From: Rhizaria sp. SCN 62-66
Lineage: Eukaryota
DNA: 64,000 nucleotides
Direction of reading: 5' to 3'
NCBI GenBank assembly: GCA_001724265.1
Contig: MEDY01000003.1
Location: 62,001-126,000 of the forward strand
Part shown: positions 1-64,000 of the stretch, in pieces
Numbering within the stretch: position 1 is the stretch's first letter
Layout of the letters: each line of letters begins with the position of its first letter
Notes under the pieces: generated by a model
The model's database searches: none
What the model was told of the DNA's origin: nothing
The model's input: the letters and a program-made list of their open reading frames with translations, nothing else
Translations under genes and position numbers: made by a program

Positions 1-3000
1 GCGGTGTGCATGAAGCAAGTGCGTTGCGGTGATGTCGTTTGTGAGAGAGCGCTGGCGGGCAGCAAGAGCAAACTCCTCGTCCCGGACAACGCGAGTGACG
101 AGGTCTTCTTCCTCTTTTTGCTCCTGCATCTTCTGATCGTGATCCTGCTGTTGCAGTTGCTCCTTCGCCGTCGCACCAACAGTCTCAGGATCAAAGACCA
201 CGCGCTTGTCCTTCTTATTCTTTTTCTTGTCCTTCTTATCCTTCTTGTTCTTCTTCCGGTGCCGATTGGAGCTGCCAAAGCCATATTCATCATTCCCGGC
301 GTCATCAGCGTTGCCAGCATCCCACGTTTGCCAGTCCCAGTCAGCACCCGCGCCAGCGACAGGACTAGCACCAGCGTCAGCGCCAGTGTTTGCACTGCCG
401 CCGTAGTCGCCATCATGCTTGTAGTCATCGACCATGCCAGCGTCGTCGCTAAAACCAGTCATTGCGGCCTGGTAGAAACCGCTTTCCTCAGCCTCAAGCT
501 CAGCTGTTGCGCCTGCAACTTCCTTTGCACGCTTGTTAGCCTCTTCCTCAGCAGCGCGTGCTTGCTCGCCGACCTTGCTCTCACCCTTGGCCATCGCAAG
601 CCGACGCACAACGCGGACCTTAGCCGCCCGCAGCGCGCGCCACTCGCTGTAAGGCTCAGTGTCCATGCGGTGCGCATGCGGTGTGGCGAGCTCGAGCGCA
701 TGCTCACTCAGCAGTGGACCGCTCCATTCGCGGCCGGGCGCGAACACACGGCAGTGGCTGCTGCGAAGGAGTCGAAGCAGCTCGCCAGCAATGCGCGGGA
801 GCTGAGAGCGGAGGCCAGCGACGGCGGCGGTGAGCGGACCGAAACGAGACAGAGATGAGAGGGCAGGCAACGGCAACGGGGACGGGTAGCGCGGCAGGAT
901 AACGCCACGGCGGTCACATTGAGGACGGGAAAGCCTGTGCAAGACAGCAGAGCTACCACTAGAGGGTGACTGTTGCGAGTCAGCATACTCGGAAGCAACG
1001 GAGACGAATGCTACGGAAGCGCGTTTGAGTTGATCTGCCAGAGCACGCGCATGCGCCGGGGGACGCACAAGCCATCCAGTGACCGCCGAGGAGTTGGGAA
1101 GTGCGCTGATCGTGGAACCGTTGTTGTCCGTGGTGAGTGCAACACCAGATTCGTCGTTACCAACGTCAAGCGGATAGCCTTGGGGCGCAAACACGGAAGC
1201 CCCGACTGGTGCTGTGGGCAGCGAGTACGAGAAGCATGCGAGCAGCTGGAAGATGTCAACGTACTCAGGATCCAGCTCTCCACTGAGAACCGCAAAGTCG
1301 TCACTGGGCGCAGCGGATGTAAGCGCTGACAGTAAACCGTGAAACCCGGTGAGCATCTCAGGCAGCGATTTATGGGTGGATGAAGCAAGCTTCTGACTAA
1401 AGTCATCCGCAAAAGCAAACGCACCGTTCACGTTGAACAACAGGTTGTCAATGCCGGTGAGATAGGACAGCGGGTCAGCGACGATATCGTCATCAGCGAT
1501 CAGAAGGCCTGTGAGAGTACGACGAGTGAGCGCATGGCCACCGTCGTCAAACCCAGCGCTGCCAACGTTGCTCAGGCTTTGCAAAAGACCGTTGTCGTCT
1601 GCAACACTCGAGTTCTCGCGATGCAAGCCTGTCGCCACGTCAGTGCCAGTGGTATCGAAAGAGAACACTGGTCGCTCACCGCTAGTACTTACGAAGACAC
1701 CAGAACCAGAACTTTCGTTGCTGTTGCCAAATGCACTGGAACGTCCAAAGGCACGGTCCTGCGAGCGCACAACAGGCTCGTCCTCATCATCCTCAGCCTC
1801 TGCAAGAGTGGAGAGGGCAGTGGTGTACGTCGTCGACATCTGATGCTGCTGTGGAGGCTGCGGATGTTGAGACACCGGCTGTAGCTGGTGCTGTTGTTGC
1901 TGCTGTTGCGCGATCTGAGAAGCCCTCTTCTGTGCGTTGGCGTTTGCGGTCGCAGCAGATTTCTTGCCCGGAGCGGCAATCAGTGCGCGCCGCATCGCCC
2001 TTACAGCAGGCGCTGCAAGGGTGGCGTCCTCGCGATCAACAACAAACGGCAAACCAAACAATGGCGTCTGTCCAGCGGGAGCCAGTGCGGACTCTGCAGC
2101 ACTCGCGGCAGCATAGCTCGCGTTGGCAAGAGCAGCTGGGGATAGCTTGGCGGGGTTAGACGGGTGCGCGTATGGGTTGAACGGTGAGAACGCACTCCCT
2201 AGAGGTGCAGCGAGCGGGATCGTAATGTTGCACCGCAACCACAAATGCGTGATAACAGTGGACACAAATGCAGCGTCAAGTTGGCTCGCCACAAGCAGCG
2301 AGTCGAGCTCAGCAAGTGCAGGCGCAGCAACAGGAGCGCGGATGCGTCCGAAAAACACACGACCAACATCGCCGATAACGTCAGCTTCTGCGACAACGCC
2401 GACACTGTTCTCCGTGCTACCGGCAGCGGCTCCAGAAGGCCCACTGATGCTGCCACGGGAGCGCGCTGCAGCGCCAGCGGATGACGCAGCAGCGCTGTGG
2501 GGAGCGCCACCAAACTCGCCACGCACCAGAAGACCGGCGGCAGCGGCGCTGTCTTCGGCCGCAGCCACTGCTGTCTCGGTGCGAGAGCGTCGGCTCTCGG
2601 CGGCGAGCGCGTGGCGGACTGAGGCGGCGAGCAAAGGCACTGCGTTCACGCGCAGAGGTTGCGACGGCAGCAGAGTCGGGGCAAGCGCGGGAGTGCTGTT
2701 GCCGTGGTGATGATGGGCGCTGCCGCTGCCTGCAGTGTTACCACTAGTGTGGTTGCCCGATCGACTGTTGGGACGCGAATGCGGGTCGTGCGCATGCTGC
2801 ACATGAGGTTGACTGCCACTGCCACGATGGTCACCACTGGATTTGCTGACACTAGACCTATGGTGGCCAGAGCCCTGCTGAATGTCACCAGAGCCGTAGT
2901 GATGATGCGCGGAGGAGTTGTCCGTAGCGACAGTAATTGATGATCCACGTTTTCCACCGCCGTTAGGAGGAGCGCTACTAACACTCGCGCGATGGTTAGT

Positions 3001-6000
3001 CGCAGTGGGATTGTTGCTGCGCTGAAGACTGCCACTTGCAGCAGCAGCGGCAGTAGCAGCTGCTGCCGCTGCCGCTGTTGAGCCGTCGCCAACATAGCCT
3101 TGCTCCATCTCAGCCGCAAACTGAGTTGCATAGACAGCGGCTGCGGTCAGCGCGCGCTGCCTGCGTACAAGCGGCATCGCAGTGCGAGATGTGGCAACCA
3201 GAGCAGGTAGACTGGCGACGGAAAGATGGAACGTCGGCAGCCAGCGGTCGTAGTAAGCACGCAACTGCTGCGGCGTCACAAGCGGGAGGCGGTATGTTGT
3301 TGCGGTCGTAATGTCGTCGCCGGTGTGGTACAACCGAGCTGGAAGCATCGTACGCAGAGGAGCAGGGCGGGTGAAGCCGGGGAAAGAGACGCCCCAATCG
3401 CGTGCAGCCACGAGTTTCACGTCGTGGGAATGCTGAAGGAAAGCCTGCGTGTCAACGGTTTTGCCAACAGGAAGCAGTCCGACACTATGGGCCTCCGACT
3501 CACTATTCCCACCGCTGCTATTAGCAGACGGCAAGGGCATAAGAAGTGCCCGCTGAGCTGCGAGCGCGCGCCATGCAGCCGAATGCATAGAGCCTGGCGC
3601 ATGAGGTGCCACAAGCTCGTACACATTCGTGGTTGCGGCAAGTGGCAGCGCAGCAAGAGCTGGGAAAGGATTGACTGCAGCTGCAAATGCGGCGGCGGCA
3701 GATACCTTTGTGCTAGAAGAAGAAGCAGAAGCTGCCCCTGAGGAAGGAAAAACGCGCGAGCCATGTGATGGCGAGGGCAGAGGCTTTGGAGGCACTTGCA
3801 GAGGCGCGCCACCACCATAAAGAGCAGGGCGCGGACCCGATGCAGGATCATTCGTTGCAGAACTCTCCTCATCCTCTTCCTCGGTGAACGCGCTCAACCG
3901 CGGTGCAAGACTTGGGCTCTGCGGCGGATAGGTGCCACTCGTGTTTCCACTGCTCTTGGCCTGCTGTGACGGAGGTTGAGGAGTCGCAGCAGCGTTTAAC
4001 GTGTTGCTGTTTGAGCTGAGCAAAGGCAGCTCATGAGCAAGCGAGCCGAAAAACACAGCCGGTGTATGCCCCTCGTAAGTCGGCGCACCTGCGTCAGCAA
4101 GCAAGTCACGTAAGCGATCAACTTCGGACCCAACGGGCACATGCGTCAAGAGGGGCTGTAGACGACGGAAATAGCGCTGCTTGCGCCAATTAAAATACCT
4201 TTGTACTGGTTGCAACATTAAGAGCGAGGCAGAGACGAGGTGGGTAGCCGTGAAGCCATATGGCATCGACGACCCAGGTGCGCGGGCGATTGCACTGCCA
4301 TCAGCGCTGCTGTCACCAGCAACATTGTCCGTGTCAAGAAGGCGATTCAGCGCTGTGACGGATTCTGAGCCTGCTGTCGCATTTGTGGCAATCGACATGT
4401 TCGAGCTCGCAGCAACAGCGGATGCAGTGGCGGACTCAAGACTAGGTGCGTACGAAGTGGCGGCGGTCATACCAAGAGACGTGATAAACGCGAGCACAGA
4501 CGCAGACATAGAGCCAGCCGCAGCGTCACCACCATTGTTAAAAAACGAGAACGAGGAGGCTGCTAACGATGCAGGAGTAGCATCCTCATCCTGAACAGCC
4601 ATATCGCTCTTTCTATTGTTGTTGTCGCCGACAGCCTCGGGCTTGCTCTCATTGAGTGTGCCATCGCTTGAGAAAGACGCGCGCCTCACACGCTGCACAG
4701 TGCTGCGCATGCGACCAGCGGCCCCCGCTGACGAGCCCGCAACCGTGCTTAAGCGTCTAGCACGAGGGAAAGTACCTCCAGTTCGTTGATGGCCGTGTTG
4801 CTGGGCTCCATAGCCCAAGTTTCTCATCGCCGTCGCAAAACGCGATAGTGCAAGAGCGATATCAAGCGGAACTGCAGAGACAAAGCTACGAGCAGGGTTG
4901 TTGTCAAGACTTGCTTCGCCGCAGAGTAGCGGCCACAACCACGCAGTCACCTCGCTCTGCATCGGGTGAGTGTGCCAAGCAGACAGACGCAATACACTGC
5001 GGAGCTGTGGAGAAATGCGTAATTGAGTCCGGACAATTTCACGGCGTCGGCGCAGACGTAGTGCGGCCTTAGGATAGCCTTCGGAAACGAGTTCGGCCAA
5101 TGTTAAGGACGACAGAGAGGGGTCCTCGGGTCCAGCAACTGCGGTCACAATAAGTTCATCAGCGGCGTCTGCACTCTCCTGCTGCTGTTGCTGGAGTGTC
5201 TTCGTGAGAGCAATCCCAGTACTTCTGCTCTGATCACCCGAAGCAGAAGCAGCGGCAGCAGCGGCGACAGCAGCATTGCGCAGAGATTGCGGAATGTGTG
5301 CAGCGCCTGTGGCGGCGCCGCCAGCACCACCCTTGAGAGCAACCTCGAGCGTCTCACTGTCAACAGCGCCACCAGTTAGACCGTGGCCAGCTGCAGCGTT
5401 GTTGGCACCAAGCACGGTAGCCGCTGTGACGGGATGCAACAGCAGCTTGCGATTGCGTTCATCGGCCTTTGCGGCTGCAGCAACAATGACGCTCTCAAGC
5501 ATCGGCCGCGCAGCAGCTTTGCTGCGATCCTGGTCGGTCTTGACACGCGCAAACATCTCTAAGTCGCGCACAGTGCGCTGCATCTGCTGCCTTGCCAGTA
5601 GCTCCCATTGTGGCGGCAGTGCTGCAACAGGCGCCGTCGGCAGCAGCGGATCACACAACAGGGACATGAGCGCAAGACGGCCGTTGGCGAGCTCTAGCGC
5701 ACGTGTCCGATGACGAGTCGCAACTGCAGATGCGAATGCCGGAAAAGACGCAAAGCGTGCATTGTCGGCCTCAAGCTCGGCAGTGTACGTCTGTACCAAC
5801 AGACCAGCGCGCGCACCCGTCAGTAACTCGCGAATGTCGGTCTCAGTTACACGCACTGGCTCCACTGCAAGCGAAAACAACTCCGTAGCATGTGTTGGCA
5901 GCGCAGCAGGACGAACGTGCTTGGCCCGACCCATAGTCGCTGAAGAGTCAAATGTGACCCATGCAAGCGGGGAGAGCGACGCAAAACGGACAACAAGAGA

Positions 6001-9000
6001 ACGTAGCGAGATCAGGAACGGGAAATGCGCAGCTGACAGCCGCTGCACAAGCTGCGGCAGTGACCCAACAGTCTGAGGATGCGACGCATTGAGCTCATAC
6101 AACAAAAGTGTCGCGTCAGCTGCGGCACGCGGACCGAGCGCACGCACAAGTGCTGTTACGTCAGCGTGCGTAACGATCTCATCAGAAAAACGAAGCTCTT
6201 CACGACGCGCAGCGCGGCGGCGCTCAGCAGTATCCTCGCCATCGTCGTGAGCGTTCGGAACAGTGCCAATGTTTGCAGCGCCATGCGGGGCATATGACTG
6301 CTGATTATTGCCCTGATCGGGGCGGTTTTGTTGTTGTGCCGTCGAAGGTGCATCTGTCGCCGCATCATAGTCGTCAGCCAGACCGCCATCTAAGCCATTT
6401 GAGCCCACCGCAAGCACTGCCGCAACGGCGCGGGAGTTGACAGAGCCATATTCCTCGTCTTCGTCGGATTGAGCGTCACCATCGGAGTCGTCGTGGTCTT
6501 CGTCATCGTCGCTATCGTGATGATAAAAGCTATGACGAGTGCGCGGGCGGTAGTCCGGGTCAGAGTCAGAGTCATCGTGACTGTAGTGACCACCCGCACT
6601 ATGACCGTAGCCAAGTCCAGAGCTAGCACCTTCATCATCAGTATCTACAAGCCCAAACATCCGAGACTTGTTGCCGTTGTCGTCATCAGAAACAGTCAAT
6701 CCAGACACCGAGTCACCACCCCAGCTGTCCTGTCTGTCGAAACCTCCGCGGCGCCGACCAGCAGTCTTGCCAGCCTGTTGTGCAGCCTTGAACCTGTTGC
6801 GTGCCCTCTGCGCGCGCTGATGGGCTCGCACAACACGTTTCGCCTGCGTCAGTTGATCCGTGACTAGAGCAGCCTTTTCGACGTCAGCGTCATCTGCACA
6901 TTCAAGACCAGCAAGTTCGCTATGGGACAGAGGTGGCCGCAGCCAGAAAGTACCATCGTTACTTAGCGACACCTCATCGCACGCATGCTCCAGTGCTTCC
7001 CACCATTCAGGATCGCCGTCACCGTCAACACTCGTCGCATTCCTGGCGCGCGTCGCAGCAGCGCGGGCTGAAGAAGCAACCGCGCCCGCAGTCGAAGCAG
7101 CAGCAACAGCGGCTGCAGTCATGTTAACAAGACCAACAGGCCGGTCTTCAGCTGCGGCTTCGCGCTTGGCCGCGGCAAGTGTCCGTCCCATTCTGGCACG
7201 CGCCATAGGCGCAAAAACAGTGCAGTGAGGCGAATTGAGGAATGCGTAGATCTCATCCACAGCGTTCAAGACCCGCGCGCGCTGGCGCTCAGCGTGACGC
7301 GCTGCCACTGCCTCAATCAATGCGTCTAAACTAGCAAACGCAGCAGGAGGACGGCGGGCAGCAGCCGCATGAAGCTGGGAGGAGTCGATGCAGTACATCG
7401 CGCCAAGTGGCGCGGCAGAGGTCGTTGCTAAAGCGAGCTCACTCTCAAGCTGCGAGAGGAGCTGGGCTTGCTCCATACGGGCTTCAAGTTCCCAGCACTC
7501 TCGCTCAGCAGCCTCAAGGAAGTCTGTCAAGTCTGACTGTGCAGAAGCAAAAGGAGCAGCGGGTGTGGCAAGCGCAGCAGCACGCTGTGCGTCATGTTGA
7601 TGTAGGAGCGTTAACAAATGAGAGAGGGTCTCACCCTGTGCACCGGAGTCCCGCATCAAGCGACGCATGTCGCTCAGACGCAAGCACTTCGGCAGCTGTT
7701 GTTGGTGCCGTTGTTGCCTCTCGGCCGTACTGTTTGCGGTATTGCTCGTTGTGCGATCTACGGTGATGACCGCGTCAGCACCGTGAGGATCGAAGCAGAA
7801 GCCCTCGGTGTACTCAACTGGCAGCAGCCTTGATAGGTCCCATTGCTGCGGCACTGCACCGGGCGTAAGCACATTCGCAGTGAATGCATGCAAAAGCTCG
7901 CGAGCCATAAAATCAGCGTACTTGCAGCCATCAACAACAGCAGTCTCTAAAGCAGTGACTGTGGGCAGCTGTGCGCGCAACGCACGCAGGTCCTCAAGCT
8001 CTCCAAGAAGTGCAAATGGGGAATGGCCAACGTGCGGTAACAGACGGTTGCGCACAATAGCATCAAGAAAGCGCGGGTCAGCACGTGGGGCAGAAAGTGC
8101 TGGGTCACCACCCCATTCAGTCAGAGCAACAGTCGCGGACGACGGCGCAACAGTCCCGGCACCAGCACCAGCAGCCGTGCTTGAGATTGAGGTACCGTCG
8201 GTCCGCAATGAGCCTGTCGTTCCGTTGGTGCCTGTAGTCTTCCGCGTGCTTGAGCTCGCGCCTGCATTGCCCGACGTGTAAGAAGGCACGCCTGCAGTAG
8301 CACTAAGACTGTCAAGGAATGACTTCACTTGTGACGCTACGCCAAGATCAAGTTGTTGCATAGTTCCGAAAGAACCACCAAGAGTAATTGCAAGCCTGCT
8401 TGTCACGGGAATTTGGCGGTGCCTCGCAGACTCAAACAAGAACGGAAGTGAGAACGTCATCGGCACCGGCGCAAACCCGAGGATATATGCCGCACTGTCG
8501 TCAACAACGTCGCGCGCACGGGGAATGAGATCATGTGCCTCGGGAGGCCGCGTGAGCAGGGACGATGCAGATCCCACAGTCAAGAAGGTGCGCAGAGACT
8601 GGTGAGTTGCGGTCTCGCAGATGCGCTCACGGGCAATGTGCGCGCGCAATTCTGACGCAAGCGAAGTTAGTGAAGGAAATGAGAGCCGTTGCTGAACAAA
8701 GGTCAGCAAAAGCGAACGTGTGCGAGTGCCAGCGCCACCCCGTTGGTAAAGCAACGCGGCGTCAGTGAAAAACAGAGCGGGGATTCCATGCATTTCTCCT
8801 TCCCACGAACTAGCGGTCGACCCAACAACGTTGGATGCAGAACTCGCATTACCATAATCCACGTCCTCGTCGGCGCCGGTATTGCTGCTGTTATTGACTT
8901 CTGTCTGGGATGGTAGACGGAGCCCAGTAGCAATGCGGATGAGTTTTGCGCACTCGCCACGCAGAACAGCTGTCATTTCCCGAGACGTCGCATGAGCATA

Positions 9001-12000
9001 GTACGCGTATCGTGGGAGAGAGAGCAGGTGCGGCCCATTCCTCGCGAGTGTGACTGCGATCTCAGCAATCGATCGTTGGCGCGCCTGAGCGTGCGCAGCC
9101 ACGGCGCTAACGAGCTCTGTCACCGATGCAAATGTTTGCCCGGCAGCTAACGCACTTTCAAGGACATGGAAGACAAACTCTGGCGTCGGTGCAGCAGTGT
9201 ACTCTAGCGGTGGCGCAAACTGCGTGATGTCTTGTGCTCCATCAAGTGCAAATGTCAGAGGATTCAGCGCAGATGCAAGCGACCCAGATGACCTAGGAAG
9301 GGCAAAGACGTCCGGAACACGGCCGAGCTGCGCAATGTAGACTCTATCAGCACCACCAGCAGCTGCGGTGGCGGCCGTGCGGCGGAGATGAGCAGTTTGC
9401 GTGGCAGAAAGGAACAGCGCAGCGCCTGCGCGTGCAGTGAATTGTTCACGTGGAAGCAGGCACGCATCAACGAGCGCACTAAGATAGGCAAACGAAGGCA
9501 CGAAAGAGTGAGTGTCACCATCAGCGCCTTGGTTCAACACAGCAGCAGCTGCGGCAGCAGCAGCCGCAGCAGACTGGTTCACTGCACCGTTAGTGTTCAT
9601 GTTGTTGCCGTTGCCAGGGGCCCTGTTAGAGTTGCTACTACGCGCACGGCGGAATGTTGGAGGGTCTTCCAACGAAGCATCCATAACGGTTGCAGCCGCG
9701 TCTGCGTTCATGCTAGCGGAGTCAAAACCTGCTCGACCGCGGACACTTGCCGTACGGTACATCCCCGGTCTCTCGAGCTCGGGAGTGGTGTCGTCCGGGA
9801 TAGACTCACCACCCACATTCTCAGCAGCAGGTGTGCCGTTAGTCGCAGCAATTGCAGCATCCTTCGCAGCACGACGGCGTCTGAGTGTCTCCTTAAACCG
9901 CAGCGCAGCCATGCGCATCAGCGTAGTCGACGCAATCGTTGTTGCCTTGCCCTGCGCAGCCGCACCAGTCGGCAAGACGGGCAGGGACGCTGGCTGCGGA
10001 ACAGCCATGTGACCGCGCGCGTTGGCGTCTGCAAGCACATTCAGCGCTGCAGGAGGCACCTGTAGCATTGGGGGCCGAATAAGTGCGGCCAGGTTCTCTC
10101 CAAGGAATGCAATCAGCGTGCGCTTCTGAGCCGCGAATGTACTCTTGACCGTCTGAACAAGTGAGTGCATCGAGTCGAAAGTGCGACCTTCAGCGTCAAG
10201 TGCAGCCACCATCGCATACGTTGCCGGCTCAGCACAACCTTCAGTCAGGAACACGTCAAGATGCCGCAACGCATACTGTCGTGAGAGCTCGTTAGGGAGA
10301 AGACGGGACCGAAACTCTGCCGCCGCGCCAAGCCGTGCTGCAAGTAGCTTCTTTTGCGAAAGCCAACCGAGATGCGCAGCGCGGACGGAAGCCGCAAGAT
10401 CGGGCAGGGAGGGGAAACGAAGCTGGCGCGCAGCAAGCTGCGTGACATACACAGCAGTCAGTGGTCCCGCGAGCGAGTGATGGTAGAATAGCTCAAGCTC
10501 AGCAGGTACAAACGCTGGTGCGGAGAGAAAAGTCGCTTCGCGTGCGTTGACCGAAGACGGATGGTGTGTTGCCTTGAGCAGGGTGCTGGCCCACACGCGG
10601 TGCATCGGTTGCGGGGGTAACACTGACGATGCAACACGTCCTTGGTTTTGGTTCCCACTACCGCTGACAGAGGCAGTATGCACTGCAGCAACGCGCGCCG
10701 ACACAGCTGGCGAGCCGGGGCGTGTATGAGCCGCAGATCCCATGCCCATGCTGGCATTCATGGACACACGTCGCGAGATGTCCGGTGACAGCATCACAGC
10801 TGGCGCACCTAAAGCAGTGAGACTCGGCGTCTGCACAGTGCTACGGGGCGTCGGCGGGCCGTGGCTGCCATAGAGGGGCGACGGAGACGGTCCATTCGCG
10901 ACCCCGCCGCTAGCGCCGTTCATGACAGCGGTCGCGCCCATGATAGGGCTCGTGACGCCGCTCATGGGGTCGCGACTGAGCGTGTCTCGGTTGGTGTGAT
11001 TGTGGCTGTGGGGCGTATACGAAGTGACACCGGGCATCGCCAGCGCACGAGCAGCAGCAACATCAACAGACGGTGGCAGCGCAAGCATAGAAACAGTTTT
11101 GTGCGCACCGTGGAGCAGAACTGAATAGCTTTGCGGTGCCGCAGCATGCCGTAAGGCAGTCTCAGTTAAGAGGTCGTTAAGCGCAGCCGCAGGGTTGCCA
11201 ATAGGATATTGCAGCAACGAACAAGTCGGTGAAGAAAGAGCCTGTGCTAAGAACGCGAGTGTCTTATGCTCGACACTCTGCTCACTGGCAACGGCATCCA
11301 GGATATCTTTTGCGTTTGTGAACACTCGATCAGCAAGTTCAAACGTCTTAAGACGCCAAGGAAGGAATTTCACCGCCTCACCACCACCCAAGAGATTCAC
11401 GATGTCCATAGCCGCAGTCCTCCTGCCAACAGGGGCCCTCGGTGGGTCCCTGCGCTTCACCCCACCCTCGCGAGCGCGTGCGCGTGCACGGCGAACAATC
11501 TCATCAGAGCGCAGACGCGGATACGGAGCGCCGCCGCGGAGGCGTTCGTCACTTGGTGCGTGCGCAAGTGTGAAATCGACCACAGGCGTCACGCGGCGAG
11601 AGCCTTTACCAAGGAAGTCACTGAGCACTGGCGGAAGCAAGGTAAGTGACGAACGGTAGTGCATGTGGAAACGAAACACTGCGAATCGCTGGTCTTTGTG
11701 CAAAGCGATGACATCGCGCGCGTACGCCAATCGCTCATTTGCGCGCGAGTCATTTCTGTTGTCGTCAGCGTTGCTCTTCTTCTTGCTGTTGCGCTTCTGC
11801 TGCGAGAGAACCTCGTCAAGCGCTGCTGCAACAGCGCGCCTGTTCGCAACATCGTGGGGTGCGCGCACAGTGTTAGCGCGGCGCCACGCAGCCACAGTCA
11901 TCGACAGAGGCAGCACAGTCATACCCGCATCGCTTGCTTCAACCTGTGTGAACATGCGGAACAGCGCCGCAGTGTGAGACTGTGCGAGCGCAGCGTAGCG

Positions 12001-15000
12001 ACCGCGGCGACTGCGGCCGCCCCAGTCAATCGCACCGCGCCGGGCGAGTGACGAGCCAAGGCGGGGAAGGAACGGAGACCGGTAGAGGAAGCCATCAGCA
12101 AAGCTCTCCATCGCAGTAGTGTACTTGAAGCTACTCTTCATGATCGCAGCAGCAGATGCTTTGGCTGCCTCCGCCGCAGCAACTGCAGCTGCGCTCTGCG
12201 CCGACTTATTGCTGTTGTTCTTGCCAAGCGGAGTGATTCGCGTTGGGACAGAGGACAGCGTACCACGCCTGCGGAGACGCGATGCGGACTCACCGTGTGT
12301 GTCCCGTTGGCTCAGCAATAGTCGTGCTGCGGGGCTCGAGCTAAACAGAGCGCGGTCAATCGCGGAAAGCTCGCGCAGACTCGGCAGAGACTCGTAACCA
12401 ACCGGTGCGCGATCGGGTGCATTCGGCATACTGAGCAATGCAGGAGCGAGAAAAGACAGGGCATGCTGGCCTTGCTGCTGCGCTGCAGAAGCAGTGCCCA
12501 ACAGCTGCAACTGGCGAGGCTCTTGCGTGACTTTCTTGGCATGAAGTGCAACAGCGTCAAACAGGAACGGATCCCCGAACGCGAAGTCAAGAAGCTTGTT
12601 CGAGGCAGCCGCCGTGGCCGCGTCATAGGGCCCAACTGCTGCGGCATCAGCAGCAGCCTGCGCAGTCCGACCCGCAGAGCCTGCAGGTGCCGAGGCACCT
12701 CCATGCATCGAAGAGGACAGAATCAGATCTCTGTGCTGATCTGGAGCCGGTGCGTGGGGCCAAGATGACAGGAAACGCAGTGCGCGCGTAACATGGGAGA
12801 TGCGAACACAGGTCAAGTGATCAACGGGAGCACCTGTCGCAGCTGCAAGGACACGAACAGAGCCAGACGCACGGGGGACAAAAGTACCTGTGAGCAAAGC
12901 AGCAGAGAGCACAGTAGGGTTAGTGTAGGCGCGCGGCAAAGTGCGAGCAACAGCCAGTAAACGCGACGAGGGGGACGCCGGCTCGGCAAATGGATTGTGG
13001 ATAATGGTTGTTGCCGGAGCAGTGAGCATCGAAAATGCGAGAGTACGCGCGCGAGAGCGTTGAACCATCGCAATCTCATGCCAGAAGCGCACTAAACGCA
13101 CAATGTCCGCAAATGATCCCGCATTAGTAAGGGGAGTTGGACCTGCCTCGGCCGCAGGCGTAGTGCTCGAACGTTGCTTCACCGCGACTCCACCATTGGA
13201 CGCACTCCCGTCAATGTTCTCAACATTGTCCGTGATGTTGTCAGGGCGGGCAACTAAGGGATACTCAAGCGCATTGCGGCGAGCGCGTTCCTTTGCAATC
13301 TCGGCCGTATCACCGTTGTTACGGGTGCCTCGTGTCGGTGGCTGTTGTTGTCCATCATTTCCTGCGGAAATTGCACTTGGCAACCGCAAAGCAGTACCTG
13401 AGACCACTGATCCGACAGATGACACGCTCGCTGACTGCGCTGCATTGTTAAGGAACGCACGCCACAGATCCGCCTTTGTGGTCATCGGGAGATTGCTCTC
13501 AGTGATCGCAGTCAGCGCAGCGGCCTCGCGTGAACCGAGTCCAGACTGGGCACCAATCACAAGGAAATCAATGTCGTGTGTCCTACTGACAGGCAAGCCG
13601 GCAGTATTGTTGCTCGTCAACACGGACGCAGCACTAGGTGCATTTGCAGCTAGGCTGGCAGGTGCAGGCAACACAGCAGCGTCAGAGACAGGCGCAGCGA
13701 GTGCTTCTGAGACGGCCGCAGTGGGACGGTATGCAGGGAACGGAAGACCGTGTGCGTGCATTGCCCACAAATGCTCTAACAGCAATGGGCCGGCACGCGA
13801 CTCGATCATCAAATGCAGCGCGGCAGCCTCATCATACGCAAGATTGCCTAAGTGTTCCGCAGCAAGCTCCGCCGCAATGTGTGCCTTAACGGCGCGACGT
13901 GACAACGGTGTGAAAAGTGGGTTACCACTAAGTTCGGCAGTTTGCCGCGCGAGAACGAGAGTCAGAGGTGGAACATTGTTCACAAGCGAACGCGCGTCCG
14001 CAATCTCATCCGCAGCAATCCCATGTTTTTTCTGCTTCGTAAATTGTTCCTGACGCTTCTTGTGCTCGGCAGCCATGGCTGCGCCCGCGCGCTGCGCCTG
14101 CTCCGGGCTAAGGGACAAATATTGCCACGAGCTACGATAGTAGGCGCGAAGATGTTCAGCAACGTGCGACAACTGAGCAAGAGCGCGGGTGTTCGTCGTC
14201 TTGAGATCCGCCACAAGAGCCGCGATGTGCGGATATGTAACATCATGCAGGGCTAAATGGCGCAAGTATACGGAGAGCAAACGGTGACCAGCACCAACTT
14301 CTTCGCACGCTAATTGGACCTCTGCTTCCAGATCCGCCTGAGACAAATCACATGCATCGCTCTCATTTTCTTTGCTACTACGTGGCTTGTGGGCCACCGA
14401 GCGACGAGTGGTGTTCTTAGAACCTGACGGCCTTGACTTGTTATTTTTGTTTGGGCTTTGGGTCGTGTTACTATTTGTAGGTTGCGATGAAAACACAATA
14501 TCATCCTCGCCATCAACTTCAGTGCAAGAAGGTACCATGCGGCGCACTGGGTGCAAAAGCGCTGTCCGCACGCGGCGCCATAGTCGGACGGTTTGTGTCA
14601 TTGCAGCACGGTTTAACAAACGCACCGCAAGACCCAGCTGTACAAGTGAATGGAAACGGGGCAGGCGGGAGTCTGCGGCATTTGTTTCGCGATCGTCAGC
14701 GACGTTCTCCATATTCTTTTCGTGACCGTGATCACTGCTGTCTGCTGTAGCAGTAGCCCAGCGGCGTGCAAGCACTGCAATCTCGTGTTCAGTGCGGCCC
14801 TCGGCTTCGATGGCGCTCATCTCGCTGCGCACTTCAGGGAATGACAGACGGTCAGTGCCCGTTGCAAGCGTGCGCAAGAGAGACAATGTGGTGAGGCCTG
14901 CACCGCCGTCGGAGACCAGTTTGTCGACAGCCCATGAGCTGATAGGATCACTCGTCATAGCGCTCCCGCTTGAAGCTGCAGAAGCTGAGAACGATGGCAA

Positions 15001-18000
15001 AGCAGTGACACTGCCAGTGCGAGCGTAGCGAGCACGGCGCGATGAGAGTGATGATGCTGCCGCTGACAATGGTGGTGATGGCATCGACACAGACGGATCA
15101 GGAGATGCACCACCGGGCATCTGCGGCATTGCGACCGCATCGTTCTGGCCACCGATGTGTTTCGGCGATGTCGCTGCACCGAAAGACTGTGTTTTGCTAG
15201 CAGTGTTAGATGTCGATGCAGTCGTATCACCGTCGCCGCCCATCCAGCCACTGGCGGCCACGAGCCTCTCACAGTATGGCGGCGGAGTCCTAAGAAAGGA
15301 CGCGACTGCAACTTTGTGCAGCACACGGCGACGGTGAATGCGTTGGACCTCGCGGGCCAGTTCAGGCAGAGACTGAAAACGAGCATCAAGCTGGTTGAGT
15401 CGGCGCAGTACGGTGATGCTGTACTCGCGATCATCTACACCAGCACCGGAAAGAAGGAAAAATGCTGCAACCTCAGAGATAGTGAAGCGAAAGCCTTCAT
15501 CCGTTGTTGTGCTAAAAAGTGCAGCTTCGTCATCTGTGGTTCGCTTAATATCGCCCTGTTGCTGATGCTTTCCTTGGGTTTGGTGGCGTTGGATGGAGTT
15601 ACTGCTCTGACCACCAAAGGTTGGATGTGATGAGCCAAACCAAGTGACAGGCATCGCACCTACAGCGTCAGGGGCGGTGTTGAACGTAAAACCAACCTCG
15701 TCCACCTTGGTGCCATCTTTATTGTTTTTGTTGGCGTTCTTCAGCGTAGTCCAGAGTGGAATGGCAGGGGCCGGAGCCCTGTTGCTAAACAGTGAGCACT
15801 TGGATGAGGAGAAGAACGCCCGAACACGCGCGACCCTTTGCATGAACGCGTTTTGCAGCGCAGTGATGTCGCGCACAAGGTGCACGAATGACCGCTTACG
15901 CACACCGCATGCAAGGCCGAGGCGCTTGGCAGCAGTATGCGCGCGCGCAGAGCGCCAGAGGTTGCGAAGATGGAAAAGTAGCACTGCAGAGCTCCCACCA
16001 GCAGCTGCAACGAGCACATCAATGTGGGCAAGCGACAGCCAACCGCCGGCAGCGGCAGACCGGGCGACCTCTGTGGAGACACGCGTCGCCCACGCAGAGC
16101 GCAGGGCCGGAGATAGGAAGCCAGTAAAGCGGCCGCATGTGGCACACAGTGTCCCTGGAACCCCAGACTCGGAAGTAAGCGGCGATATCGCTGGGAACGG
16201 GTGAGAGAACACAGGCGTGGTCAGCACAGTCACTCCGCCCCTCTGTTGCTCCTTTTTTGCCGTGCTTGAAACAGAAACAGAGAAGCATGGAGGTTTGATC
16301 GCAGCCTCCGCCGCAGTCATTGCCTGATAGTCAGGCTTTGAGATCGAGTTGCGCTGCTGGGGTGGATGCGAGGCGCAGTCGCAGCGACGCATCATCACGG
16401 AACAGTCGAACGCGGCGGCTTGCGCGGTAGATACGCCGCCATGACGCATGAGACGGCGCAGTGAAGCGGACGCGCGGTGTTGTTGTTTCAGAGCATGATG
16501 GGGTGACTGTGACAAATCACCCTGTTGACTTTGAGATTGCACCAAGTTTGACTGCTGCTCAAGGGCCGAGAGGGAGAGCGCGTATGGATCAGGCACCGGT
16601 GACAGCAAAGAGTCAGCGCCAACAAGATAGACGTCGAGCCACACAGGCTCTAGCTCAAACTCAAACGCACTGAAATCATGCTCGTCGTCAGCCTCGTCGT
16701 TAGTGCCACCGGCGTCAGAGCCGGCGCGACTTGAGCTGATCTCAAAAGAGTTGTTGACACTGTTAAGACTGCCGTTACTGCTGCTACTGTTCATCGTGTC
16801 GCCGTGATCGTTGCTACCTGCGAGATAGCGACGGCGATTGTCTCCGTCACGTTCACTGTCGTCGTCGTCGTCGTCGTTGTCGTCACCATCCTCATCGTCG
16901 TCGTCGCTGTCGTAGTCGCTTTCGCTCTCAGGCACGGCCCCCGTGGGGCTCCGCAAACTGCTAGTATTACTGCGACTACTATCCTGCGCTCGTAACTGAG
17001 GCTTGATCGGTGACTGAGATTGTGCAGGAACAGGAGTGTTGTACGCCGCGTTGCCTGTCGGCGTCAACAGTGCCTCGCGCCGCCTCTCTTCCTCCTGCTT
17101 CTGCCTCCGACCAGCCTTACCGGCAGTGGCCACAGCGCTGCCACCCGTGGCGGCCACGGCTGCCGCAGCCGCAGCGGCAGCGGCAGCAGTGCGCGCACCC
17201 TTGACCGGACGCGCGCATGCAACATGACGCATGCGGACAGCGGTGACAAGCTCTTTTGCGGTTGCAAAGCGTTGCCCAGCAACCGACAATGCCCACAAGT
17301 GCACTAGAGCGTGAGGACCTGCGGAGATAGGTTCAGAGAGGAGCTGAGTGAGACGGCAGCGCTCAGCAGCGGCAGCGGCAGCAGCAGCTGCTGCGGTTGC
17401 CGCGGCCGCCAGAGCTGACGGGCTCGATGGCGTCATCGTCGGCAGAGCGTTTGCATTGGCATTGCTGCCAGACGCTGTCGTGTTGACGCTGACGTCATCA
17501 ATGTCAGCGTTCGCGCTGCCATTCTTGGGACTGTGGTAACACATCGCAGCAACGTCGCGCGAGCCGATAACCCCGGACTGCAGGGCTGCCGGCGTGAACA
17601 GCATGCATGGTTCCAAAGACTTAAGCGGCACCGTGGACGCGCCCGGCAGAGCAAGCAAGCCGCCGTCGTGAGCTGAGGCAGAGCTCGCGCCGTGTGTCAA
17701 ATACTGCAGCATCTCACTGCGTGTCGAGAGATGGATCTGATGCAACCTGCGCACCGCAAGCGCTAGGTGTGAGAGTGACGGGAAGACAAGCCGCCTCTGC
17801 CACAGGGACCGCAGGTAGGGGAGGCATAGCGAGCCGGCGCGGGACCGCTCCAGCAGCAGAGTCACCTGCTCGGGGGTCGGGAACAGCGGTGCAGAAGCCA
17901 CTGTAAGATCCAATGACGCATCACTAGCGCTGGTGACCGCAGCGTGGTTCTTCGCAATTGCAGCGTCATCAGAGCGGTCGTTGCTGCTGTTCGGATTGTT

Positions 18001-20960
18001 GCGGCCACTGTTGGTCACGGAGACAGTCCCGTTCCAGTACCCGTGCGCAGTGTCATCCACGTCCACGTTCAGCACAGTCGGCTGCGGCAGAGTGAGGCCG
18101 AGGGATACAGCGCGGTTCCAGCCCACGGGCGCCCCGGCATTACTAGCGCCAGCGCCGAAGCGCGAGTCAGGACTGGATGCGTTGATGGGTGACCCGTTCT
18201 TGTGCTCGTGACCGTTATTGTCGTCGTGTCCGTTCGGGCTTCTGAAATGATATGAATCACCTAACGTGTTGTCCTTGACATCGTTGTGGTTCCCGTTGCT
18301 GCCATCGCCGTAAATTGGCGTGGGGGCAACAAAGAACATCGAAAGGTTGATCTTCTTTCCGTCACCATTCGCCGAAGCAGCAGCATTTGTGTTGCTGGTG
18401 CTGTCAGAGTCTGCTGCGTTTGCCGCGCTTGCAAAGGCAGAAACCGCAGTAGCTGGAGGAGCAATCAGAGCCGCCCCAATAGGGCTAGCCAAGAACAGCC
18501 TCAGCTCTTCCTTGCACTTGACGATGTGGCGATGAGCCTCGGCCGCGTTGCTGTACCGGCGACCCGCCGCCCTCGCTTCTTCGACGAACGTTGCAAGCTC
18601 TGCAGAGGTAATACCGGAGGTGACAATCGCCTCGATATCACTGCTCGTAGCCTGCAACTGTGCCACGGCCGGGGGTAGCCCGTACAAACTGTCGATGCTG
18701 ACAGCAAACCGAGGGCGCGTGGCGTCCTCCGCGGCCAGAGCGGGCGCCAGTAGAATAGCTTCGTCAGGAGAGGCTGCAGCAGCTTCGCGAAGAACGCTGG
18801 CTGTCGGGGGCGGGCCACGCAGGCCAGCAAGAACCTACAGAGGAGTAGAAAAAAGAGCAAATGAGCTCAATGATAGAAGATGGTGTGCTTATACCGAAAT
18901 AAATCAAAGAATCCATATCGAGAGTAAATGGTGTGAGATATAACAAGAAATAAGATACGTACCTGTGAGAACGACTGCGGGGGTTCGGTCCCGGCGGCGG
19001 CGACCGAGAGCGTGAACCGCCGCGGCGGCGGGTCCGCGGACTCCGGCACGAACGGGCCCGTGTACGGCCTGACACCCTTGGCCAGCGCAGCAGACTCAAG
19101 CAACTTGAGATGGTGATGCAGCGAGCTTGAAGACGGACGGCTGCTATCGTGCACACTCTCCGTAGACGCAGCTGCAGTCGAGTCGGATGATATCGAGCTC
19201 GGAGCAAATGTAACAGTCTTATTATGCTCTGCATGGGGTCCTTGTTGCTTCATACTACTAGCTGCAGTCTTTGGCATGCTGAACGTCTGAGAGTTGGTCT
19301 TGGTGTTTACGTTGTTGACACGCGCGCGCACCTCTGACCCCAGAGCACGCAGCTCAAGAGCGACGGGGTCAAAGCGCGGCAGCGGCTCGCGCACAAGCGG
19401 CTTGATGTTGATCTCGACATCATCGCCAACGGTGCTACGATATGATTGCGTCTGGGAATCGGAGTTATCATGACTCGACTCAACAGGCTGGCGGTGCAAC
19501 AGCGCAGCGTAGTTCGGGGTGAGCCTGTCCGTCACAGCGGCAGCCATTGGAGTGAGTTGCGGACCGTGGGCCGCAGCAGATGTGGACGACGACGAGCGCG
19601 GCCTCCCAGAGTTGCTGCTGTCTTGGGTCTGATTCTCTGCCGCCGCCGACGACACGGCAAACTGTGACGCAAGCGACGGGTTCGGCGCAAAGTTGTGCAC
19701 AGCGACAGAAGCTTTACTGGCACCACGACTCGGCGCACGGGCGACGCCACTGCCACTCGCTGCAGACGCGTCAGCACTAGTGTCGACGGTAACGTTATGC
19801 GCGGAGTGCGCTGTGCCAGGGCGGCGCACGCCGCTGGGGGTGACGTAGAATGGCGAGCTCTTGTTGACCGAGTGCATCAGCAGCACTGGTGACGCAGACC
19901 GGCCGCCCGCGCCTCCCGCACCACTACCGCTAGAGCTTGAGGACTGCGCAACAGGGACAAGCTGATGCGGCGGCACGCGCAGAAACGCGTTGCTGCTGCC
20001 GCTGAACGCACTGTAGCTAGCGCCCGCGTCGCGTTGCAGCTGCGACGGCGACTGTAGCGGCGCGTTCTGCTCGAGATTAATGGCGCTCTCGCGCATGCGG
20101 GTGAGCGCGCCGAGCCCATTCTCCTCTGCCACGGCGCGGTGGGCCGCGATAGAGTCCGGCGCAGCGGCGCTGAGCGTCGGAGACATGCCCACCGTAGTGC
20201 CAGCAGCGCTAGTGCTCGAAACAGCAGGGTTCGCGGCGGCGCCGTAGTTGCCATTGGTGCTATTGTTGGCTGAGACCGAGCGGGACGCCACGCGCGGCGT
20301 GTTCCGGACCGAGCCGGGCTGCGCGATCACGCCCGGCGCGGCCACACCCGTGGTGGGTTTCAAGGGCTGACCCATGTACGTGTACCCCGGCGCGTCGGCG
20401 TTGTAGATCACGGGGAGCTTGCTCGCGTGCGTCTCGTGGCGACGCGCGCCGGCAAAGCTGCTGTAGGGCGACGCGCTGCGCAGATGCGGGGACGCGCCGG
20501 CGCTTGTGGGGGGCGGGCCGTCGACGGCCAGATTGGCGCTGCTGCTGCTGCCACTCCTGGTGTGACCGGCGTTAGCGTTGTTGTTGTGTGGAGGGTGCGG
20601 GAAAGTGTCGACAGCAGGGGTGGGGCCGCTGTAGTCGCCCGTGGGCGCCGCAAAAAGCGGGAACTCGTCGTATCCGTGGCTGCTGCCACTGCTGCTGGAG
20701 CCGCTGCTGCTGCTGCCGCCGCTGGCGATGCTGTCATGCTGAGGGCCCTGGCCCTCTGACGGGGTGTGCTCCGCCGAAGAGGGGAACTCGCCAGCTATGG
20801 CGGCGTCGCGAGCCTCAAGAGTGTTTGGGAGGAGAATCCGCGGGACGGCAAGGTTGCGGCGTGCGGAGTGACCTGGCGGTGGCGAGAGTGCGGAAGAGGA
20901 GACCGCGAAGGTGCCTTGGCCAGGGGGCTCGGACCCCGCTGGGAGCGGCTGAGGAAACAT
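1..20960 (-). CDS. Giant hypothetical protein, >=6,944 aa, 3'-truncated by the window edge; exons 20960-18963 and 18834-<1
   Basis: ATG at 20960 (MFPQPLPAG). Phase-0 intron 18962-18835 (CAG|GTACGT...CTGTAG|GTT). The ORF track lists no terminated ORF in the exon-2 frame anywhere in 1-18834, which implies the frame is open to the window edge; spot translations (YGFTATHLVSASLLMLQPVQRYFNWRKQRYF; LLSVYLRHLALHDVTYPHIA) are stop-free and protein-like. Ala/Ser-rich with acidic and Lys-rich tracts; no domain recognised. Confidence 0.85.
202..258 (-). repeat. Lys-rich KKN/KKD coding repeat (RKKNKKDKKDKKKNKKDKR) in the giant protein
   Basis: Imperfect 9-nt AAGAAG(G/A)A(C/T) units read on the minus strand. 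Confidence 0.7.
18835..18962 (-). other. Spliceosomal intron (128 nt) of the giant gene
   Basis: GTACGT donor, AT-rich body, pyrimidine tract ending CTGTAG; joins two long open frames in phase 0. Confidence 0.85.
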
Positions 20961-21581
20961 GCTCGTGGGGAGCACTAGTGTGCACTCAAGAGATTTTTGT
21001 GGAGCTAAAGGTGTAGAAAAGTAGTGCTTTAATTCAGATAAATAACCAAAAAATGCTATGCTAAGTGAGAGATTGTCAGGGCGTGAGAATAAAAAAGCTC
21101 TGCTCAAAGGGGCGCGTTACCCGGTCAAATTTCGAGAGTGCGTTGGAGCTGATACTTTCGCTCTTATGAGTGCATATTCAAAGTACAAAAATATAATGCA
21201 GTTAAAATATAGCGAGTGAAATCCCAGCTGTGTTGACGGTCTTTAGCGTTCTATGCATATTCTTGAAATCGGGGCTGTCGTCCCACAGTCACTCTCGGTG
21301 CGCGCGGGAACAAGACAGAGGCAGACGGGCGGTTACTCGAGCGTGATCGTAGAACACAAAAGCAAGGAAAATGTTATTAAGAAGAAATAGAGTATGTGTA
21401 TTAATACGGTCTGAGTATAAAACTTGTAACGAACAATATCTTGAATAAACTTTTTTTAGTCATAAACTGAAGCGAAGCACAGTGTCCCTACGTCGTAATA
21501 CAAATCGAACTGCCTTTGAACAAAACTGAATTACACGGACAGCTGTGTTACGAACAGGAAGCACCGCGACGCACTGCTCAT

Positions 21582-24500
21582 TTACGTGTCAAGCTGGCAG
21601 AGCAGCGCGACACCGCGCTTGACCCAGTGGCGTTCCTCCTTCTCGCTGGGGAGGTTAATGGCGATGATGTAGTTGCTCGACTGGCCGAGCGTGGTGAGCA
21701 CGCCGTGGCGCGCGCTCGTCTTGTACACGGGGCACGCGTACGCCAGCCGATTAGCGCTGATCTTGCGTGTCTCGCGCGGCTGCAGCCAGATGACGGGCAT
21801 GTCCGAGTAGAGCTGCCGCGGCTGGGGCTCGGCGAGCACGCCGCCCACGTAGGCCTGCGCCGACTGCGCCGACGTCGTCTGGCCCTGCGCCTGCAGGATC
21901 GCGCCCTGGCTCGAGTCCCAGCGCGCGCCCTCGAGGAAGAGGCCGTGGATGTAGCACCCGTCGGCGGGCGGCACGGGGTGGTCGGCCGCGATGTGTGGCA
22001 TCACTTGGAAGTCGAACGAGATTGCGTCGATCGCGATCTTGTACTTGCGCGCGTAGTTCTGCAGTACGCCGGTGAGGAATGACTGCGTGAAGAAGAAGCC
22101 CGAGAACCAGAACACCGAGGGCGCGACGCCGCGGTCGACCCACGTGGCGAACATGTCGATGCGGCGCTTCAGATCCGCAACCCAGGGACCCAGCGGCTTG
22201 CGCGACGGGTACGCGCTCTCGGCCCACAGCGCCGGCACCTTGGCGTCGTACATGTCGCTCGCCATGCTGTCGAGCTTGCCGGACATGACGATCTCGCCCT
22301 TGAGCGCGCGCTGCAGGTCGCGCAGCGACGAGCGTACAACGTTGAGCAGCTTATTGTAGCGCTGCAGCTCCTGCACCAGGACAGTGTTCATGCTGTCGTC
22401 GTACGACACGGGGAACTTGGCGGCGACGTGCTGCAGGTCGAATGGCGCCGGGATCGCCAGCTCCATCTCGGCCGCCATCGACGCCACCGTACGGTCGCGG
22501 TCGCTCACCACGGCGTGGCCGCCCTGCGCGGCGTCGTCCTTGCTTTCCTCCGACGCACTCGCGCTCGCGGCAGCGGCGGCGGCGGCGGCGGCGGTCGCGG
22601 CGGCCTCCTTCTCCTTCTCAGCCGCGTGCGCCGCGGCGGAGGCGGCGGCGGCCGAGTTGGCGGGCGGCGGCGCCGACACCGCGTGCTGCTGCACCGTGAG
22701 GGCCCACTCGAAGAGAGTCTGCGCCTCGCTGATGGCGACGGTGATGTTGACGTTCTCGTGCAGTCCGAACACCTCGGCGCTGTCCTCGGCGGGCAGGTTG
22801 CGCACGTGCTGTCGGATGCGACGCAGGTCCGCGCCGGGCGGCGGCACCGGGTAGCTCGCCGTGGGCGCGGCGGGCGCGGGGGCGGCCCCAGCGGCTCCGG
22901 CGGCACCGGCGGCCGCGGAGGCGCCAGTGATGGTCGGGGGCAGCATCGCGCGCGCGGCGGCGACGGCAGAGGCGGCCGCGGAGGTCGAGGTCGTGGGGCA
23001 GTCGAACGAGTACTGGTCGTCAGAAACGACATACTCGTTGATGTGGTCGTCGAGCATGACGCTCAGGCAGCGGCGGTCCCAGTCGTCGGTGACGCGGCCG
23101 CCGTAGTTGAGCTGGCCAATGAGGTAGCGCAGCGCCTTGTAAGGTGGCGCGTCGTACATGTTGACAAACTCCTTGAGCTGAAGCTTGGAGATGGCCAGGT
23201 CGCCCTCAGTGAACTGGTAGTGGATGTTCCACCCCATAGGACCGAACTTGCGGCGCTCCTGCACCACGGCGTGGAAGAAGCACAACCCGTAGAAGAGCTT
23301 CTTGAGCTCCTCGGGGCGCTTCGCGTCCTCGACCCAGTCGTTGGCGCCGGGGGTAACGCCGAAGCCGCGGAAGGACTGCAGCACGTTGGCGCGGATGCCC
23401 TTAGGCGGCTCGTTGGCCATCTTGATGCCGTTCTGCAGCACAGACGCGGGGAAGTCGGCCGAGGGCATCGAGGTGAGCCAGAGTCGGAAGGTCGGGCCCG
23501 CGGTCGACGGGTTGAGCTCGTCGACGATCTTGTGCAGCATGGGGAGCCACTTGACAAGGAGGTGGCAGTTCTGCAGCAGCACCCAGCTGCCGCGGTCGAC
23601 GGCCTCGCGGATAGCGGCCTCGGCCAGCGGGCCCTGGCCCTGGCCGAGCGAGATGCGGATGAACTTGTCCGGCGTGTTCATGCCCTTTTGCTCTGCCAGC
23701 GAGATGATGTCCTTGATCGGGTCGACACCCTGCGAGAGCAGGAAGATGAGCGGCGTCACGGGGTCCGAGTCGGCGAACGCACTGGCGAGGTCGAACATCG
23801 GCGGGTTGACGAAGTCTGCGCCGATCTGATCCGAGACGAATGTGCGGACGCCTGCCACGAGCTTATCCGGGCGGAACACGCGCAGCAACACGAGGCGGTG
23901 CAGCGGTGCCGTGAGCACGCGGCCCCACGCGCCGGGCATCGCGCACCGGTACGGGTCAGGATGCTCGGCGAACGCGCGCCACAGCTTGAGGTTCTCGCTG
24001 AAGTGACGCACGATGCCCGTGAAGGCCGGGAGGCGGTCCAGCTCGAGCAGCTGCAGCCACGCGATGTCGGGCAGCCACTTGTCCGCAGACGCGGGGGCGT
24101 GGCCCGCGGCAGCCTCGCGCTGCTCCTTGTCGCCCACGTCGAGCGCGGTCACGGAGCGGCGGCGGGTCGAGACGGCGTCGCGCAGAGTGTTGTCCGCCGC
24201 GGCGCCTGGCGCGGCCGCCTTCTGCTGCGCCTGCGACTTGGTCGCAGAGCCGGTGGGGTTGGGCGGCACGCCCGCGGGGTCGACGACCGAGGCGCCGCCG
24301 GTGAGGAGAAAGCGCAGCTCACGGTCGTCGACCTCGCCGCGGCCGTTAAGCAGGCGCAGCGTGAGCATGAGCGAGAAGAGCAGCTTGTGGCGCTCGTACA
24401 AAGACATGGAGATAGCGTTGTAGAGCAGGTGGATGAATGTGTTCTGGATGTTCTTGATGCGAATCAAGGACGAGCTGGACGGGTTCGCCTCCTGCATCGC

Positions 24501-27500
24501 CTTGTGGAACACGGCCTGGTACCAGCGCAGCGAGTTCTGGTACATGGGGTCGATCTGCGCGAGGTCCTGCACGCAGAAGAACAGGTTCGACACGACGGCT
24601 GCCAATGGCTGGTACTCGGTGCGCGTCTTAGCGATGTTCTCCTGCATGCGCGCGGCATCGGCCATGCGCTTCTCAATCAGACGAGAGGCCTGCTTGGACT
24701 TCTGCAGCGTATTGACGAGATCCTCGTCGTCGAGCAGGTGACCGGCGGACTTGAGCAGGTGGTCGAGAATCTTATCCTCGATCATCGCGAGCTGGCGCTG
24801 GTTTTCGGCCGACTTGAGCACGAGCTCGTTGCGCGTCTGCTCCGTGTCGGGATCGTCGTGGCGCACGGCGCGGCCGAGCATCTGGTCCTCCAAGCCCTCG
24901 GGCGTGACCATGAAGTTGATGATGGTCACTGACGTCGAAGTCTCGGGCTTGAACACGGGGTTGCTGAGCTTGGTCGTGATGTAGAGACGGAAGTTCTCGT
25001 TGTACTCGATAATCTCAGCGCCGAAACGAAGCATCGTGCGGTTGGACTGGCGGAACGTGTTCTTGTTGAGCAGAGGGTCAAGAGCAGGGTCGACGACGGA
25101 GCCGACGTTCTCGATCATCACAGGTGCGCCCTCGGTGATCGCGAGCGACAGCGTGCGCATGAACTGGTCGTCAGTCATCTTGATCACGCGCAGTGCCTGC
25201 GGGGCGCCACCGGTCTGCGCAGCAACGGCAGCCGCGAAGTCGGCCTCCATGCTGCGGATCCACTTGGACGCCTGCTCCTGCGGGTCGATGAGCAACGGGA
25301 AGCGGAGCGCCTTGGTGAGGATGATGGCGTTGTCGGTCGAGAAGTCGTCCTTGGGCAGCGACTGGATGCCCCACTTGCGGATGAGCACGGGGTCGCCGAG
25401 CACGCGGTGCAGCGAGAAGTCCGCGTCGCACGCGATGTGGCGCTTCTGGAGCTCAGACACCCAATTCTTGAGGCAGCGGTCGCGGAACGCGAGTGTGAAG
25501 GGGCCCAGGAAGGCGATGGCACCAGATGACAGCATGATGTTACCGACGACATTGTGGTAGTCGGCAGCGAGCTGCGTGGCGCGCTCAAGCCAGCGGTCCT
25601 TTTCGTTGCGAAGCCCGGAGACGAGCTTCTCGGCGCGGTCAAGGCGGGCAGAGCATTCGGCAACCTGCATCTCGAGCGACTTCTTCTTGTGCGAGGCCAT
25701 CTCGTACTGGTTGTTAAGGTCGTCAAGCAGCGTCTGGATGTCCTGCAGCTCCTGGTTCTTGGCGGCGAGGTTGGCCCGGACCGTGAGCAAGGACTGCTCG
25801 GCCTGCTCCAGTGCGATGCGCTTCGGCAACACCTGCTTGTTGATGCGGTCGTACACCTCCATGGCGATGACCCAGCGGCAGAACTTCTCCGCCGCGAACG
25901 ACGAGTGTGCGATCTTGCTGGGCGCGAAGTCGGGGTTGTCCGTGAAAGGACGGATGCGGTTAATGACGCTGTTAGGAATGTTATCCTTGTCGTAGTTGGT
26001 CATGCGCTTAATCAGCTGCGTGTCGGACAGCAGCTTCTTGCGGCACGGCTCCCAGTAGTCATCCGTCTTGGAGCCGACCTGGCCGACCTTGTGAGGCTCA
26101 ACGCCGAACATAATACACAGCGCCTGCGCAGTGAGCAGGATACCGGGCGTGGGGGCCTTCATGACCTTAAGCTCATCAATCGCGTGCCTCGTGAGCACCT
26201 TGAGTGCCTTGAGCGCCTGGTTAACGGCAGGCATGGCAAGCGCGAGCTGAGTCTCGCACTCCTCCTTGATCTTGCTGGCGATCTCAGCCTGCTCGTTGCA
26301 CTCGGCCTCTTCGGCGGCAACGATCTTGCGCGTCTCAGCGACCTGGGCGGACTGCTCCTCGATGGTCTTGATCAGCGTCTGTGTCTCCTTGCTCGACTCG
26401 ATGAGCTGCGGTTGGAGCTGTTCGAGCTGCACCTGCATGTCCTTGACGAGCAGCGCAGTCTCGTTGAGCTTGGTGAGACCGGTCTCGTACTTGTGCTGCG
26501 AGGCCGAAATCTCGCTGCGCTTGGACTCGAAGAGCGAGCGGAAGACCTGGATGAGCGACAGGTACGACGTGGGCGTGACGTAGTTGACACGCTTCAGCGA
26601 CGCCTCGAAGTCGGCAGAGAGCTTCAGCGCGGACTCCTGCATCGTGACGCAGATGTCGACGAGGCCGGACTTAAGCTGCGCGTCGAGGTCAATGTCGCGG
26701 AGGAAGCGCGTGGCGACCGTCTGCAGTGCGACTGAGGACCAGGGGTGGAACCAGTCGATCGTGGTGCAGTTGACGAGCGAAGGGTACATGCGCAGACGGT
26801 TGCGGAACGACTCGCCAACGGGCGACATGCACACGACGACGTGCACGTTGTGGCGGCAGCGCTCGACGAAGAAGTTAAACACGGACGCGTTGGACTCGGC
26901 TTTGCCAGCCTTACGGGCGTCGGGGAGCACCTGCTCGATGATGGGCATGTAGTCCTCGAGCGGGAAGAGGTTGGGCACCTCACCGTTGTTCAGAATGTTG
27001 TTGATATCCTCAAGGAAGCTCTCGTGCTTAATCTGAGCGTCGGAGATCAGGAACGCGATGGGCTTGTTCTGGATACCAGCCTTGCGCATGACATCACGAA
27101 GGTCGTCGCGCCACTCGTTCACGGAGTACGCCTTGGTGAGCGAGACCTGGAACAGAGTGTAGCCGCCGATGAAGGCGGCGAGCTTGGTCAGCGACTGCTT
27201 GCCCGAGCCGCCCATGCCGACCAGCAGCGCGTTGCCGAACGGCTGGCGAATGATGCGGCTAATGCGCGACACGTGCTCGATGGCGTCCTGGAAAAGCACG
27301 AGCGTCATCTTGGTGCGCTCGAACGCGGCGTAATCAGCCAGGTAGCCCTCAAGCACGGTGCCAAGCTCGCCCATATCCTTGACGGCACTGTACTGCTTCT
27401 TTGTGACACGAGGGTTAGTGAAGTCGGCGTAGAGCGAGCGAGACAGAGCGGACAGACGCTCGCCGGGGATGCCGGTCTCAGTCTCGGCCGCCATCGTGCG

Positions 27501-30500
27501 CTCCTCGTCAGACGTGATCTGGTCGACGGTGACGTAGAAGTGCTGCTTGAGCGCCTGGCCGAGAGCGCGGTCGAACCACAGACGGTCCTGCATCGACATG
27601 AGACGGTCACCGAAGACACGGTACATCTCGTGCGCGAGCAAGTGAATGAGCTCGTTGGCCTCCTCGAACTGGTCCTTGTTGGTCTGCATCACGCCCTGGA
27701 ACACCTTGCCAACGTCGCGTAGGTTGAACGTGTAGTGCGCCTTGGCCGGGGTCGGCAGCAGCGTGGTGACGACCTGCTCATACAGGCCCACGGTCGCGTT
27801 GACGATGCCCTCGCCGAGCTTGGCGATCTTGGCAGGGAACGGCTTGAGCCACCACGACAGCACGGGCTTGAACAGCGCCTTAAGCGCGCCCGAGTCGTAA
27901 GGCGTCAGCGTCAGGTGGTTGAAGTGGCGCATGTAGCGCGGCGTGATGGGGTGACGGCCACCGCCGGGAGGGCCCATGGTGGCCACGAACTGGCAGTCGA
28001 CGATCTGCGTGAAGGCGTTGTTGCGACGGTTGTACCAGCCGCCGTAGTCCATGTACTGGCGCAGCAGCTCGATGGGGGCCTGTGCGCCGTACTTGTCGGG
28101 CGCGGGCATGTTGAGGTCGTCGACGCAAATTACGCAGCGCTTCGAAGGCGGGGGGCCGAGGGCCTGGACGCCGGGCAGGCGACGGCGCTCGAGCTTGAGG
28201 TCGATGATATCCTGAGTCTGGTTCGCGGTGGTGCGCGCAGAGAAGGAGATGAACATGGGGATGTATGCCGTGCCGGAGAGCTCGCGGAGCAGCTTCTGGC
28301 TGACGATGTTGGTCTTGCCCGTGCCGGTGGGACCGACGAGGGTGACGTTCATGTTGGCCGTGATGTAGCGCTCGAGCAGCCACGACATACGAACACTCTC
28401 GGACGTGGGCACGATGATCTCGTGGAATTGCGCTGTCGCGGGGATCGAGAAGGGCGGGATCGTGCGCAGCCACGGGTTCCAGATGTGCAGGTTCTTGTCG
28501 TACATCATGTCGAACACGTTCCAGTCGGTCAGGCTCGGCATCGCGATCGCGTTCTCCGTACTCGACGCCAGCGGCGCAGTCATGATTAGAGAGGCCTTGC
28601 GGGTAGCGAAGGCATGCTCGCGGGACTCGTCAGCAGTGTAGTCGCAGCCGCCGAAGGCGTCGAGGCCGGCACCGGGGGCGGGGGAGAAGAGCGAAGCAGG
28701 GGCCTCACCGGACATGAGGTGGCGGATCAGGTCGCCAACCTTCTCGCGGCCAGCGAGGTCGGTGCTGGCACCAATAGACCAGATGACGGCCATGAAGAAG
28801 AGAGGCTCAAGGCGGTCCGGCTTGATCAGGGGCTGCTTGGCAGCGTTGGCGGCGTTAGCAGCCGCGGCCGAGTTAAAGTCCATCAGACCGAGGTCAGCGC
28901 CGGGACCAGCGGGAGCAGCGGGAGTCGCGGGCTCAGCAGCCTTTGTAGCAGCAGCGCCGTTCGCGCCGTTGCCGTTGGCGCTCGCCGTGCTGTTCGTGGC
29001 AGCGGGGAACATGTCGCTGAGGTACGTCCAGTAGAGGTTGAGCAAGTTCTGGACCAGGATCGTGGCGTTACGAGTGACGACGACATGGCAGTGGTCCGCG
29101 AGGAACGCGAGCACAGGAGGCAGAACCCAGTTGCACAGGCCCTGGATATAGTCGATGTGCTCAGAGAACTCGGGCGCGGCCGCGAGCAGGCGGTTGGCCC
29201 ACGACTTGAAGACAGGGCGCCAGCCAAGCTGGTGAGGCTCGCAAAACACCATGCCACAACGTGAGACGGTGGCCGGGGAAGCGACAGCGAGGTCAGCAAC
29301 TTCGAAGATCATGGACATACTGTTAGTAAGCTTGATCTGCTCGGAGTTGGCCAGGCAGAGCTTCTTGTTGTCATCGAGCACGGTATTGAGGTTCTCAATC
29401 CAGAGGGCGTCGACAGGACCATCGAACACAACCCACTGCAGGTGCGCGGGGCGGTACGCGAGCGCAGGGAGCGAGCCCGCAATGGTGGCCTGCAGAGCCG
29501 CGTTGTTGCTCGTGAGCGCCGCCGCGGGAAGCAGGGCGAGCGTCTCAGCAGGCAACTCCGCGACTGAGGCGGGCGCGGGGGTGGCGGCGTTGGCCTCTGC
29601 GGAAGCAGCAGCCTTGCGCATGACGACGGGCAAAACACCGTCCGTCCACTCGTGCGTGTTCGGGTCGTCCGCACCGTAGATCTGGTCCAGAGTAAGCGAC
29701 TTGGGGTTGATGAACTTGACCTCGACGACGCCGCACGAAGCGCGGGTCGAGCCGGCGGACGCGGAGACAGTCATGGGCTGTGCGCGCGACGCCGCGGCCT
29801 GTGCGGTCGACGCGGCGGTCTGCGCAGCGGCCTGAAGGGCGGCGGCGGACTTGCCCTTGGCCTTGGAGGCGAGGTGCGCGGCCTGGATGGCAGCAACGGC
29901 GGTGGCCTGGGCGTCGGCCAGGTGCGCGGAGGTCATCTTGGATAGGGCCTGGGAGAGGGTCTTAAGCAGAGACGACTTGCCGGACATAGTGCCACCGACG
30001 AGCATGAGACCGTGACGAACTTGAGTGGTGTCGTAAAGCTCGATACATTTGGCCATGAAGTTCTCCGTAGGCTGCAGGTTGTCGGCGGCGCAGACGTCGC
30101 GGCACGCCGTCTCGAGGGCGGCGTGGTCGCGGCCGGCGATGACGGAGCCCGGGAACAGGTCCTTAATGAGGGACATGAAGAGCGGGATGTCGGCTGTGGT
30201 AAACTTGGGCACGTTACAGTCGTAGATCGAGCGCAGCACGAGGCGCTCCTCCGAGACCTCAGGCGAGGCGCGCTTGTTGCGGCCGCAGGCGAGCAGCACG
30301 GCGTTGAGGTTACGCATACCGAAGTCGTAGTGGTCCTGCGACGAGAGCTGCTCGGACGAGAGACGGAGGCAGGCAACGATCTTGCGAGCGAGCTCGCGCG
30401 CAGTGGCGTAACCGAACGCGTAGAGCTTGATCTCAGCAATCATAGCGTAGTCGGGAATCATCATTGCGACAGTGCGGAACAGCGACTTGAGGTTGTCGGG

Positions 30501-33500
30501 AAGCTCGGAGCGACCCGCATAACCGGGATTCATGGTGATGAAGACGGAGCATGTGTGTACAAGGCGCAGGTTGCTGCCCTCGAAGTGGAACGTTGGCTTG
30601 CGCTCGAACACAGCGCGCTGGATGGTCGAGATCTGCTGAGCGATGACGGAAAGCACTTCAACTTCGATACGGTTGAACTCATCGAAGCAGCACCACGCGC
30701 CGGTCGCCGCGAGACCCTTGAAGAACTTGGCCATGGCACGGTGGTTAAGCGAGTCGGAGCCGTTGAAGACAACACACTGAATGCCGACAGCCTTAGAGAG
30801 ATCCTTCGTGGTCTCGGTCTTGCCCGTACCGGCGGGACCCTCAGGTGCACCGCCGAGGTTGAGGTGGAAGGCGGACATGAGCGTGCGGAAGCAGCGGTCC
30901 GTGAGCGGCGTGATGACGAGACGTGTCATGTTGCCGAGATACTCGTATCCGTAGTCCATCTTGGCGTTGATGATGCGCACAGTCATGGTGCCGTTGGCAA
31001 CCATCTTCTTCTTCTGGACCGCAAACTGGGGCAGCTTCGACATTGCAGTCACCTCATCAGCCTTGGCCTCCATCGCCTCGCGCGCAGCGGCTTCCTCGCT
31101 CTGGCGCTGAGCAAGTTCGGACAGAGCATCCTCGTACGCAGCAGCGCGGGCAAGCGCGACCTCGCCGCCGGCGCCAGCGCCCGCAGCAGAATCAACACTG
31201 TTAATCGAGGCAGTGGCGGCGTCGAACTCGTCCTCGGCGCCCAGCGCGAGCTCGGCCTTGCGGACCTTCTCCTCAGCCTCCTTGACCGTGAGCAGCACAG
31301 CGGCGTGCGCAGCCTTGGCCGCGAGGGCCTCGGAGCGCAGTGCCTTGAGCTCAACGAGCTCGGCGGCGCAGAGCTGCGGCGACACGACGACCTCCTCGGT
31401 CAGTGTAGTGTCAAGCACAATGTCGGCGTCCATCGAGTGGGTGTTGGCGGTGGTCTTCTTGCCGGGCAGCGCCATGGAGTTGGCACCAGCGGCGTTGCCG
31501 TCGCTCTCCCAGTAGTAGCGCAGCTGCGAGAGCCACTCAAAGTCGTTGTGGTCGCGCACCTGCTCGCGGATGAGCTTGGAGACGACGTCACGCGCGTGCA
31601 CGTCGAGCACGAGCAGGGGCTCGAGGGTGAGGCGCTTTAGCGCGGGCATGTCGCCACGAACGAGCTCGACCAGGTTGCTGAGCTGGCGGTTGAGCATGTC
31701 CTCGAGCTGTTCAAGGCCCTTGAAGCCGCGCTGGGTGAGTGCAGTAGTGACCTCGCGCGTCCACATGAGCTGGGACACGGTGAGGACGGACTGCGACGTA
31801 AGAGCGGGCTCGAGAATCCAGTCGTTGCGCTTCATCGTGACGTAGTCGCCGATGGCGCCACGGGTGTTGCGCTGCAGAGTCTGCTTCATGAGGCGCTCGA
31901 CCTCGGCGATCCACACCTCGACGTTGCCACGCTTGGCGCCCTCGTTGGGGTCGACGTGCTCGTTAAGTGGCACGATCTCACCGTCAGACGAGGTCATCGC
32001 AGTGATGATCTGCTGCTCAGGAGTAAACACAAGCTCGTGCATGGCGTCGAAAATCTTGGGCAGGTGCGCCTGGATGGCAGTGGCGTCCTTGGTCTGGGAG
32101 AGGATCGAGAGGAGCTCGTCGTTGGACAGGAAGAAGAAGCGCGGATAAGCCATGCGCTTGGTCTCGAGGTACTCGTTGAGGCCGCGAGAGATGGTCTCCA
32201 GCAGCTTGTTAGACTCCTGGAAGGTCTTAAGCAGGTTATCCGTCTCGGACACGAGATCCATGATAAGCGGAGTCTTGAACGCCGTCTCCATGGTCTTGCG
32301 CCAGTACGTGTCGACGACGCCGAAGCGACGCGCCTCGATGGGCATCTGGCGCATAATCTCGTCCGAGTTGAAGATGGGCTCAAGGTAGAGCCAAGTCTTC
32401 TGGCACAGCAGCCACTCCTCCATGATCTGCGCAGTCAGCTGCAGACGCGTCTCCCACTTCTTGGTGCGCGCCTCGAAGAACTTGACGTACGGCGAGCCGC
32501 GGATGCCCTGGGTCTTCATGATCTGGTCATCAAGCAACACGAGGATCTCCTCGTAGCCCTTGACGATGTATGTGCCCGTCCTCTTGTAGGGCTCGATCTT
32601 AAGCGCCATGTCGCGCCACTCGCGGCGCATGCGCTCGAGCAGCGTCTCGAGCTGGAACTCCTTTGTCGCGTACATGCACAGGTCCTCGATCTCCTGCTTG
32701 TGCTGCATGACGTCGAGCGTGAGGATGTGCGACAGTGTGAGCTCGTGGTCCACCGTGATCGGGGGCTTGCCAGGCGCAAGCAGCGTCGACAGCTCGTCCC
32801 AGTGGCGCGGGCGCAGCGTCTTGGGCGAGAGCCAGTGAATGATGGGGACGATCTCCTTGAACGCGGCGATCTTGTTCTTCATCTCAGTCGCCACGCGCGC
32901 GGGCTTCAGACAGTCGATCGACAGGAACTCGCGCTCGAGACGGTACATAAGCTTGTACCAGTCGTTGACATCCTTCTCGATCTGGGGGGCGTCGAGATCG
33001 ATGAACGAGCCGGTCATCCATTGCGTGTAGCTCGAGTTGAACAGCGCGGTCGTTGACCACAGCGCATAGTACGGCTTGAACTGTTCGCGCACCTGAGTGA
33101 GCTCGGGGTACTCCTGGGGCTGGTCGCCGAAGAGCTGGTCGCGGGTGTTAAATGACTGCACGAGACGCTCGGCTTCGTCCAAACGCTCCTGGAGCTGGTC
33201 GACGCGGGCGGAAGACGCCTCCATCTGAGCCGAAGGGCCCATGCCGAGGTCCTTGAGCTCGGCGACCTCCTTGGACGCGGCCTCAACGTCGTTGACGAAC
33301 TTCTCCTGCTCGTCGAGCAGCTGCTTCTGGAAGAAGCGGTTGTCGAGCTCGATCTGGATCTTGGCGTCCTCGAGCGCGGCGAGGATGAGCACGGGGTACG
33401 ACACCGTGGTCCACGCCGTGGAGAAGACCGACTGCGGGACGTGGTAGCGGAACTGCGCCAGGCAGTCCATCGTCTGCTGCATAACGGCGATAGCGCGCTG

Positions 33501-36500
33501 GAGAGCGGGGATCTCGGTATCCTCGATGCTCGCGGCGCGATCCTTGAGCTCGGCGAGGTCCTGCACGCGCAGAGACTTGGTCTTGACGCGGTTGATCATC
33601 TCCTCGTAGCTCGCGGTGAGCTTCGCGCACTGCTCCTTGACCTGGTCGACAAGCCCATCAAGCAGGCGGTTGGCGACTTCGCGCGCCTTGGCCACGAGCT
33701 GGTCCTTGAGCATCTTGACCTCGACCTTGACGAGCGCGAAGGTGACTTCGTTGGGCGACAGCGACTGGACCTCGCTGATCATGACCATCAGCTTCTGGAT
33801 CTCCGCGCGGGTCTCCTCGAGGGTGTGCTTGGGGCGTTCCTCCTCGTCCTCGTCCTCCTTCTTGTTGTTCGCGTTGGCATCGCCCTCGCCGGCGGCGGGC
33901 GAGGACCAGAACGACATCTTGGCGCGCTCACGGTCGAGACGGGCGAGCTCCTCCTCCTCGGCGCGCTCCTGCTCGAGGCGCATACGCTCCTCGGCCGAGA
34001 GGTGCAGCACTTGGTGCTCGCGCTTGTTGAGGATGGAGAACCAGTCCTTGACGAACTCGTCCGTGTCGATGGGGAGGATCTTGCTCGCGTACTCCTGGTA
34101 CAGCGACGCCAGCGCGCGGGGACGGATCGTGTTGGCGAGAATGTTGAGCGAGAGCTCCGACTGCGCCTCGGCGACGGTGTTGAAGAGGTCGGGCGCGGAC
34201 GACTCAGAGCACAGAGGGAGCTCAGTGAAGCCGAGCAGTGGCGTGACCTCGCTCTGGATCTGCGAGATGACCGCGAGCTTGGATGCGGAGATGATCGAGC
34301 AGATGGTCGACTCGACGCTGTCGAGGCTGGGCAGGAACACGACGTCGGTCGCGGACGAGCTGAGCTTGAACACAAACAGCGGGCGGCACGCAGCCGACAC
34401 GTGGGGGCCTTCGAGGAAGCCCGCCAGCAGGCGGCGCGGCGTGGGCAGCATCATGGCCCGGCCGAGCCACTCCTGTGCCTCGACGACAGGGTAGTCGCGC
34501 CAGGACGCGGGCAGGATCGTCTCCACTGGGTCCAGCGGCGGCGCGGCCTCGGCGTCCTCATCGTCATCGTCGTCCTCTTCGTCCTCTTCGTTCTCCACGC
34601 CGTCGTTGCCGTCGGCGTCGGCGTCGCTATTGGAGCCGAGTAGACTCGCGGATGAGCTGCCGCCGTCGAGATGCTTGCCACTCGCGGCCGCGCCGGAGGC
34701 AGAAGCAGCGGCGGAAGCCGCGGCGGCGGCGGCAGCGGCGTGGTACGAGCCGTCCGCAAGCGCCTTCTCGAGGTCGACGAAGCGGCGCACGTAATCGTGC
34801 AGGTCGGGGTCCTGGTGCTTGCGGAACGCGGTGACGTAGGCCTCGAGCGAGTCGGTCATCAGCGCCGCCAGCTGGTCGCGCAGCAGGAACGTGAGCAGCG
34901 TCACAAAGGCCTTGAGACCGGACGTCTTGTACTTGCTGTGGTCATTGACGAAGAGCGCGAAGACGTGAGAGAGGTTGTCACGGATGAGGTTGATGCAGAG
35001 CCCGCGCCAGTCGTTGAGAATGGCGTCCTTGGCGGTGCGGAACTGCATCTCCTGCATGTCGTGGTATTCGTACAGCGTGATGGGGAACGACACGCGCGCC
35101 GGGTCGGCCTCGAAGAAGGCAAACTTGCGCAGCGACCACCACGCCTTAAACAGCGTCAGGATCACCTGCGTGCACTCGGGGTGAACGGAGAAGTGCTTCT
35201 TCTGGATCACGGCCGCAATCTCCTTGATCGGGTATGCCGCGACGCGGTACTTGGACGCGGGGTTGAACGGCTGCGCGGAGACGGGGCCCGCGGCGAGCGC
35301 GGTGGCGCCCTCCGCGCCCGCGGCCTGCGCTGCGGCGACGGCGGCGGCCTCGACGTCGTTGAGGCCGAATTGCACGGCGACGGGCGTCACAGGCACGAGC
35401 ACGCGCGCGTCGACGAGCGAGTCAAACACACTGTGCGCGAGCGCGGCCTCGGCCTCGTAGCCCTCCTGGCCCAGCGCGCGCCAGAGCTCGGCGTGGCTCT
35501 GCAGCTGCGCCACGAGCGCCGGGTGGCGGCGCTCGATGAGCCACTGCAGCAGCGTCGACGCGGGCACGTCTGCGGGCCGCGGGGGGCGGAACACGCCCGT
35601 GACCGTGGGACGCGGCCGGTTGGGGAACGCCGCGAGCAGCACCTCCTGCCAGGCCTTCTTGAGCGTCTTGATCACTGCCAAGTGCGGGACGAGTGGCAGC
35701 GGGGCAAGCGCGGGCAGGTTGAGCTCGTGCACGCGGGCCTCTTGCTGCGCGTCGTGGCGGCGGCAGTACTCAACCACAGCCAGCTGCGACGCCAGTGTGT
35801 AGTCAGACCGCACCTCGCGCAACAACGCGTCGGTGGACGTCTGGTTGCCGAGCACGAGGCGGCGCGACGACACCATGAGCTTGGCGAGGATGCCGTGCAG
35901 CGTGGCTTGCTGGATCGATGCAAACAACGACGTGGGCTGCTGCTCAATGAAGGCGCGGTAGCGGCACAGCACGCGGGTCTCCTCGCGCAGGCGCTTGGCG
36001 CGCTCAACGCGGGCCAGGAACGCCGCCTCGTCCTCGGCGTCAAACATGATCGACAGGCGCTTGACGAGCTTGGTCTTGTCGTTGTGGTTGAAGCGGATGC
36101 AGAAGTCCCACGTCGCAGGGTCATACGACAGCACCTGGCACGGCTGCCACGACCACACGCGGTTCAGGAAGAACAGAGCGCGCGCGGGCGTGCCCTGGAG
36201 CAAGCCGGACGAGCCAGTGGCAGCGGAGGCGGACGTATCCACGTCGTGCTCAGCGGCAGTCGACGCGCCGGCACCAGCGGCACTGCTGCTGTTGGTGTCG
36301 AGCGAGAGCGAGGCGAGCGCGGCGTCCTGGCCGAGGCGAACCCACTCCTCGGGGGAGCGGTCGAGCTCCTCGGTGTCGAACATCTCGAGCGGGAGCGAGT
36401 CGAGCACCACGCGCTCTGACACCGCCAGCGCCTTCGGGTTGGGGAAATAGAGGCCGAAGTTGTGCGTCGTCGTCGGAGGCGGAACGCCGGAGCCGGGGCT

Positions 36501-37019
36501 GGAGCCGCCGGGGGCGCCGCCGCGGCTCGGGGACGGCGAGCGAGACGAAGGCTTGTTGGTGGAAGAGAAGTCGCCCTCGGGGTCCGCCGCTGCGGTCGAG
36601 GAAGCAGTGGCGTGCTGGATGGGAACGCCGGAACTGCTCAAGGAAAAGGTCTCGCGCACGGGACGGGGTTCGGTGGGCGGCATGGCCTTGGAGAGCATCT
36701 TGGGGGAGCCAGCGAAAGAAGGGATCACGACCTTCTTGACAGCCTGGAGCTTTTGCTGCAGCTTGTCAATGTTGGCCGTGGTGGCCTGCGGGGTCATGCG
36801 GCGCTTAGTGAGCGACGCCTCCGCGCGGTCGCGCCATGTCATGCCGAGCTCACCCGTAGTGGAGCCGGGCTTGACACTGTCGGAGGAAGGCGGGTGCGGG
36901 CGCAGGGGAGCGGCGGAGGACGCCGAGGGCTGAGCACCGGCAGCATCGCCAGTGGTGGCCATGGGACCGGTGAAAGCGCCGCGCAGGAACGCGTCCTCGG
37001 TTGTCCGGTAGTTGGACAT
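21582..37019 (-). CDS. DNAH1: Axonemal inner-arm dynein heavy chain, DNAH1-like, 5,145 aa, single exon
   Basis: P1 GPAGTGKTETTKDL, GAWCCFDEFNRI, P2 GGTMSGKS, P3 GPTGTGKT, P4 GMGGSGKQS, stalk/MTBD region and C-terminal HWVKRGVALLCQLD. The N-terminal LPLEMFDTEELDRSPEEWV block resembles the DNAH1 subfamily as I recall it. Ends TAA. Confidence 0.93.
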   Translation of the reverse strand: MSNYRTTEDAFLRGAFTGPMATTGDAAGAQPSASSAAPLRPHPPSSDSVKPGSTTGELGMTWRDRAEASLTKRRMTPQATTANIDKLQQKLQAVKKVVIPSFAGSPKMLSKAMPPTEPRPVRETFSLSSSGVPIQHATASSTAAADPEGDFSSTNKPSSRSPSPSRGGAPGGSSPGSGVPPPTTTHNFGLYFPNPKALAVSERVVLDSLPLEMFDTEELDRSPEEWVRLGQDAALASLSLDTNSSSAAGAGASTAAEHDVDTSASAATGSSGLLQGTPARALFFLNRVWSWQPCQVLSYDPATWDFCIRFNHNDKTKLVKRLSIMFDAEDEAAFLARVERAKRLREETRVLCRYRAFIEQQPTSLFASIQQATLHGILAKLMVSSRRLVLGNQTSTDALLREVRSDYTLASQLAVVEYCRRHDAQQEARVHELNLPALAPLPLVPHLAVIKTLKKAWQEVLLAAFPNRPRPTVTGVFRPPRPADVPASTLLQWLIERRHPALVAQLQSHAELWRALGQEGYEAEAALAHSVFDSLVDARVLVPVTPVAVQFGLNDVEAAAVAAAQAAGAEGATALAAGPVSAQPFNPASKYRVAAYPIKEIAAVIQKKHFSVHPECTQVILTLFKAWWSLRKFAFFEADPARVSFPITLYEYHDMQEMQFRTAKDAILNDWRGLCINLIRDNLSHVFALFVNDHSKYKTSGLKAFVTLLTFLLRDQLAALMTDSLEAYVTAFRKHQDPDLHDYVRRFVDLEKALADGSYHAAAAAAAASAAASASGAAASGKHLDGGSSSASLLGSNSDADADGNDGVENEEDEEDDDDDEDAEAAPPLDPVETILPASWRDYPVVEAQEWLGRAMMLPTPRRLLAGFLEGPHVSAACRPLFVFKLSSSATDVVFLPSLDSVESTICSIISASKLAVISQIQSEVTPLLGFTELPLCSESSAPDLFNTVAEAQSELSLNILANTIRPRALASLYQEYASKILPIDTDEFVKDWFSILNKREHQVLHLSAEERMRLEQERAEEEELARLDRERAKMSFWSSPAAGEGDANANNKKEDEDEEERPKHTLEETRAEIQKLMVMISEVQSLSPNEVTFALVKVEVKMLKDQLVAKAREVANRLLDGLVDQVKEQCAKLTASYEEMINRVKTKSLRVQDLAELKDRAASIEDTEIPALQRAIAVMQQTMDCLAQFRYHVPQSVFSTAWTTVSYPVLILAALEDAKIQIELDNRFFQKQLLDEQEKFVNDVEAASKEVAELKDLGMGPSAQMEASSARVDQLQERLDEAERLVQSFNTRDQLFGDQPQEYPELTQVREQFKPYYALWSTTALFNSSYTQWMTGSFIDLDAPQIEKDVNDWYKLMYRLEREFLSIDCLKPARVATEMKNKIAAFKEIVPIIHWLSPKTLRPRHWDELSTLLAPGKPPITVDHELTLSHILTLDVMQHKQEIEDLCMYATKEFQLETLLERMRREWRDMALKIEPYKRTGTYIVKGYEEILVLLDDQIMKTQGIRGSPYVKFFEARTKKWETRLQLTAQIMEEWLLCQKTWLYLEPIFNSDEIMRQMPIEARRFGVVDTYWRKTMETAFKTPLIMDLVSETDNLLKTFQESNKLLETISRGLNEYLETKRMAYPRFFFLSNDELLSILSQTKDATAIQAHLPKIFDAMHELVFTPEQQIITAMTSSDGEIVPLNEHVDPNEGAKRGNVEVWIAEVERLMKQTLQRNTRGAIGDYVTMKRNDWILEPALTSQSVLTVSQLMWTREVTTALTQRGFKGLEQLEDMLNRQLSNLVELVRGDMPALKRLTLEPLLVLDVHARDVVSKLIREQVRDHNDFEWLSQLRYYWESDGNAAGANSMALPGKKTTANTHSMDADIVLDTTLTEEVVVSPQLCAAELVELKALRSEALAAKAAHAAVLLTVKEAEEKVRKAELALGAEDEFDAATASINSVDSAAGAGAGGEVALARAAAYEDALSELAQRQSEEAAAREAMEAKADEVTAMSKLPQFAVQKKKMVANGTMTVRIINAKMDYGYEYLGNMTRLVITPLTDRCFRTLMSAFHLNLGGAPEGPAGTGKTETTKDLSKAVGIQCVVFNGSDSLNHRAMAKFFKGLAATGAWCCFDEFNRIEVEVLSVIAQQISTIQRAVFERKPTFHFEGSNLRLVHTCSVFITMNPGYAGRSELPDNLKSLFRTVAMMIPDYAMIAEIKLYAFGYATARELARKIVACLRLSSEQLSSQDHYDFGMRNLNAVLLACGRNKRASPEVSEERLVLRSIYDCNVPKFTTADIPLFMSLIKDLFPGSVIAGRDHAALETACRDVCAADNLQPTENFMAKCIELYDTTQVRHGLMLVGGTMSGKSSLLKTLSQALSKMTSAHLADAQATAVAAIQAAHLASKAKGKSAAALQAAAQTAASTAQAAASRAQPMTVSASAGSTRASCGVVEVKFINPKSLTLDQIYGADDPNTHEWTDGVLPVVMRKAAASAEANAATPAPASVAELPAETLALLPAAALTSNNAALQATIAGSLPALAYRPAHLQWVVFDGPVDALWIENLNTVLDDNKKLCLANSEQIKLTNSMSMIFEVADLAVASPATVSRCGMVFCEPHQLGWRPVFKSWANRLLAAAPEFSEHIDYIQGLCNWVLPPVLAFLADHCHVVVTRNATILVQNLLNLYWTYLSDMFPAATNSTASANGNGANGAAATKAAEPATPAAPAGPGADLGLMDFNSAAAANAANAAKQPLIKPDRLEPLFFMAVIWSIGASTDLAGREKVGDLIRHLMSGEAPASLFSPAPGAGLDAFGGCDYTADESREHAFATRKASLIMTAPLASSTENAIAMPSLTDWNVFDMMYDKNLHIWNPWLRTIPPFSIPATAQFHEIIVPTSESVRMSWLLERYITANMNVTLVGPTGTGKTNIVSQKLLRELSGTAYIPMFISFSARTTANQTQDIIDLKLERRRLPGVQALGPPPSKRCVICVDDLNMPAPDKYGAQAPIELLRQYMDYGGWYNRRNNAFTQIVDCQFVATMGPPGGGRHPITPRYMRHFNHLTLTPYDSGALKALFKPVLSWWLKPFPAKIAKLGEGIVNATVGLYEQVVTTLLPTPAKAHYTFNLRDVGKVFQGVMQTNKDQFEEANELIHLLAHEMYRVFGDRLMSMQDRLWFDRALGQALKQHFYVTVDQITSDEERTMAAETETGIPGERLSALSRSLYADFTNPRVTKKQYSAVKDMGELGTVLEGYLADYAAFERTKMTLVLFQDAIEHVSRISRIIRQPFGNALLVGMGGSGKQSLTKLAAFIGGYTLFQVSLTKAYSVNEWRDDLRDVMRKAGIQNKPIAFLISDAQIKHESFLEDINNILNNGEVPNLFPLEDYMPIIEQVLPDARKAGKAESNASVFNFFVERCRHNVHVVVCMSPVGESFRNRLRMYPSLVNCTTIDWFHPWSSVALQTVATRFLRDIDLDAQLKSGLVDICVTMQESALKLSADFEASLKRVNYVTPTSYLSLIQVFRSLFESKRSEISASQHKYETGLTKLNETALLVKDMQVQLEQLQPQLIESSKETQTLIKTIEEQSAQVAETRKIVAAEEAECNEQAEIASKIKEECETQLALAMPAVNQALKALKVLTRHAIDELKVMKAPTPGILLTAQALCIMFGVEPHKVGQVGSKTDDYWEPCRKKLLSDTQLIKRMTNYDKDNIPNSVINRIRPFTDNPDFAPSKIAHSSFAAEKFCRWVIAMEVYDRINKQVLPKRIALEQAEQSLLTVRANLAAKNQELQDIQTLLDDLNNQYEMASHKKKSLEMQVAECSARLDRAEKLVSGLRNEKDRWLERATQLAADYHNVVGNIMLSSGAIAFLGPFTLAFRDRCLKNWVSELQKRHIACDADFSLHRVLGDPVLIRKWGIQSLPKDDFSTDNAIILTKALRFPLLIDPQEQASKWIRSMEADFAAAVAAQTGGAPQALRVIKMTDDQFMRTLSLAITEGAPVMIENVGSVVDPALDPLLNKNTFRQSNRTMLRFGAEIIEYNENFRLYITTKLSNPVFKPETSTSVTIINFMVTPEGLEDQMLGRAVRHDDPDTEQTRNELVLKSAENQRQLAMIEDKILDHLLKSAGHLLDDEDLVNTLQKSKQASRLIEKRMADAARMQENIAKTRTEYQPLAAVVSNLFFCVQDLAQIDPMYQNSLRWYQAVFHKAMQEANPSSSSLIRIKNIQNTFIHLLYNAISMSLYERHKLLFSLMLTLRLLNGRGEVDDRELRFLLTGGASVVDPAGVPPNPTGSATKSQAQQKAAAPGAAADNTLRDAVSTRRRSVTALDVGDKEQREAAAGHAPASADKWLPDIAWLQLLELDRLPAFTGIVRHFSENLKLWRAFAEHPDPYRCAMPGAWGRVLTAPLHRLVLLRVFRPDKLVAGVRTFVSDQIGADFVNPPMFDLASAFADSDPVTPLIFLLSQGVDPIKDIISLAEQKGMNTPDKFIRISLGQGQGPLAEAAIREAVDRGSWVLLQNCHLLVKWLPMLHKIVDELNPSTAGPTFRLWLTSMPSADFPASVLQNGIKMANEPPKGIRANVLQSFRGFGVTPGANDWVEDAKRPEELKKLFYGLCFFHAVVQERRKFGPMGWNIHYQFTEGDLAISKLQLKEFVNMYDAPPYKALRYLIGQLNYGGRVTDDWDRRCLSVMLDDHINEYVVSDDQYSFDCPTTSTSAAASAVAAARAMLPPTITGASAAAGAAGAAGAAPAPAAPTASYPVPPPGADLRRIRQHVRNLPAEDSAEVFGLHENVNITVAISEAQTLFEWALTVQQHAVSAPPPANSAAAASAAAHAAEKEKEAAATAAAAAAAAASASASEESKDDAAQGGHAVVSDRDRTVASMAAEMELAIPAPFDLQHVAAKFPVSYDDSMNTVLVQELQRYNKLLNVVRSSLRDLQRALKGEIVMSGKLDSMASDMYDAKVPALWAESAYPSRKPLGPWVADLKRRIDMFATWVDRGVAPSVFWFSGFFFTQSFLTGVLQNYARKYKIAIDAISFDFQVMPHIAADHPVPPADGCYIHGLFLEGARWDSSQGAILQAQGQTTSAQSAQAYVGGVLAEPQPRQLYSDMPVIWLQPRETRKISANRLAYACPVYKTSARHGVLTTLGQSSNYIIAINLPSEKEERHWVKRGVALLCQLDT

Positions 37020-37750
37020 AGGCCGAAAAAATCTGTCAAAAGTGTTGCAAGTCGAGTCTCGAAGAGGGGGGAAAGTCTAAAGAGAAAAGAACAAGCTGCA
37101 ACGCAGGTGCAGAGGAGGGCGAAGACAACAGCGGGCAGAAGAGAGGTCAAATAACAAGAAGAACGCTGTGAGATTCAAATTCAACGATGGTGCAGAGTAG
37201 ATTGGTTCTTTAATCGCACATGCATTGCATGACAATTCAAGAGGGCAACACCATCGGTTGGGATGGATGCGGGACGATAAGCCAAGTTTGAACTGGCGAG
37301 CTTCAGAGCGAAAGCAAAAACAGGTGTGGAACTAGGCATAGACGCATCCTAATAAAGTCAGCAGAATACTGCACGATAAACCATGCGTCAACACATATTC
37401 CATTAAAATGCCATCGTATAACAACATCGACAGCGGACACCGTGATCGCGTGATACAAATCGCATTCACCGGGAAAAACGGTCGCTCGGTGCTCACAGTC
37501 CCCTCTCACTGGTCAAGCCACAAAGCAGCACGCCAGACCCGAATCGGACCGCCTTTTCAACCTTGCTTTGCACTTGAATCCCTCGTTTCTTCGACATTTT
37601 GACCTCGTCCTGATATAAACCCGCATTAATGGAGAACTCTCCTTAAATAATATTGTCATAACCTGTATGAATACTGATATGTGGACCTGATCTTATCGTG
37701 GCCCCCTTGACTTGGCTTCGGTCTTTTGCCCTGTGCAGTCCCTCGTCCCG
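37020..37750. promoter_or_regulatory. Divergent intergenic region between dynein and ALDH (probable shared promoter)
   Basis: Lower-GC 731-nt gap between head-to-head start codons; inferred from position only. Confidence 0.5.
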
Positions 37751-39433
37751 ATGGCGACACCGACCTACACCGTCGAAGACACGCTCTTCAACTTCATCAA
37801 CGGTGAGAAGACTCGCGCTTCCACCAGCGAATACCTCGACAACTTCGAGCCCGCCAAGGGTACGCCTATGTCGAAGGTGCCGCGCTCCTCGTCCCAGGAC
37901 GTCGATGCTGCGATCAAAGCTGCCAAGGACGCCCTCCCGGCGTGGTCCGCGCTCGCCCCGACCGAGCGCGCTGACTACCTCGACAAGATTGCCGCCGCCA
38001 TCACCGCGCACATGCATGAGCTGGCCGTGATTGAGTCCCGCGACACCGGCAAGCCTCTCTCCCTCGCGCTCGCGGTCGATATCCCACGCGCGCGCGACAA
38101 CTTCGCCTTCTTCGCGGGCGCCATCCGCCACGACTTCACCGAGTGCCACACCATGGGCGGCAACCTTGCCGACGGCCCGCTTACCGTGGACGGCCGCCCC
38201 AACACCATGGCGGTGAACTACACGCAGCGCCGCCCCGTCGGCGTCGCCGGCCTCATCACGCCCTGGAACCTCCCTCTGTACCTGCTCTCCTGGAAGGTTG
38301 CGCCCGCGCTCGCCGTCGGCAACACCGTCGTCGCCAAGCCGTCGGAGTTTACTCCGCACACTGCCACGGTGCTGGCGCAGATCTGCCACGCCGTCGGCCT
38401 GCCCCCGGGCGTCTTCAACGTCGTCCACGGCACCGGCGCCGTCGCAGGCCAGGTGCGTATAACGGTGCATATCTCGCTGGCATAATACTATATGTTGACA
38501 AATCGCCCGCATATGTTGTTTTAATTCTTATTTACGCATACTTGTATTGTCTTATGTTGAAACTCCAACATCTCACTCACTAAATCCTCAATTCTGTACC
38601 ACTGACCTCGCGTCCGATCGCTCTAGGCTCTTGTCGCGCACAAGGACGTTCCCCTTATCTCTTTCACCGGTGGCACGGCCACGGGCGCCACTGTTTCCTC
38701 CGTTGCCGCGCCCCTCTTCAAGAAGGTTTCCCTGGAGCTGGGCGGCAAGAACGCGTCGGTGGTATTTGACGACGCCGACCTCAAGGAGGCCGTGGCCATC
38801 GCCGCACGCTCGGCCTTCACTAACCAGGGCCAGGTCTGTCTCTCCGGCTCGCGCGTCTTTGTCCACGCCGCCGTCTACGACGAGTTTCTCGACAAGTTCG
38901 TCGCCGCCGCGCGCGCGCTGATCCCCGGCGACCCCGCGACGGCCAACTTCGGCGCCGTCGTCTCGGAGCTCCACTTCAACAAGATCATGTACTACATCGG
39001 GGTGGCCAAGCAGGAGGGCGGCCAGATCCTCTGCGGCGGCGGCAAGCCCGAGTCGCTCCCCGCGGGCTTCGAGAAGGGCTTCTTCGTCGCGCCTACGGTC
39101 GTAGCCGGGCTGTCCCCCGACGCGCGCTGCTCGCAGGAGGAGATCTTCGGGCCCGTGATCGTGGTGCACAAGTTCTCCGACGAGGCAGAGGTGCTGCGCT
39201 ACGTCAACGCCTCGCGCTACGGGCTCGCGGGCTCGCTCTTCACCACGAACCTCAAGCGCGCGCACCGCTTCGCGCAGCAGTGGGAGACGGGCATGGTCTG
39301 GGTCAACTGCTGGCTGCAGCGTGACCTTCGCGTGCCCTTCGGCGGCGTCAAGCAGAGCGGCGTCGGCTCGGAGGGCGGCAGGCTCTCGCTCGAGTTCTTC
39401 TCGCACCAGAAGAACATCTGCATCAAGCTCTGA
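37751..39433 (+). CDS. ALDH8A1: Aldehyde dehydrogenase, ALDH8A1 / 2-aminomuconate-semialdehyde dehydrogenase-like, 502 aa; exons 37751-38452 and 38627-39433
   Basis: PWNLPLYLLSWKVAPA, KPSE, ISFTGG, LELGGKN (catalytic Glu), NQGQVCLSGSR (catalytic Cys), EEIFGPV, WVNCWLQRDLRVPFGGVKQSG. Phase-0 intron CAG|GTGCGT...CTCTAG|GCT. Ends TGA. Confidence 0.9.
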
Positions 39434-39805
39434 ACGGACTACAGCGATGTAAACGACTAACCTATAGCTTCCACACGTGTTGTCTTGGTATGCTAGAAAA
39501 TTAATGTCAGCTGCTACTTTAATATAATACAAGGGGCCACTTTTCTTGCGATATGTGTTCATCTTAGCAATCGGCATATTTAACCACAAAATGCAAACTA
39601 CATCATGTTGCATCATGCATGTTGCTTTGACTTGAAGGCTTGAGACTTGTATGCTAAATATAAGCATAAATATAAGCATGATATGCAATGATACGGTGAA
39701 CTCAAACTATGTATAAACTCTCTATATAGTATAGTCAATAATAATAAAAAGCACTTCTTAAGACAAGATAAACATGACTAAATACTCTCCTCAGGTGCTT
39801 ACGAG

Positions 39806-42800
39806 TCAGTACTCGTCAATATCGTCCATGCTTCCACGCCTACCAAGTCGTCCCTTGCGGCGACGTTCGTCCCACTTCGCAGCCAGTGCATCCGGCGACG
39901 CCGCGCGCGGCCCGGCGTCGGGATTCTCGCGCAGAAACATCACCTCATCGTGGCCGGCGATCGTGCCGGGACCGTGGGAGCGCGCAAGTCCGCTGACGAC
40001 GCGACCTTTATTGTTACTTGCAAAGGCAGAGGTGGGGAGGCCAGAAAAACCGCCCCCACGCTTGCTAGAAGCGTTGCTCGCGACATTGATACCGCGATTG
40101 TGAGCGGCATTGGTTTTGTCAACAATGGCGCCGCCGACCATCGCTGAAGGGCGCGATGTGAGTAACGTATGCGCAGGTGCTAAGTGCAATGATAGCCGCA
40201 GCTGCTGCTCGTCCTGCTCTTGGTTCGCCTCAAGCTCGGAATACATACTGGCAGCAGCCGTCGCCGCAGCAGAGGCCGCAGCCGCTGCGTTACCTGTCCC
40301 CGCGCCAGTGCCAGCGCCAGCGCCGCCACGGGGACTAAACGCGCTGTAGCGGGCCGAGAACGAGCCACCCTGGCCGCCGTGTGGCGTATTGCCGCTACCG
40401 GGGAACCGAGGTGACATCGCACCGGTAGTATCCGCGCTTGCTACAGTCAAGTCGGAAGCTTCAATCTCTCCAAGGAACGCATTGATCTGGCCGTGGTATC
40501 GGGAGTTGAAGATGGCGAACATGAACTCTTTGAATGTTGCAGGTTCGTTCGAGGTCAAGTGTGCGTTTGATGTCACTGAAATAAACCTCTCATCAGACTG
40601 AAACACTCGCAGCATCTAAGTATGAAACAAAAGCGGGGTGAAATTAGAAAAGAACAAAGCGTGAGATAATCAGGTGAACACAAACATAACTATCGGTCAT
40701 TGGTGTCTCTAGTGATTTTGCTTTCTTTGGTTTGACGTACGTCTTGCCTCCGCTGCACGTATACACCACCGTGCTTAACCACTGCGAGGTTGCCGCAGGC
40801 ACTCCGTCCACCTGCAGCAGGCGCCTTGGCCGCACGGGCAACGTTTTGGGCAATCAGCTGCAGGGTGGACAGTGCGCTTTGACCCGCGTCCGCACTTGCA
40901 CTGTCATAAGCGTCTGCTGCGCCAGATCTAGTGTCATTGTTGTTGGCTGGCTTTGCGGCTGTTGCTGCGGCCTCTGCAACAAGCTTCGCCATATAGTTCG
41001 ACTGGCATGACGCAAGCCAGGACTCGCGCGCTACCGCAACAGCCGCGCTCCGCGAAGAGCGCAAGTGCGCAGGCAGCGACAGGTCTGCAGCCCACTCCAC
41101 GAAAGAGTCCTACAAATGAGTGCATAAACATGAAACATAATCATCATGGCATCATGACAGGTTAGATATTTTGTGACAATGCAAAATCAATCGGCAAAAT
41201 GGCTTCATTGTGATGTCAATCGTCTCAACCAACTGTAGAACTCTCGTATCCGTACCCTCATGTCAGTGACGAGCGCGAGCGTGAGCTTCGCGGGGCACGT
41301 TAGCGCAATCATCCGTTCAATATCCTCCTTCCCGGCCTGTGGAAAGTACATCTTAAGCAGCTGTGGCAGCGTAATGCGGTTGTTAGAGAAGCGCGAGAGC
41401 GTCGAAAGCGCTGGCACGCTGCCGCCGCTGCTGTTGCCACCGCCAAGGCCACCCAGACTGGAGCCTCCGAGAGAGCCTCCAGAGCTGTGATGGGAGTCGA
41501 AGTGACCGAGAGAACTGGATATTGACGCAGCAGATGCGGTGCCGGAGGCAGAGGCGGCTGCTGTGTAGTCGGTGTGGATGTCAGCGCCGCGGATGCTAAG
41601 TGATCGGACAAAGAGATTTTGAGAGAAAAATCGCTATGAGAAGGAAATAATACCAAAACAAACATATGCAACAAATTCATGCGTGAACCAAACATTAGGG
41701 CATTCAAAAACCAATGTGCGTACCCAGTGAGACTGTCTACGGTGATGAACCCCTTCCTCTCGGGATCCAGCGACACGAAGGTCCGGTACGCAGCCATGAG
41801 CCGCCGCCGGTGGTCCAGCCGCGTCGCCGAAAAGCGCAGGCCGAGCGCGCGCGGGTTGATGCCGTACATGGCGCCGCGCTCGTGCGCCGCGGAGGTGGCG
41901 CACCTGGCGGCCCCGGGGAGTCCCGCGGCCGTGCTCGCGCTGGCGCGGTTACTGCTCTGGGCAGTGCTGGGGCGGATCGGTGCATGTGAGGTCGCACCAG
42001 CACTGTGCCTCACACCAGCTGTCGAGGCTGATGCAGGCCGAGCCTTGTTATCGCTGGGGCCAGCAGAAGCAGGTCGATGTTGCTGTTTGTTAGCAGATGA
42101 CGCTGGTGTTGTTGCTGACGTCGGTGACTCGGTTGCCACGAGTAACCCAGTGTCAACATCGTCAGCTTCGCTGTTAGCAGCAGAGTGACTGTAAATGTAG
42201 GTACCGTCAGTGTGAGCAGCGGCCAGTGGCGACACGGGCAAAAGGTTTTTCCCCGGAAATGTAACCAGCAGCGCGTGCCACAGCGGCCGCGCCGCGGCGT
42301 CGCGCACCCGGTCGGACAGCAAGAGCTCGTTGGACGTCTCGCCCCAGTGCAAAACCTGTGCACGCAAAACGCCGAGTAGAAAGACAAAAGTGAGCATTGG
42401 TCGGAAATTATAAAGGTGAAATCCACTCTGGTTTCATCAAGACTCATAAACGTACCGGTGCGCGTAGAAACGGGTGCATAAGCACCACTGCGACGAGTTG
42501 CTGCGCCGACACGGCGCCGTGCTGCTGCACGGCGGCCGTGCGGGCGTGGTGCGCGGTCGGCGCCAGCGCCAGCGCGGCGGCAAGGCGCACAGCCGGGTGC
42601 GTCGGCGGCAGGTAGGAGCGCGGCGCGCGCGAGCAGCAGCGGATCGCAGACTGCACCTCAGCCACGCCGCTGCCGGCGCCGCCGAAGCCGCCGTACTTCG
42701 AGCTGGAGTAGGCTGCGGCGAGAGCAGCGGGGTTGGGGTTGTCCGGATCGTCATTCGCCGTGTTGCTGATGTTGCTGTTAAATGCTTCTGCGTCTGAGAA

Positions 42801-43964
42801 GAGCTGTTCGGGACCACTAGAGTTAGTCCCGATGCTCGCGTTTAACCTGTTGTTGGTAGTGTTGCTATTGTTGTTCTTGTTGGCGCTCGCGTCGGAGTCG
42901 GAGTCTGCGGCTGCAATGTCGCTGGCGATAGAGCGGGCCAGAACGTCCGGCGTCAGAGTCGCTACGATGGCCAGTTCAGTCGCAAAACGCACTATGAAGC
43001 GCAAACCAAACAAAAACAATGATACGACGAGGTGGGGTAATGATGGCTATTTTGTGAAGCTTAAATGAATCTCGCTACGTGTACCTTTGATTATGCGAAT
43101 TCATATGCGCAGTCTCCTGTGAGCTTACCTAGATCTGTGTGGCTCGGCACTGGCATGCGGAGAATCTTGCAGCCAGCAGTGACAGCAATAACAATGAGCG
43201 TCTCGAACGGGGTGTAATTCATGCGAAATTCGTCATCGAAGTTGAACATCTCAAACAACATCTGTACAACAAAGCACGTAAAAAAAAGACAAATATAAGA
43301 AGTTCCTCATGTAGATAAGCACGGTTTCTGCTGAATCACAAGCTTTCATCTATCATATTCAAAATTGATTTCGTTTCTGTGTGATATATCACCTGAATAA
43401 ATGTCAAACTTACTGCAATCTTCTGGGTCGCAGTGCACTTGCGAGCAAGCAGAATCATGGCTACGAATAGCTACTGGACGTTGAATGCCAGGCGGGACGG
43501 CGCGGGGTCAAACATGGCCCAAATATAGCGCAGCTGCTCATCTGTGATGGTTGGAACAAGAGATACGAGCGCGGCATGAGTGAGAGGAAGGTAAAGAGAT
43601 GAAGTTGAGTAACGTCTGCACGATAACAACAAGCAGTCGGACTGGGACGCATAGCAACGGCACGTAGGAATAATGTTCGGGTGTCGTACATGTGAAGTGG
43701 GGAAACACGCGCATGAGTGTGTGTGCGTTTGTTTGCCACCCATGACCCTTCTGGATCGAACGGAACTTGCGCTCACGACCACGAATGCGACCCAACGCTG
43801 AACCGAGTGAAAGCAAGGAATATCACAAAAAGGAGTGGGGATGGTGAGATTAAGCTGCGGGCACCGGGTACAAAAAGAGCTGGTTAAATGTGATATGTGT
43901 GCGTACGCTCAGAAATTAGCATGAGGTCCTGCTCGAGCTCGGGGGCGCCGTGTTGGTTACCCAT
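39806..43964 (-). CDS. EF-hand-like protein with an N-terminal MG (possible myristoylation), 1,045 aa, containing an in-frame TAG at codon 87; exons 43964-43907, 43797-43740, 43615-43414, 43261-43129, 42991-42456, 42355-41724, 41595-41256, 41109-40741, 40615-39806
   Basis: Eight GT-AG introns with mutually consistent phases (total 3,138 nt). Starts MGNQHGAPELEQ. EF-hand-like segments: IWAMFDPAPSRLAFNVQ*LFVAMILL, QKIAMLFEMFNFDDEFRMNYTPFETL, YRTFVSLDPERKGFITVDSL, TFKEFMFAIF. Ends TGA. Confidence 0.72.
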
Positions 43965-44410
43965 AGTGAGATGCTCAACGGCTAGAGGCCGACTAAGGTG
44001 GCTGTTCTGGTTCTTGCTAAAAGCCTACGCAATTATTATATTGAAAAGGAATTATTAAGTAAGTATACATTTTCACAATAGGACCTAAACTTGCGTTGAC
44101 GGAAAAATGACGGTATTCAGCTTGGAAAAATCAAGGGTACCTCGAAGCCCCTCGACTCGAGGCTGTTGGAGCTCTAGACAGTGCGACCAACTCTCCACCA
44201 TGAACCAATCACATCACAATCGTCAGCTGGTATCACGTTCCTCTTGAATAGCATCAACGCATTAGCGTATCTATTTTATTTAATTTTTTTCCTCATCAAC
44301 CCTTCTCTATCCCTGTCTTTGCTCCACCTTGCCACAGCTCTCACACACTCTCGACAACCAGCAACGACTCTTCCCCCATCCTCAGTCTCCACACACGCAC
44401 GCATCCCAGC
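43965..44410. promoter_or_regulatory. Divergent intergenic region between the EF-hand gene and TFIP11
   Basis: 446-nt AT-rich gap between head-to-head genes; inferred from position only. Confidence 0.5.
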
Positions 44411-47400
44411 ATGTCCCAGGGCCCGCCACCCCAGACGCGGCAGTGGTGGGACGAGACCGACGCCGATGAGAGCGCTGCTTGGAACGTCTCCCGCGTACGT
44501 CACGCTCTAACAAAGCGTATCATTATCAGATCCTCATATCCATCCGACCAACTGTCATTCAACGCAAGCGCTCGCACGTGTTCTTGACCATCTCCTGATG
44601 TGGGACTACTCTGCTATAAAATACTCATGCGTCTACATTTTTCCTTGGCCATTTTTCTTCTTTGCTTCATTCTTCGCTCATCCCCGGCTCAGAGCCTCGG
44701 CCCTGCCGGCTCGATGGCCATCAAGCCCATCCGCTTCGTCTCCGGCGGTCTTGCCGAGCCCAAGCTCGCTGAGTCCAAGCTCCTGCCCCCCGTCACTGCG
44801 CCGGGCGCCAGCTCCGCCGCAGGCCCGTGGCCCGCTCCCGCCGTCCCGGGCGCGGGTTCTAGTGCAAGCGCCGCCACCGACTCAGCGTCCTCCCCGGCCA
44901 CTGTTGATGACAGCAGCAACAACAACGCCGACAGCGGCGACCCCATGAACAACCCCGTGCTCGCGTCGTTCCTGAAGCGCGAGCAGGCGCACCTGGCCGC
45001 GCGCGCCGCCGCCGCGGCCGCCGCGCCGCGCGTCATCAAGCACGACCCAACGCTGGGCCGCTTCGAGCGCTACACCAAGGGCTTCGGCATGAAGATCCTG
45101 CGCATGTACGGCTTTCGCGGCGCGCTGGGCAAGACGGAGCAGGGCGTGACGGGGCACGTTAACGTTGTAGTGCGGCCCAAGAACGCCGGTCTGGGGTACG
45201 TTACCGAGGCCAAGAACGAGGAGCTAGACGCAGACAGCCGCGAAGCCGCCGCGGGCAGCCAAGACAAGAAGAAGGGCGGTGGTGACGGCGACGGCAAGAG
45301 CGCGTTTGAGCGGCAGCTGGACGCTCTGTGGCGCGCCGACTCCACCAACAGCAACAGCAACAGCGTCAGCGGCGGCAAGGCCGGCAAGGGCAAGGGCGGC
45401 GTCCGCACCGTCGCGGAGATCGTCGCAGACCGCGAGCGCGCCAAGTCGGCCGCTGGCGGCGCTGGCGCGGGCGCCGTCGACGAGATTATGCTCCAGGGCA
45501 ACGACCTGCTGTTCAGCGGCGCTGGCGCTGGCTCCGGCGCGGGCACTGGTGCGGGCGTATCGCTAGCAACACTCGCCTCGCTTATGTCGTCGTCGTCCTC
45601 GTCGCTGAGCAGTGCGGCCAACACGGCGACCGACAGCGCCGACACGGGCATCGCGGACACGGCGCGCGAGCTCGCCGCCCTCAGCATCGGCGTCGCGCCC
45701 GCCGCGCCGCTCACGCCCGCGGCCGCCGCGGCAGAGGGCGCCCGCTGGGCCGCGGCCTTCAGGCGGCGACTGCGGCTCACAGTCGACCTGGCCGAGGACG
45801 ACGTCGTGACGGCGGAGCGCAAGCGCGAGCGGGAGGAGAAGGCGCTGGCGCGCATGCAGCAGCGGCAGGCCGAGCTGGAGGCCGAGGCAGAGGCGGAGGC
45901 GGAGGCGGCTGCGCGGCTGGACTGCGTCATCGCCGTCGTCACGAAGCTCAACAGCAAGCTCGCTGCGATCACAAGTAAAAACAGCGTTAGCAGTGCTGAC
46001 GCTGGTGTATCCAGTCAGAGTCTGAATCCGAGTCCGAGTCAGTCCGGCGAGGTCGCCGGCCCCGCCGCGGCCGTGCTGGCACAGCTTCAGGAGGTCCGCC
46101 TCGCGCTTGACACGCTCGTTTTCGACTACCCGCGCGACTTCGTGCACCTCAAGCTCGCCGCGCTTGTCACCGCGGTCGCCAAGCCGCTCTGGGTTTCGCT
46201 CTTCGACGCGTGGCACCCATACCACAATATCAACAAGAACAGCACCTCCAACAAGGACCGTAAGCACAATGGCGATGATTTCCTATTGCATGCGTCTGGC
46301 CAGAGCGCGTACCGCGACGTCGGGTTCATCTCGACCCCCGCGTTGTGCGACGAAATCGCGCTCTGGCGCGCCACGCTGACCGCCACGCACCGTGACGTCG
46401 CACTCAAAACCTCCAAGGCCCCGCAAGGCGCTCTGCTAGCATCCTTCCGCGCGCTGGCCAAGGAGGACGTCTACGGCGCGCTGCTGCGCAGCACCCTCGT
46501 CCCCCGCCTCGCTACTATTGCCGCGCTGTGGGAGCCCGCGGTGGTGGCGCACTCGCACGCCGTGGCGCTGGCCCTGTGCGCGCTGCGGCCGCTGTGCGGG
46601 GAAGTGCTGTTTGAGAGCGAGGTCGTCGAGGGCGTCATCGTGCCCCGGCTCGTAGAGAGCTGGACTGACGGCGCCGCGCTGGCAGGAGTGCGCCCCGATG
46701 GCCCCATGAGTACCGAGTGCTACAATGCCGCGAGCAAGCAACAGGGTGCTGTCATCGACCTGACCACGTCCGACTCACGCGCGCAGGCGCAGTCTCAGTC
46801 GAAATCGCCGCCACAGCCCCAGGCGCAGTCTCAGCACTGTGACTGGGCCCAAGGCTACCCGCAGCAGTGGACGTTTGCGTTCTTGCTCCCGCTTCCGACG
46901 CCAACGCGCGAGCAGCTGCTCCACTGTTGCATGCCGCTCACTGGCTCAAGTCTTAGCTCGAAGACTGCGAGTGCGAGCGCGAGTGCGGGTAGTAAGCTGC
47001 GGCCGCCGCTGGTGCCGCGCAGCGCCGTCGCGCCCCTTGCCGCGGCGGTCAGGGAGACCCTTGGCCGCTGGCTGCAGCGCTGGCCGACCGCCGTCTCCGC
47101 GCCCGCAGCAGTCAACAGCACAGTCACCGTCTCTGTCAGTGTGAGTGCGGCAAATGATGCGACTGTGGTGCCTGTTGTTGCGGCGCATCTGGCGCGCTTA
47201 GCCGCCCCGGCCGCGCTTGAAGCGATTGCCCCGTGGGTCACCGGGCTCCCGTTGCACGCGCTCCTGCTCCAAAGTCAAGCCGCCTCGTCCTCCCCCCAGC
47301 CTCAGTCCGGACCGAGCGCTGGCGCTGGCGGCTCTGGGCTGCTGAACTCGAGCACTGTGAGCAGCCCAGTGGTTGGCGTGTCGCCGCGCGCGCCCGCCGG

Positions 47401-48382
47401 TGAGAGCGCCTCGTGGCCGCGGTCCGAGGCCGCCAAATTCGTCACGCGCGCCGTGCTGCCGCGGCTCGCTGCGGCCACGCGGGCCGGGGTCACGGTCAGG
47501 GGCTGCGACGACTTCAACGCAGTCAGCCTCAACTCCAACGCTAGCACGAACAAGGTGAACATCAACGCGAGCTTCAATGAGGTGTTGGTTGCGGCCCCAG
47601 AGTCGGCAGCCGCGGTGGCGTCGCTGCTGTGCATGTGGTCGCTGGTGCTGTCCCCGGAGACCGTGAGCAAGTCGGTACTCGTGCCCCACGTGTTCCCGCA
47701 GCTCTTCGCCGCGCTCTACCATGGCCTCTCCACTCTCCAGCAACAGCAGCTGCACGGCGGCGACGCTGTTAGTAGCGCCGTTGCGGCAGCGGCGGCGGCG
47801 GCGCGCCGGGCCGCGCAGTGGCTTTGCGCCTGGCGTCAGTCCTTGCCGCGCGCAGTCGCCGAGTCCGCCTCCGCGAAGCCCCTGTGGACCGCGGCAGCGC
47901 GGCTGCTGGAGACGCTCACGGCCGCCGCGCTCGCGGCGCATGGTGGCAGCGCGGCCGCTGCGACTGCAGCGGCGGCGGCGGCCACGGACGCGGTGCTCGG
48001 GGCGATCCTGGCCCTCGAGGCCGCGGCGCAGACTCACACCGCTGCTTCGACGGCGGCCGCCGCGGGCGCTGGGCTCTACAGTGGCGGCGCGGGCCGGACG
48101 CCGCCCTCCGTGGGCCTCGGTGTGGGCGCGAACCTCGGCGACCGGCCGCTGCTGCTGCGCGAGGTGCTCGAGCTGCTGGCGGCGTCGGAGGGGCTCGTGT
48201 ACGCGCCAGACCGGCAGCGGCGCGTTGCCAAGGACGGGAAGCCGGTGTTCATGTTCGGCGAGCACGTGCCCGTCGTCGTCGACAACGAGGTTGCGTGGAC
48301 GCGCGCTGCCTCGGGCGAGTGGGAGGCCGTCACGCTCCAGGAGCTGCTCAACCGCGCGAAGCGCTTCACGGCTGTCGCGTGA
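44411..48382 (+). CDS. TFIP11: Tuftelin-interacting protein 11 / Ntr1 (Spp382), G-patch spliceosome-disassembly factor, about 1,257 aa; exons 44411-44494 and 44693-48382
   Basis: PIRFVSGG N-terminal motif, G-patch FERYTKGFGMKILRMYGFRGALGKTEQGVTGHVNVVVRPKNAGLGY, coiled coil, and C-terminal LREVLELLAASEGLVYAP...DGKPVFMFG block. Phase-0 intron CGC|GTACGT...CTCAG|AGC. Ends TGA. Confidence 0.85.
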
Positions 48383-48761
48383 AAACCACACTTTCCAGTG
48401 TATCTCTGCTAACATGAAATATTAAGACAAAATATTTTTTTATTTAAAGTGAATACAGTTTTATTATTTTGTTTTATTCCATAATTTTAAAATAAGTCTT
48501 TAATGACGAAAGATCAACTGTATTAGCATTTCTCCGTTTCTGAAAGCTGACGCCGAGCCAACTTGTTGCGATGTAACACTTGTAAGTTTATTGAATTGAT
48601 ATCTCTACAATTTTTGTTAACCACACGAGTAAAAATATAGAAAACAAATGTGTCGACCTGATCATATTAGCTATAAGCTCGGGCCGCGTAATTGATAAAA
48701 AGATCACTAATGTATAAAAATGAGACTGAAGCTATTTTTGTTGTTTTGTTGATTGTTGTGT

Positions 48762-50441
48762 TTAAACTTGCCCAAACAAGTCCATTCCGTGTAAATCCCC
48801 TTCATTCACCACCATCTCGCCCTCATCATCGCCAGCGCCACCGCCATACAGCTGCTGTTGCTGTTGCTGTTGCTGCAACTGCTGGCCCTGCTGCTTGTTC
48901 GCGTCCGCGCTGACCCCCGCTCCCGCCGTGCCATAGTACGCCTGGCGACTCACACCGCTGCCCGCGCCCGCACCGGCCCTACTGCCGCTGCCACCGGCGC
49001 CGACGCCGAGACGCGCGGTGCCGGCCCCGGCCAGCGCGCTGTTGACGTTGCCGCCGTTCGCGATGGCGTTAGCGTTGCCAGTCGTGGCCTGCGCTAGTGT
49101 GCGCCGCGTGATCGAGGGGAACATAACGTCGTAGAGCGTGTAGATGACCTTGTCCTGGGAGAGAAACCATTCGACGGTGTTGATGCGGTCCTGCACCGTG
49201 AAGGCCTCCAGCGGGATCGTCCGCGGGTCCACGGGGGCGCCGTTCGCGCCGCCACCGCCCGCAGTCATGTTACTGTTGTGGTGACTGTTCTGTGAGTTGG
49301 TGAGTGATGGAGCGCGCGACTTGCGGGCCGCGGCGCGCGCCTGCGCGGCCCGCCGCTCGGCGATGTCCACGCGCACGTCCTCGACGGCCTGCTTGAGGAA
49401 CTCAAGCAGCTGCCCACGGTCGCTGCGGTCCGCCACGCGCGCGGTCTGGCTCGCGCGCAGCTGCGTCTCTAGCGCGCGCGCCTGCCGCTGCGAGTGCGCC
49501 AGCGCGGCAGTGCTCGCGTCCAGGTCGCGCTTCAGCTGCGCGATCGTCGTCGCCGCCGCAGCCTCGCCTGCGCTGTTGTTCGACTGACTCGCGCTACCGC
49601 CGTTGGCGTTGGCACTGCGGTGGGGGCCGAAGGTGAGCGCGGGCACTGGCGCGGCCGAGAACGAACCTTGGCTGGAGCCGACGCGGGCCGTGGCGGCGCG
49701 CGAGGGCAGCCGCGAGCCGCCGGTGCGCGCAAAGCCACCATTCGCACTGTTCGTATTGTTCGCGATACCAGTGCTGGTGAAGTCGTCTGTGAGCGTGGGA
49801 ATGGGCAGCGCGAGCGTTTTGGAGAGCTCGGGCGCGACGACGCCCTCGCGCTCCAGCACAAGGCGTAGCTTCGCAATCTCCTTCTTCGCGGCGACGAGCT
49901 GCTTGATCAGGAAAGCGCGGTCCTCCTCGCGCGTCTGCAGTTGGCGCAAGTAGCGCTGGTTGTCCTTAAGGAAGACTTTGTTCTCGCTGGTGAGCTTGTC
50001 GGTCAAATCGCGCAGCCACTCAACCTCCTCGGTGAGTTTGTGGCAGCGAACAACCCACTCGGCGGCGCCCGTTTCGCTCTTGCGGCGCTCGCGGTCGAGC
50101 TCCTCCTGCACCTGCGCGAGACGCGCGCGGAAGGCGCGGATGAGGTCGCGCTCCTGGTCTTGCAGGATCTGCTGTGTTTTGTCCTGGATTTGTCCGATCG
50201 CGGACTGGATGACGCCGTGCATGGTGACAATCTTGCGGCCGCGCTCGGGCAGCGATGCAAGCCCGCCCTCGCCCGGGCGCAGCGTCGCGGTGGGCGGCAG
50301 CGCCACGCGGTCCGCGAGCTGCTGCTGGACCTCGCGGTACTTGTCGTCGCGGTGCAGCAGGCTGGGGCCCGAGGACGCGGCGCCGGGCTGCGGGGCGCCC
50401 GAGGGGGCGGGGCCGGCCGGGACGGGCGCGGATGTAGACAT
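48762..50441 (-). CDS. Coiled-coil protein, 559 aa, possibly basal-body or cilium associated
   Basis: Single ORF from ATG 50441. Long heptad region (QERDLIRAFRARLAQVQEELDRERRK...EEDRAFLIKQLVAAKKEIAKLR) and a C-terminal block (LEFLKQAVEDVR...FTVQDRINTVEWFLSQDKVIYTLYDVMFP) that loosely recalls BBOF1-type proteins (unverified). Ends TAA. Confidence 0.75.
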   Translation of the reverse strand: MSTSAPVPAGPAPSGAPQPGAASSGPSLLHRDDKYREVQQQLADRVALPPTATLRPGEGGLASLPERGRKIVTMHGVIQSAIGQIQDKTQQILQDQERDLIRAFRARLAQVQEELDRERRKSETGAAEWVVRCHKLTEEVEWLRDLTDKLTSENKVFLKDNQRYLRQLQTREEDRAFLIKQLVAAKKEIAKLRLVLEREGVVAPELSKTLALPIPTLTDDFTSTGIANNTNSANGGFARTGGSRLPSRAATARVGSSQGSFSAAPVPALTFGPHRSANANGGSASQSNNSAGEAAAATTIAQLKRDLDASTAALAHSQRQARALETQLRASQTARVADRSDRGQLLEFLKQAVEDVRVDIAERRAAQARAAARKSRAPSLTNSQNSHHNSNMTAGGGGANGAPVDPRTIPLEAFTVQDRINTVEWFLSQDKVIYTLYDVMFPSITRRTLAQATTGNANAIANGGNVNSALAGAGTARLGVGAGGSGSRAGAGAGSGVSRQAYYGTAGAGVSADANKQQGQQLQQQQQQQQLYGGGAGDDEGEMVVNEGDLHGMDLFGQV

Positions 50442-51184
50442 CAGGGCCAAGGGAGGGCTCAATGGAAAGCTAGAAGACTGACGAAAGACTTCGGGGAGAG
50501 GGAGGCGTAACGGTTGGGCAGAGCACGGGAAAGGGGATCAGTGGAAGGGATAATGTTTTTTATGCAAAGTGCAAATTATAGACTGATTAAATCCGACGCA
50601 TACATGCACGGATTAGAAGATGAAACGGAATTTGACGATGGGGACTGCTCGCACGATTCATTTTTCGAAGCAGTCTGACTGACAGTGGACCTCAACAACG
50701 GCCACCGGCGAAAAGACTCGAAACGCAACTAGGGAGGTAGAGGTATAATCTCACACGTCTACGCTGGTCTTTACTCGCCGTTGTTAGCGTCAAAACTGAA
50801 GTTTCATGTTTGAGTTTATCCAGTCTAACTGTTTTTTGATTCTATACTCTTCCATCTCTTGATAATTTCAAAGCAGACCCCGGATAAACCCCGGCGTGTG
50901 CCCCTCTCTTGGACCACTTCGTAGCTCTGTTCCCAGACTGCACCACGCGTCGTATACCAGTGCCAGCAGTTCCGCTCTTGCTGTGTAGGGTTGCCACGTA
51001 CCCAAATTACGCGCCCCCGCGGTGTCACCCGCACACGCTCTAGTTTCATATCTTTCTGACTGAGACGGTGCGCGAGCTCTTCGAACAACGGAAGTTTGCC
51101 CAACTCAACCACCATTGTCAGGGTTGCACTTGCTGACGAAGCTCACACCACGCCTGTCATCATAACTAGCAGTTGGAGGCGCCC
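50442..51184. promoter_or_regulatory. Divergent intergenic region between the coiled-coil gene and kinesin
   Basis: 743-nt gap between head-to-head genes; inferred from position only. Confidence 0.5.
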
Positions 51185-54100
51185 ATGAGCTCGGGTTACC
51201 CCAACGTTGCGCCCCCAGCTGCTTCTCCGGAGGCAGCTGCTGAGCCCGCCTTTGACGCCAGCGCTAGCTTTGACAGCAGTAGCAGTAGGAGCAGCTTTAA
51301 CTTCGGGCACAGCAGCTTCGCCAACAACAACAACAACTCGAGCAGCGCTAGCAACGCGAACACCCCGGGCGCTTCTGTCAACATCGGCGGCAGTGACGCC
51401 ATCCGCGTCCTCTGCCGTCTCCGCCCACCGGACCTCGCTCTCCTCTCGGGCAACAGCAGTAGTGGCAGCAACAGCAGCTTTGGCAACACGAGCGGCCGCG
51501 GCCGGCCGTTGAGCGAGGCTGCAATGATATCGAAGCTCGCGGTGTTCGCGAACGACATCTCCGGCCAGAAGATCGAGCTCGTCACAACCCCCACGAACAG
51601 CAGCCACCATAGTCATCATCATCATCATAACGCACATGCGCACGGCAGCAACATGAGCTCCGCGTCGACGACGCCCGTGAGCGTGAGCGGCGCCACGACG
51701 CCCGGCTACGCTGCGAAGCACCGGTCCAAGGCACTGGAGTTCTCGTTTGACCGTGTATTCAACCAGTTCACCCCGCAAAAGGAGGTGTTCGCTGAGTGCA
51801 CCGGCATGCTCGACGCCGTGCTGGCCGGCTACAACGCGACGATCTTCGCGTACGGCCAGTCGGGCGCGGGCAAGACGTGGACGATGGAGGGCTCCGACTG
51901 GTCGAGCAACAGCACTGGCCACAACAGCCATCAAAGCGACCACGGCACCAGTTCTGTAGTCGGCAGCGGCGGCGCTGGCATCATCCCGAACTCGATCGAT
52001 TACATCTTCAACGCGGTCACGAGCAACACGGCCGCCGCGACAAGCAGCACGGGCGGTGGTAATCGTGAATATCTGGTGCGAGCGAGCTACATCGAGATTT
52101 ACAATGACCTCTGCTACGACCTGCTCTCTGACGCGCCGTTCTCGTGCACTCTCCCCGTCGTAGAACGCACTGACAAGACCGGCTTCGAGGTCTCAGGCGC
52201 GACTGACATTGTGGTGACCTCGGCCAAGGAGCTGCGGCGCGTGTTCCGCCGTGGGCGCGCCTTTCGGCGCCAGGCCGCGACCACCAACAACGACCGGTCG
52301 TCCCGCTCGCACGCCATCTTCACTATCTGCGTCGAGTCGTCGCACGCGCTCACGACCAAGCTCCAGAGTGGCGGAGCGGGAGACGCGGCGGGCGACTGGG
52401 GCGTGCGCGTGGGCAAGCTGCACTGCGTCGACCTCGCCGGTTCCGAAAAACTGCAGGATAAGGAGGCGGAGGTGAAGCCGCGCGTCCGCGAGTCACAGAC
52501 GATTAACCAGTCACTGCTGTCTCTAACGCGCGTCATCACGACGTTGTCTCATTATCAACAACAGCAGCAGAAGCAGCACGGTCGGTTCAGCGCGACTGTG
52601 AGTGCGAGTGCGAGCTTCGACTCGATTCCTTCTTCGAAGGACAACAACGCGATGTTCACCAACACTGGCACGATCATCGGCTCAGCGTCACACCATCACG
52701 ATGGGGCTGCTCACGGTCACTCCGCCCACGGTTCCGCCCCCTTGCACATTCCGTACCGGTCGTCGAAGCTCACGATGCTGCTCAAGGACGCGCTCGGCGG
52801 CACTGCCAAGACGCTCGTGATCGCGGCCGTACGGCCCGAGGCGTGCTTCATGGAGCAGTCGCAGAACACGCTGCGTTTCGCCGCGCAGCTGGCCACGATC
52901 GTCAACCGGCCGCGGCGCAACGTCGACTCCAAGGAGGGCCGGCTGCGGCTTATGCAGCAGCAGTTGTTGCTGTTTCAGCGGCTTGTGGAGAGGCAGGACT
53001 TGGACGGACTCGATGACGCAATTCGCGCTTTGTTAGTGTCCATCGGCGTCAATACTAATAACAACAACACCAGTAGCAACAACAGCGCAGGTGCGAATGC
53101 TGCTGTTGCTGAGGACCATACTCAGAATCACAATCACCGTCATACCCACGAGAACTGTGCAGCTGCCGCTGTTTCGGGCACTCAGGGCGCCGGCGACGAC
53201 ACAAGCAGCGTCACGAGTGACCAGATGCTGCTGTGCTCACACTGCCAGTCGCCGATGGCGTCCCCGTTTGGCTCGCCGCAACAGACGCAGCAGCTGCGGA
53301 GACTACAGCAACAACAGTTGTTGCAGCCGCACACGGAGGGCGTCGAAGACGACGCTGACAGTAGCAACATCGGTACACCTGATCACAGGGGCGCGGTGCC
53401 TGTGACGCCGAGCGGCGGCAAGCCCCCCTCGGTTAAGAGCCCGCCCCACAGTCACTCTGCGCACGGTCACTCTGCCCACGGTCACCGCCGGTCGGCGTCG
53501 GTGCTCACGGCCCCGATCGACTGGCTGCACCTGCCCGCGCCCACGGTCATGGCCGCGCTGAACAACAGCAGCAACAACAACTGCGGCGACAGCACTCGCA
53601 GTCATGGCGGTGGCGGCGGCGTGAGTGCAAAGCCCCCCGCCCACAGCGGTCTTTTCGCCGGCTACAGCAGCAGCGACCTCGCGGCGCTGTCTGTGCTGCC
53701 CACGACGCCGCGCTCTCTCGCCCTGCACCTGTCCCGCGCCGCGCGGGGGCTCCCGCCGTTCCCCTTTCCGCCCCACTCGCCCTTCGTGCAGAGCGGCCAC
53801 GGTCACGCCAGCGGCCACGGCCACGGCCACAACCACGGCGGCGGGGTCAGCGCGGCCGCAGCGGCGACGTCCCCACTTGCGACCAACGCGGTGACCGCGG
53901 CGGCGGCCGCGGCGGCGGTTGCAGCGGCCGAGGCGGCGCTGGTGCGCGGCGGCCCGTTGTCACGCGGTACGGTTGCGGCGCTGGCGCAGTCGATCAAGAG
54001 CATCAAGGCCGTCATCAAGTCGCCCACGCGGGCCTCGGCGATTGCAGCCGCTAACAAAGGCAAAGGTAACGTGTTTTTCCCTGCTCCGGACGCCAACGGT

Positions 54101-57100
54101 GACGACGACGATGACGACGAGGATGACGGTGATGACACTGACGCGGTTGTTCTGGCTAAGATTAACGTCAACAACATCAACACCATTAAGAACTCAGATA
54201 GTGCTACCGACCGTCAAAGTGACGCTGTTGCTCCTAAGATTGATGATGACGGTGGTTATGATGACACGTACGATGACGTGGACATGGACAGCAGCCGCAT
54301 CAGCGCACTCAACTCGTCTCGCTCTGCCCATAACACTAACACTCACAGCAAGAGCAACGCAAACAATGCGCGCCGTGACCCTCGTGTAGCACCCTTACAC
54401 TTGAGCCACTTGCATCAGCTCACTCAGCAGAGCGACAGTGCGAATGCGAGCGCCGACAACACTGCGAAGACTGCGACCAGTGTCGTAAGCGTCAGCGGCA
54501 GGGATAGTATTGGCGCGGGCCACCGCGCTGTGACCGTCCGCCCCGCCTCTGCCCGCCTGCTGCGCCCCACCGCCTCCAGCGCTGCCCACAGCCACACCGC
54601 CGCCGCCGCAGAGGCTCACGGTGGCCAGGGGCGGGGTGGCGAGGCGCCGACTCTGTCCAACATGCTTTTCGGCAACTCGCGCTCGCCGGCGCCAAAGTCT
54701 TCCGGCGCGCACAGCAGCAACCCACATTGGGGCAGCAACGCCGGCGCACTTAGCAACCGCGCTCACCCGCGCGTGACTGCGGCGAACGGCGGGGATGTTT
54801 ACGCGGGCTCTGGCGTGCCCGCGGCTGCCCCGGCGTCGGCGCGCGCCCGTGTGTCCACCGCGGGCTCGAAGTTAGGCCGCCAAGCGTACCCGGCTTCGGC
54901 CTCGGTCGCGGCGCGCGATCATGACGGCAACACGAGCACCGGCAGCTGTGACAGTGTCGGCGTTAACGCTGGTGCCAAGGGCGTCCGCTTGTTTGACAGC
55001 ACGTACACCCCGGTCGTTGCGCGCAAGCACAGCGGTGTTTATAACAACGGTCGGCAGTCGCCGGTGTCACAGCTGCGCTTGCAGTCGCCCGGCGGTGTTG
55101 CTAGCAATGGCAGTCGGAGTGGCATGCCTGATTTGCCACGACCCCAGTCACCGTGGCAACTCAAGCAACAAAAACAGCAGCAGCAACAACAGCAGCAGCA
55201 GGTATGCGACGGCGATGGCAACGATGAGAACAACGATCTTGGCAACAGCAGCAGTACTAGCCGCGCTCGTTCGCGCTCAAACTCCCTTGCTCGCTCCCCC
55301 GGAGCCGCGTCGCCCCGCACTAGCGGCGGCCTAACTTCCCCCGGAGGCGGCGGCTTGACTTTGAGCAACAAGCCGCTGCTCGCCTTCGGCCGCGTCGTCG
55401 CCCCGACCACGCCCCGCAGCCCGCCGCCGGCGCCCGTGTCGCTGTCCGCCGCGGCCGCGGCCGCGGCCGCCGAGGCCGCGGCGCGCGCGGAGGCCGAGGC
55501 CGCCGCGGCCGCTGCTGCGGAGGCGCGGGCGCAGTCGCTCGCGACGCCTGCGTCCGTGGCAGCCGCTATTAAGACCGCGACTGCGCTCACCAAGGCCATC
55601 CAGGACGGGCTGTTAGTTGACGCAAAGGCAGTTGAGGAGGGCACTGCGTCTGCCGTAGCCGTCACTGCATACGCTGAGCCGTTCCCCTATCCCTCGTCGC
55701 GCCCCCTCACTCAGTCACAGCGGACCGCGCAGTCGCCGACCGGCTCTGGCTCTGGTTCACGGTCACTGTCTGCTGTGGCTGCGGCTGCTGACGGCTGCAG
55801 TGTTTTGTCCGCCGCCGACGCCGCTGCTCTGCGGGCCGAGGCCTCGGAGGCGCAGGCGGCGGCGCGGCGCGCGGCTGCGGCGGCGCTGGCGGCCAGGTCC
55901 GCCAGCGACAAGCTGCTGAGCGCGCTGCGGGGCCACGCCGAGGCTGCGGCGACGGCGGCGGCGACGGCGACGGCGGCGGCGACGACCGCCACGGCGGCCG
56001 CGGTTGACGCTGCTGACGCTGCGTCCAGCGTCAGCACTAGCAACAACCCATGTCTTGGTCTTGATCTTGATGCCTCTCGGGGGATTGCAAGTCCTCCTAG
56101 TGCGAGTGGGAACAGCTCGGCGAGGGCCGGCGTGTCGTGGCAAGGGCTCGGTCTGGATGAGGGACTCGATGACACGGACTGTGTCAATCCCTCGACAGTC
56201 TCCGCGGCACAGGCGGCGAGCGGTGTCAGTGACGCTGGTGATGATGACGATGACGAGTATGAGGAGGTTGAGGAGGAGGTGTTTGTGGAACAGCACATCC
56301 CGTCTGCTACCCCCAGTCAGCTGAGCTCTCCTGCCCACGGTCCCTTCGCCGCCCACGGTCACTTGGCGCCGACCCACAGCTCCCTGGGACCTGCTCCTAG
56401 CCACCACCTGTATGCCAAGGAGCCCTCTGCGTGGGCGTCGCTGGCTGCGCTTGCGCCCGTGTTGAGCGTACCGCACGGCAGCGTCATCGTCCCGACGAAC
56501 GGTAGTGCAATTTTCCCAGCTAGCATTGGCATTAATCCTGCTGCAGCGAGCGTTACGAGCGCAACTGCAGATGTGAACAACGTGAGCAGTGCTGCGCCTG
56601 GCACACCTAATGTCAGTAGTCATCTTTTGACTGCGGATGTGGGTGCCCGCGCCAGTTCTTTTGCCCCCAGCGCTACAGCCACTGCCGCCGCTGCTGCTCC
56701 TGCTGCTGCTCCTGCTGCTACGGCGACGGCTACTCCCGCTCTCGCGCCTGTTGCTGCTTCCATCGTCGCTGCGAGGGCTGGCCTCAGAGCCTCACATCCG
56801 TACACTCCCCAGCAACAACAGGGTGCAAACCTTACCCAGAGCGCCTACAGCGCTGCTGCTGCTGATGCTGCTCCCACTCAGGCCCCCGCGGCTGCTTTGG
56901 CTGCGACTAAGACTGCAACCGCGCCCAGTGCTGCGACTCCGTCGACTGCGACTGCATTGACTTCCGCGACTGCGTTGACTTCCGCGACTGCGCCGGACGC
57001 GGACTCGCTTCTGGTCCTCACAGCACTGCTCCGCAGCAAGGGCTTCCACGGACCCTCGGCCGCCGCGGCCGCCGCACACTTGCTCTCAACGCTGCCGCCC

Positions 57101-58363
57101 CACGCAGCCCCGTGGCAGCACTCGGCTACCGCCGCGCTCAGCCGGAGCTACGATAGCACTGGGAGCCCCGGCGCTGTCGTACTCTCGACGCAAGGCCAGG
57201 GGACTGAGACTGCTTTGACTGCGCCTAATGCGAGTGCGGCGAGTGTTGTGTCTGCGGCGGAGGACTCTGCTGCAGTGGCTGCAGCTGCGGCTGCCTTTGC
57301 GCGCCACGTCTCCATGACGCCGCTGTCCCCGCAGCTGCTCCCCCACCAGCACCAGCCTCACCACAGCCGCGCGGCCTCGAGAGCCAACTCCCGCCCCTTC
57401 TCCCGCATCAACTCGCGCCCCGGCTCCCGCGTCGGCTCCCATCCTGTCGCCGGCTCTGTCTCTGGCGCGGTGGCCGCGCCGCTGCCGCTGTCGGCGCTGC
57501 GCAACGAGGCGAGCGAGCGGCGCCACGTGGCCGCCACCGCGGGCGCCGAGTCGCGCGCGCGGGCAGAGCTGGCCGCGCGGTCGCGGGCGCGGGCGCGCGC
57601 GCAGTCGCAGTCTCGCTACGCGCAGTCGCAGCCACAATCACAGACTCAAGAACCTGACGCCAGTGCAAGCAGTGCGATTGCGGGTGCGCCTGTTATCGTG
57701 GACTGGGATAAGGCGCGCTCGCGCCGTGCGCTGTCGCCGTTGTACCAGCGCCCGCCTACATACATTCAGGACCCTTACGTGACGGCGCAGGGCCCATATA
57801 TCGCGGTCGCTGCGTCGTCTAAGGACCTCAGCGCGACTGCTGCGCTCGACGCTCAGCTGCTCGCCCACAGTCACTTGCTGACTGGACCGACTGCTCACGG
57901 TCACTCCACCGCTCACGGTCACTCTGCGGCTGTCGACGCTGCCCACAGTCGCTCGCGCGTGCACGAGCAGCTGCACTCGCGCGAGACCGTGGCGGCCGCG
58001 TCGCGCCGCGTCGCGCTGCGAGCCGCCGCGACCGCCGCTGCCGCGGCGGCGGCGGAGGCCAAGGCCGAGGCCGCGGCCGAGGCCGAGGCGGCCGCGGCTG
58101 CTACTGTGCTGCGCACGCGCAGCGTTGCAGTCAAGGCCGCCTTTGGCACCGCACAGGCGCCACCTCGCCAGTCTGCGTCGAGTGCGCATGGCAGCAACGC
58201 GACGGGTCCCGTGAACCCTGCCTCTGCGACGGTGAGCGGAGCCGGGCTGCTGTAGCAGTGGGAGACGGCCAAGGCGCTGCAGAGCGCCGAGGGCGCCAAC
58301 GGCAAGGCGCGCCGCGTGCTTGAACACGCGCGGCGCGCGCTCGCGCTGGCGCACTCGAAGTGA
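51185..58363 (+). CDS. N-type kinesin with a very long low-complexity tail; 2,356 aa to TAG 58253-58255, or 2,392 aa if that TAG is read through to TGA 58361-58363
   Basis: Motor motifs IRVLCRLRP, FSFDRVF, FAYGQSGAGKT (P-loop), SYIEIYND, NDRSSRSHAIF (switch I), VDLAGSE (switch II), HIPYRSSKLT. ATG at 51185. The 3' end is uncertain (see findings). Confidence 0.88.
56950..56991 (+). repeat. 18-nt tandem duplication encoding TALTSA twice in the kinesin tail
   Basis: gactgcattgacttccgc gactgcgttgacttccgc gactgc. Confidence 0.75.
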
Positions 58364-58732
58364 GCAGTGCGCTGCGTAATGAATGCTGCGTATCAGTTGC
58401 TGCGTAACAGTTTTGTTGCTGGAGAGGTTGCGTTTTGCGTGATATGCGATGATATGAGAATGGTTACACTAAAAATAACGGATAACGCACATTATATGCG
58501 CTTGGCTTTACCTAGATACACTTTATTTACTTTGATCCTTTTATATATCACTATGACATTGACGTTGTGAAAGTTTGCGACCGTTTGTGGTGGAGAGCCA
58601 CGAGGCCTGATGACATCGTCCATCCATCTTCACTCTTGGAATTCTCGACACATCATCGTCATTGCTATACACCACGCCCACATCGAATTTTCTCACGTTT
58701 ATAATTTCTTGTTCTGTATTTTTTTAGTCACC

Positions 58733-59714
58733 GTGTTCGCTTCTAACGCCGTCGGGTGGGGGAGCCCCCCTGGAGGTGCTGCTCCTGGTTCTTCCACGAG
58801 TCTCCTCACGCCTACAGTCTCCTCCGTTCAGGGCGGTGGGCCGCTGTCACCCCCTCCACAGCCCCTCGACCCCGCGTCATACCCCAAGTTTCCTGTCACC
58901 GCGACAGGCGCTGCAAAGGTCCCGCTGGGCAACACACGCCAGGTTCGTTTCCCCTTTTCACTTCTACTCGACACAAAACACTCTTTAGCTCTATCAAAGC
59001 GTACTCACTCGGAATGTTACTTAGCCCGTGTCTCGATCACACCTTTGCTCACATGTATATGTACGATCACTTTGTTTCACCTTTGTTTCGTCACGCATAT
59101 CCCGCCCCCAGGAGATGCTCGACATCGACCGCCTGGCCGACCTATACTCCATCCTGGTCGCGCTGGACCGCCTCGAGCAAGCCTACGTGCAGGACACCAT
59201 CCAGTCATCGTCTTACGGTAACGCCTGCGTGAAGCTTCTCGCGCAGTACCGCACCTGGCTCGACTCGTACGCGTCGCTGGTCACCTCCGCGGAAGACTTC
59301 GCCCGCAGCTACGGTTTGTCGTGCCCTGCCGCCTTCGCCCGGATTCGCGCCGGCGTACCCGCGTCCTTAGTCCATGGCGACGCCGAGGCCGACGCCAAGC
59401 GCAACCGCGCGCTCAACGTGCTGGACATCGGTGAGCGCTTTATCACGGCCATGGACGCCATCAAGCTCAACATGCGCGCCGTTGATGAGCTTTTCCCCAG
59501 TGTCAACGAGATCTTGGAGAACATGAACCGGTTCGAGCAGTTCCCTCCCCAGCATGACTCGCGGCTCCGCGTGCAGAAGTGGGTGCTCGAGCTCACCAAC
59601 ATGAAGGCCTCGGACGAGCTGAGCGAGGAGCAGAGCAGGCAGATGTTCTTCGACCTCGAGACCAGTTACAATGGGTTCCGTAAGTTCCTCTCTTCGCAGG
59701 GGCAGAAGAAGTGA
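58733..59714 (+). CDS. VPS28: ESCRT-I subunit VPS28, about 270 aa; exons 58733(?)-58942 and 59112-59714; start codon uncertain (GTG)
   Basis: LADLYSILVALDRLEQAYVQD, YGNACVKLLAQY, CPAAFARIRAGVP, FITAMDAIKLNMRAVDELFP, LTNMKASDELSEEQSRQMFFDLETSY. Phase-0 intron CAG|GTTCGT...CCCCAG|GAG. Ends TGA. Confidence 0.9.
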
Positions 59715-60727
59715 GCAGACGGACTGCGTCAGCTTCAATTAGGAAGTTTAAGGCAACAATACGTATCATGCATCAAGGCTGTTTGTGTCACGCTGTATGT
59801 ATCGGGCCATCAATCGTGAAGTATCTAGCTATCAATCAATACAATTGTGAAACAAAGTTGATCATCGTAGACAAGAGCTTTTGTTTTGATGAATATAATA
59901 TATAAGAGGGTTTTATTTATACTAGTATACTTATTTGTGTTGTTTTGTTTTACGGAAAATATTAACAAATAGAGAAAGCGCGCGCACAGAGAGGGAAGGC
60001 GACGCCATATCATACCATACCATCTGTCATTTCTTGGTCTAAGATACGTGTTGTTACAAAGCGATGCAACAGGCTCACGCGGACAGCAGCAAAACGCGCA
60101 CACAGTCCGTCGGATACCAGGCTAGCAGCACTTGTGAGAGCTTGAGATTGATGGGAGTGACAACACAACACATCACTGCCATTGCGCAAGCACGCGATGA
60201 TAGTAGCTGCGTCGGAAAACTAAAAAGAGGAGCAACCAAGAGGGCGACAGCGAGTGTGCACCAGTCTCAGTGTCTAAGCTCTAGATAGCACATGTGGTCT
60301 GTGTCGGAGCAACTCAACGCAAGGACGTGACTGCGAGTCACATAGTCACAGTCGCAGTCGGGAGAGACGTATAAGAGTCACCCACTGCTGTCGTTGCGTT
60401 GCGTTATTAGACAAAAACAGAGCCCGGATGCATCGAAAGGAGCAGACACTGAGCTCGAGAGCAAGATCCCATCACGGATTGCAGCTACAATAGACAGCAA
60501 GAGCAGAAAATACATGACGTTGGCGGTTAAGCTAACCAACTCATGCTGCTGTCGTTGCTCCTGTTGCTGGATGTTGTTGTCGCTGCAATAAGTGACGTAG
60601 CCACCACCATAGCAGCAGCAGCAAGGCGATACACTGCTGCAGCTGTTGCTGTGGCAGCAGCGGGCGACGACACAGCTATGCGGTGGAGTTATCTTGCTTG
60701 CGGTAAGGTTGCTGACGGGAGGTTCGC

Positions 60728-61183
60728 TTACGGGATGATGGGGCGCGGGGGGTTCTTGATAAAGTCGAGGGGGAAGGGGACGTTGCGGCCGAACATGTTG
60801 CCGCCGGGCAGGCGTTGCACTGCGCACAAGAGAGCGAGACAGGGTGATAACAAGAGAGCAAAATAGAGGGAAAGTGAGCGATGACGAGAGGCGAGCGCGG
60901 GAGACGTAAGAGATGGGCTAAAACCGGTGTCAAAGAGGAGGGGAAAGGACGTACCGCGGTAGGGCTCGCCGGAGAGAGTACGGAGAGCGTACTCCTCGGC
61001 CTCGCGAACAGCGAGCTCGATCTGTCCGGGGTCCTGAAGGTCGCGCTTGGCCTCGAAGGCATCGCGGGCCTCGCCACACTTCTCGGCGTAGCGGTGGCGG
61101 CTGCAGTGGAACCAGTCGAAGTAGTTCTTAAGGATGCGGCGGTACACCGTCTTCACACGAGCAGCATGCGGGGTGACCGACAT
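60728..61183 (-). CDS. NDUFB9: Complex I LYR-family subunit, NDUFB9/B22-like, 106 aa; exons 61183-60955 and 60819-60728
   Basis: VKTVYRRILK (LYR-like), W, ARDAFE, EPYR and PGGNMFGRN motifs. Phase-1 intron G|GTACGT...GCGCAG|TG. Ends TAA. Confidence 0.82.
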   Translation of the reverse strand: MSVTPHAARVKTVYRRILKNYFDWFHCSRHRYAEKCGEARDAFEAKRDLQDPGQIELAVREAEEYALRTLSGEPYRGTSFPLLFDTGFSPSLTSPALASRHRSLSLYFALLLSPCLALLCAVQRLPGGNMFGRNVPFPLDFIKNPPRPIIP

Positions 61184-61804
61184 TGCGCGCTAGAAACAAT
61201 AATGAACGAGGAGATACAAAAACGGGAAGGAAGCGGAAGCGGGCGTGAGCAAGTTGTTCGTCGGTCAGTCGCTTTTCGCATTCGAGCAAAACGGAGTCTC
61301 TAGCACGGCAGACTTGGCGTTGATCGTCATGAAAGTAAATAAAATAGTATCAATATGATGTATATCATCCATAAATGTATATTGCAATCTCACATGAGCA
61401 CAACTGCGCGCGCTATACCTCCGCCAATCCGCCAACGAGAAAATGACCAATTTCCCGTCCCCGACTTTTTGCGAACCTCGCCTGATCGCCGCCCACAGTC
61501 AGTCAGCAACTTCGTATCATCACTTTCAAGAGCACATAACAGCGTAAACTTAGCTCTAAGAGATACAAAGGGATATTTTTGAGTTGTGATATGATGCGTG
61601 TTTTATTGTTTTTAAGTTTTATTAATGATGCGTTCGTGTTGTTCATAAGTATCTGTGTAATTACGTTTTTGCTGAAGCAGTGTCGTGCTATCATTTGTGT
61701 GTGTTTGCGTGTGTTTAAGTAAGCCAAAAACCATTATCAATCATCTATCCTTCCATTCATCCGCTCTCCTTTTCGCTTCACTGTTCGTGCGTGCATAGAC
61801 GCAA

Positions 61805-63082
61805 TCAGTGGAGCTTGGGGAGCGCGCCGTCGGCACGGTACTCGCCGACGACGACGGCGTGGCCACGCTCGTAGGGCTCCAGAGTCACGTACTCTTCAGG
61901 CTTGAAGCCGTAGCCCTGGAGCTTCTTGATCTCGGCAGAGAAGACGGCCTCAGCAGGCGCGGTCGAGTCGATACACGACGCCTTGATCGAGATGACGCAC
62001 TTGCCGTTGTTCTTGAGGAAGTACTGCGAGTTGTAGGCGACGATACGCGCCTGGTCGGGCTGCGCCACGTCGGCGAACACAACGTCGACCATGCCGACGA
62101 GCATGCGGTAGTTGAGCGGGAGACGCGCGTCGTCGACAATGGGGATGATGTTGGGGCGGCGCTTGGCCATGGTCACGAGGTCGCGGCCGGGGCGCAGCGA
62201 GCGCTCGACGGCGTAGACCATGCCCTCGGGGCCGACAAGGTCGGAGACGTGCGAGACGGTGGTACCGGAGGCGGCGCCGATGTACAGCACCTTGGATCCG
62301 GGCTTGATGTAGATGTTCTCGACACCGTTGGCGACGGCGGCAGACAGCTTAGAGCGGAAAGGGTTCCACATGCGGTACTCGATCTTGCCCTCGTCCGTCT
62401 CCACGGCCACGCGCTTCTCGCCGTAGACGCCCGTGCCGGGGTCCATGGAGCGGGTCGCGAGACCGTCGTCCTTGCCACCGGAGAGGATGAACACGCCATC
62501 CAGACGGTGACGCTGGACAGTGTACTTAGAGCCACCGGCGCGCTTGGGGGCACCGCCGCGACCGCCACGGCCACCGGCACCGCCGCGGCCACCGCGACCG
62601 CCAGCACCGCCGCGGCCACCAGCGCCGCCACGGCCGCCGCCGAAACCACCGGCAGCGCCACCACGGCCACCGCCAAAGCCTGCGGAAAGCGGGGGAGTGC
62701 GCGCGGAGGGGCAAGAGAGAGGGAAAAAGAGAGGAGAAGCAACAGAGGAGCGAAGGAGTGGGGCAGGAGAAGGTGAGAGTCGGTGGGCGTTTGGTGTCGT
62801 TCGAAGCCACCACGGGCAAGTGGGAAGTTTCGAGGGATAATGCATGCGGGATCGCATGGGAGTTGTTTCAGAAGTAGATTAACTCGAATGGTTTTTCATG
62901 TAAAGTGTGATATGCGATCAGAACGCGATGAACGGGTCGAAAGAGAGGCACGGCTGTCGCCACGCATAAAAAGTGGGCGAGGACTGAGGGAAAAAGGAAT
63001 GCATGAGATACGTACCACCACGACCGCCACGAGGAGCGGCACCACCACGGAAGCCACCACCACGACCACCACGACTGCTCAT
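61805..63082 (-). CDS. FBL: Fibrillarin (NOP1), rRNA 2'-O-methyltransferase, 313 aa; exons 63082-63016 and 62679-61805
   Basis: RGG/GAR N-terminus ([10 protein letters not shown]), [55 protein letters not shown]. Phase-1 intron G|GTACGT...CCGCAG|GC. Ends TGA. Confidence 0.96.
62680..63015 (-). other. Fibrillarin intron (336 nt), the longest intron in the window
   Basis: GTACGT donor, long pyrimidine tract and CCGCAG acceptor; phase matches both flanking GAR exons. Confidence 0.88.
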
Positions 63083-63471
63083 TTTACTGTCAGTGTGATA
63101 CTATGTTCGAACAAAGAGTTCTAGTCAATATCCGCAAGCTCACCTGCCAGCCCCAGAAGCCCCACTCGGTCGGTCGGGCTCGGTCGGCCGAGTCTGACCG
63201 AGGACTGACAAAGTTAGGCCGGACGGATTTTTTCGACCGCCTGACCGGCGAGCGAGCCGTCCGACTGCAAGCCAAGTGAGATTTGAAAAAGACACCTCTG
63301 CCCTGACATATATAATCTGTCATTCGCACTTCACGCGATTTTGCCGAATAGCATATCTTTTTAAATCTCTGCCTTATTATTCATTTTGCTTACAAACACG
63401 TTTGATCACTGGACTCCGTCGTCTTCGATTGCCCTCTTGTGCTCTATGGCCAACAGCTCTCGCTCGCCCCT
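63083..63471. promoter_or_regulatory. Divergent intergenic region between fibrillarin and the ankyrin gene
   Basis: 389-nt gap between head-to-head genes containing repeated CGGTCGG/CCGA inverted motifs. Confidence 0.5.
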
Positions 63472-64000
63472 ATGTCGGGCCCCAGTCCCGACCAATGTCG
63501 CTTCGTCGAAGCGGCCTTTGAGGGTGGTACGTTCCATGTTTATCTTCTACCTTATACCCATGCAGCAACTGTATCCGCTCTCATATTGCCCTTTATAAGC
63601 CTGCTCACTTTACTCTTACTTTCCCCTGCGCTCTGTTGTACAAACAACAGACCTCAAGACGCTGCAGATGCTGATGCCTGTCGTGACGATTAACGGCATC
63701 GACTCCAACTCTGATACCGCACTTATCGCCGCCGCCATTGCGCGTCGCGCCGACATTGTCCGTTACTTGGTCGACAACCGCGCGTCGGTCAACTACCGCA
63801 ACAAGTTCGGCCACACCGCTTTGCTGTGGGCCACGTCGGCACAGGACAAGCCCATCGTGTCGTACCTGCTGCACGTCGGCGCCAACCCCAACGTCTTCGA
63901 CGAGGACAAGATTACGCCGCTGCACCTCGCCGTGCGCGCGGGCGACACGGACCTCGTCAAGGAGCTCCTCGCGGCCGGCGCGAACCCTGACCCGCAGGAC
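63472..64000 (+). CDS. Ankyrin-repeat protein, 3'-truncated; exons 63472-63526 and 63651->64000
   Basis: MSGPSPDQCRFVEAAFEG|DLKTLQML..., then repeats DTALIAAAIARRADIVRYLVDNRASVN, GHTALLWATSAQDKPIVSYLLHVGANPN, ITPLHLAVRAGDTDLVKELLAAGANPD. Phase-1 intron G|GTACGT...CAACAG|AC. Confidence 0.88.

What the first reader, a model, noticed from the sequence alone, without database searches (positions are those of the whole stretch)
21582..61807. Window-wide stop usage: only TAA and TGA terminate, TAG appears only in apparently internal positions
Seen: dynein, coiled-coil and NDUFB9 end in TAA; ALDH, EF-hand, TFIP11, VPS28 and fibrillarin end in TGA; kinesin ends in TGA if extended. Both in-frame TAGs look internal. 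Established: UAG/UAA uncoupling is rare in nuclear codes but reported in a few protists (UAG=Leu in a sainouroid rhizarian, UAG=Gln in Iotanema, UAG=Glu/Leu/Gln in some ciliates). Caveat: only 2 TAG occur in roughly 18,700 modelled codons and none in the 6,278-codon exon, so TAG would be a very rare sense codon. That fits an early or intermediate reassignment stage, or context-dependent (+4 C) readthrough, better than a mature variant code. Nine genes is a small sample.
Basis: partly seen in the sequence, partly recalled or inferred. Interest (0 to 1): 0.75.

Follow-up and report, generated by a model that had tools for sequence, protein, structure and literature searches.

The report
Two amber codons in cercozoan genes
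Two otherwise intact genes of an unnamed wastewater protist each carry a TAG "stop" inside coding-looking sequence; TAG is far too rare to be a normal amino-acid codon here, so these are either two recent mutations or an early, leaky stage of a genetic-code change, and this window cannot tell which.

Summary
In 11 gene models (18,629 codons) there are 3 terminal TAA, 6 terminal TGA and 2 TAG. One TAG is codon 79 of a 1,037-codon, nine-exon EF-hand-like gene that is otherwise intact; it is unchanged in a contig from an independent study. The other is followed by 35 strongly coding-like kinesin codons. Both are UAG-C. A dynein tree places the organism in Cercozoa (Rhizaria).

A mature UAG code is rejected: about 180 (Gln) or 325 (Glu) TAGs would be expected, against 2 seen. 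The pattern is also weaker than it looks. About 66% of new nonsense mutations in this codon usage make TAG, and 0 of 8 terminal TAGs has P about 0.10 at 25% usage. No homolog could be aligned at either TAG. No RNA, tRNA, eRF1 or genome was available.

Best reading (0.45): standard code with two young amber stop-gains. Close rival (0.38): lineage-wide leaky or nascent UAG sense decoding, which would be a real intermediate of codon reassignment. The case is unresolved but cheap to settle from the source metagenome.

The parts
43471..43473 (-). In-frame TAG, codon 79 of 1,037 of the EF-hand-like gene, mid exon 3; context CAG TAG CTA
   Evidence: unchanged in X4 contig 42857-44702
39806..43964 (-). 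Nine-exon EF-hand-like gene: 8 GT-AG introns of 100-152 nt, frame open for 958 codons after the TAG, ends TGA
   Evidence: codons 80-1037: LLR +326 in frame, -390 and -451 out of frame; gene was in the training set. The EF-hand label is mostly recalled; no Pfam hit for 5 exon pieces
58253..58255 (+). In-frame TAG, codon 2,357 of the kinesin; context CTG TAG CAG
58256..58363 (+). 35 coding-like codons plus TGA after the kinesin TAG (GC3 0.94)
   Evidence: LLR +41.3 in frame, -3.1 and +5.2 out of frame; -16.7 to -85.5 after the 9 TAA/TGA stops
58232..58255 (+). Possible 24-nt GT..AG micro-intron that would remove the kinesin TAG in frame (unlikely)
   Evidence: the 14 modelled introns are 100-336 nt
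51185..58363 (+). Kinesin gene, single exon; ends TAG at 58255 or TGA at 58363
   Evidence: PF00225, E 1.7e-79
21582..37019 (-). Axonemal dynein heavy chain, 5,145 codons, no TAG, ends TAA at the homologous C-terminus
37751..39433 (+). Aldehyde dehydrogenase, 2 exons, ends TGA
   Evidence: name from motifs (recalled), not scanned
44714..48382 (+). TFIP11-like (G-patch + GCFC), ends TGA
48762..50441 (-). Coiled-coil protein of unnamed eukaryotic family, ends TAA
58748..59714 (+). VPS28 (5' end unresolved), ends TGA
60728..61183 (-). NDUFB9-like LYR protein, 2 exons, ends TAA
61805..63082 (-). Fibrillarin, 2 exons, ends TGA at the homologous C-terminus
1..20960 (-). Giant unknown gene, at least 6,944 codons including the 6,278-codon exon; GC3 0.58, no TAG; runs off the window
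63472..64000 (+). Ankyrin-like gene, runs off the window, no TAG in 135 codons
   Evidence: name recalled from motifs

Best explanation
The organism, a cercozoan, uses the standard code, and UAG still terminates. The two TAGs are young single-base stop-gains (for example from CAG or GAG) fixed in this near-clonal lineage. One nulls a low-bias EF-hand-like gene at codon 79; the other trims 36 residues from a low-complexity kinesin tail. Basal UAG-C readthrough may soften both. The lack of TAG at the other 8 ends is small-sample chance. Shown: the TAGs, their coding-like surroundings, strong depletion of TAG in coding sequence. Inferred: termination at these TAGs and their recent origin.
For: TAG is about 90-160 times rarer than a synonymous codon should be: 2 seen, against 181 if Gln (from the TTG/CTG ratio) or 325 if Glu (from AGG/CGG). 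It is rarer than the rarest sense codon, ATA, with 5, and absent from 6,944 low-bias codons where about 98 would be expected if Gln. One-step nonsense mutations here yield TAG 66% of the time, so both being TAG has P 0.44. 0 of 8 terminal TAG has P 0.10 at 25% usage. Samples are near-identical: L001 matches at 3,409 of 3,409 nt, and the 8 listed X4 pieces carry 2 differences, so the independent copy does not show selection on the TAG. A standard-code cercozoan also rarely ends genes in UAG (Guttulinopsis, PMC5304391 section 8).
Against: It needs two disruptions among 11 genes, both nonsense, with no frameshift and no internal TAA or TGA. Both have +4 C (first-base C frequency 0.265, so about 0.07 for both). 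The EF-hand-like gene keeps 8 canonical introns and 958 open codons after the TAG. The kinesin tail scores at the 90th percentile of 328 coding windows. No gene clearly ends in TAG, although G-ending codons are favoured.
Confidence: 0.45

Rival explanations
1. Lineage-wide weak or nascent UAG sense decoding (ambiguous intermediate, or very recent codon capture). A suppressor or near-cognate tRNA and/or an altered eRF1 lets ribosomes pass UAG, especially UAG-C. TAG has therefore been purged from gene ends and is tolerated only rarely inside weakly expressed genes. Residue: Gln or Glu most likely. The EF-hand TAG seems to fall at a Glu column, but that family motif is recalled and was not confirmed here.
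For: 0 of 8 other termini are TAG; both TAGs lie in sequence with in-frame coding signal; both are UAG-C, a leaky context in most systems tabulated in PMC4615788 (passages); EF-hand TAG shared by an independent study; the organism is in Cercozoa, which holds the one known rhizarian UAG reassignment (PMC5304391).
Against: Usage is 0.27% of Gln or 0.23% of Glu codons, against about 8% of Gln in Iotanema and 18.5-31.8% in phyllopharyngean ciliates. No aligned residue was found. No tRNA gene lies in the window. None of the 40 listed variants, including those of a related organism in X4, creates a TAG. My searches found no published eukaryote with such low use.
Confidence: 0.38
2. Gene-specific recoding under a standard code: programmed UAG-C readthrough or a 24-nt micro-intron in the kinesin, and readthrough, RNA editing, re-initiation at a downstream ATG or a second intact allele for the EF-hand-like gene.
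For: GTGAGC...CTGTAG at 58232-58255 would remove the kinesin TAG in frame; C-terminal readthrough extensions are a known class (PMC4615788 passages); assembled contigs drop minor alleles (header).
Against: All 14 modelled introns are 100-336 nt, and 10 of 14 begin GTACG; the 24-mer is GC-rich. No workable micro-intron covers the EF-hand TAG. Programmed readthrough at codon 79 of 1,037 would be unusual (own knowledge). Two separate mechanisms are needed.
Confidence: 0.14
3. A mature UAG-only variant code (UAG=Leu as in rhizarian exLh, or Gln/Glu), with TAG as an ordinary synonymous codon.
For: No terminal TAG; cercozoan affinity.
Against: 2 TAG in 18,629 codons, none in 5,145 dynein or 6,944 low-bias codons. 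In exLh most of 71 conserved genes had in-frame UAG; 78-91% of genes do in phyllopharyngean ciliates. Here 2 of 11.
Confidence: 0.03

Closest known systems
Rhizaria sp. exLh (Sainouroidea), UAG=Leu (PMC5304391; abstract, background, passages and section 8 read)
   Same: Cercozoan; genes end only in UAA/UGA (56 and 15 there; 3 and 6 here); in-frame UAG present.
   Different: There most of 71 conserved genes carry UAG and 82 of 86 hyperconserved sites are Leu. Here 2 of 11 genes, about 0.1% of Leu codons, residue unknown. Sainouroid membership was not tested; the nearest named dynein is from Mataza (Thecofilosea).
Iotanema spirale, UAG=Gln (PMC5304391)
   Same: UAG inside genes, UAA/UGA at ends; the lowest UAG use among the codes I read about.
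   Different: 204 UAG in 126 genes, about 8% of Gln codons; here 0.27%, about 30 times lower. Unrelated lineage.
Ciliate UAG codes: phyllopharyngean UAG=Leu/Gln (PMC11687900, passages) and Oligohymenophorea sp. PL0344 UAG=Glu, UAA=Lys (PMC10553269, passages)
   Same: UAG uncoupled from UAA.
   Different: 78-96% of genes carry UAG and suppressor tRNAs were found in several genomes; here neither is shown.
Ordinary premature stop codons and basal or programmed UAG-C readthrough (PMC4615788, passages)
   Same: Single in-frame UAG with +4 C; C-terminal extension in the kinesin; Gln, Tyr or Lys inserted at UAG in yeast.
   Different: No known motif beyond +4 C (no CAA-UYA); readthrough not measured; two cases within 15 kb is more than usual.

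Membership tests
UAG-only reassigned nuclear code | UAG not used as terminal stop in conserved genes | tested here: inconclusive
   0 of 8 (1 of 9 if the kinesin ends at TAG); P 0.10 at 25% usage; only 3 termini checked against homologs
UAG-only reassigned nuclear code | In-frame UAG widespread, a sizeable share of one amino acid's codons | tested here: not met
   2 of 18,629 codons, 2 of 11 genes; about 181-325 expected
UAG-only reassigned nuclear code | In-frame UAG aligned to one conserved residue | tested here: inconclusive
   No homolog aligned at either TAG
UAG-only reassigned nuclear code | tRNA with CUA anticodon | not testable with these tools
   No genome held; 0 tRNA genes in the window
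UAG-only reassigned nuclear code | Altered eRF1 N-domain | not testable with these tools
   eRF1 is not among the window's 11 gene models; no genome held
UAG-only reassigned nuclear code | UAG present in mature mRNA | tested here: inconclusive
   RNA runs X5 and X8 have zero depth in the bin holding the EF-hand TAG; no listed piece covers the kinesin TAG
Context-dependent readthrough | Leaky +4 context and coding-like sequence after the stop | tested here: met
   UAG-C at both sites; in-frame LLR +41 (kinesin tail) and +326 (EF-hand)
Context-dependent readthrough | Stop and extension conserved in related species | tested here: inconclusive
   No relative covering either site was found
Recent nonsense allele / pseudogene | Real in DNA, one step from a common codon, no other decay yet | tested here: met
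   EF-hand TAG in two studies; TAG is 66% of possible nonsense changes; no other lesion
Recent nonsense allele / pseudogene | Relatives carry a sense codon at the site | tested here: inconclusive
   Kinesin forms with Glu or Gln at the TAG are not in the collection, but neither is the form ending at TAG
Cercozoa (Rhizaria) | Groups with cercozoan orthologs | tested here: met
   Single-gene FastTree of 90 dyneins: clade with Mataza sp. D1 at 0.93, with Plasmodiophora at 0.994

The most novel reading that the evidence does not exclude
An uncultured, widespread wastewater cercozoan is caught in the middle of a UAG stop-to-sense reassignment. UAG has left gene ends and is read as an amino acid (Gln or Glu) at about 0.2-0.3% of that residue's codons, some 30 times below the lowest rate among the published codes I read. 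It would be a second rhizarian nuclear code change and a living intermediate of codon reassignment.
Probability: 0.35. Interest if true: 0.85.

Novelty: already known. Interest (0 to 1): 0.42.

Why it matters
If the best reading holds, this is ordinary: two young amber mutations. If the close rival holds, it would let the ambiguous-intermediate and codon-capture models be tested in a nuclear genome, where the published cases I read are all end states. It would also mean that screens based on abundant in-frame stops miss low-use codes. The organism recurs in bioreactor and wastewater runs of 6 studies (four runs hold over half the sampled words), so the test needs only existing data.

Tried and rejected
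No whole genome is held, and the loci lie in no held record.

Homologs for the EF-hand TAG column:
- phmmer of the 42-residue exon against 1.84 billion representatives gave 4 hits, all unrelated repeat proteins.
- PDB: 0 hits for exon 3 and 1 spurious hit for exon 4.
- Pfam: no meaningful family for 5 exon pieces.
- Metagenome scan with exon 4: 465 pattern matches, 0 confirmed.
- Atlas with exon 4: no usable hit.
- A recalled family motif in viral contigs gave 8 matches, all chance.
- Of 23 viral EF-loop matches, pairwise alignment never covered the TAG; exon 4 aligned to an EF loop at p 0.002 in one, post hoc.
- A single-sequence AlphaFold model of exon 3 gave two helices, pTM 0.42, uninformative, so no fold search was run.

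Kinesin tail: 201 candidates, none scored.

More DNA of the lineage: the fibrillarin motif scan gave one identical copy (L001) and one unrelated locus (L002). Viral and GTDB scans gave nothing of the lineage. Exact look-ups found 4 of 10 queries, only near-identical members. Runs X6 and X8 gave short identical pieces away from both TAGs.

Rejected: assembly error for the EF-hand TAG; the EF-hand TAG as a splice acceptor (it breaks the frame, or needs a 9-nt intron); a mature variant code. Considered, with weak support only: decay of flagellar genes (dynein is intact over 5,145 codons). Earlier scan notes held nothing on this genome.

Full report
Setting. No genome is held. The window is 61% G+C, with spliceosomal introns. 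Its DNA is held by 11 listed public runs from 6 studies (bioreactor, wastewater, activated sludge, microbial fuel cell); 4 hold over half the sampled words, and one may be the source. It lies on a 141,735-nt contig. A FastTree of four dynein motor regions (the window plus the 89 of 120 hits that had all four regions, midpoint-rooted) nests the window's dynein with unnamed environmental sequences and Mataza sp. D1 (support 0.93). Plasmodiophora is sister to that group (0.994), and alveolates lie outside. On one gene, the organism is a cercozoan; the genus is unknown.

Observation. I rebuilt 11 gene models with 14 GT-AG introns of 100-336 nt. Nine have a stop in the window. Of 18,629 codons, TAA occurs 3 times and TGA 6 times, always last, and TAG twice. 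The 6,278-codon exon (1-18834, minus strand) is real and has no TAG. Three termini were checked against homologs: dynein, fibrillarin and VPS28; six were not.

First TAG. It lies at 43471-43473, codon 79 of a nine-exon, 1,037-codon gene (CAG TAG CTA). All 8 introns are canonical and the frame stays open for 958 more codons. Those codons score +326 bits in frame under a codon model, against -390 and -451 out of frame; the gene was in the training set. A 1,846-nt contig of run X4, from a different study, spans 42857-44702 with one difference, at 44619, so the TAG is not an assembly error. It cannot be spliced out by a plausible intron. From memory of EF-hand families (FD...E-L-F...K-I-x-F-L-F), the TAG sits at a Glu column, but every attempt to test this failed. 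The residue is unknown.

Second TAG. It lies at 58253-58255, codon 2,357 of a kinesin (CTG TAG CAG). The next 35 codons have GC3 0.94 and score +41.3 bits in frame (-3.1 and +5.2 out of frame). That is above all 11,238 overlapping non-coding 105-mers (maximum 22.5) and at the 90th percentile of 328 coding windows; the 35 triplets after each of the 9 TAA/TGA stops score -16.7 to -85.5 (the tail was left out of training, and the 135-codon ankyrin model was in the wrong frame in that call, fixed). So the tail is coding or was until recently. A 24-nt GTGAGC...CTGTAG stretch could remove this TAG in frame, but it is a quarter of the shortest modelled intron and GC-rich. No homolog of the tail was found. 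None of the 32 pieces or 40 variant rows shown covers this site (5,465 pieces and 151 rows were not shown), so it is unconfirmed outside the window.

What the counts exclude. If TAG were a synonymous Gln codon, the TTG/CTG ratio predicts about 181; if Glu, the AGG/CGG ratio predicts about 325. About 98 would be expected in the low-bias giant gene alone, which has none. TAG is rarer than the rarest sense codon (ATA, 5). Published UAG-only codes are far denser: about 8% of Gln codons in Iotanema (PMC5304391 section 8), most of 71 conserved genes in rhizarian exLh, 78-91% of genes in phyllopharyngean ciliates (PMC11687900 passages). A mature variant code is rejected, and UAG is strongly selected against inside genes.

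What the counts do not show. Because G-ending codons dominate, 66% of one-step nonsense mutations give TAG, so 'both are TAG' costs only 0.44. Zero TAG among the 8 other ends has P = 0.27, 0.10 and 0.03 at 15, 25 and 35% usage; if the kinesin stops at TAG, usage is an ordinary 1 of 9. The lineage is near-clonal: L001 is identical over 3,409 nt and the 8 listed X4 pieces carry 2 differences. Sharing of the TAG therefore shows age no greater than the clone's. Against this stand two disruptions in 11 genes with no frameshift and no internal TAA or TGA, and +4 C at both sites (about 0.07 by chance). +4 C is a leaky context in most systems tabulated in PMC4615788 (passages). X4 also holds a related organism with mostly synonymous differences in the coiled-coil and VPS28 genes; none of the 40 listed variants creates a TAG.

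Mechanism. Best reading (0.45): standard code; UAG terminates; two young amber stop-gains, one nulling the EF-hand-like gene and one trimming the kinesin tail, perhaps softened by basal UAG-C readthrough. Close rival (0.38): UAG is leaky or newly captured across the lineage, purged from gene ends and tolerated at low frequency inside weakly biased genes, probably as Gln or Glu. Gene-specific recoding (micro-intron, editing, re-initiation, hidden second allele) gets 0.14, and a mature code 0.03. These weights are my judgement from rough likelihoods of similar size, not a computed posterior. The window was also selected for this pattern from a very large scan, which favours coincidence.

Comparison and membership. 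It resembles exLh and Iotanema in its end codons, and it shares Cercozoa with exLh. It fails the defining feature of widespread in-frame UAG, so it should not be filed as a UAG-reassigned code. My searches (listings only, apart from the four papers named) showed no rhizarian nuclear reassignment other than exLh and no low-use intermediate. The library lacks most subscription papers, and I read no supplements. An earlier scan note (e1-7131282) reports a wastewater microbe with five UAGs in a helicase, possibly Glu; it is another genome with a roughly 30-fold higher rate, and I could not test any link.

Verdict. It is ordinary on the best reading, but there is about a one-in-three chance of a reassignment intermediate that specialists would find very interesting. 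Binning the organism from existing runs would decide it.

Noticed in passing
window 1-20960 (-): Giant gene of at least 6,944 codons with a 6,278-codon exon, low codon bias (GC3 0.58). No Pfam family at E up to 1 in exon 1 or in 4000-18834; 1-3999 was not scanned.
   Followed up: partly
window 59108-59700 (X8 record 32): An 854-nt contig fits from 59108, four bases before the VPS28 acceptor, with its first 140 letters not fitting the intron. This looks like a spliced cDNA, so X8 may hold mRNA of this organism.
   Followed up: no
window 49854-50091 and 59416-59529 (run X4): A second, related organism: 9 of 9 listed coiled-coil codon changes and 6 of 7 VPS28 codon changes are synonymous. A useful outgroup for the TAG sites.
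   Followed up: partly
window, fibrillarin 61805-63082 (-): The usual VYAVEF motif reads [13 protein letters not shown]; among 120 hits only the window's own protein and P0005 (89% identical, 30.8-kb contig) have the Arg.
   Followed up: partly
window, 14 modelled introns: Donor consensus is GTACG in 10 of 14, and +5 G is invariant.
   Followed up: no
window 58510-58750 (+): The VPS28 5' end is unresolved: no nearby ATG in GC-rich sequence; probably a further upstream exon.
   Followed up: no
window 37077-37100 (-): The in-frame TAG 57 nt upstream of the dynein ATG follows a pyrimidine tract and looks like a splice acceptor, so dynein may have an upstream exon.
   Followed up: no
L011-L014: Eukaryotic dynein genes on contigs of four bacterial species-representative MAGs, probably contamination.
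   Followed up: no

Follow-up and report, generated by a model that had tools for sequence, protein, structure and literature searches.

An in-frame TAG within a coding-like exon of an otherwise intact gene in Rhizaria sp. SCN 62-66

We describe an in-frame TAG codon at positions 43473–43471 (minus strand) of a 64,000-nucleotide stretch of contig MEDY01000003.1 (‘the window’; GenBank assembly GCA_001724265.1, positions 62,001 to 126,000), where it forms codon 87, and the sole internal stop, of a nine-exon, 1046-codon gene model. The TAG is a genuine genomic codon, located within a real or recently real coding exon. The reading we favour, tentatively and with a little less than even confidence, is that the codon is read as a stop and arose from a sense codon by a nonsense change that is recent and tolerated, the gene either being rescued by a downstream restart or having become a young pseudogene.

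A nine-exon gene with a single internal stop

Coding character was scored, in bits, by means of a codon model for which the other genes of the window supplied the training set (9828 codons). A version in which antisense frames served as the background, ranked AT-rich noise at the top and was discarded. The features of the gene are as follows:

43907–43964, minus strand: exon 1; starts ATG GGT AAC (MGNQHG...), ends in phase 1 with donor GTACGC; +22.3 bits (43908–43964 scored)
43740–43797, minus strand: exon 2 of the initial annotation's model, uncertain; 58 nt, coding-like (+11.7 bits), off-consensus donor GTGGCA
43414–43615, minus strand: exon 3 of the initial annotation's model; coding-like signal in the frame of the TAG from near 43541
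43546–43542, minus strand: alternative acceptor (CACAG) for exon 3, next to the start of the coding-like signal near 43541
43471–43473, minus strand: the in-frame TAG; codon 87, or codon 43 if exon 1 joins 43541 directly
43456–43458, minus strand: in-frame ATG, candidate restart or true start, five codons past the TAG; context gccATGa
43129–43261, minus strand: exon 4 (MLFEMFNFDDEF...); +32.7 bits
42456–42991, minus strand: exon 5; +118.7 bits
41724–42355, minus strand: exon 6; rebuilt from sequence, positive frame-specific codon score
41256–41595, minus strand: exon 7; rebuilt from sequence, positive frame-specific codon score
40741–41109, minus strand: exon 8; rebuilt from sequence, positive frame-specific codon score
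39806–40615, minus strand: exon 9 with the terminal TGA (39808–39806); ORF present in a public protein collection, on 7 contigs

Joined by script, the nine exons amount to 3138 nt, or 1046 codons including the final TGA. The rebuild reproduces the TAG as codon 87, with the 19 codons that the initial annotation had counted from it to a GCA/GTAAGT donor (found at 43413, the next exon running from 43261); 3′ of the TAG we count 958 sense codons, the final TGA and six introns with no second lesion, where about 960 lesion-free codons and six introns had been claimed. These six introns are convincing: all are 100–152 nt long with a GC content of 0.32–0.42, all six have GTAAG or GTACG donors, and their YAG acceptors lie behind T-rich tracts. 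The exons have a GC content of 0.48–0.66, and their codon scores are positive and frame-specific. At roughly 1000 codons, the gene is lineage-specific and mostly of low complexity.

The 5′ end of the model (exons 1–3) is uncertain. The first 24 codons of exon 3 (43614–43543) are CT-rich with a neutral codon score, and an alternative model in which exon 1 joins 43541 directly is also in frame, making the TAG codon 43 of 1002. In any gene model that keeps the 43541–43474 segment, the TAG stays in frame.

Coding-like flanks and reproducibility of the TAG

On the minus strand the codon is found in the context ...TTC AAC GTC CAG TAG CTA TTC GTA GCC ATG ATT CTG.... The 23 codons on its 5′ side score +19.4 bits in frame, against −16.6 and −25.3 bits in the other two frames; of 4374 non-coding 69-nt windows, 2 have a score at least as high, and so do none of 1556 off-frame windows from the gene's own exons, as compared with 13.8% of 783 in-frame windows from the same exons. 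The 19 codons on the 3′ side score +13.4 bits, again in frame only. Since both flanks are coding-like in a frame-specific manner, the TAG interrupts sequence that is translated, or recently was translated, in that frame.

The locus is present in runs X1–X4. Three sets of Logan contigs, assembled from runs of at least two studies, cover the codon without a single differing letter: X2 (42857–44300; study P2, 2025), X3 (43397–43839; study P1, 2016) and X4, the figures for which equal those of X3 and which probably duplicates it. The site has a low depth (1.7–6.6), with contigs that are error-free across hundreds of bases; samples carrying the TAG are dated 2015, 2016 and 2025. The initial annotation had left a base-call error open as a possible cause and had named reads with GAG or CAG as one observation that would overturn its reading; all of these contigs read TAG, and because those of X2 and of X3/X4 agree, an error private to one assembly is unlikely.

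TAG usage in the window and a second in-frame TAG

The window's other genes include a single-exon dynein heavy chain (5164 codons) and a giant ORF exceeding 6278 codons, besides those for a kinesin, a TFIP11-like G-patch protein, an aldehyde dehydrogenase, VPS28 and fibrillarin. Across these, with orf591 added and the kinesin taken up to its own TAG, TAG, TAA and TGA each occur zero times in 17,140 in-frame codons. Codons one step away from TAG are plentiful (GAG 679, CAG 560, AAG 491); GAG is the dominant glutamate codon, used 459 times versus 37 for GAA in the 9828 training codons, and with codon usage as rich in GC3 as it is in the window, TAG is the outcome of 67% of single-base nonsense changes.

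A second in-frame TAG is located at the end of the kinesin gene:

58253–58255, plus strand: second in-frame TAG, ending the 2361-codon kinesin ORF
58256–58363, plus strand: 35-codon extension of the kinesin frame, ending at the TGA at 58361–58363

Read through to this TGA, the kinesin frame comprises 2396 codons. The 35-codon extension has a GC content of 0.75 (GC3 0.94) and scores +33.0 bits, as against −39.0 and −31.0 bits in the other frames; past the TGA at 58361 the GC content drops to 0.47 and the score is negative in all frames. For seven other genes, the 35 codons that follow the terminal TGA or TAA have a GC content of 0.22–0.49 and score negatively in every frame. The 120 nt from the kinesin TAG have a predicted folding energy of −69.1 kcal/mol (z −2.84), matched by 1 of 200 shuffles; within the extension, at 58307–58338, lies a perfect 12-bp GC hairpin that begins 54 nt past the TAG. 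The base after both TAGs is C. A 24-nt ‘intron’ (GTGAGC...TGTAG) that would remove the kinesin TAG was rejected as far below the 100–152 nt of the confident introns.

Should the kinesin end at the TGA, the nine gene ends are TGA in six cases and TAA in three; otherwise TAG accounts for one of the nine. In-frame TAG occurs twice in roughly 19,000 codons and about 11 genes. When stops were simply scanned for long open frames to either side, most of the frames returned were antisense to the dynein gene; among 604 stops with 25 stop-free codons on either side, the two TAGs were the clearest with coding-like, non-antisense flanks, the few weaker TGA and TAA rows that passed the filter being set aside as presumably off-frame or antisense in known ORFs. 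ARAGORN found no tRNA genes, and Rfam no families, in the 64-kb window.

The EF-hand reading of exon 3

The initial annotation had set the TAG in an EF-hand-like motif, at the position of the Glu that ends the loop. As the hallmark of an EF-hand we took an entering helix plus a 12-residue loop in which positions 1, 3 and 5 are Asp, Asn or Ser, position 6 is Gly and position 12 is Glu; in such loops Glu is usual at position 12, and Leu or Phe at 13. Pfam searches at E-values up to 10 return no family, and no EF-hand, for exon 3 (with the TAG as X) or exon 4, and only three weak, unrelated matches over all exons; a sequence search of the PDB gives nothing for exon 3 and one unrelated chain for exon 4 (filamin, E 1.7). 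A HMMER search with exon 3 against 1.84 billion representatives gave five matches, of which one has EF-hands: P0003, a eukaryotic protein of 3414 residues with EF-hands recognised by Pfam. Five to six of these align with LVSLVPTITDEQLRYIWAMFD (BLASTP E 2e-4 to 3e-3), the alignment covering the entering helix as far as the loop's initial Asp, and the P0003-like stretch extends back to about 43572. A local HMM made from seven P0003 units scores 18.5 bits over ALVSLVPTITDEQLRYIWAMFD only, ending, again, at the loop's first Asp. Four bacterial repeat proteins returned by HMMER, with a DPAP motif in common and scores inflated by multiple stretches, were judged spurious.

The loop itself, DPAPSRLAFNVQ, has Ala at position 3, Ser at 5, Arg at 6 and Gln at 12 when aligned without gaps, and so lacks the usual Asp/Asn/Gly pattern; the TAG would fall at position 13 in an ungapped alignment, or at 12 with a one-residue insertion. 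An EF-hand-like entering helix in exon 3 is accordingly a description that the comparison with P0003 partly supports, the loop that follows appearing non-canonical, and from sequence the product does not present itself as a demonstrable member of the EF-hand family. What stands of the motif is the helix up to the first Asp; the TAG may or may not occupy the place of the loop-ending Glu, similarity reaching only to that Asp and giving no objective position beyond it. As a tentative lead we take N-myristoylated EF-hand proteins of the neuronal calcium sensor and calcineurin-B-homologous types. The gene resembles these in its Met-Gly start, in a helix ending ...W..FD that is followed by a loop, and in a second helix-loop-helix in the next exon; it differs from them in the missing Pfam and PDB matches, in a loop DPAPSRLAFNVQ without the Asp/Asn/Gly pattern, and in its length of about 1000 mostly low-complexity residues.

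Relatives and RNA

The searches described here yielded no relative of the gene. A word search with exon 3 (104–333 aa) gave two candidates, neither of which scored; a ‘longer’ search with exon 9 gave 71 candidates and one with the kinesin tail 8000 low-complexity candidates, again with none scoring. An Atlas search with VPS28 placed the organism in Eukaryota and at no finer rank. There was no orthologue among the five HMMER matches of exon 3 to the 1.84 billion representatives, and no relative in scans of JGI metagenomes with the exon 4 ORF and the TFIP11-like neighbour, the latter chosen as a query whose 10-kb flanks would span both TAGs. A dynein scan of prokaryote genome contigs yielded four loci (L001–L004; 30–65% identity) that were set aside as the DNA of other eukaryotes inside MAGs. 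Exact look-ups in a collection of 15 billion proteins (ENA, Logan, JGI/IMG, MetaClust) placed the organism's ORFs on 3–7 contigs each, contigs of up to 141,735 nt, in clusters of one to three members; the cluster that was aligned, that of exon 9, has three, identical wherever they overlap, the 256-aa ones starting 13 residues later. The same look-ups did not find the ORF ending at the exon 3 TAG, nor, for the kinesin, the first ATG at 51185 or four downstream ATG starts.

In a poly(A) metatranscriptome run (X5), which represents a slightly divergent strain (4 differences in 1167 nt), no contig lies over 43141–44300. Five contigs are found elsewhere in the gene; they are unspliced at all four exon-intron borders that they reach and avoid the 3′ end, and so look like DNA carry-over or pre-mRNA rather than mature mRNA.

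Discussion

We infer termination, the recency of the change and the identity of the ancestral codon along the following lines. A single-base change would have converted a sense codon to TAG, GAG to TAG being the commonest route in this codon usage; the ribosome would read the TAG as a stop, leaving the N-terminal 42–86 codons as a short upstream ORF, and for the 958 sense codons that follow, low-level translation could begin at the ATG five codons past the stop, or a transcript starting inside the gene could serve instead. As an alternative outcome, the gene may be a very young pseudogene. The change is likely to be recent because the downstream 958 codons and six introns are intact. Ordinary termination is favoured because no other gene has a TAG in its body, and because both TAGs stand where truncation is cheapest: the one in exon 3 at codon 43–87 of about 1000, with an ATG five codons on, and that of the kinesin 35 codons before the end. 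For a sense codon distributed randomly along genes, such a placement of both would be very improbable; tolerated nonsense variants are enriched at gene ends in population surveys of human and yeast. That TAG appears twice, rather than TGA or TAA, is unremarkable given that 67% of single-base nonsense changes lead to it. The initial annotation had kept a recent nonsense allele as its fallback; with TAG behaving as if forbidden elsewhere (0 of 17,140) and no second lesion, it is this fallback that we rank first.

Several observations sit uneasily with a tolerated nonsense change. In-frame TAGs flanked on either side by coding-like sequence number two in about 11 genes, which is many for a working genome; the exon 3 TAG persists across samples from 2015 to 2025; and a kinesin ending at TGA 58361 would leave none of the nine gene ends as TAG. 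With six exon junctions lying downstream of it, a stop at codon 87 should moreover trigger mRNA decay, so that an intact downstream gene is surprising unless the change is very recent. Compared with tolerated premature stops elsewhere, the case is typical in being a single stop, one base from abundant sense codons, in a gene that is otherwise intact, near the 5′ end and with an ATG nearby; the second case, 35 codons from a 3′ end, is typical likewise. It is atypical in density, two cases per 64-kb window being high.

That the organism decodes UAG—whether as a rare sense codon following a UAG-only change, or by way of a suppressor tRNA or weakened eRF1, both TAGs then being translated—is an explanation we consider unlikely, though the most serious of the rivals. 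It would account for the 35 coding-like codons (+33.0 bits) between the kinesin's TAG and its TGA, and for the 0 of 9 gene ends that are TAG if the kinesin ends there, a figure that is itself hardly out of the ordinary should TAG be the normal terminator of between a fifth and a quarter of genes. It is opposed by the complete absence of TAG from 17,140 other in-frame codons, CAG and GAG being so common that neutral synonymous TAG should have built up; by the position of both TAGs at gene ends instead of along genes; and by the lack of tRNA genes in the window, although 64 kb says little in this respect. The general reassignment of TAG that the initial annotation had offered is contradicted by the same count, and a general code change in the source organism is unlikely. 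Site-specific programmed readthrough, with UAG otherwise a normal stop and a product that is either a little full-length protein or a C-terminally extended kinesin, is less probable again. Coding-like sequence does continue downstream of both TAGs, both are followed by C (the weakest termination context in eukaryotes), and at the kinesin TAG the 120-nt segment that it opens has an unusually stable predicted fold (z −2.84) and contains a perfect 12-bp hairpin. That hairpin, however, begins 54 nt past the stop, further than known stimulators, which lie roughly 8 nt away; the 60 nt after the exon 3 TAG have a z of +0.40, with 130 of 200 shuffles folding as well; and a stop at codon 43–87 would throttle a 1000-codon protein, where programmed readthrough usually takes the layout of a C-terminal extension. 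The motifs associated with it are UAG-CAR-YYA in tobamoviruses and UGA-CUAG in animal genes; TAG CTA TTC matches neither CAR-YYA nor CUAG, leaving only the C at +4 in favour. The leaky stop-CUA context to which the initial annotation had likened the site has been described mainly for UGA, and no structure follows the exon 3 TAG. In sum of its resemblances, the site shares with programmed systems the C after the stop and the in-frame continuation of coding-like sequence, and departs from them in a CTA TTC that fits no motif, in the absence of downstream structure and in its near-N-terminal position.

It is about as improbable as readthrough, perhaps marginally less so, that the exon 3 TAG lies outside the mature coding sequence, being spliced out, or preceding a protein that starts at the ATG at 43458, or belonging to a wrong gene model. 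The 5′ exon structure is uncertain, the TAG forms part of CAGTAG, a string resembling a tandem acceptor, and enumeration between the ATG at 43964 and exon 4 gives 29,148 GT-AG paths free of stops. Ranked by donor consensus, the foremost of these connects exon 1 with 43460 and preserves the frame (acceptor at 43461, 446-nt intron). In-frame stop-free paths are expected by chance, since the region offers 43 GT and 32 AG sites, and to splice out the TAG would make intron of a segment whose codon usage is strongly coding-like and specific to one frame (+19.4 bits). The candidate introns have a GC content of 0.52–0.55 and a T content of 0.17–0.25 in the 40 nt before the acceptor, as against a GC content of 0.32–0.42, a T content of 0.40–0.60 and lengths of 100–152 nt for the confident introns. 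The 96-nt GTATCT...CAGTAG intron, by which the initial annotation envisaged its own refutation, fares no better: its composition is unlike that of the six confident introns, its donor departs from the GTAMG present in six of six, and it would cost the gene the coding-like segment. RNA editing of UAG to a sense codon (for example CAG or UGG), or an assembly or sequencing artefact common to the runs, is the least probable account, and highly unlikely: TAG is read in all three contig sets, which derive from the runs of two or more studies, and we know of no free-living protist in which the editing of nuclear mRNAs removes stops.

We continue to prefer the reading of a nonsense change that is recent and tolerated, and under it the TAG is most likely one more premature stop in a lineage-specific gene, a known phenomenon. 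If TAG is simply a stop, we have an ordinary young nonsense allele in an orphan gene, and a caution for the annotation of metagenomic eukaryotic contigs. The second TAG nearby nonetheless keeps UAG readthrough or decoding in play for the source organism, as a minority prospect. Were the organism to decode UAG, it would add a further lineage to the eukaryotes with a UAG-only change, one in which the codon is still almost unused, and so early a stage would, if true, bear directly on how stop codons come to be reassigned. We regard an early-stage change of this kind (TGA and TAA as sole terminators), or genome-wide amber suppression, as unlikely; Leu, Gln or Glu would fit locally.

Several phyllopharyngean ciliates reportedly also carry a UAG-only change. 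UAG-only reassignments exist in eukaryotes, and few such lineages have been described so far, among them the rhizarian exLh, in which UAG encodes Leu (384 in-frame UAG in 71 genes), and Iotanema spirale, in which it encodes Gln (204 in-frame UAG in 126 genes), UAA and UGA serving as stops in both (PMC5304391). The organism studied here is like these in that UAG alone is found in frame, in that TGA and TAA stand at the other eight gene ends, and in being an uncultured protist known from sequence. It is unlike them in the feature that defines a UAG-reassigned code, many in-frame UAG codons in conserved genes: where exLh and Iotanema have several UAG per gene at conserved Leu or Gln positions (PMC5304391), we observe two, in unconserved regions and at gene ends.

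The source eukaryote is GC-rich and recurs in public metagenomes from bioreactors, wastewater and activated sludge; with these data sets to hand, the question is cheap to settle.

The orphan gene and its exon 3

Introns are spread very unevenly among the genes of the window: the orphan gene with the in-frame TAG (39806-43964, minus strand) has seven to eight within 4.2 kb and the ALDH gene has one, and none interrupts the dynein frame over its 15.5 kb, nor the kinesin frame (7.2 kb), the TFIP11-like one (3.8 kb) or the giant one (18.8 kb). A HMMER search with exon 3, which bears the TAG, points to a single database protein with a credible sequence resemblance to that exon; this representative, P0003, is a large eukaryotic protein of 3414 amino acids, combining a C2 domain with EF-hand units that repeat the pattern ...LEPTLT..QL..LW..FDKNGDG.VSRDEF.

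Contigs from the poly(A) metatranscriptome run X5 cover part of the orphan gene (40662-43005), and are unspliced at all four of the exon-intron borders that they reach; none covers the 3' end of the gene. As these contigs carry four differences from the window in 1167 nt, we see that a slightly different strain exists; one such difference, 42964 A>T, would change a GTA (Val) codon of the orphan gene to GAA (Glu).

Neighbouring reading frames

The remaining features discussed here are as follows.

1-21116, minus strand: giant open reading frame of 6278 codons, extending beyond the window start, with its preceding ORF
21582-37076, minus strand: full-length dynein heavy chain, comprising DHC_N2, the AAA modules, the stalk and Dynein_C
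58253-58363, plus strand: in-frame TAG, extension and TGA of the kinesin ORF, from reading frame and codon score
60730-61190, minus strand: likely gene for a small protein, with TAA as its stop; across 141 codons the codon score is 105 bits
63650-64000, plus strand: ankyrin-like ORF, likely gene, extending past the window end

The giant frame is preceded by an ORF of 749 codons in a different frame, the AT-rich stretch between them probably being an intron. Together they exceed 7000 codons, with no Pfam family match at E 0.001; the GC3 of the giant frame is just 0.56, against 0.75-0.92 in adjoining genes.

The dynein heavy chain is a single unbroken frame of 5164 codons, terminated by TAA. Dynein heavy-chain genes of 30-65% identity were also seen at four loci (L001-L004) on contigs assigned to bacterial MAGs (Clostridia, Bacteroidaceae and Phycisphaerales); these contigs are eukaryotic DNA binned into prokaryote genomes.

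The small protein and the ankyrin-like ORF are likely two additional genes. In the kinesin ORF, whose motor domain spans residues 174-463, the TAG is followed by 35 coding-like codons (GC3 0.94, +33 bits) and then TGA; within this extension lies a perfect 12-bp GC hairpin (58307-58338; for the 120 nt from the TAG the fold has z -2.84 against shuffles).
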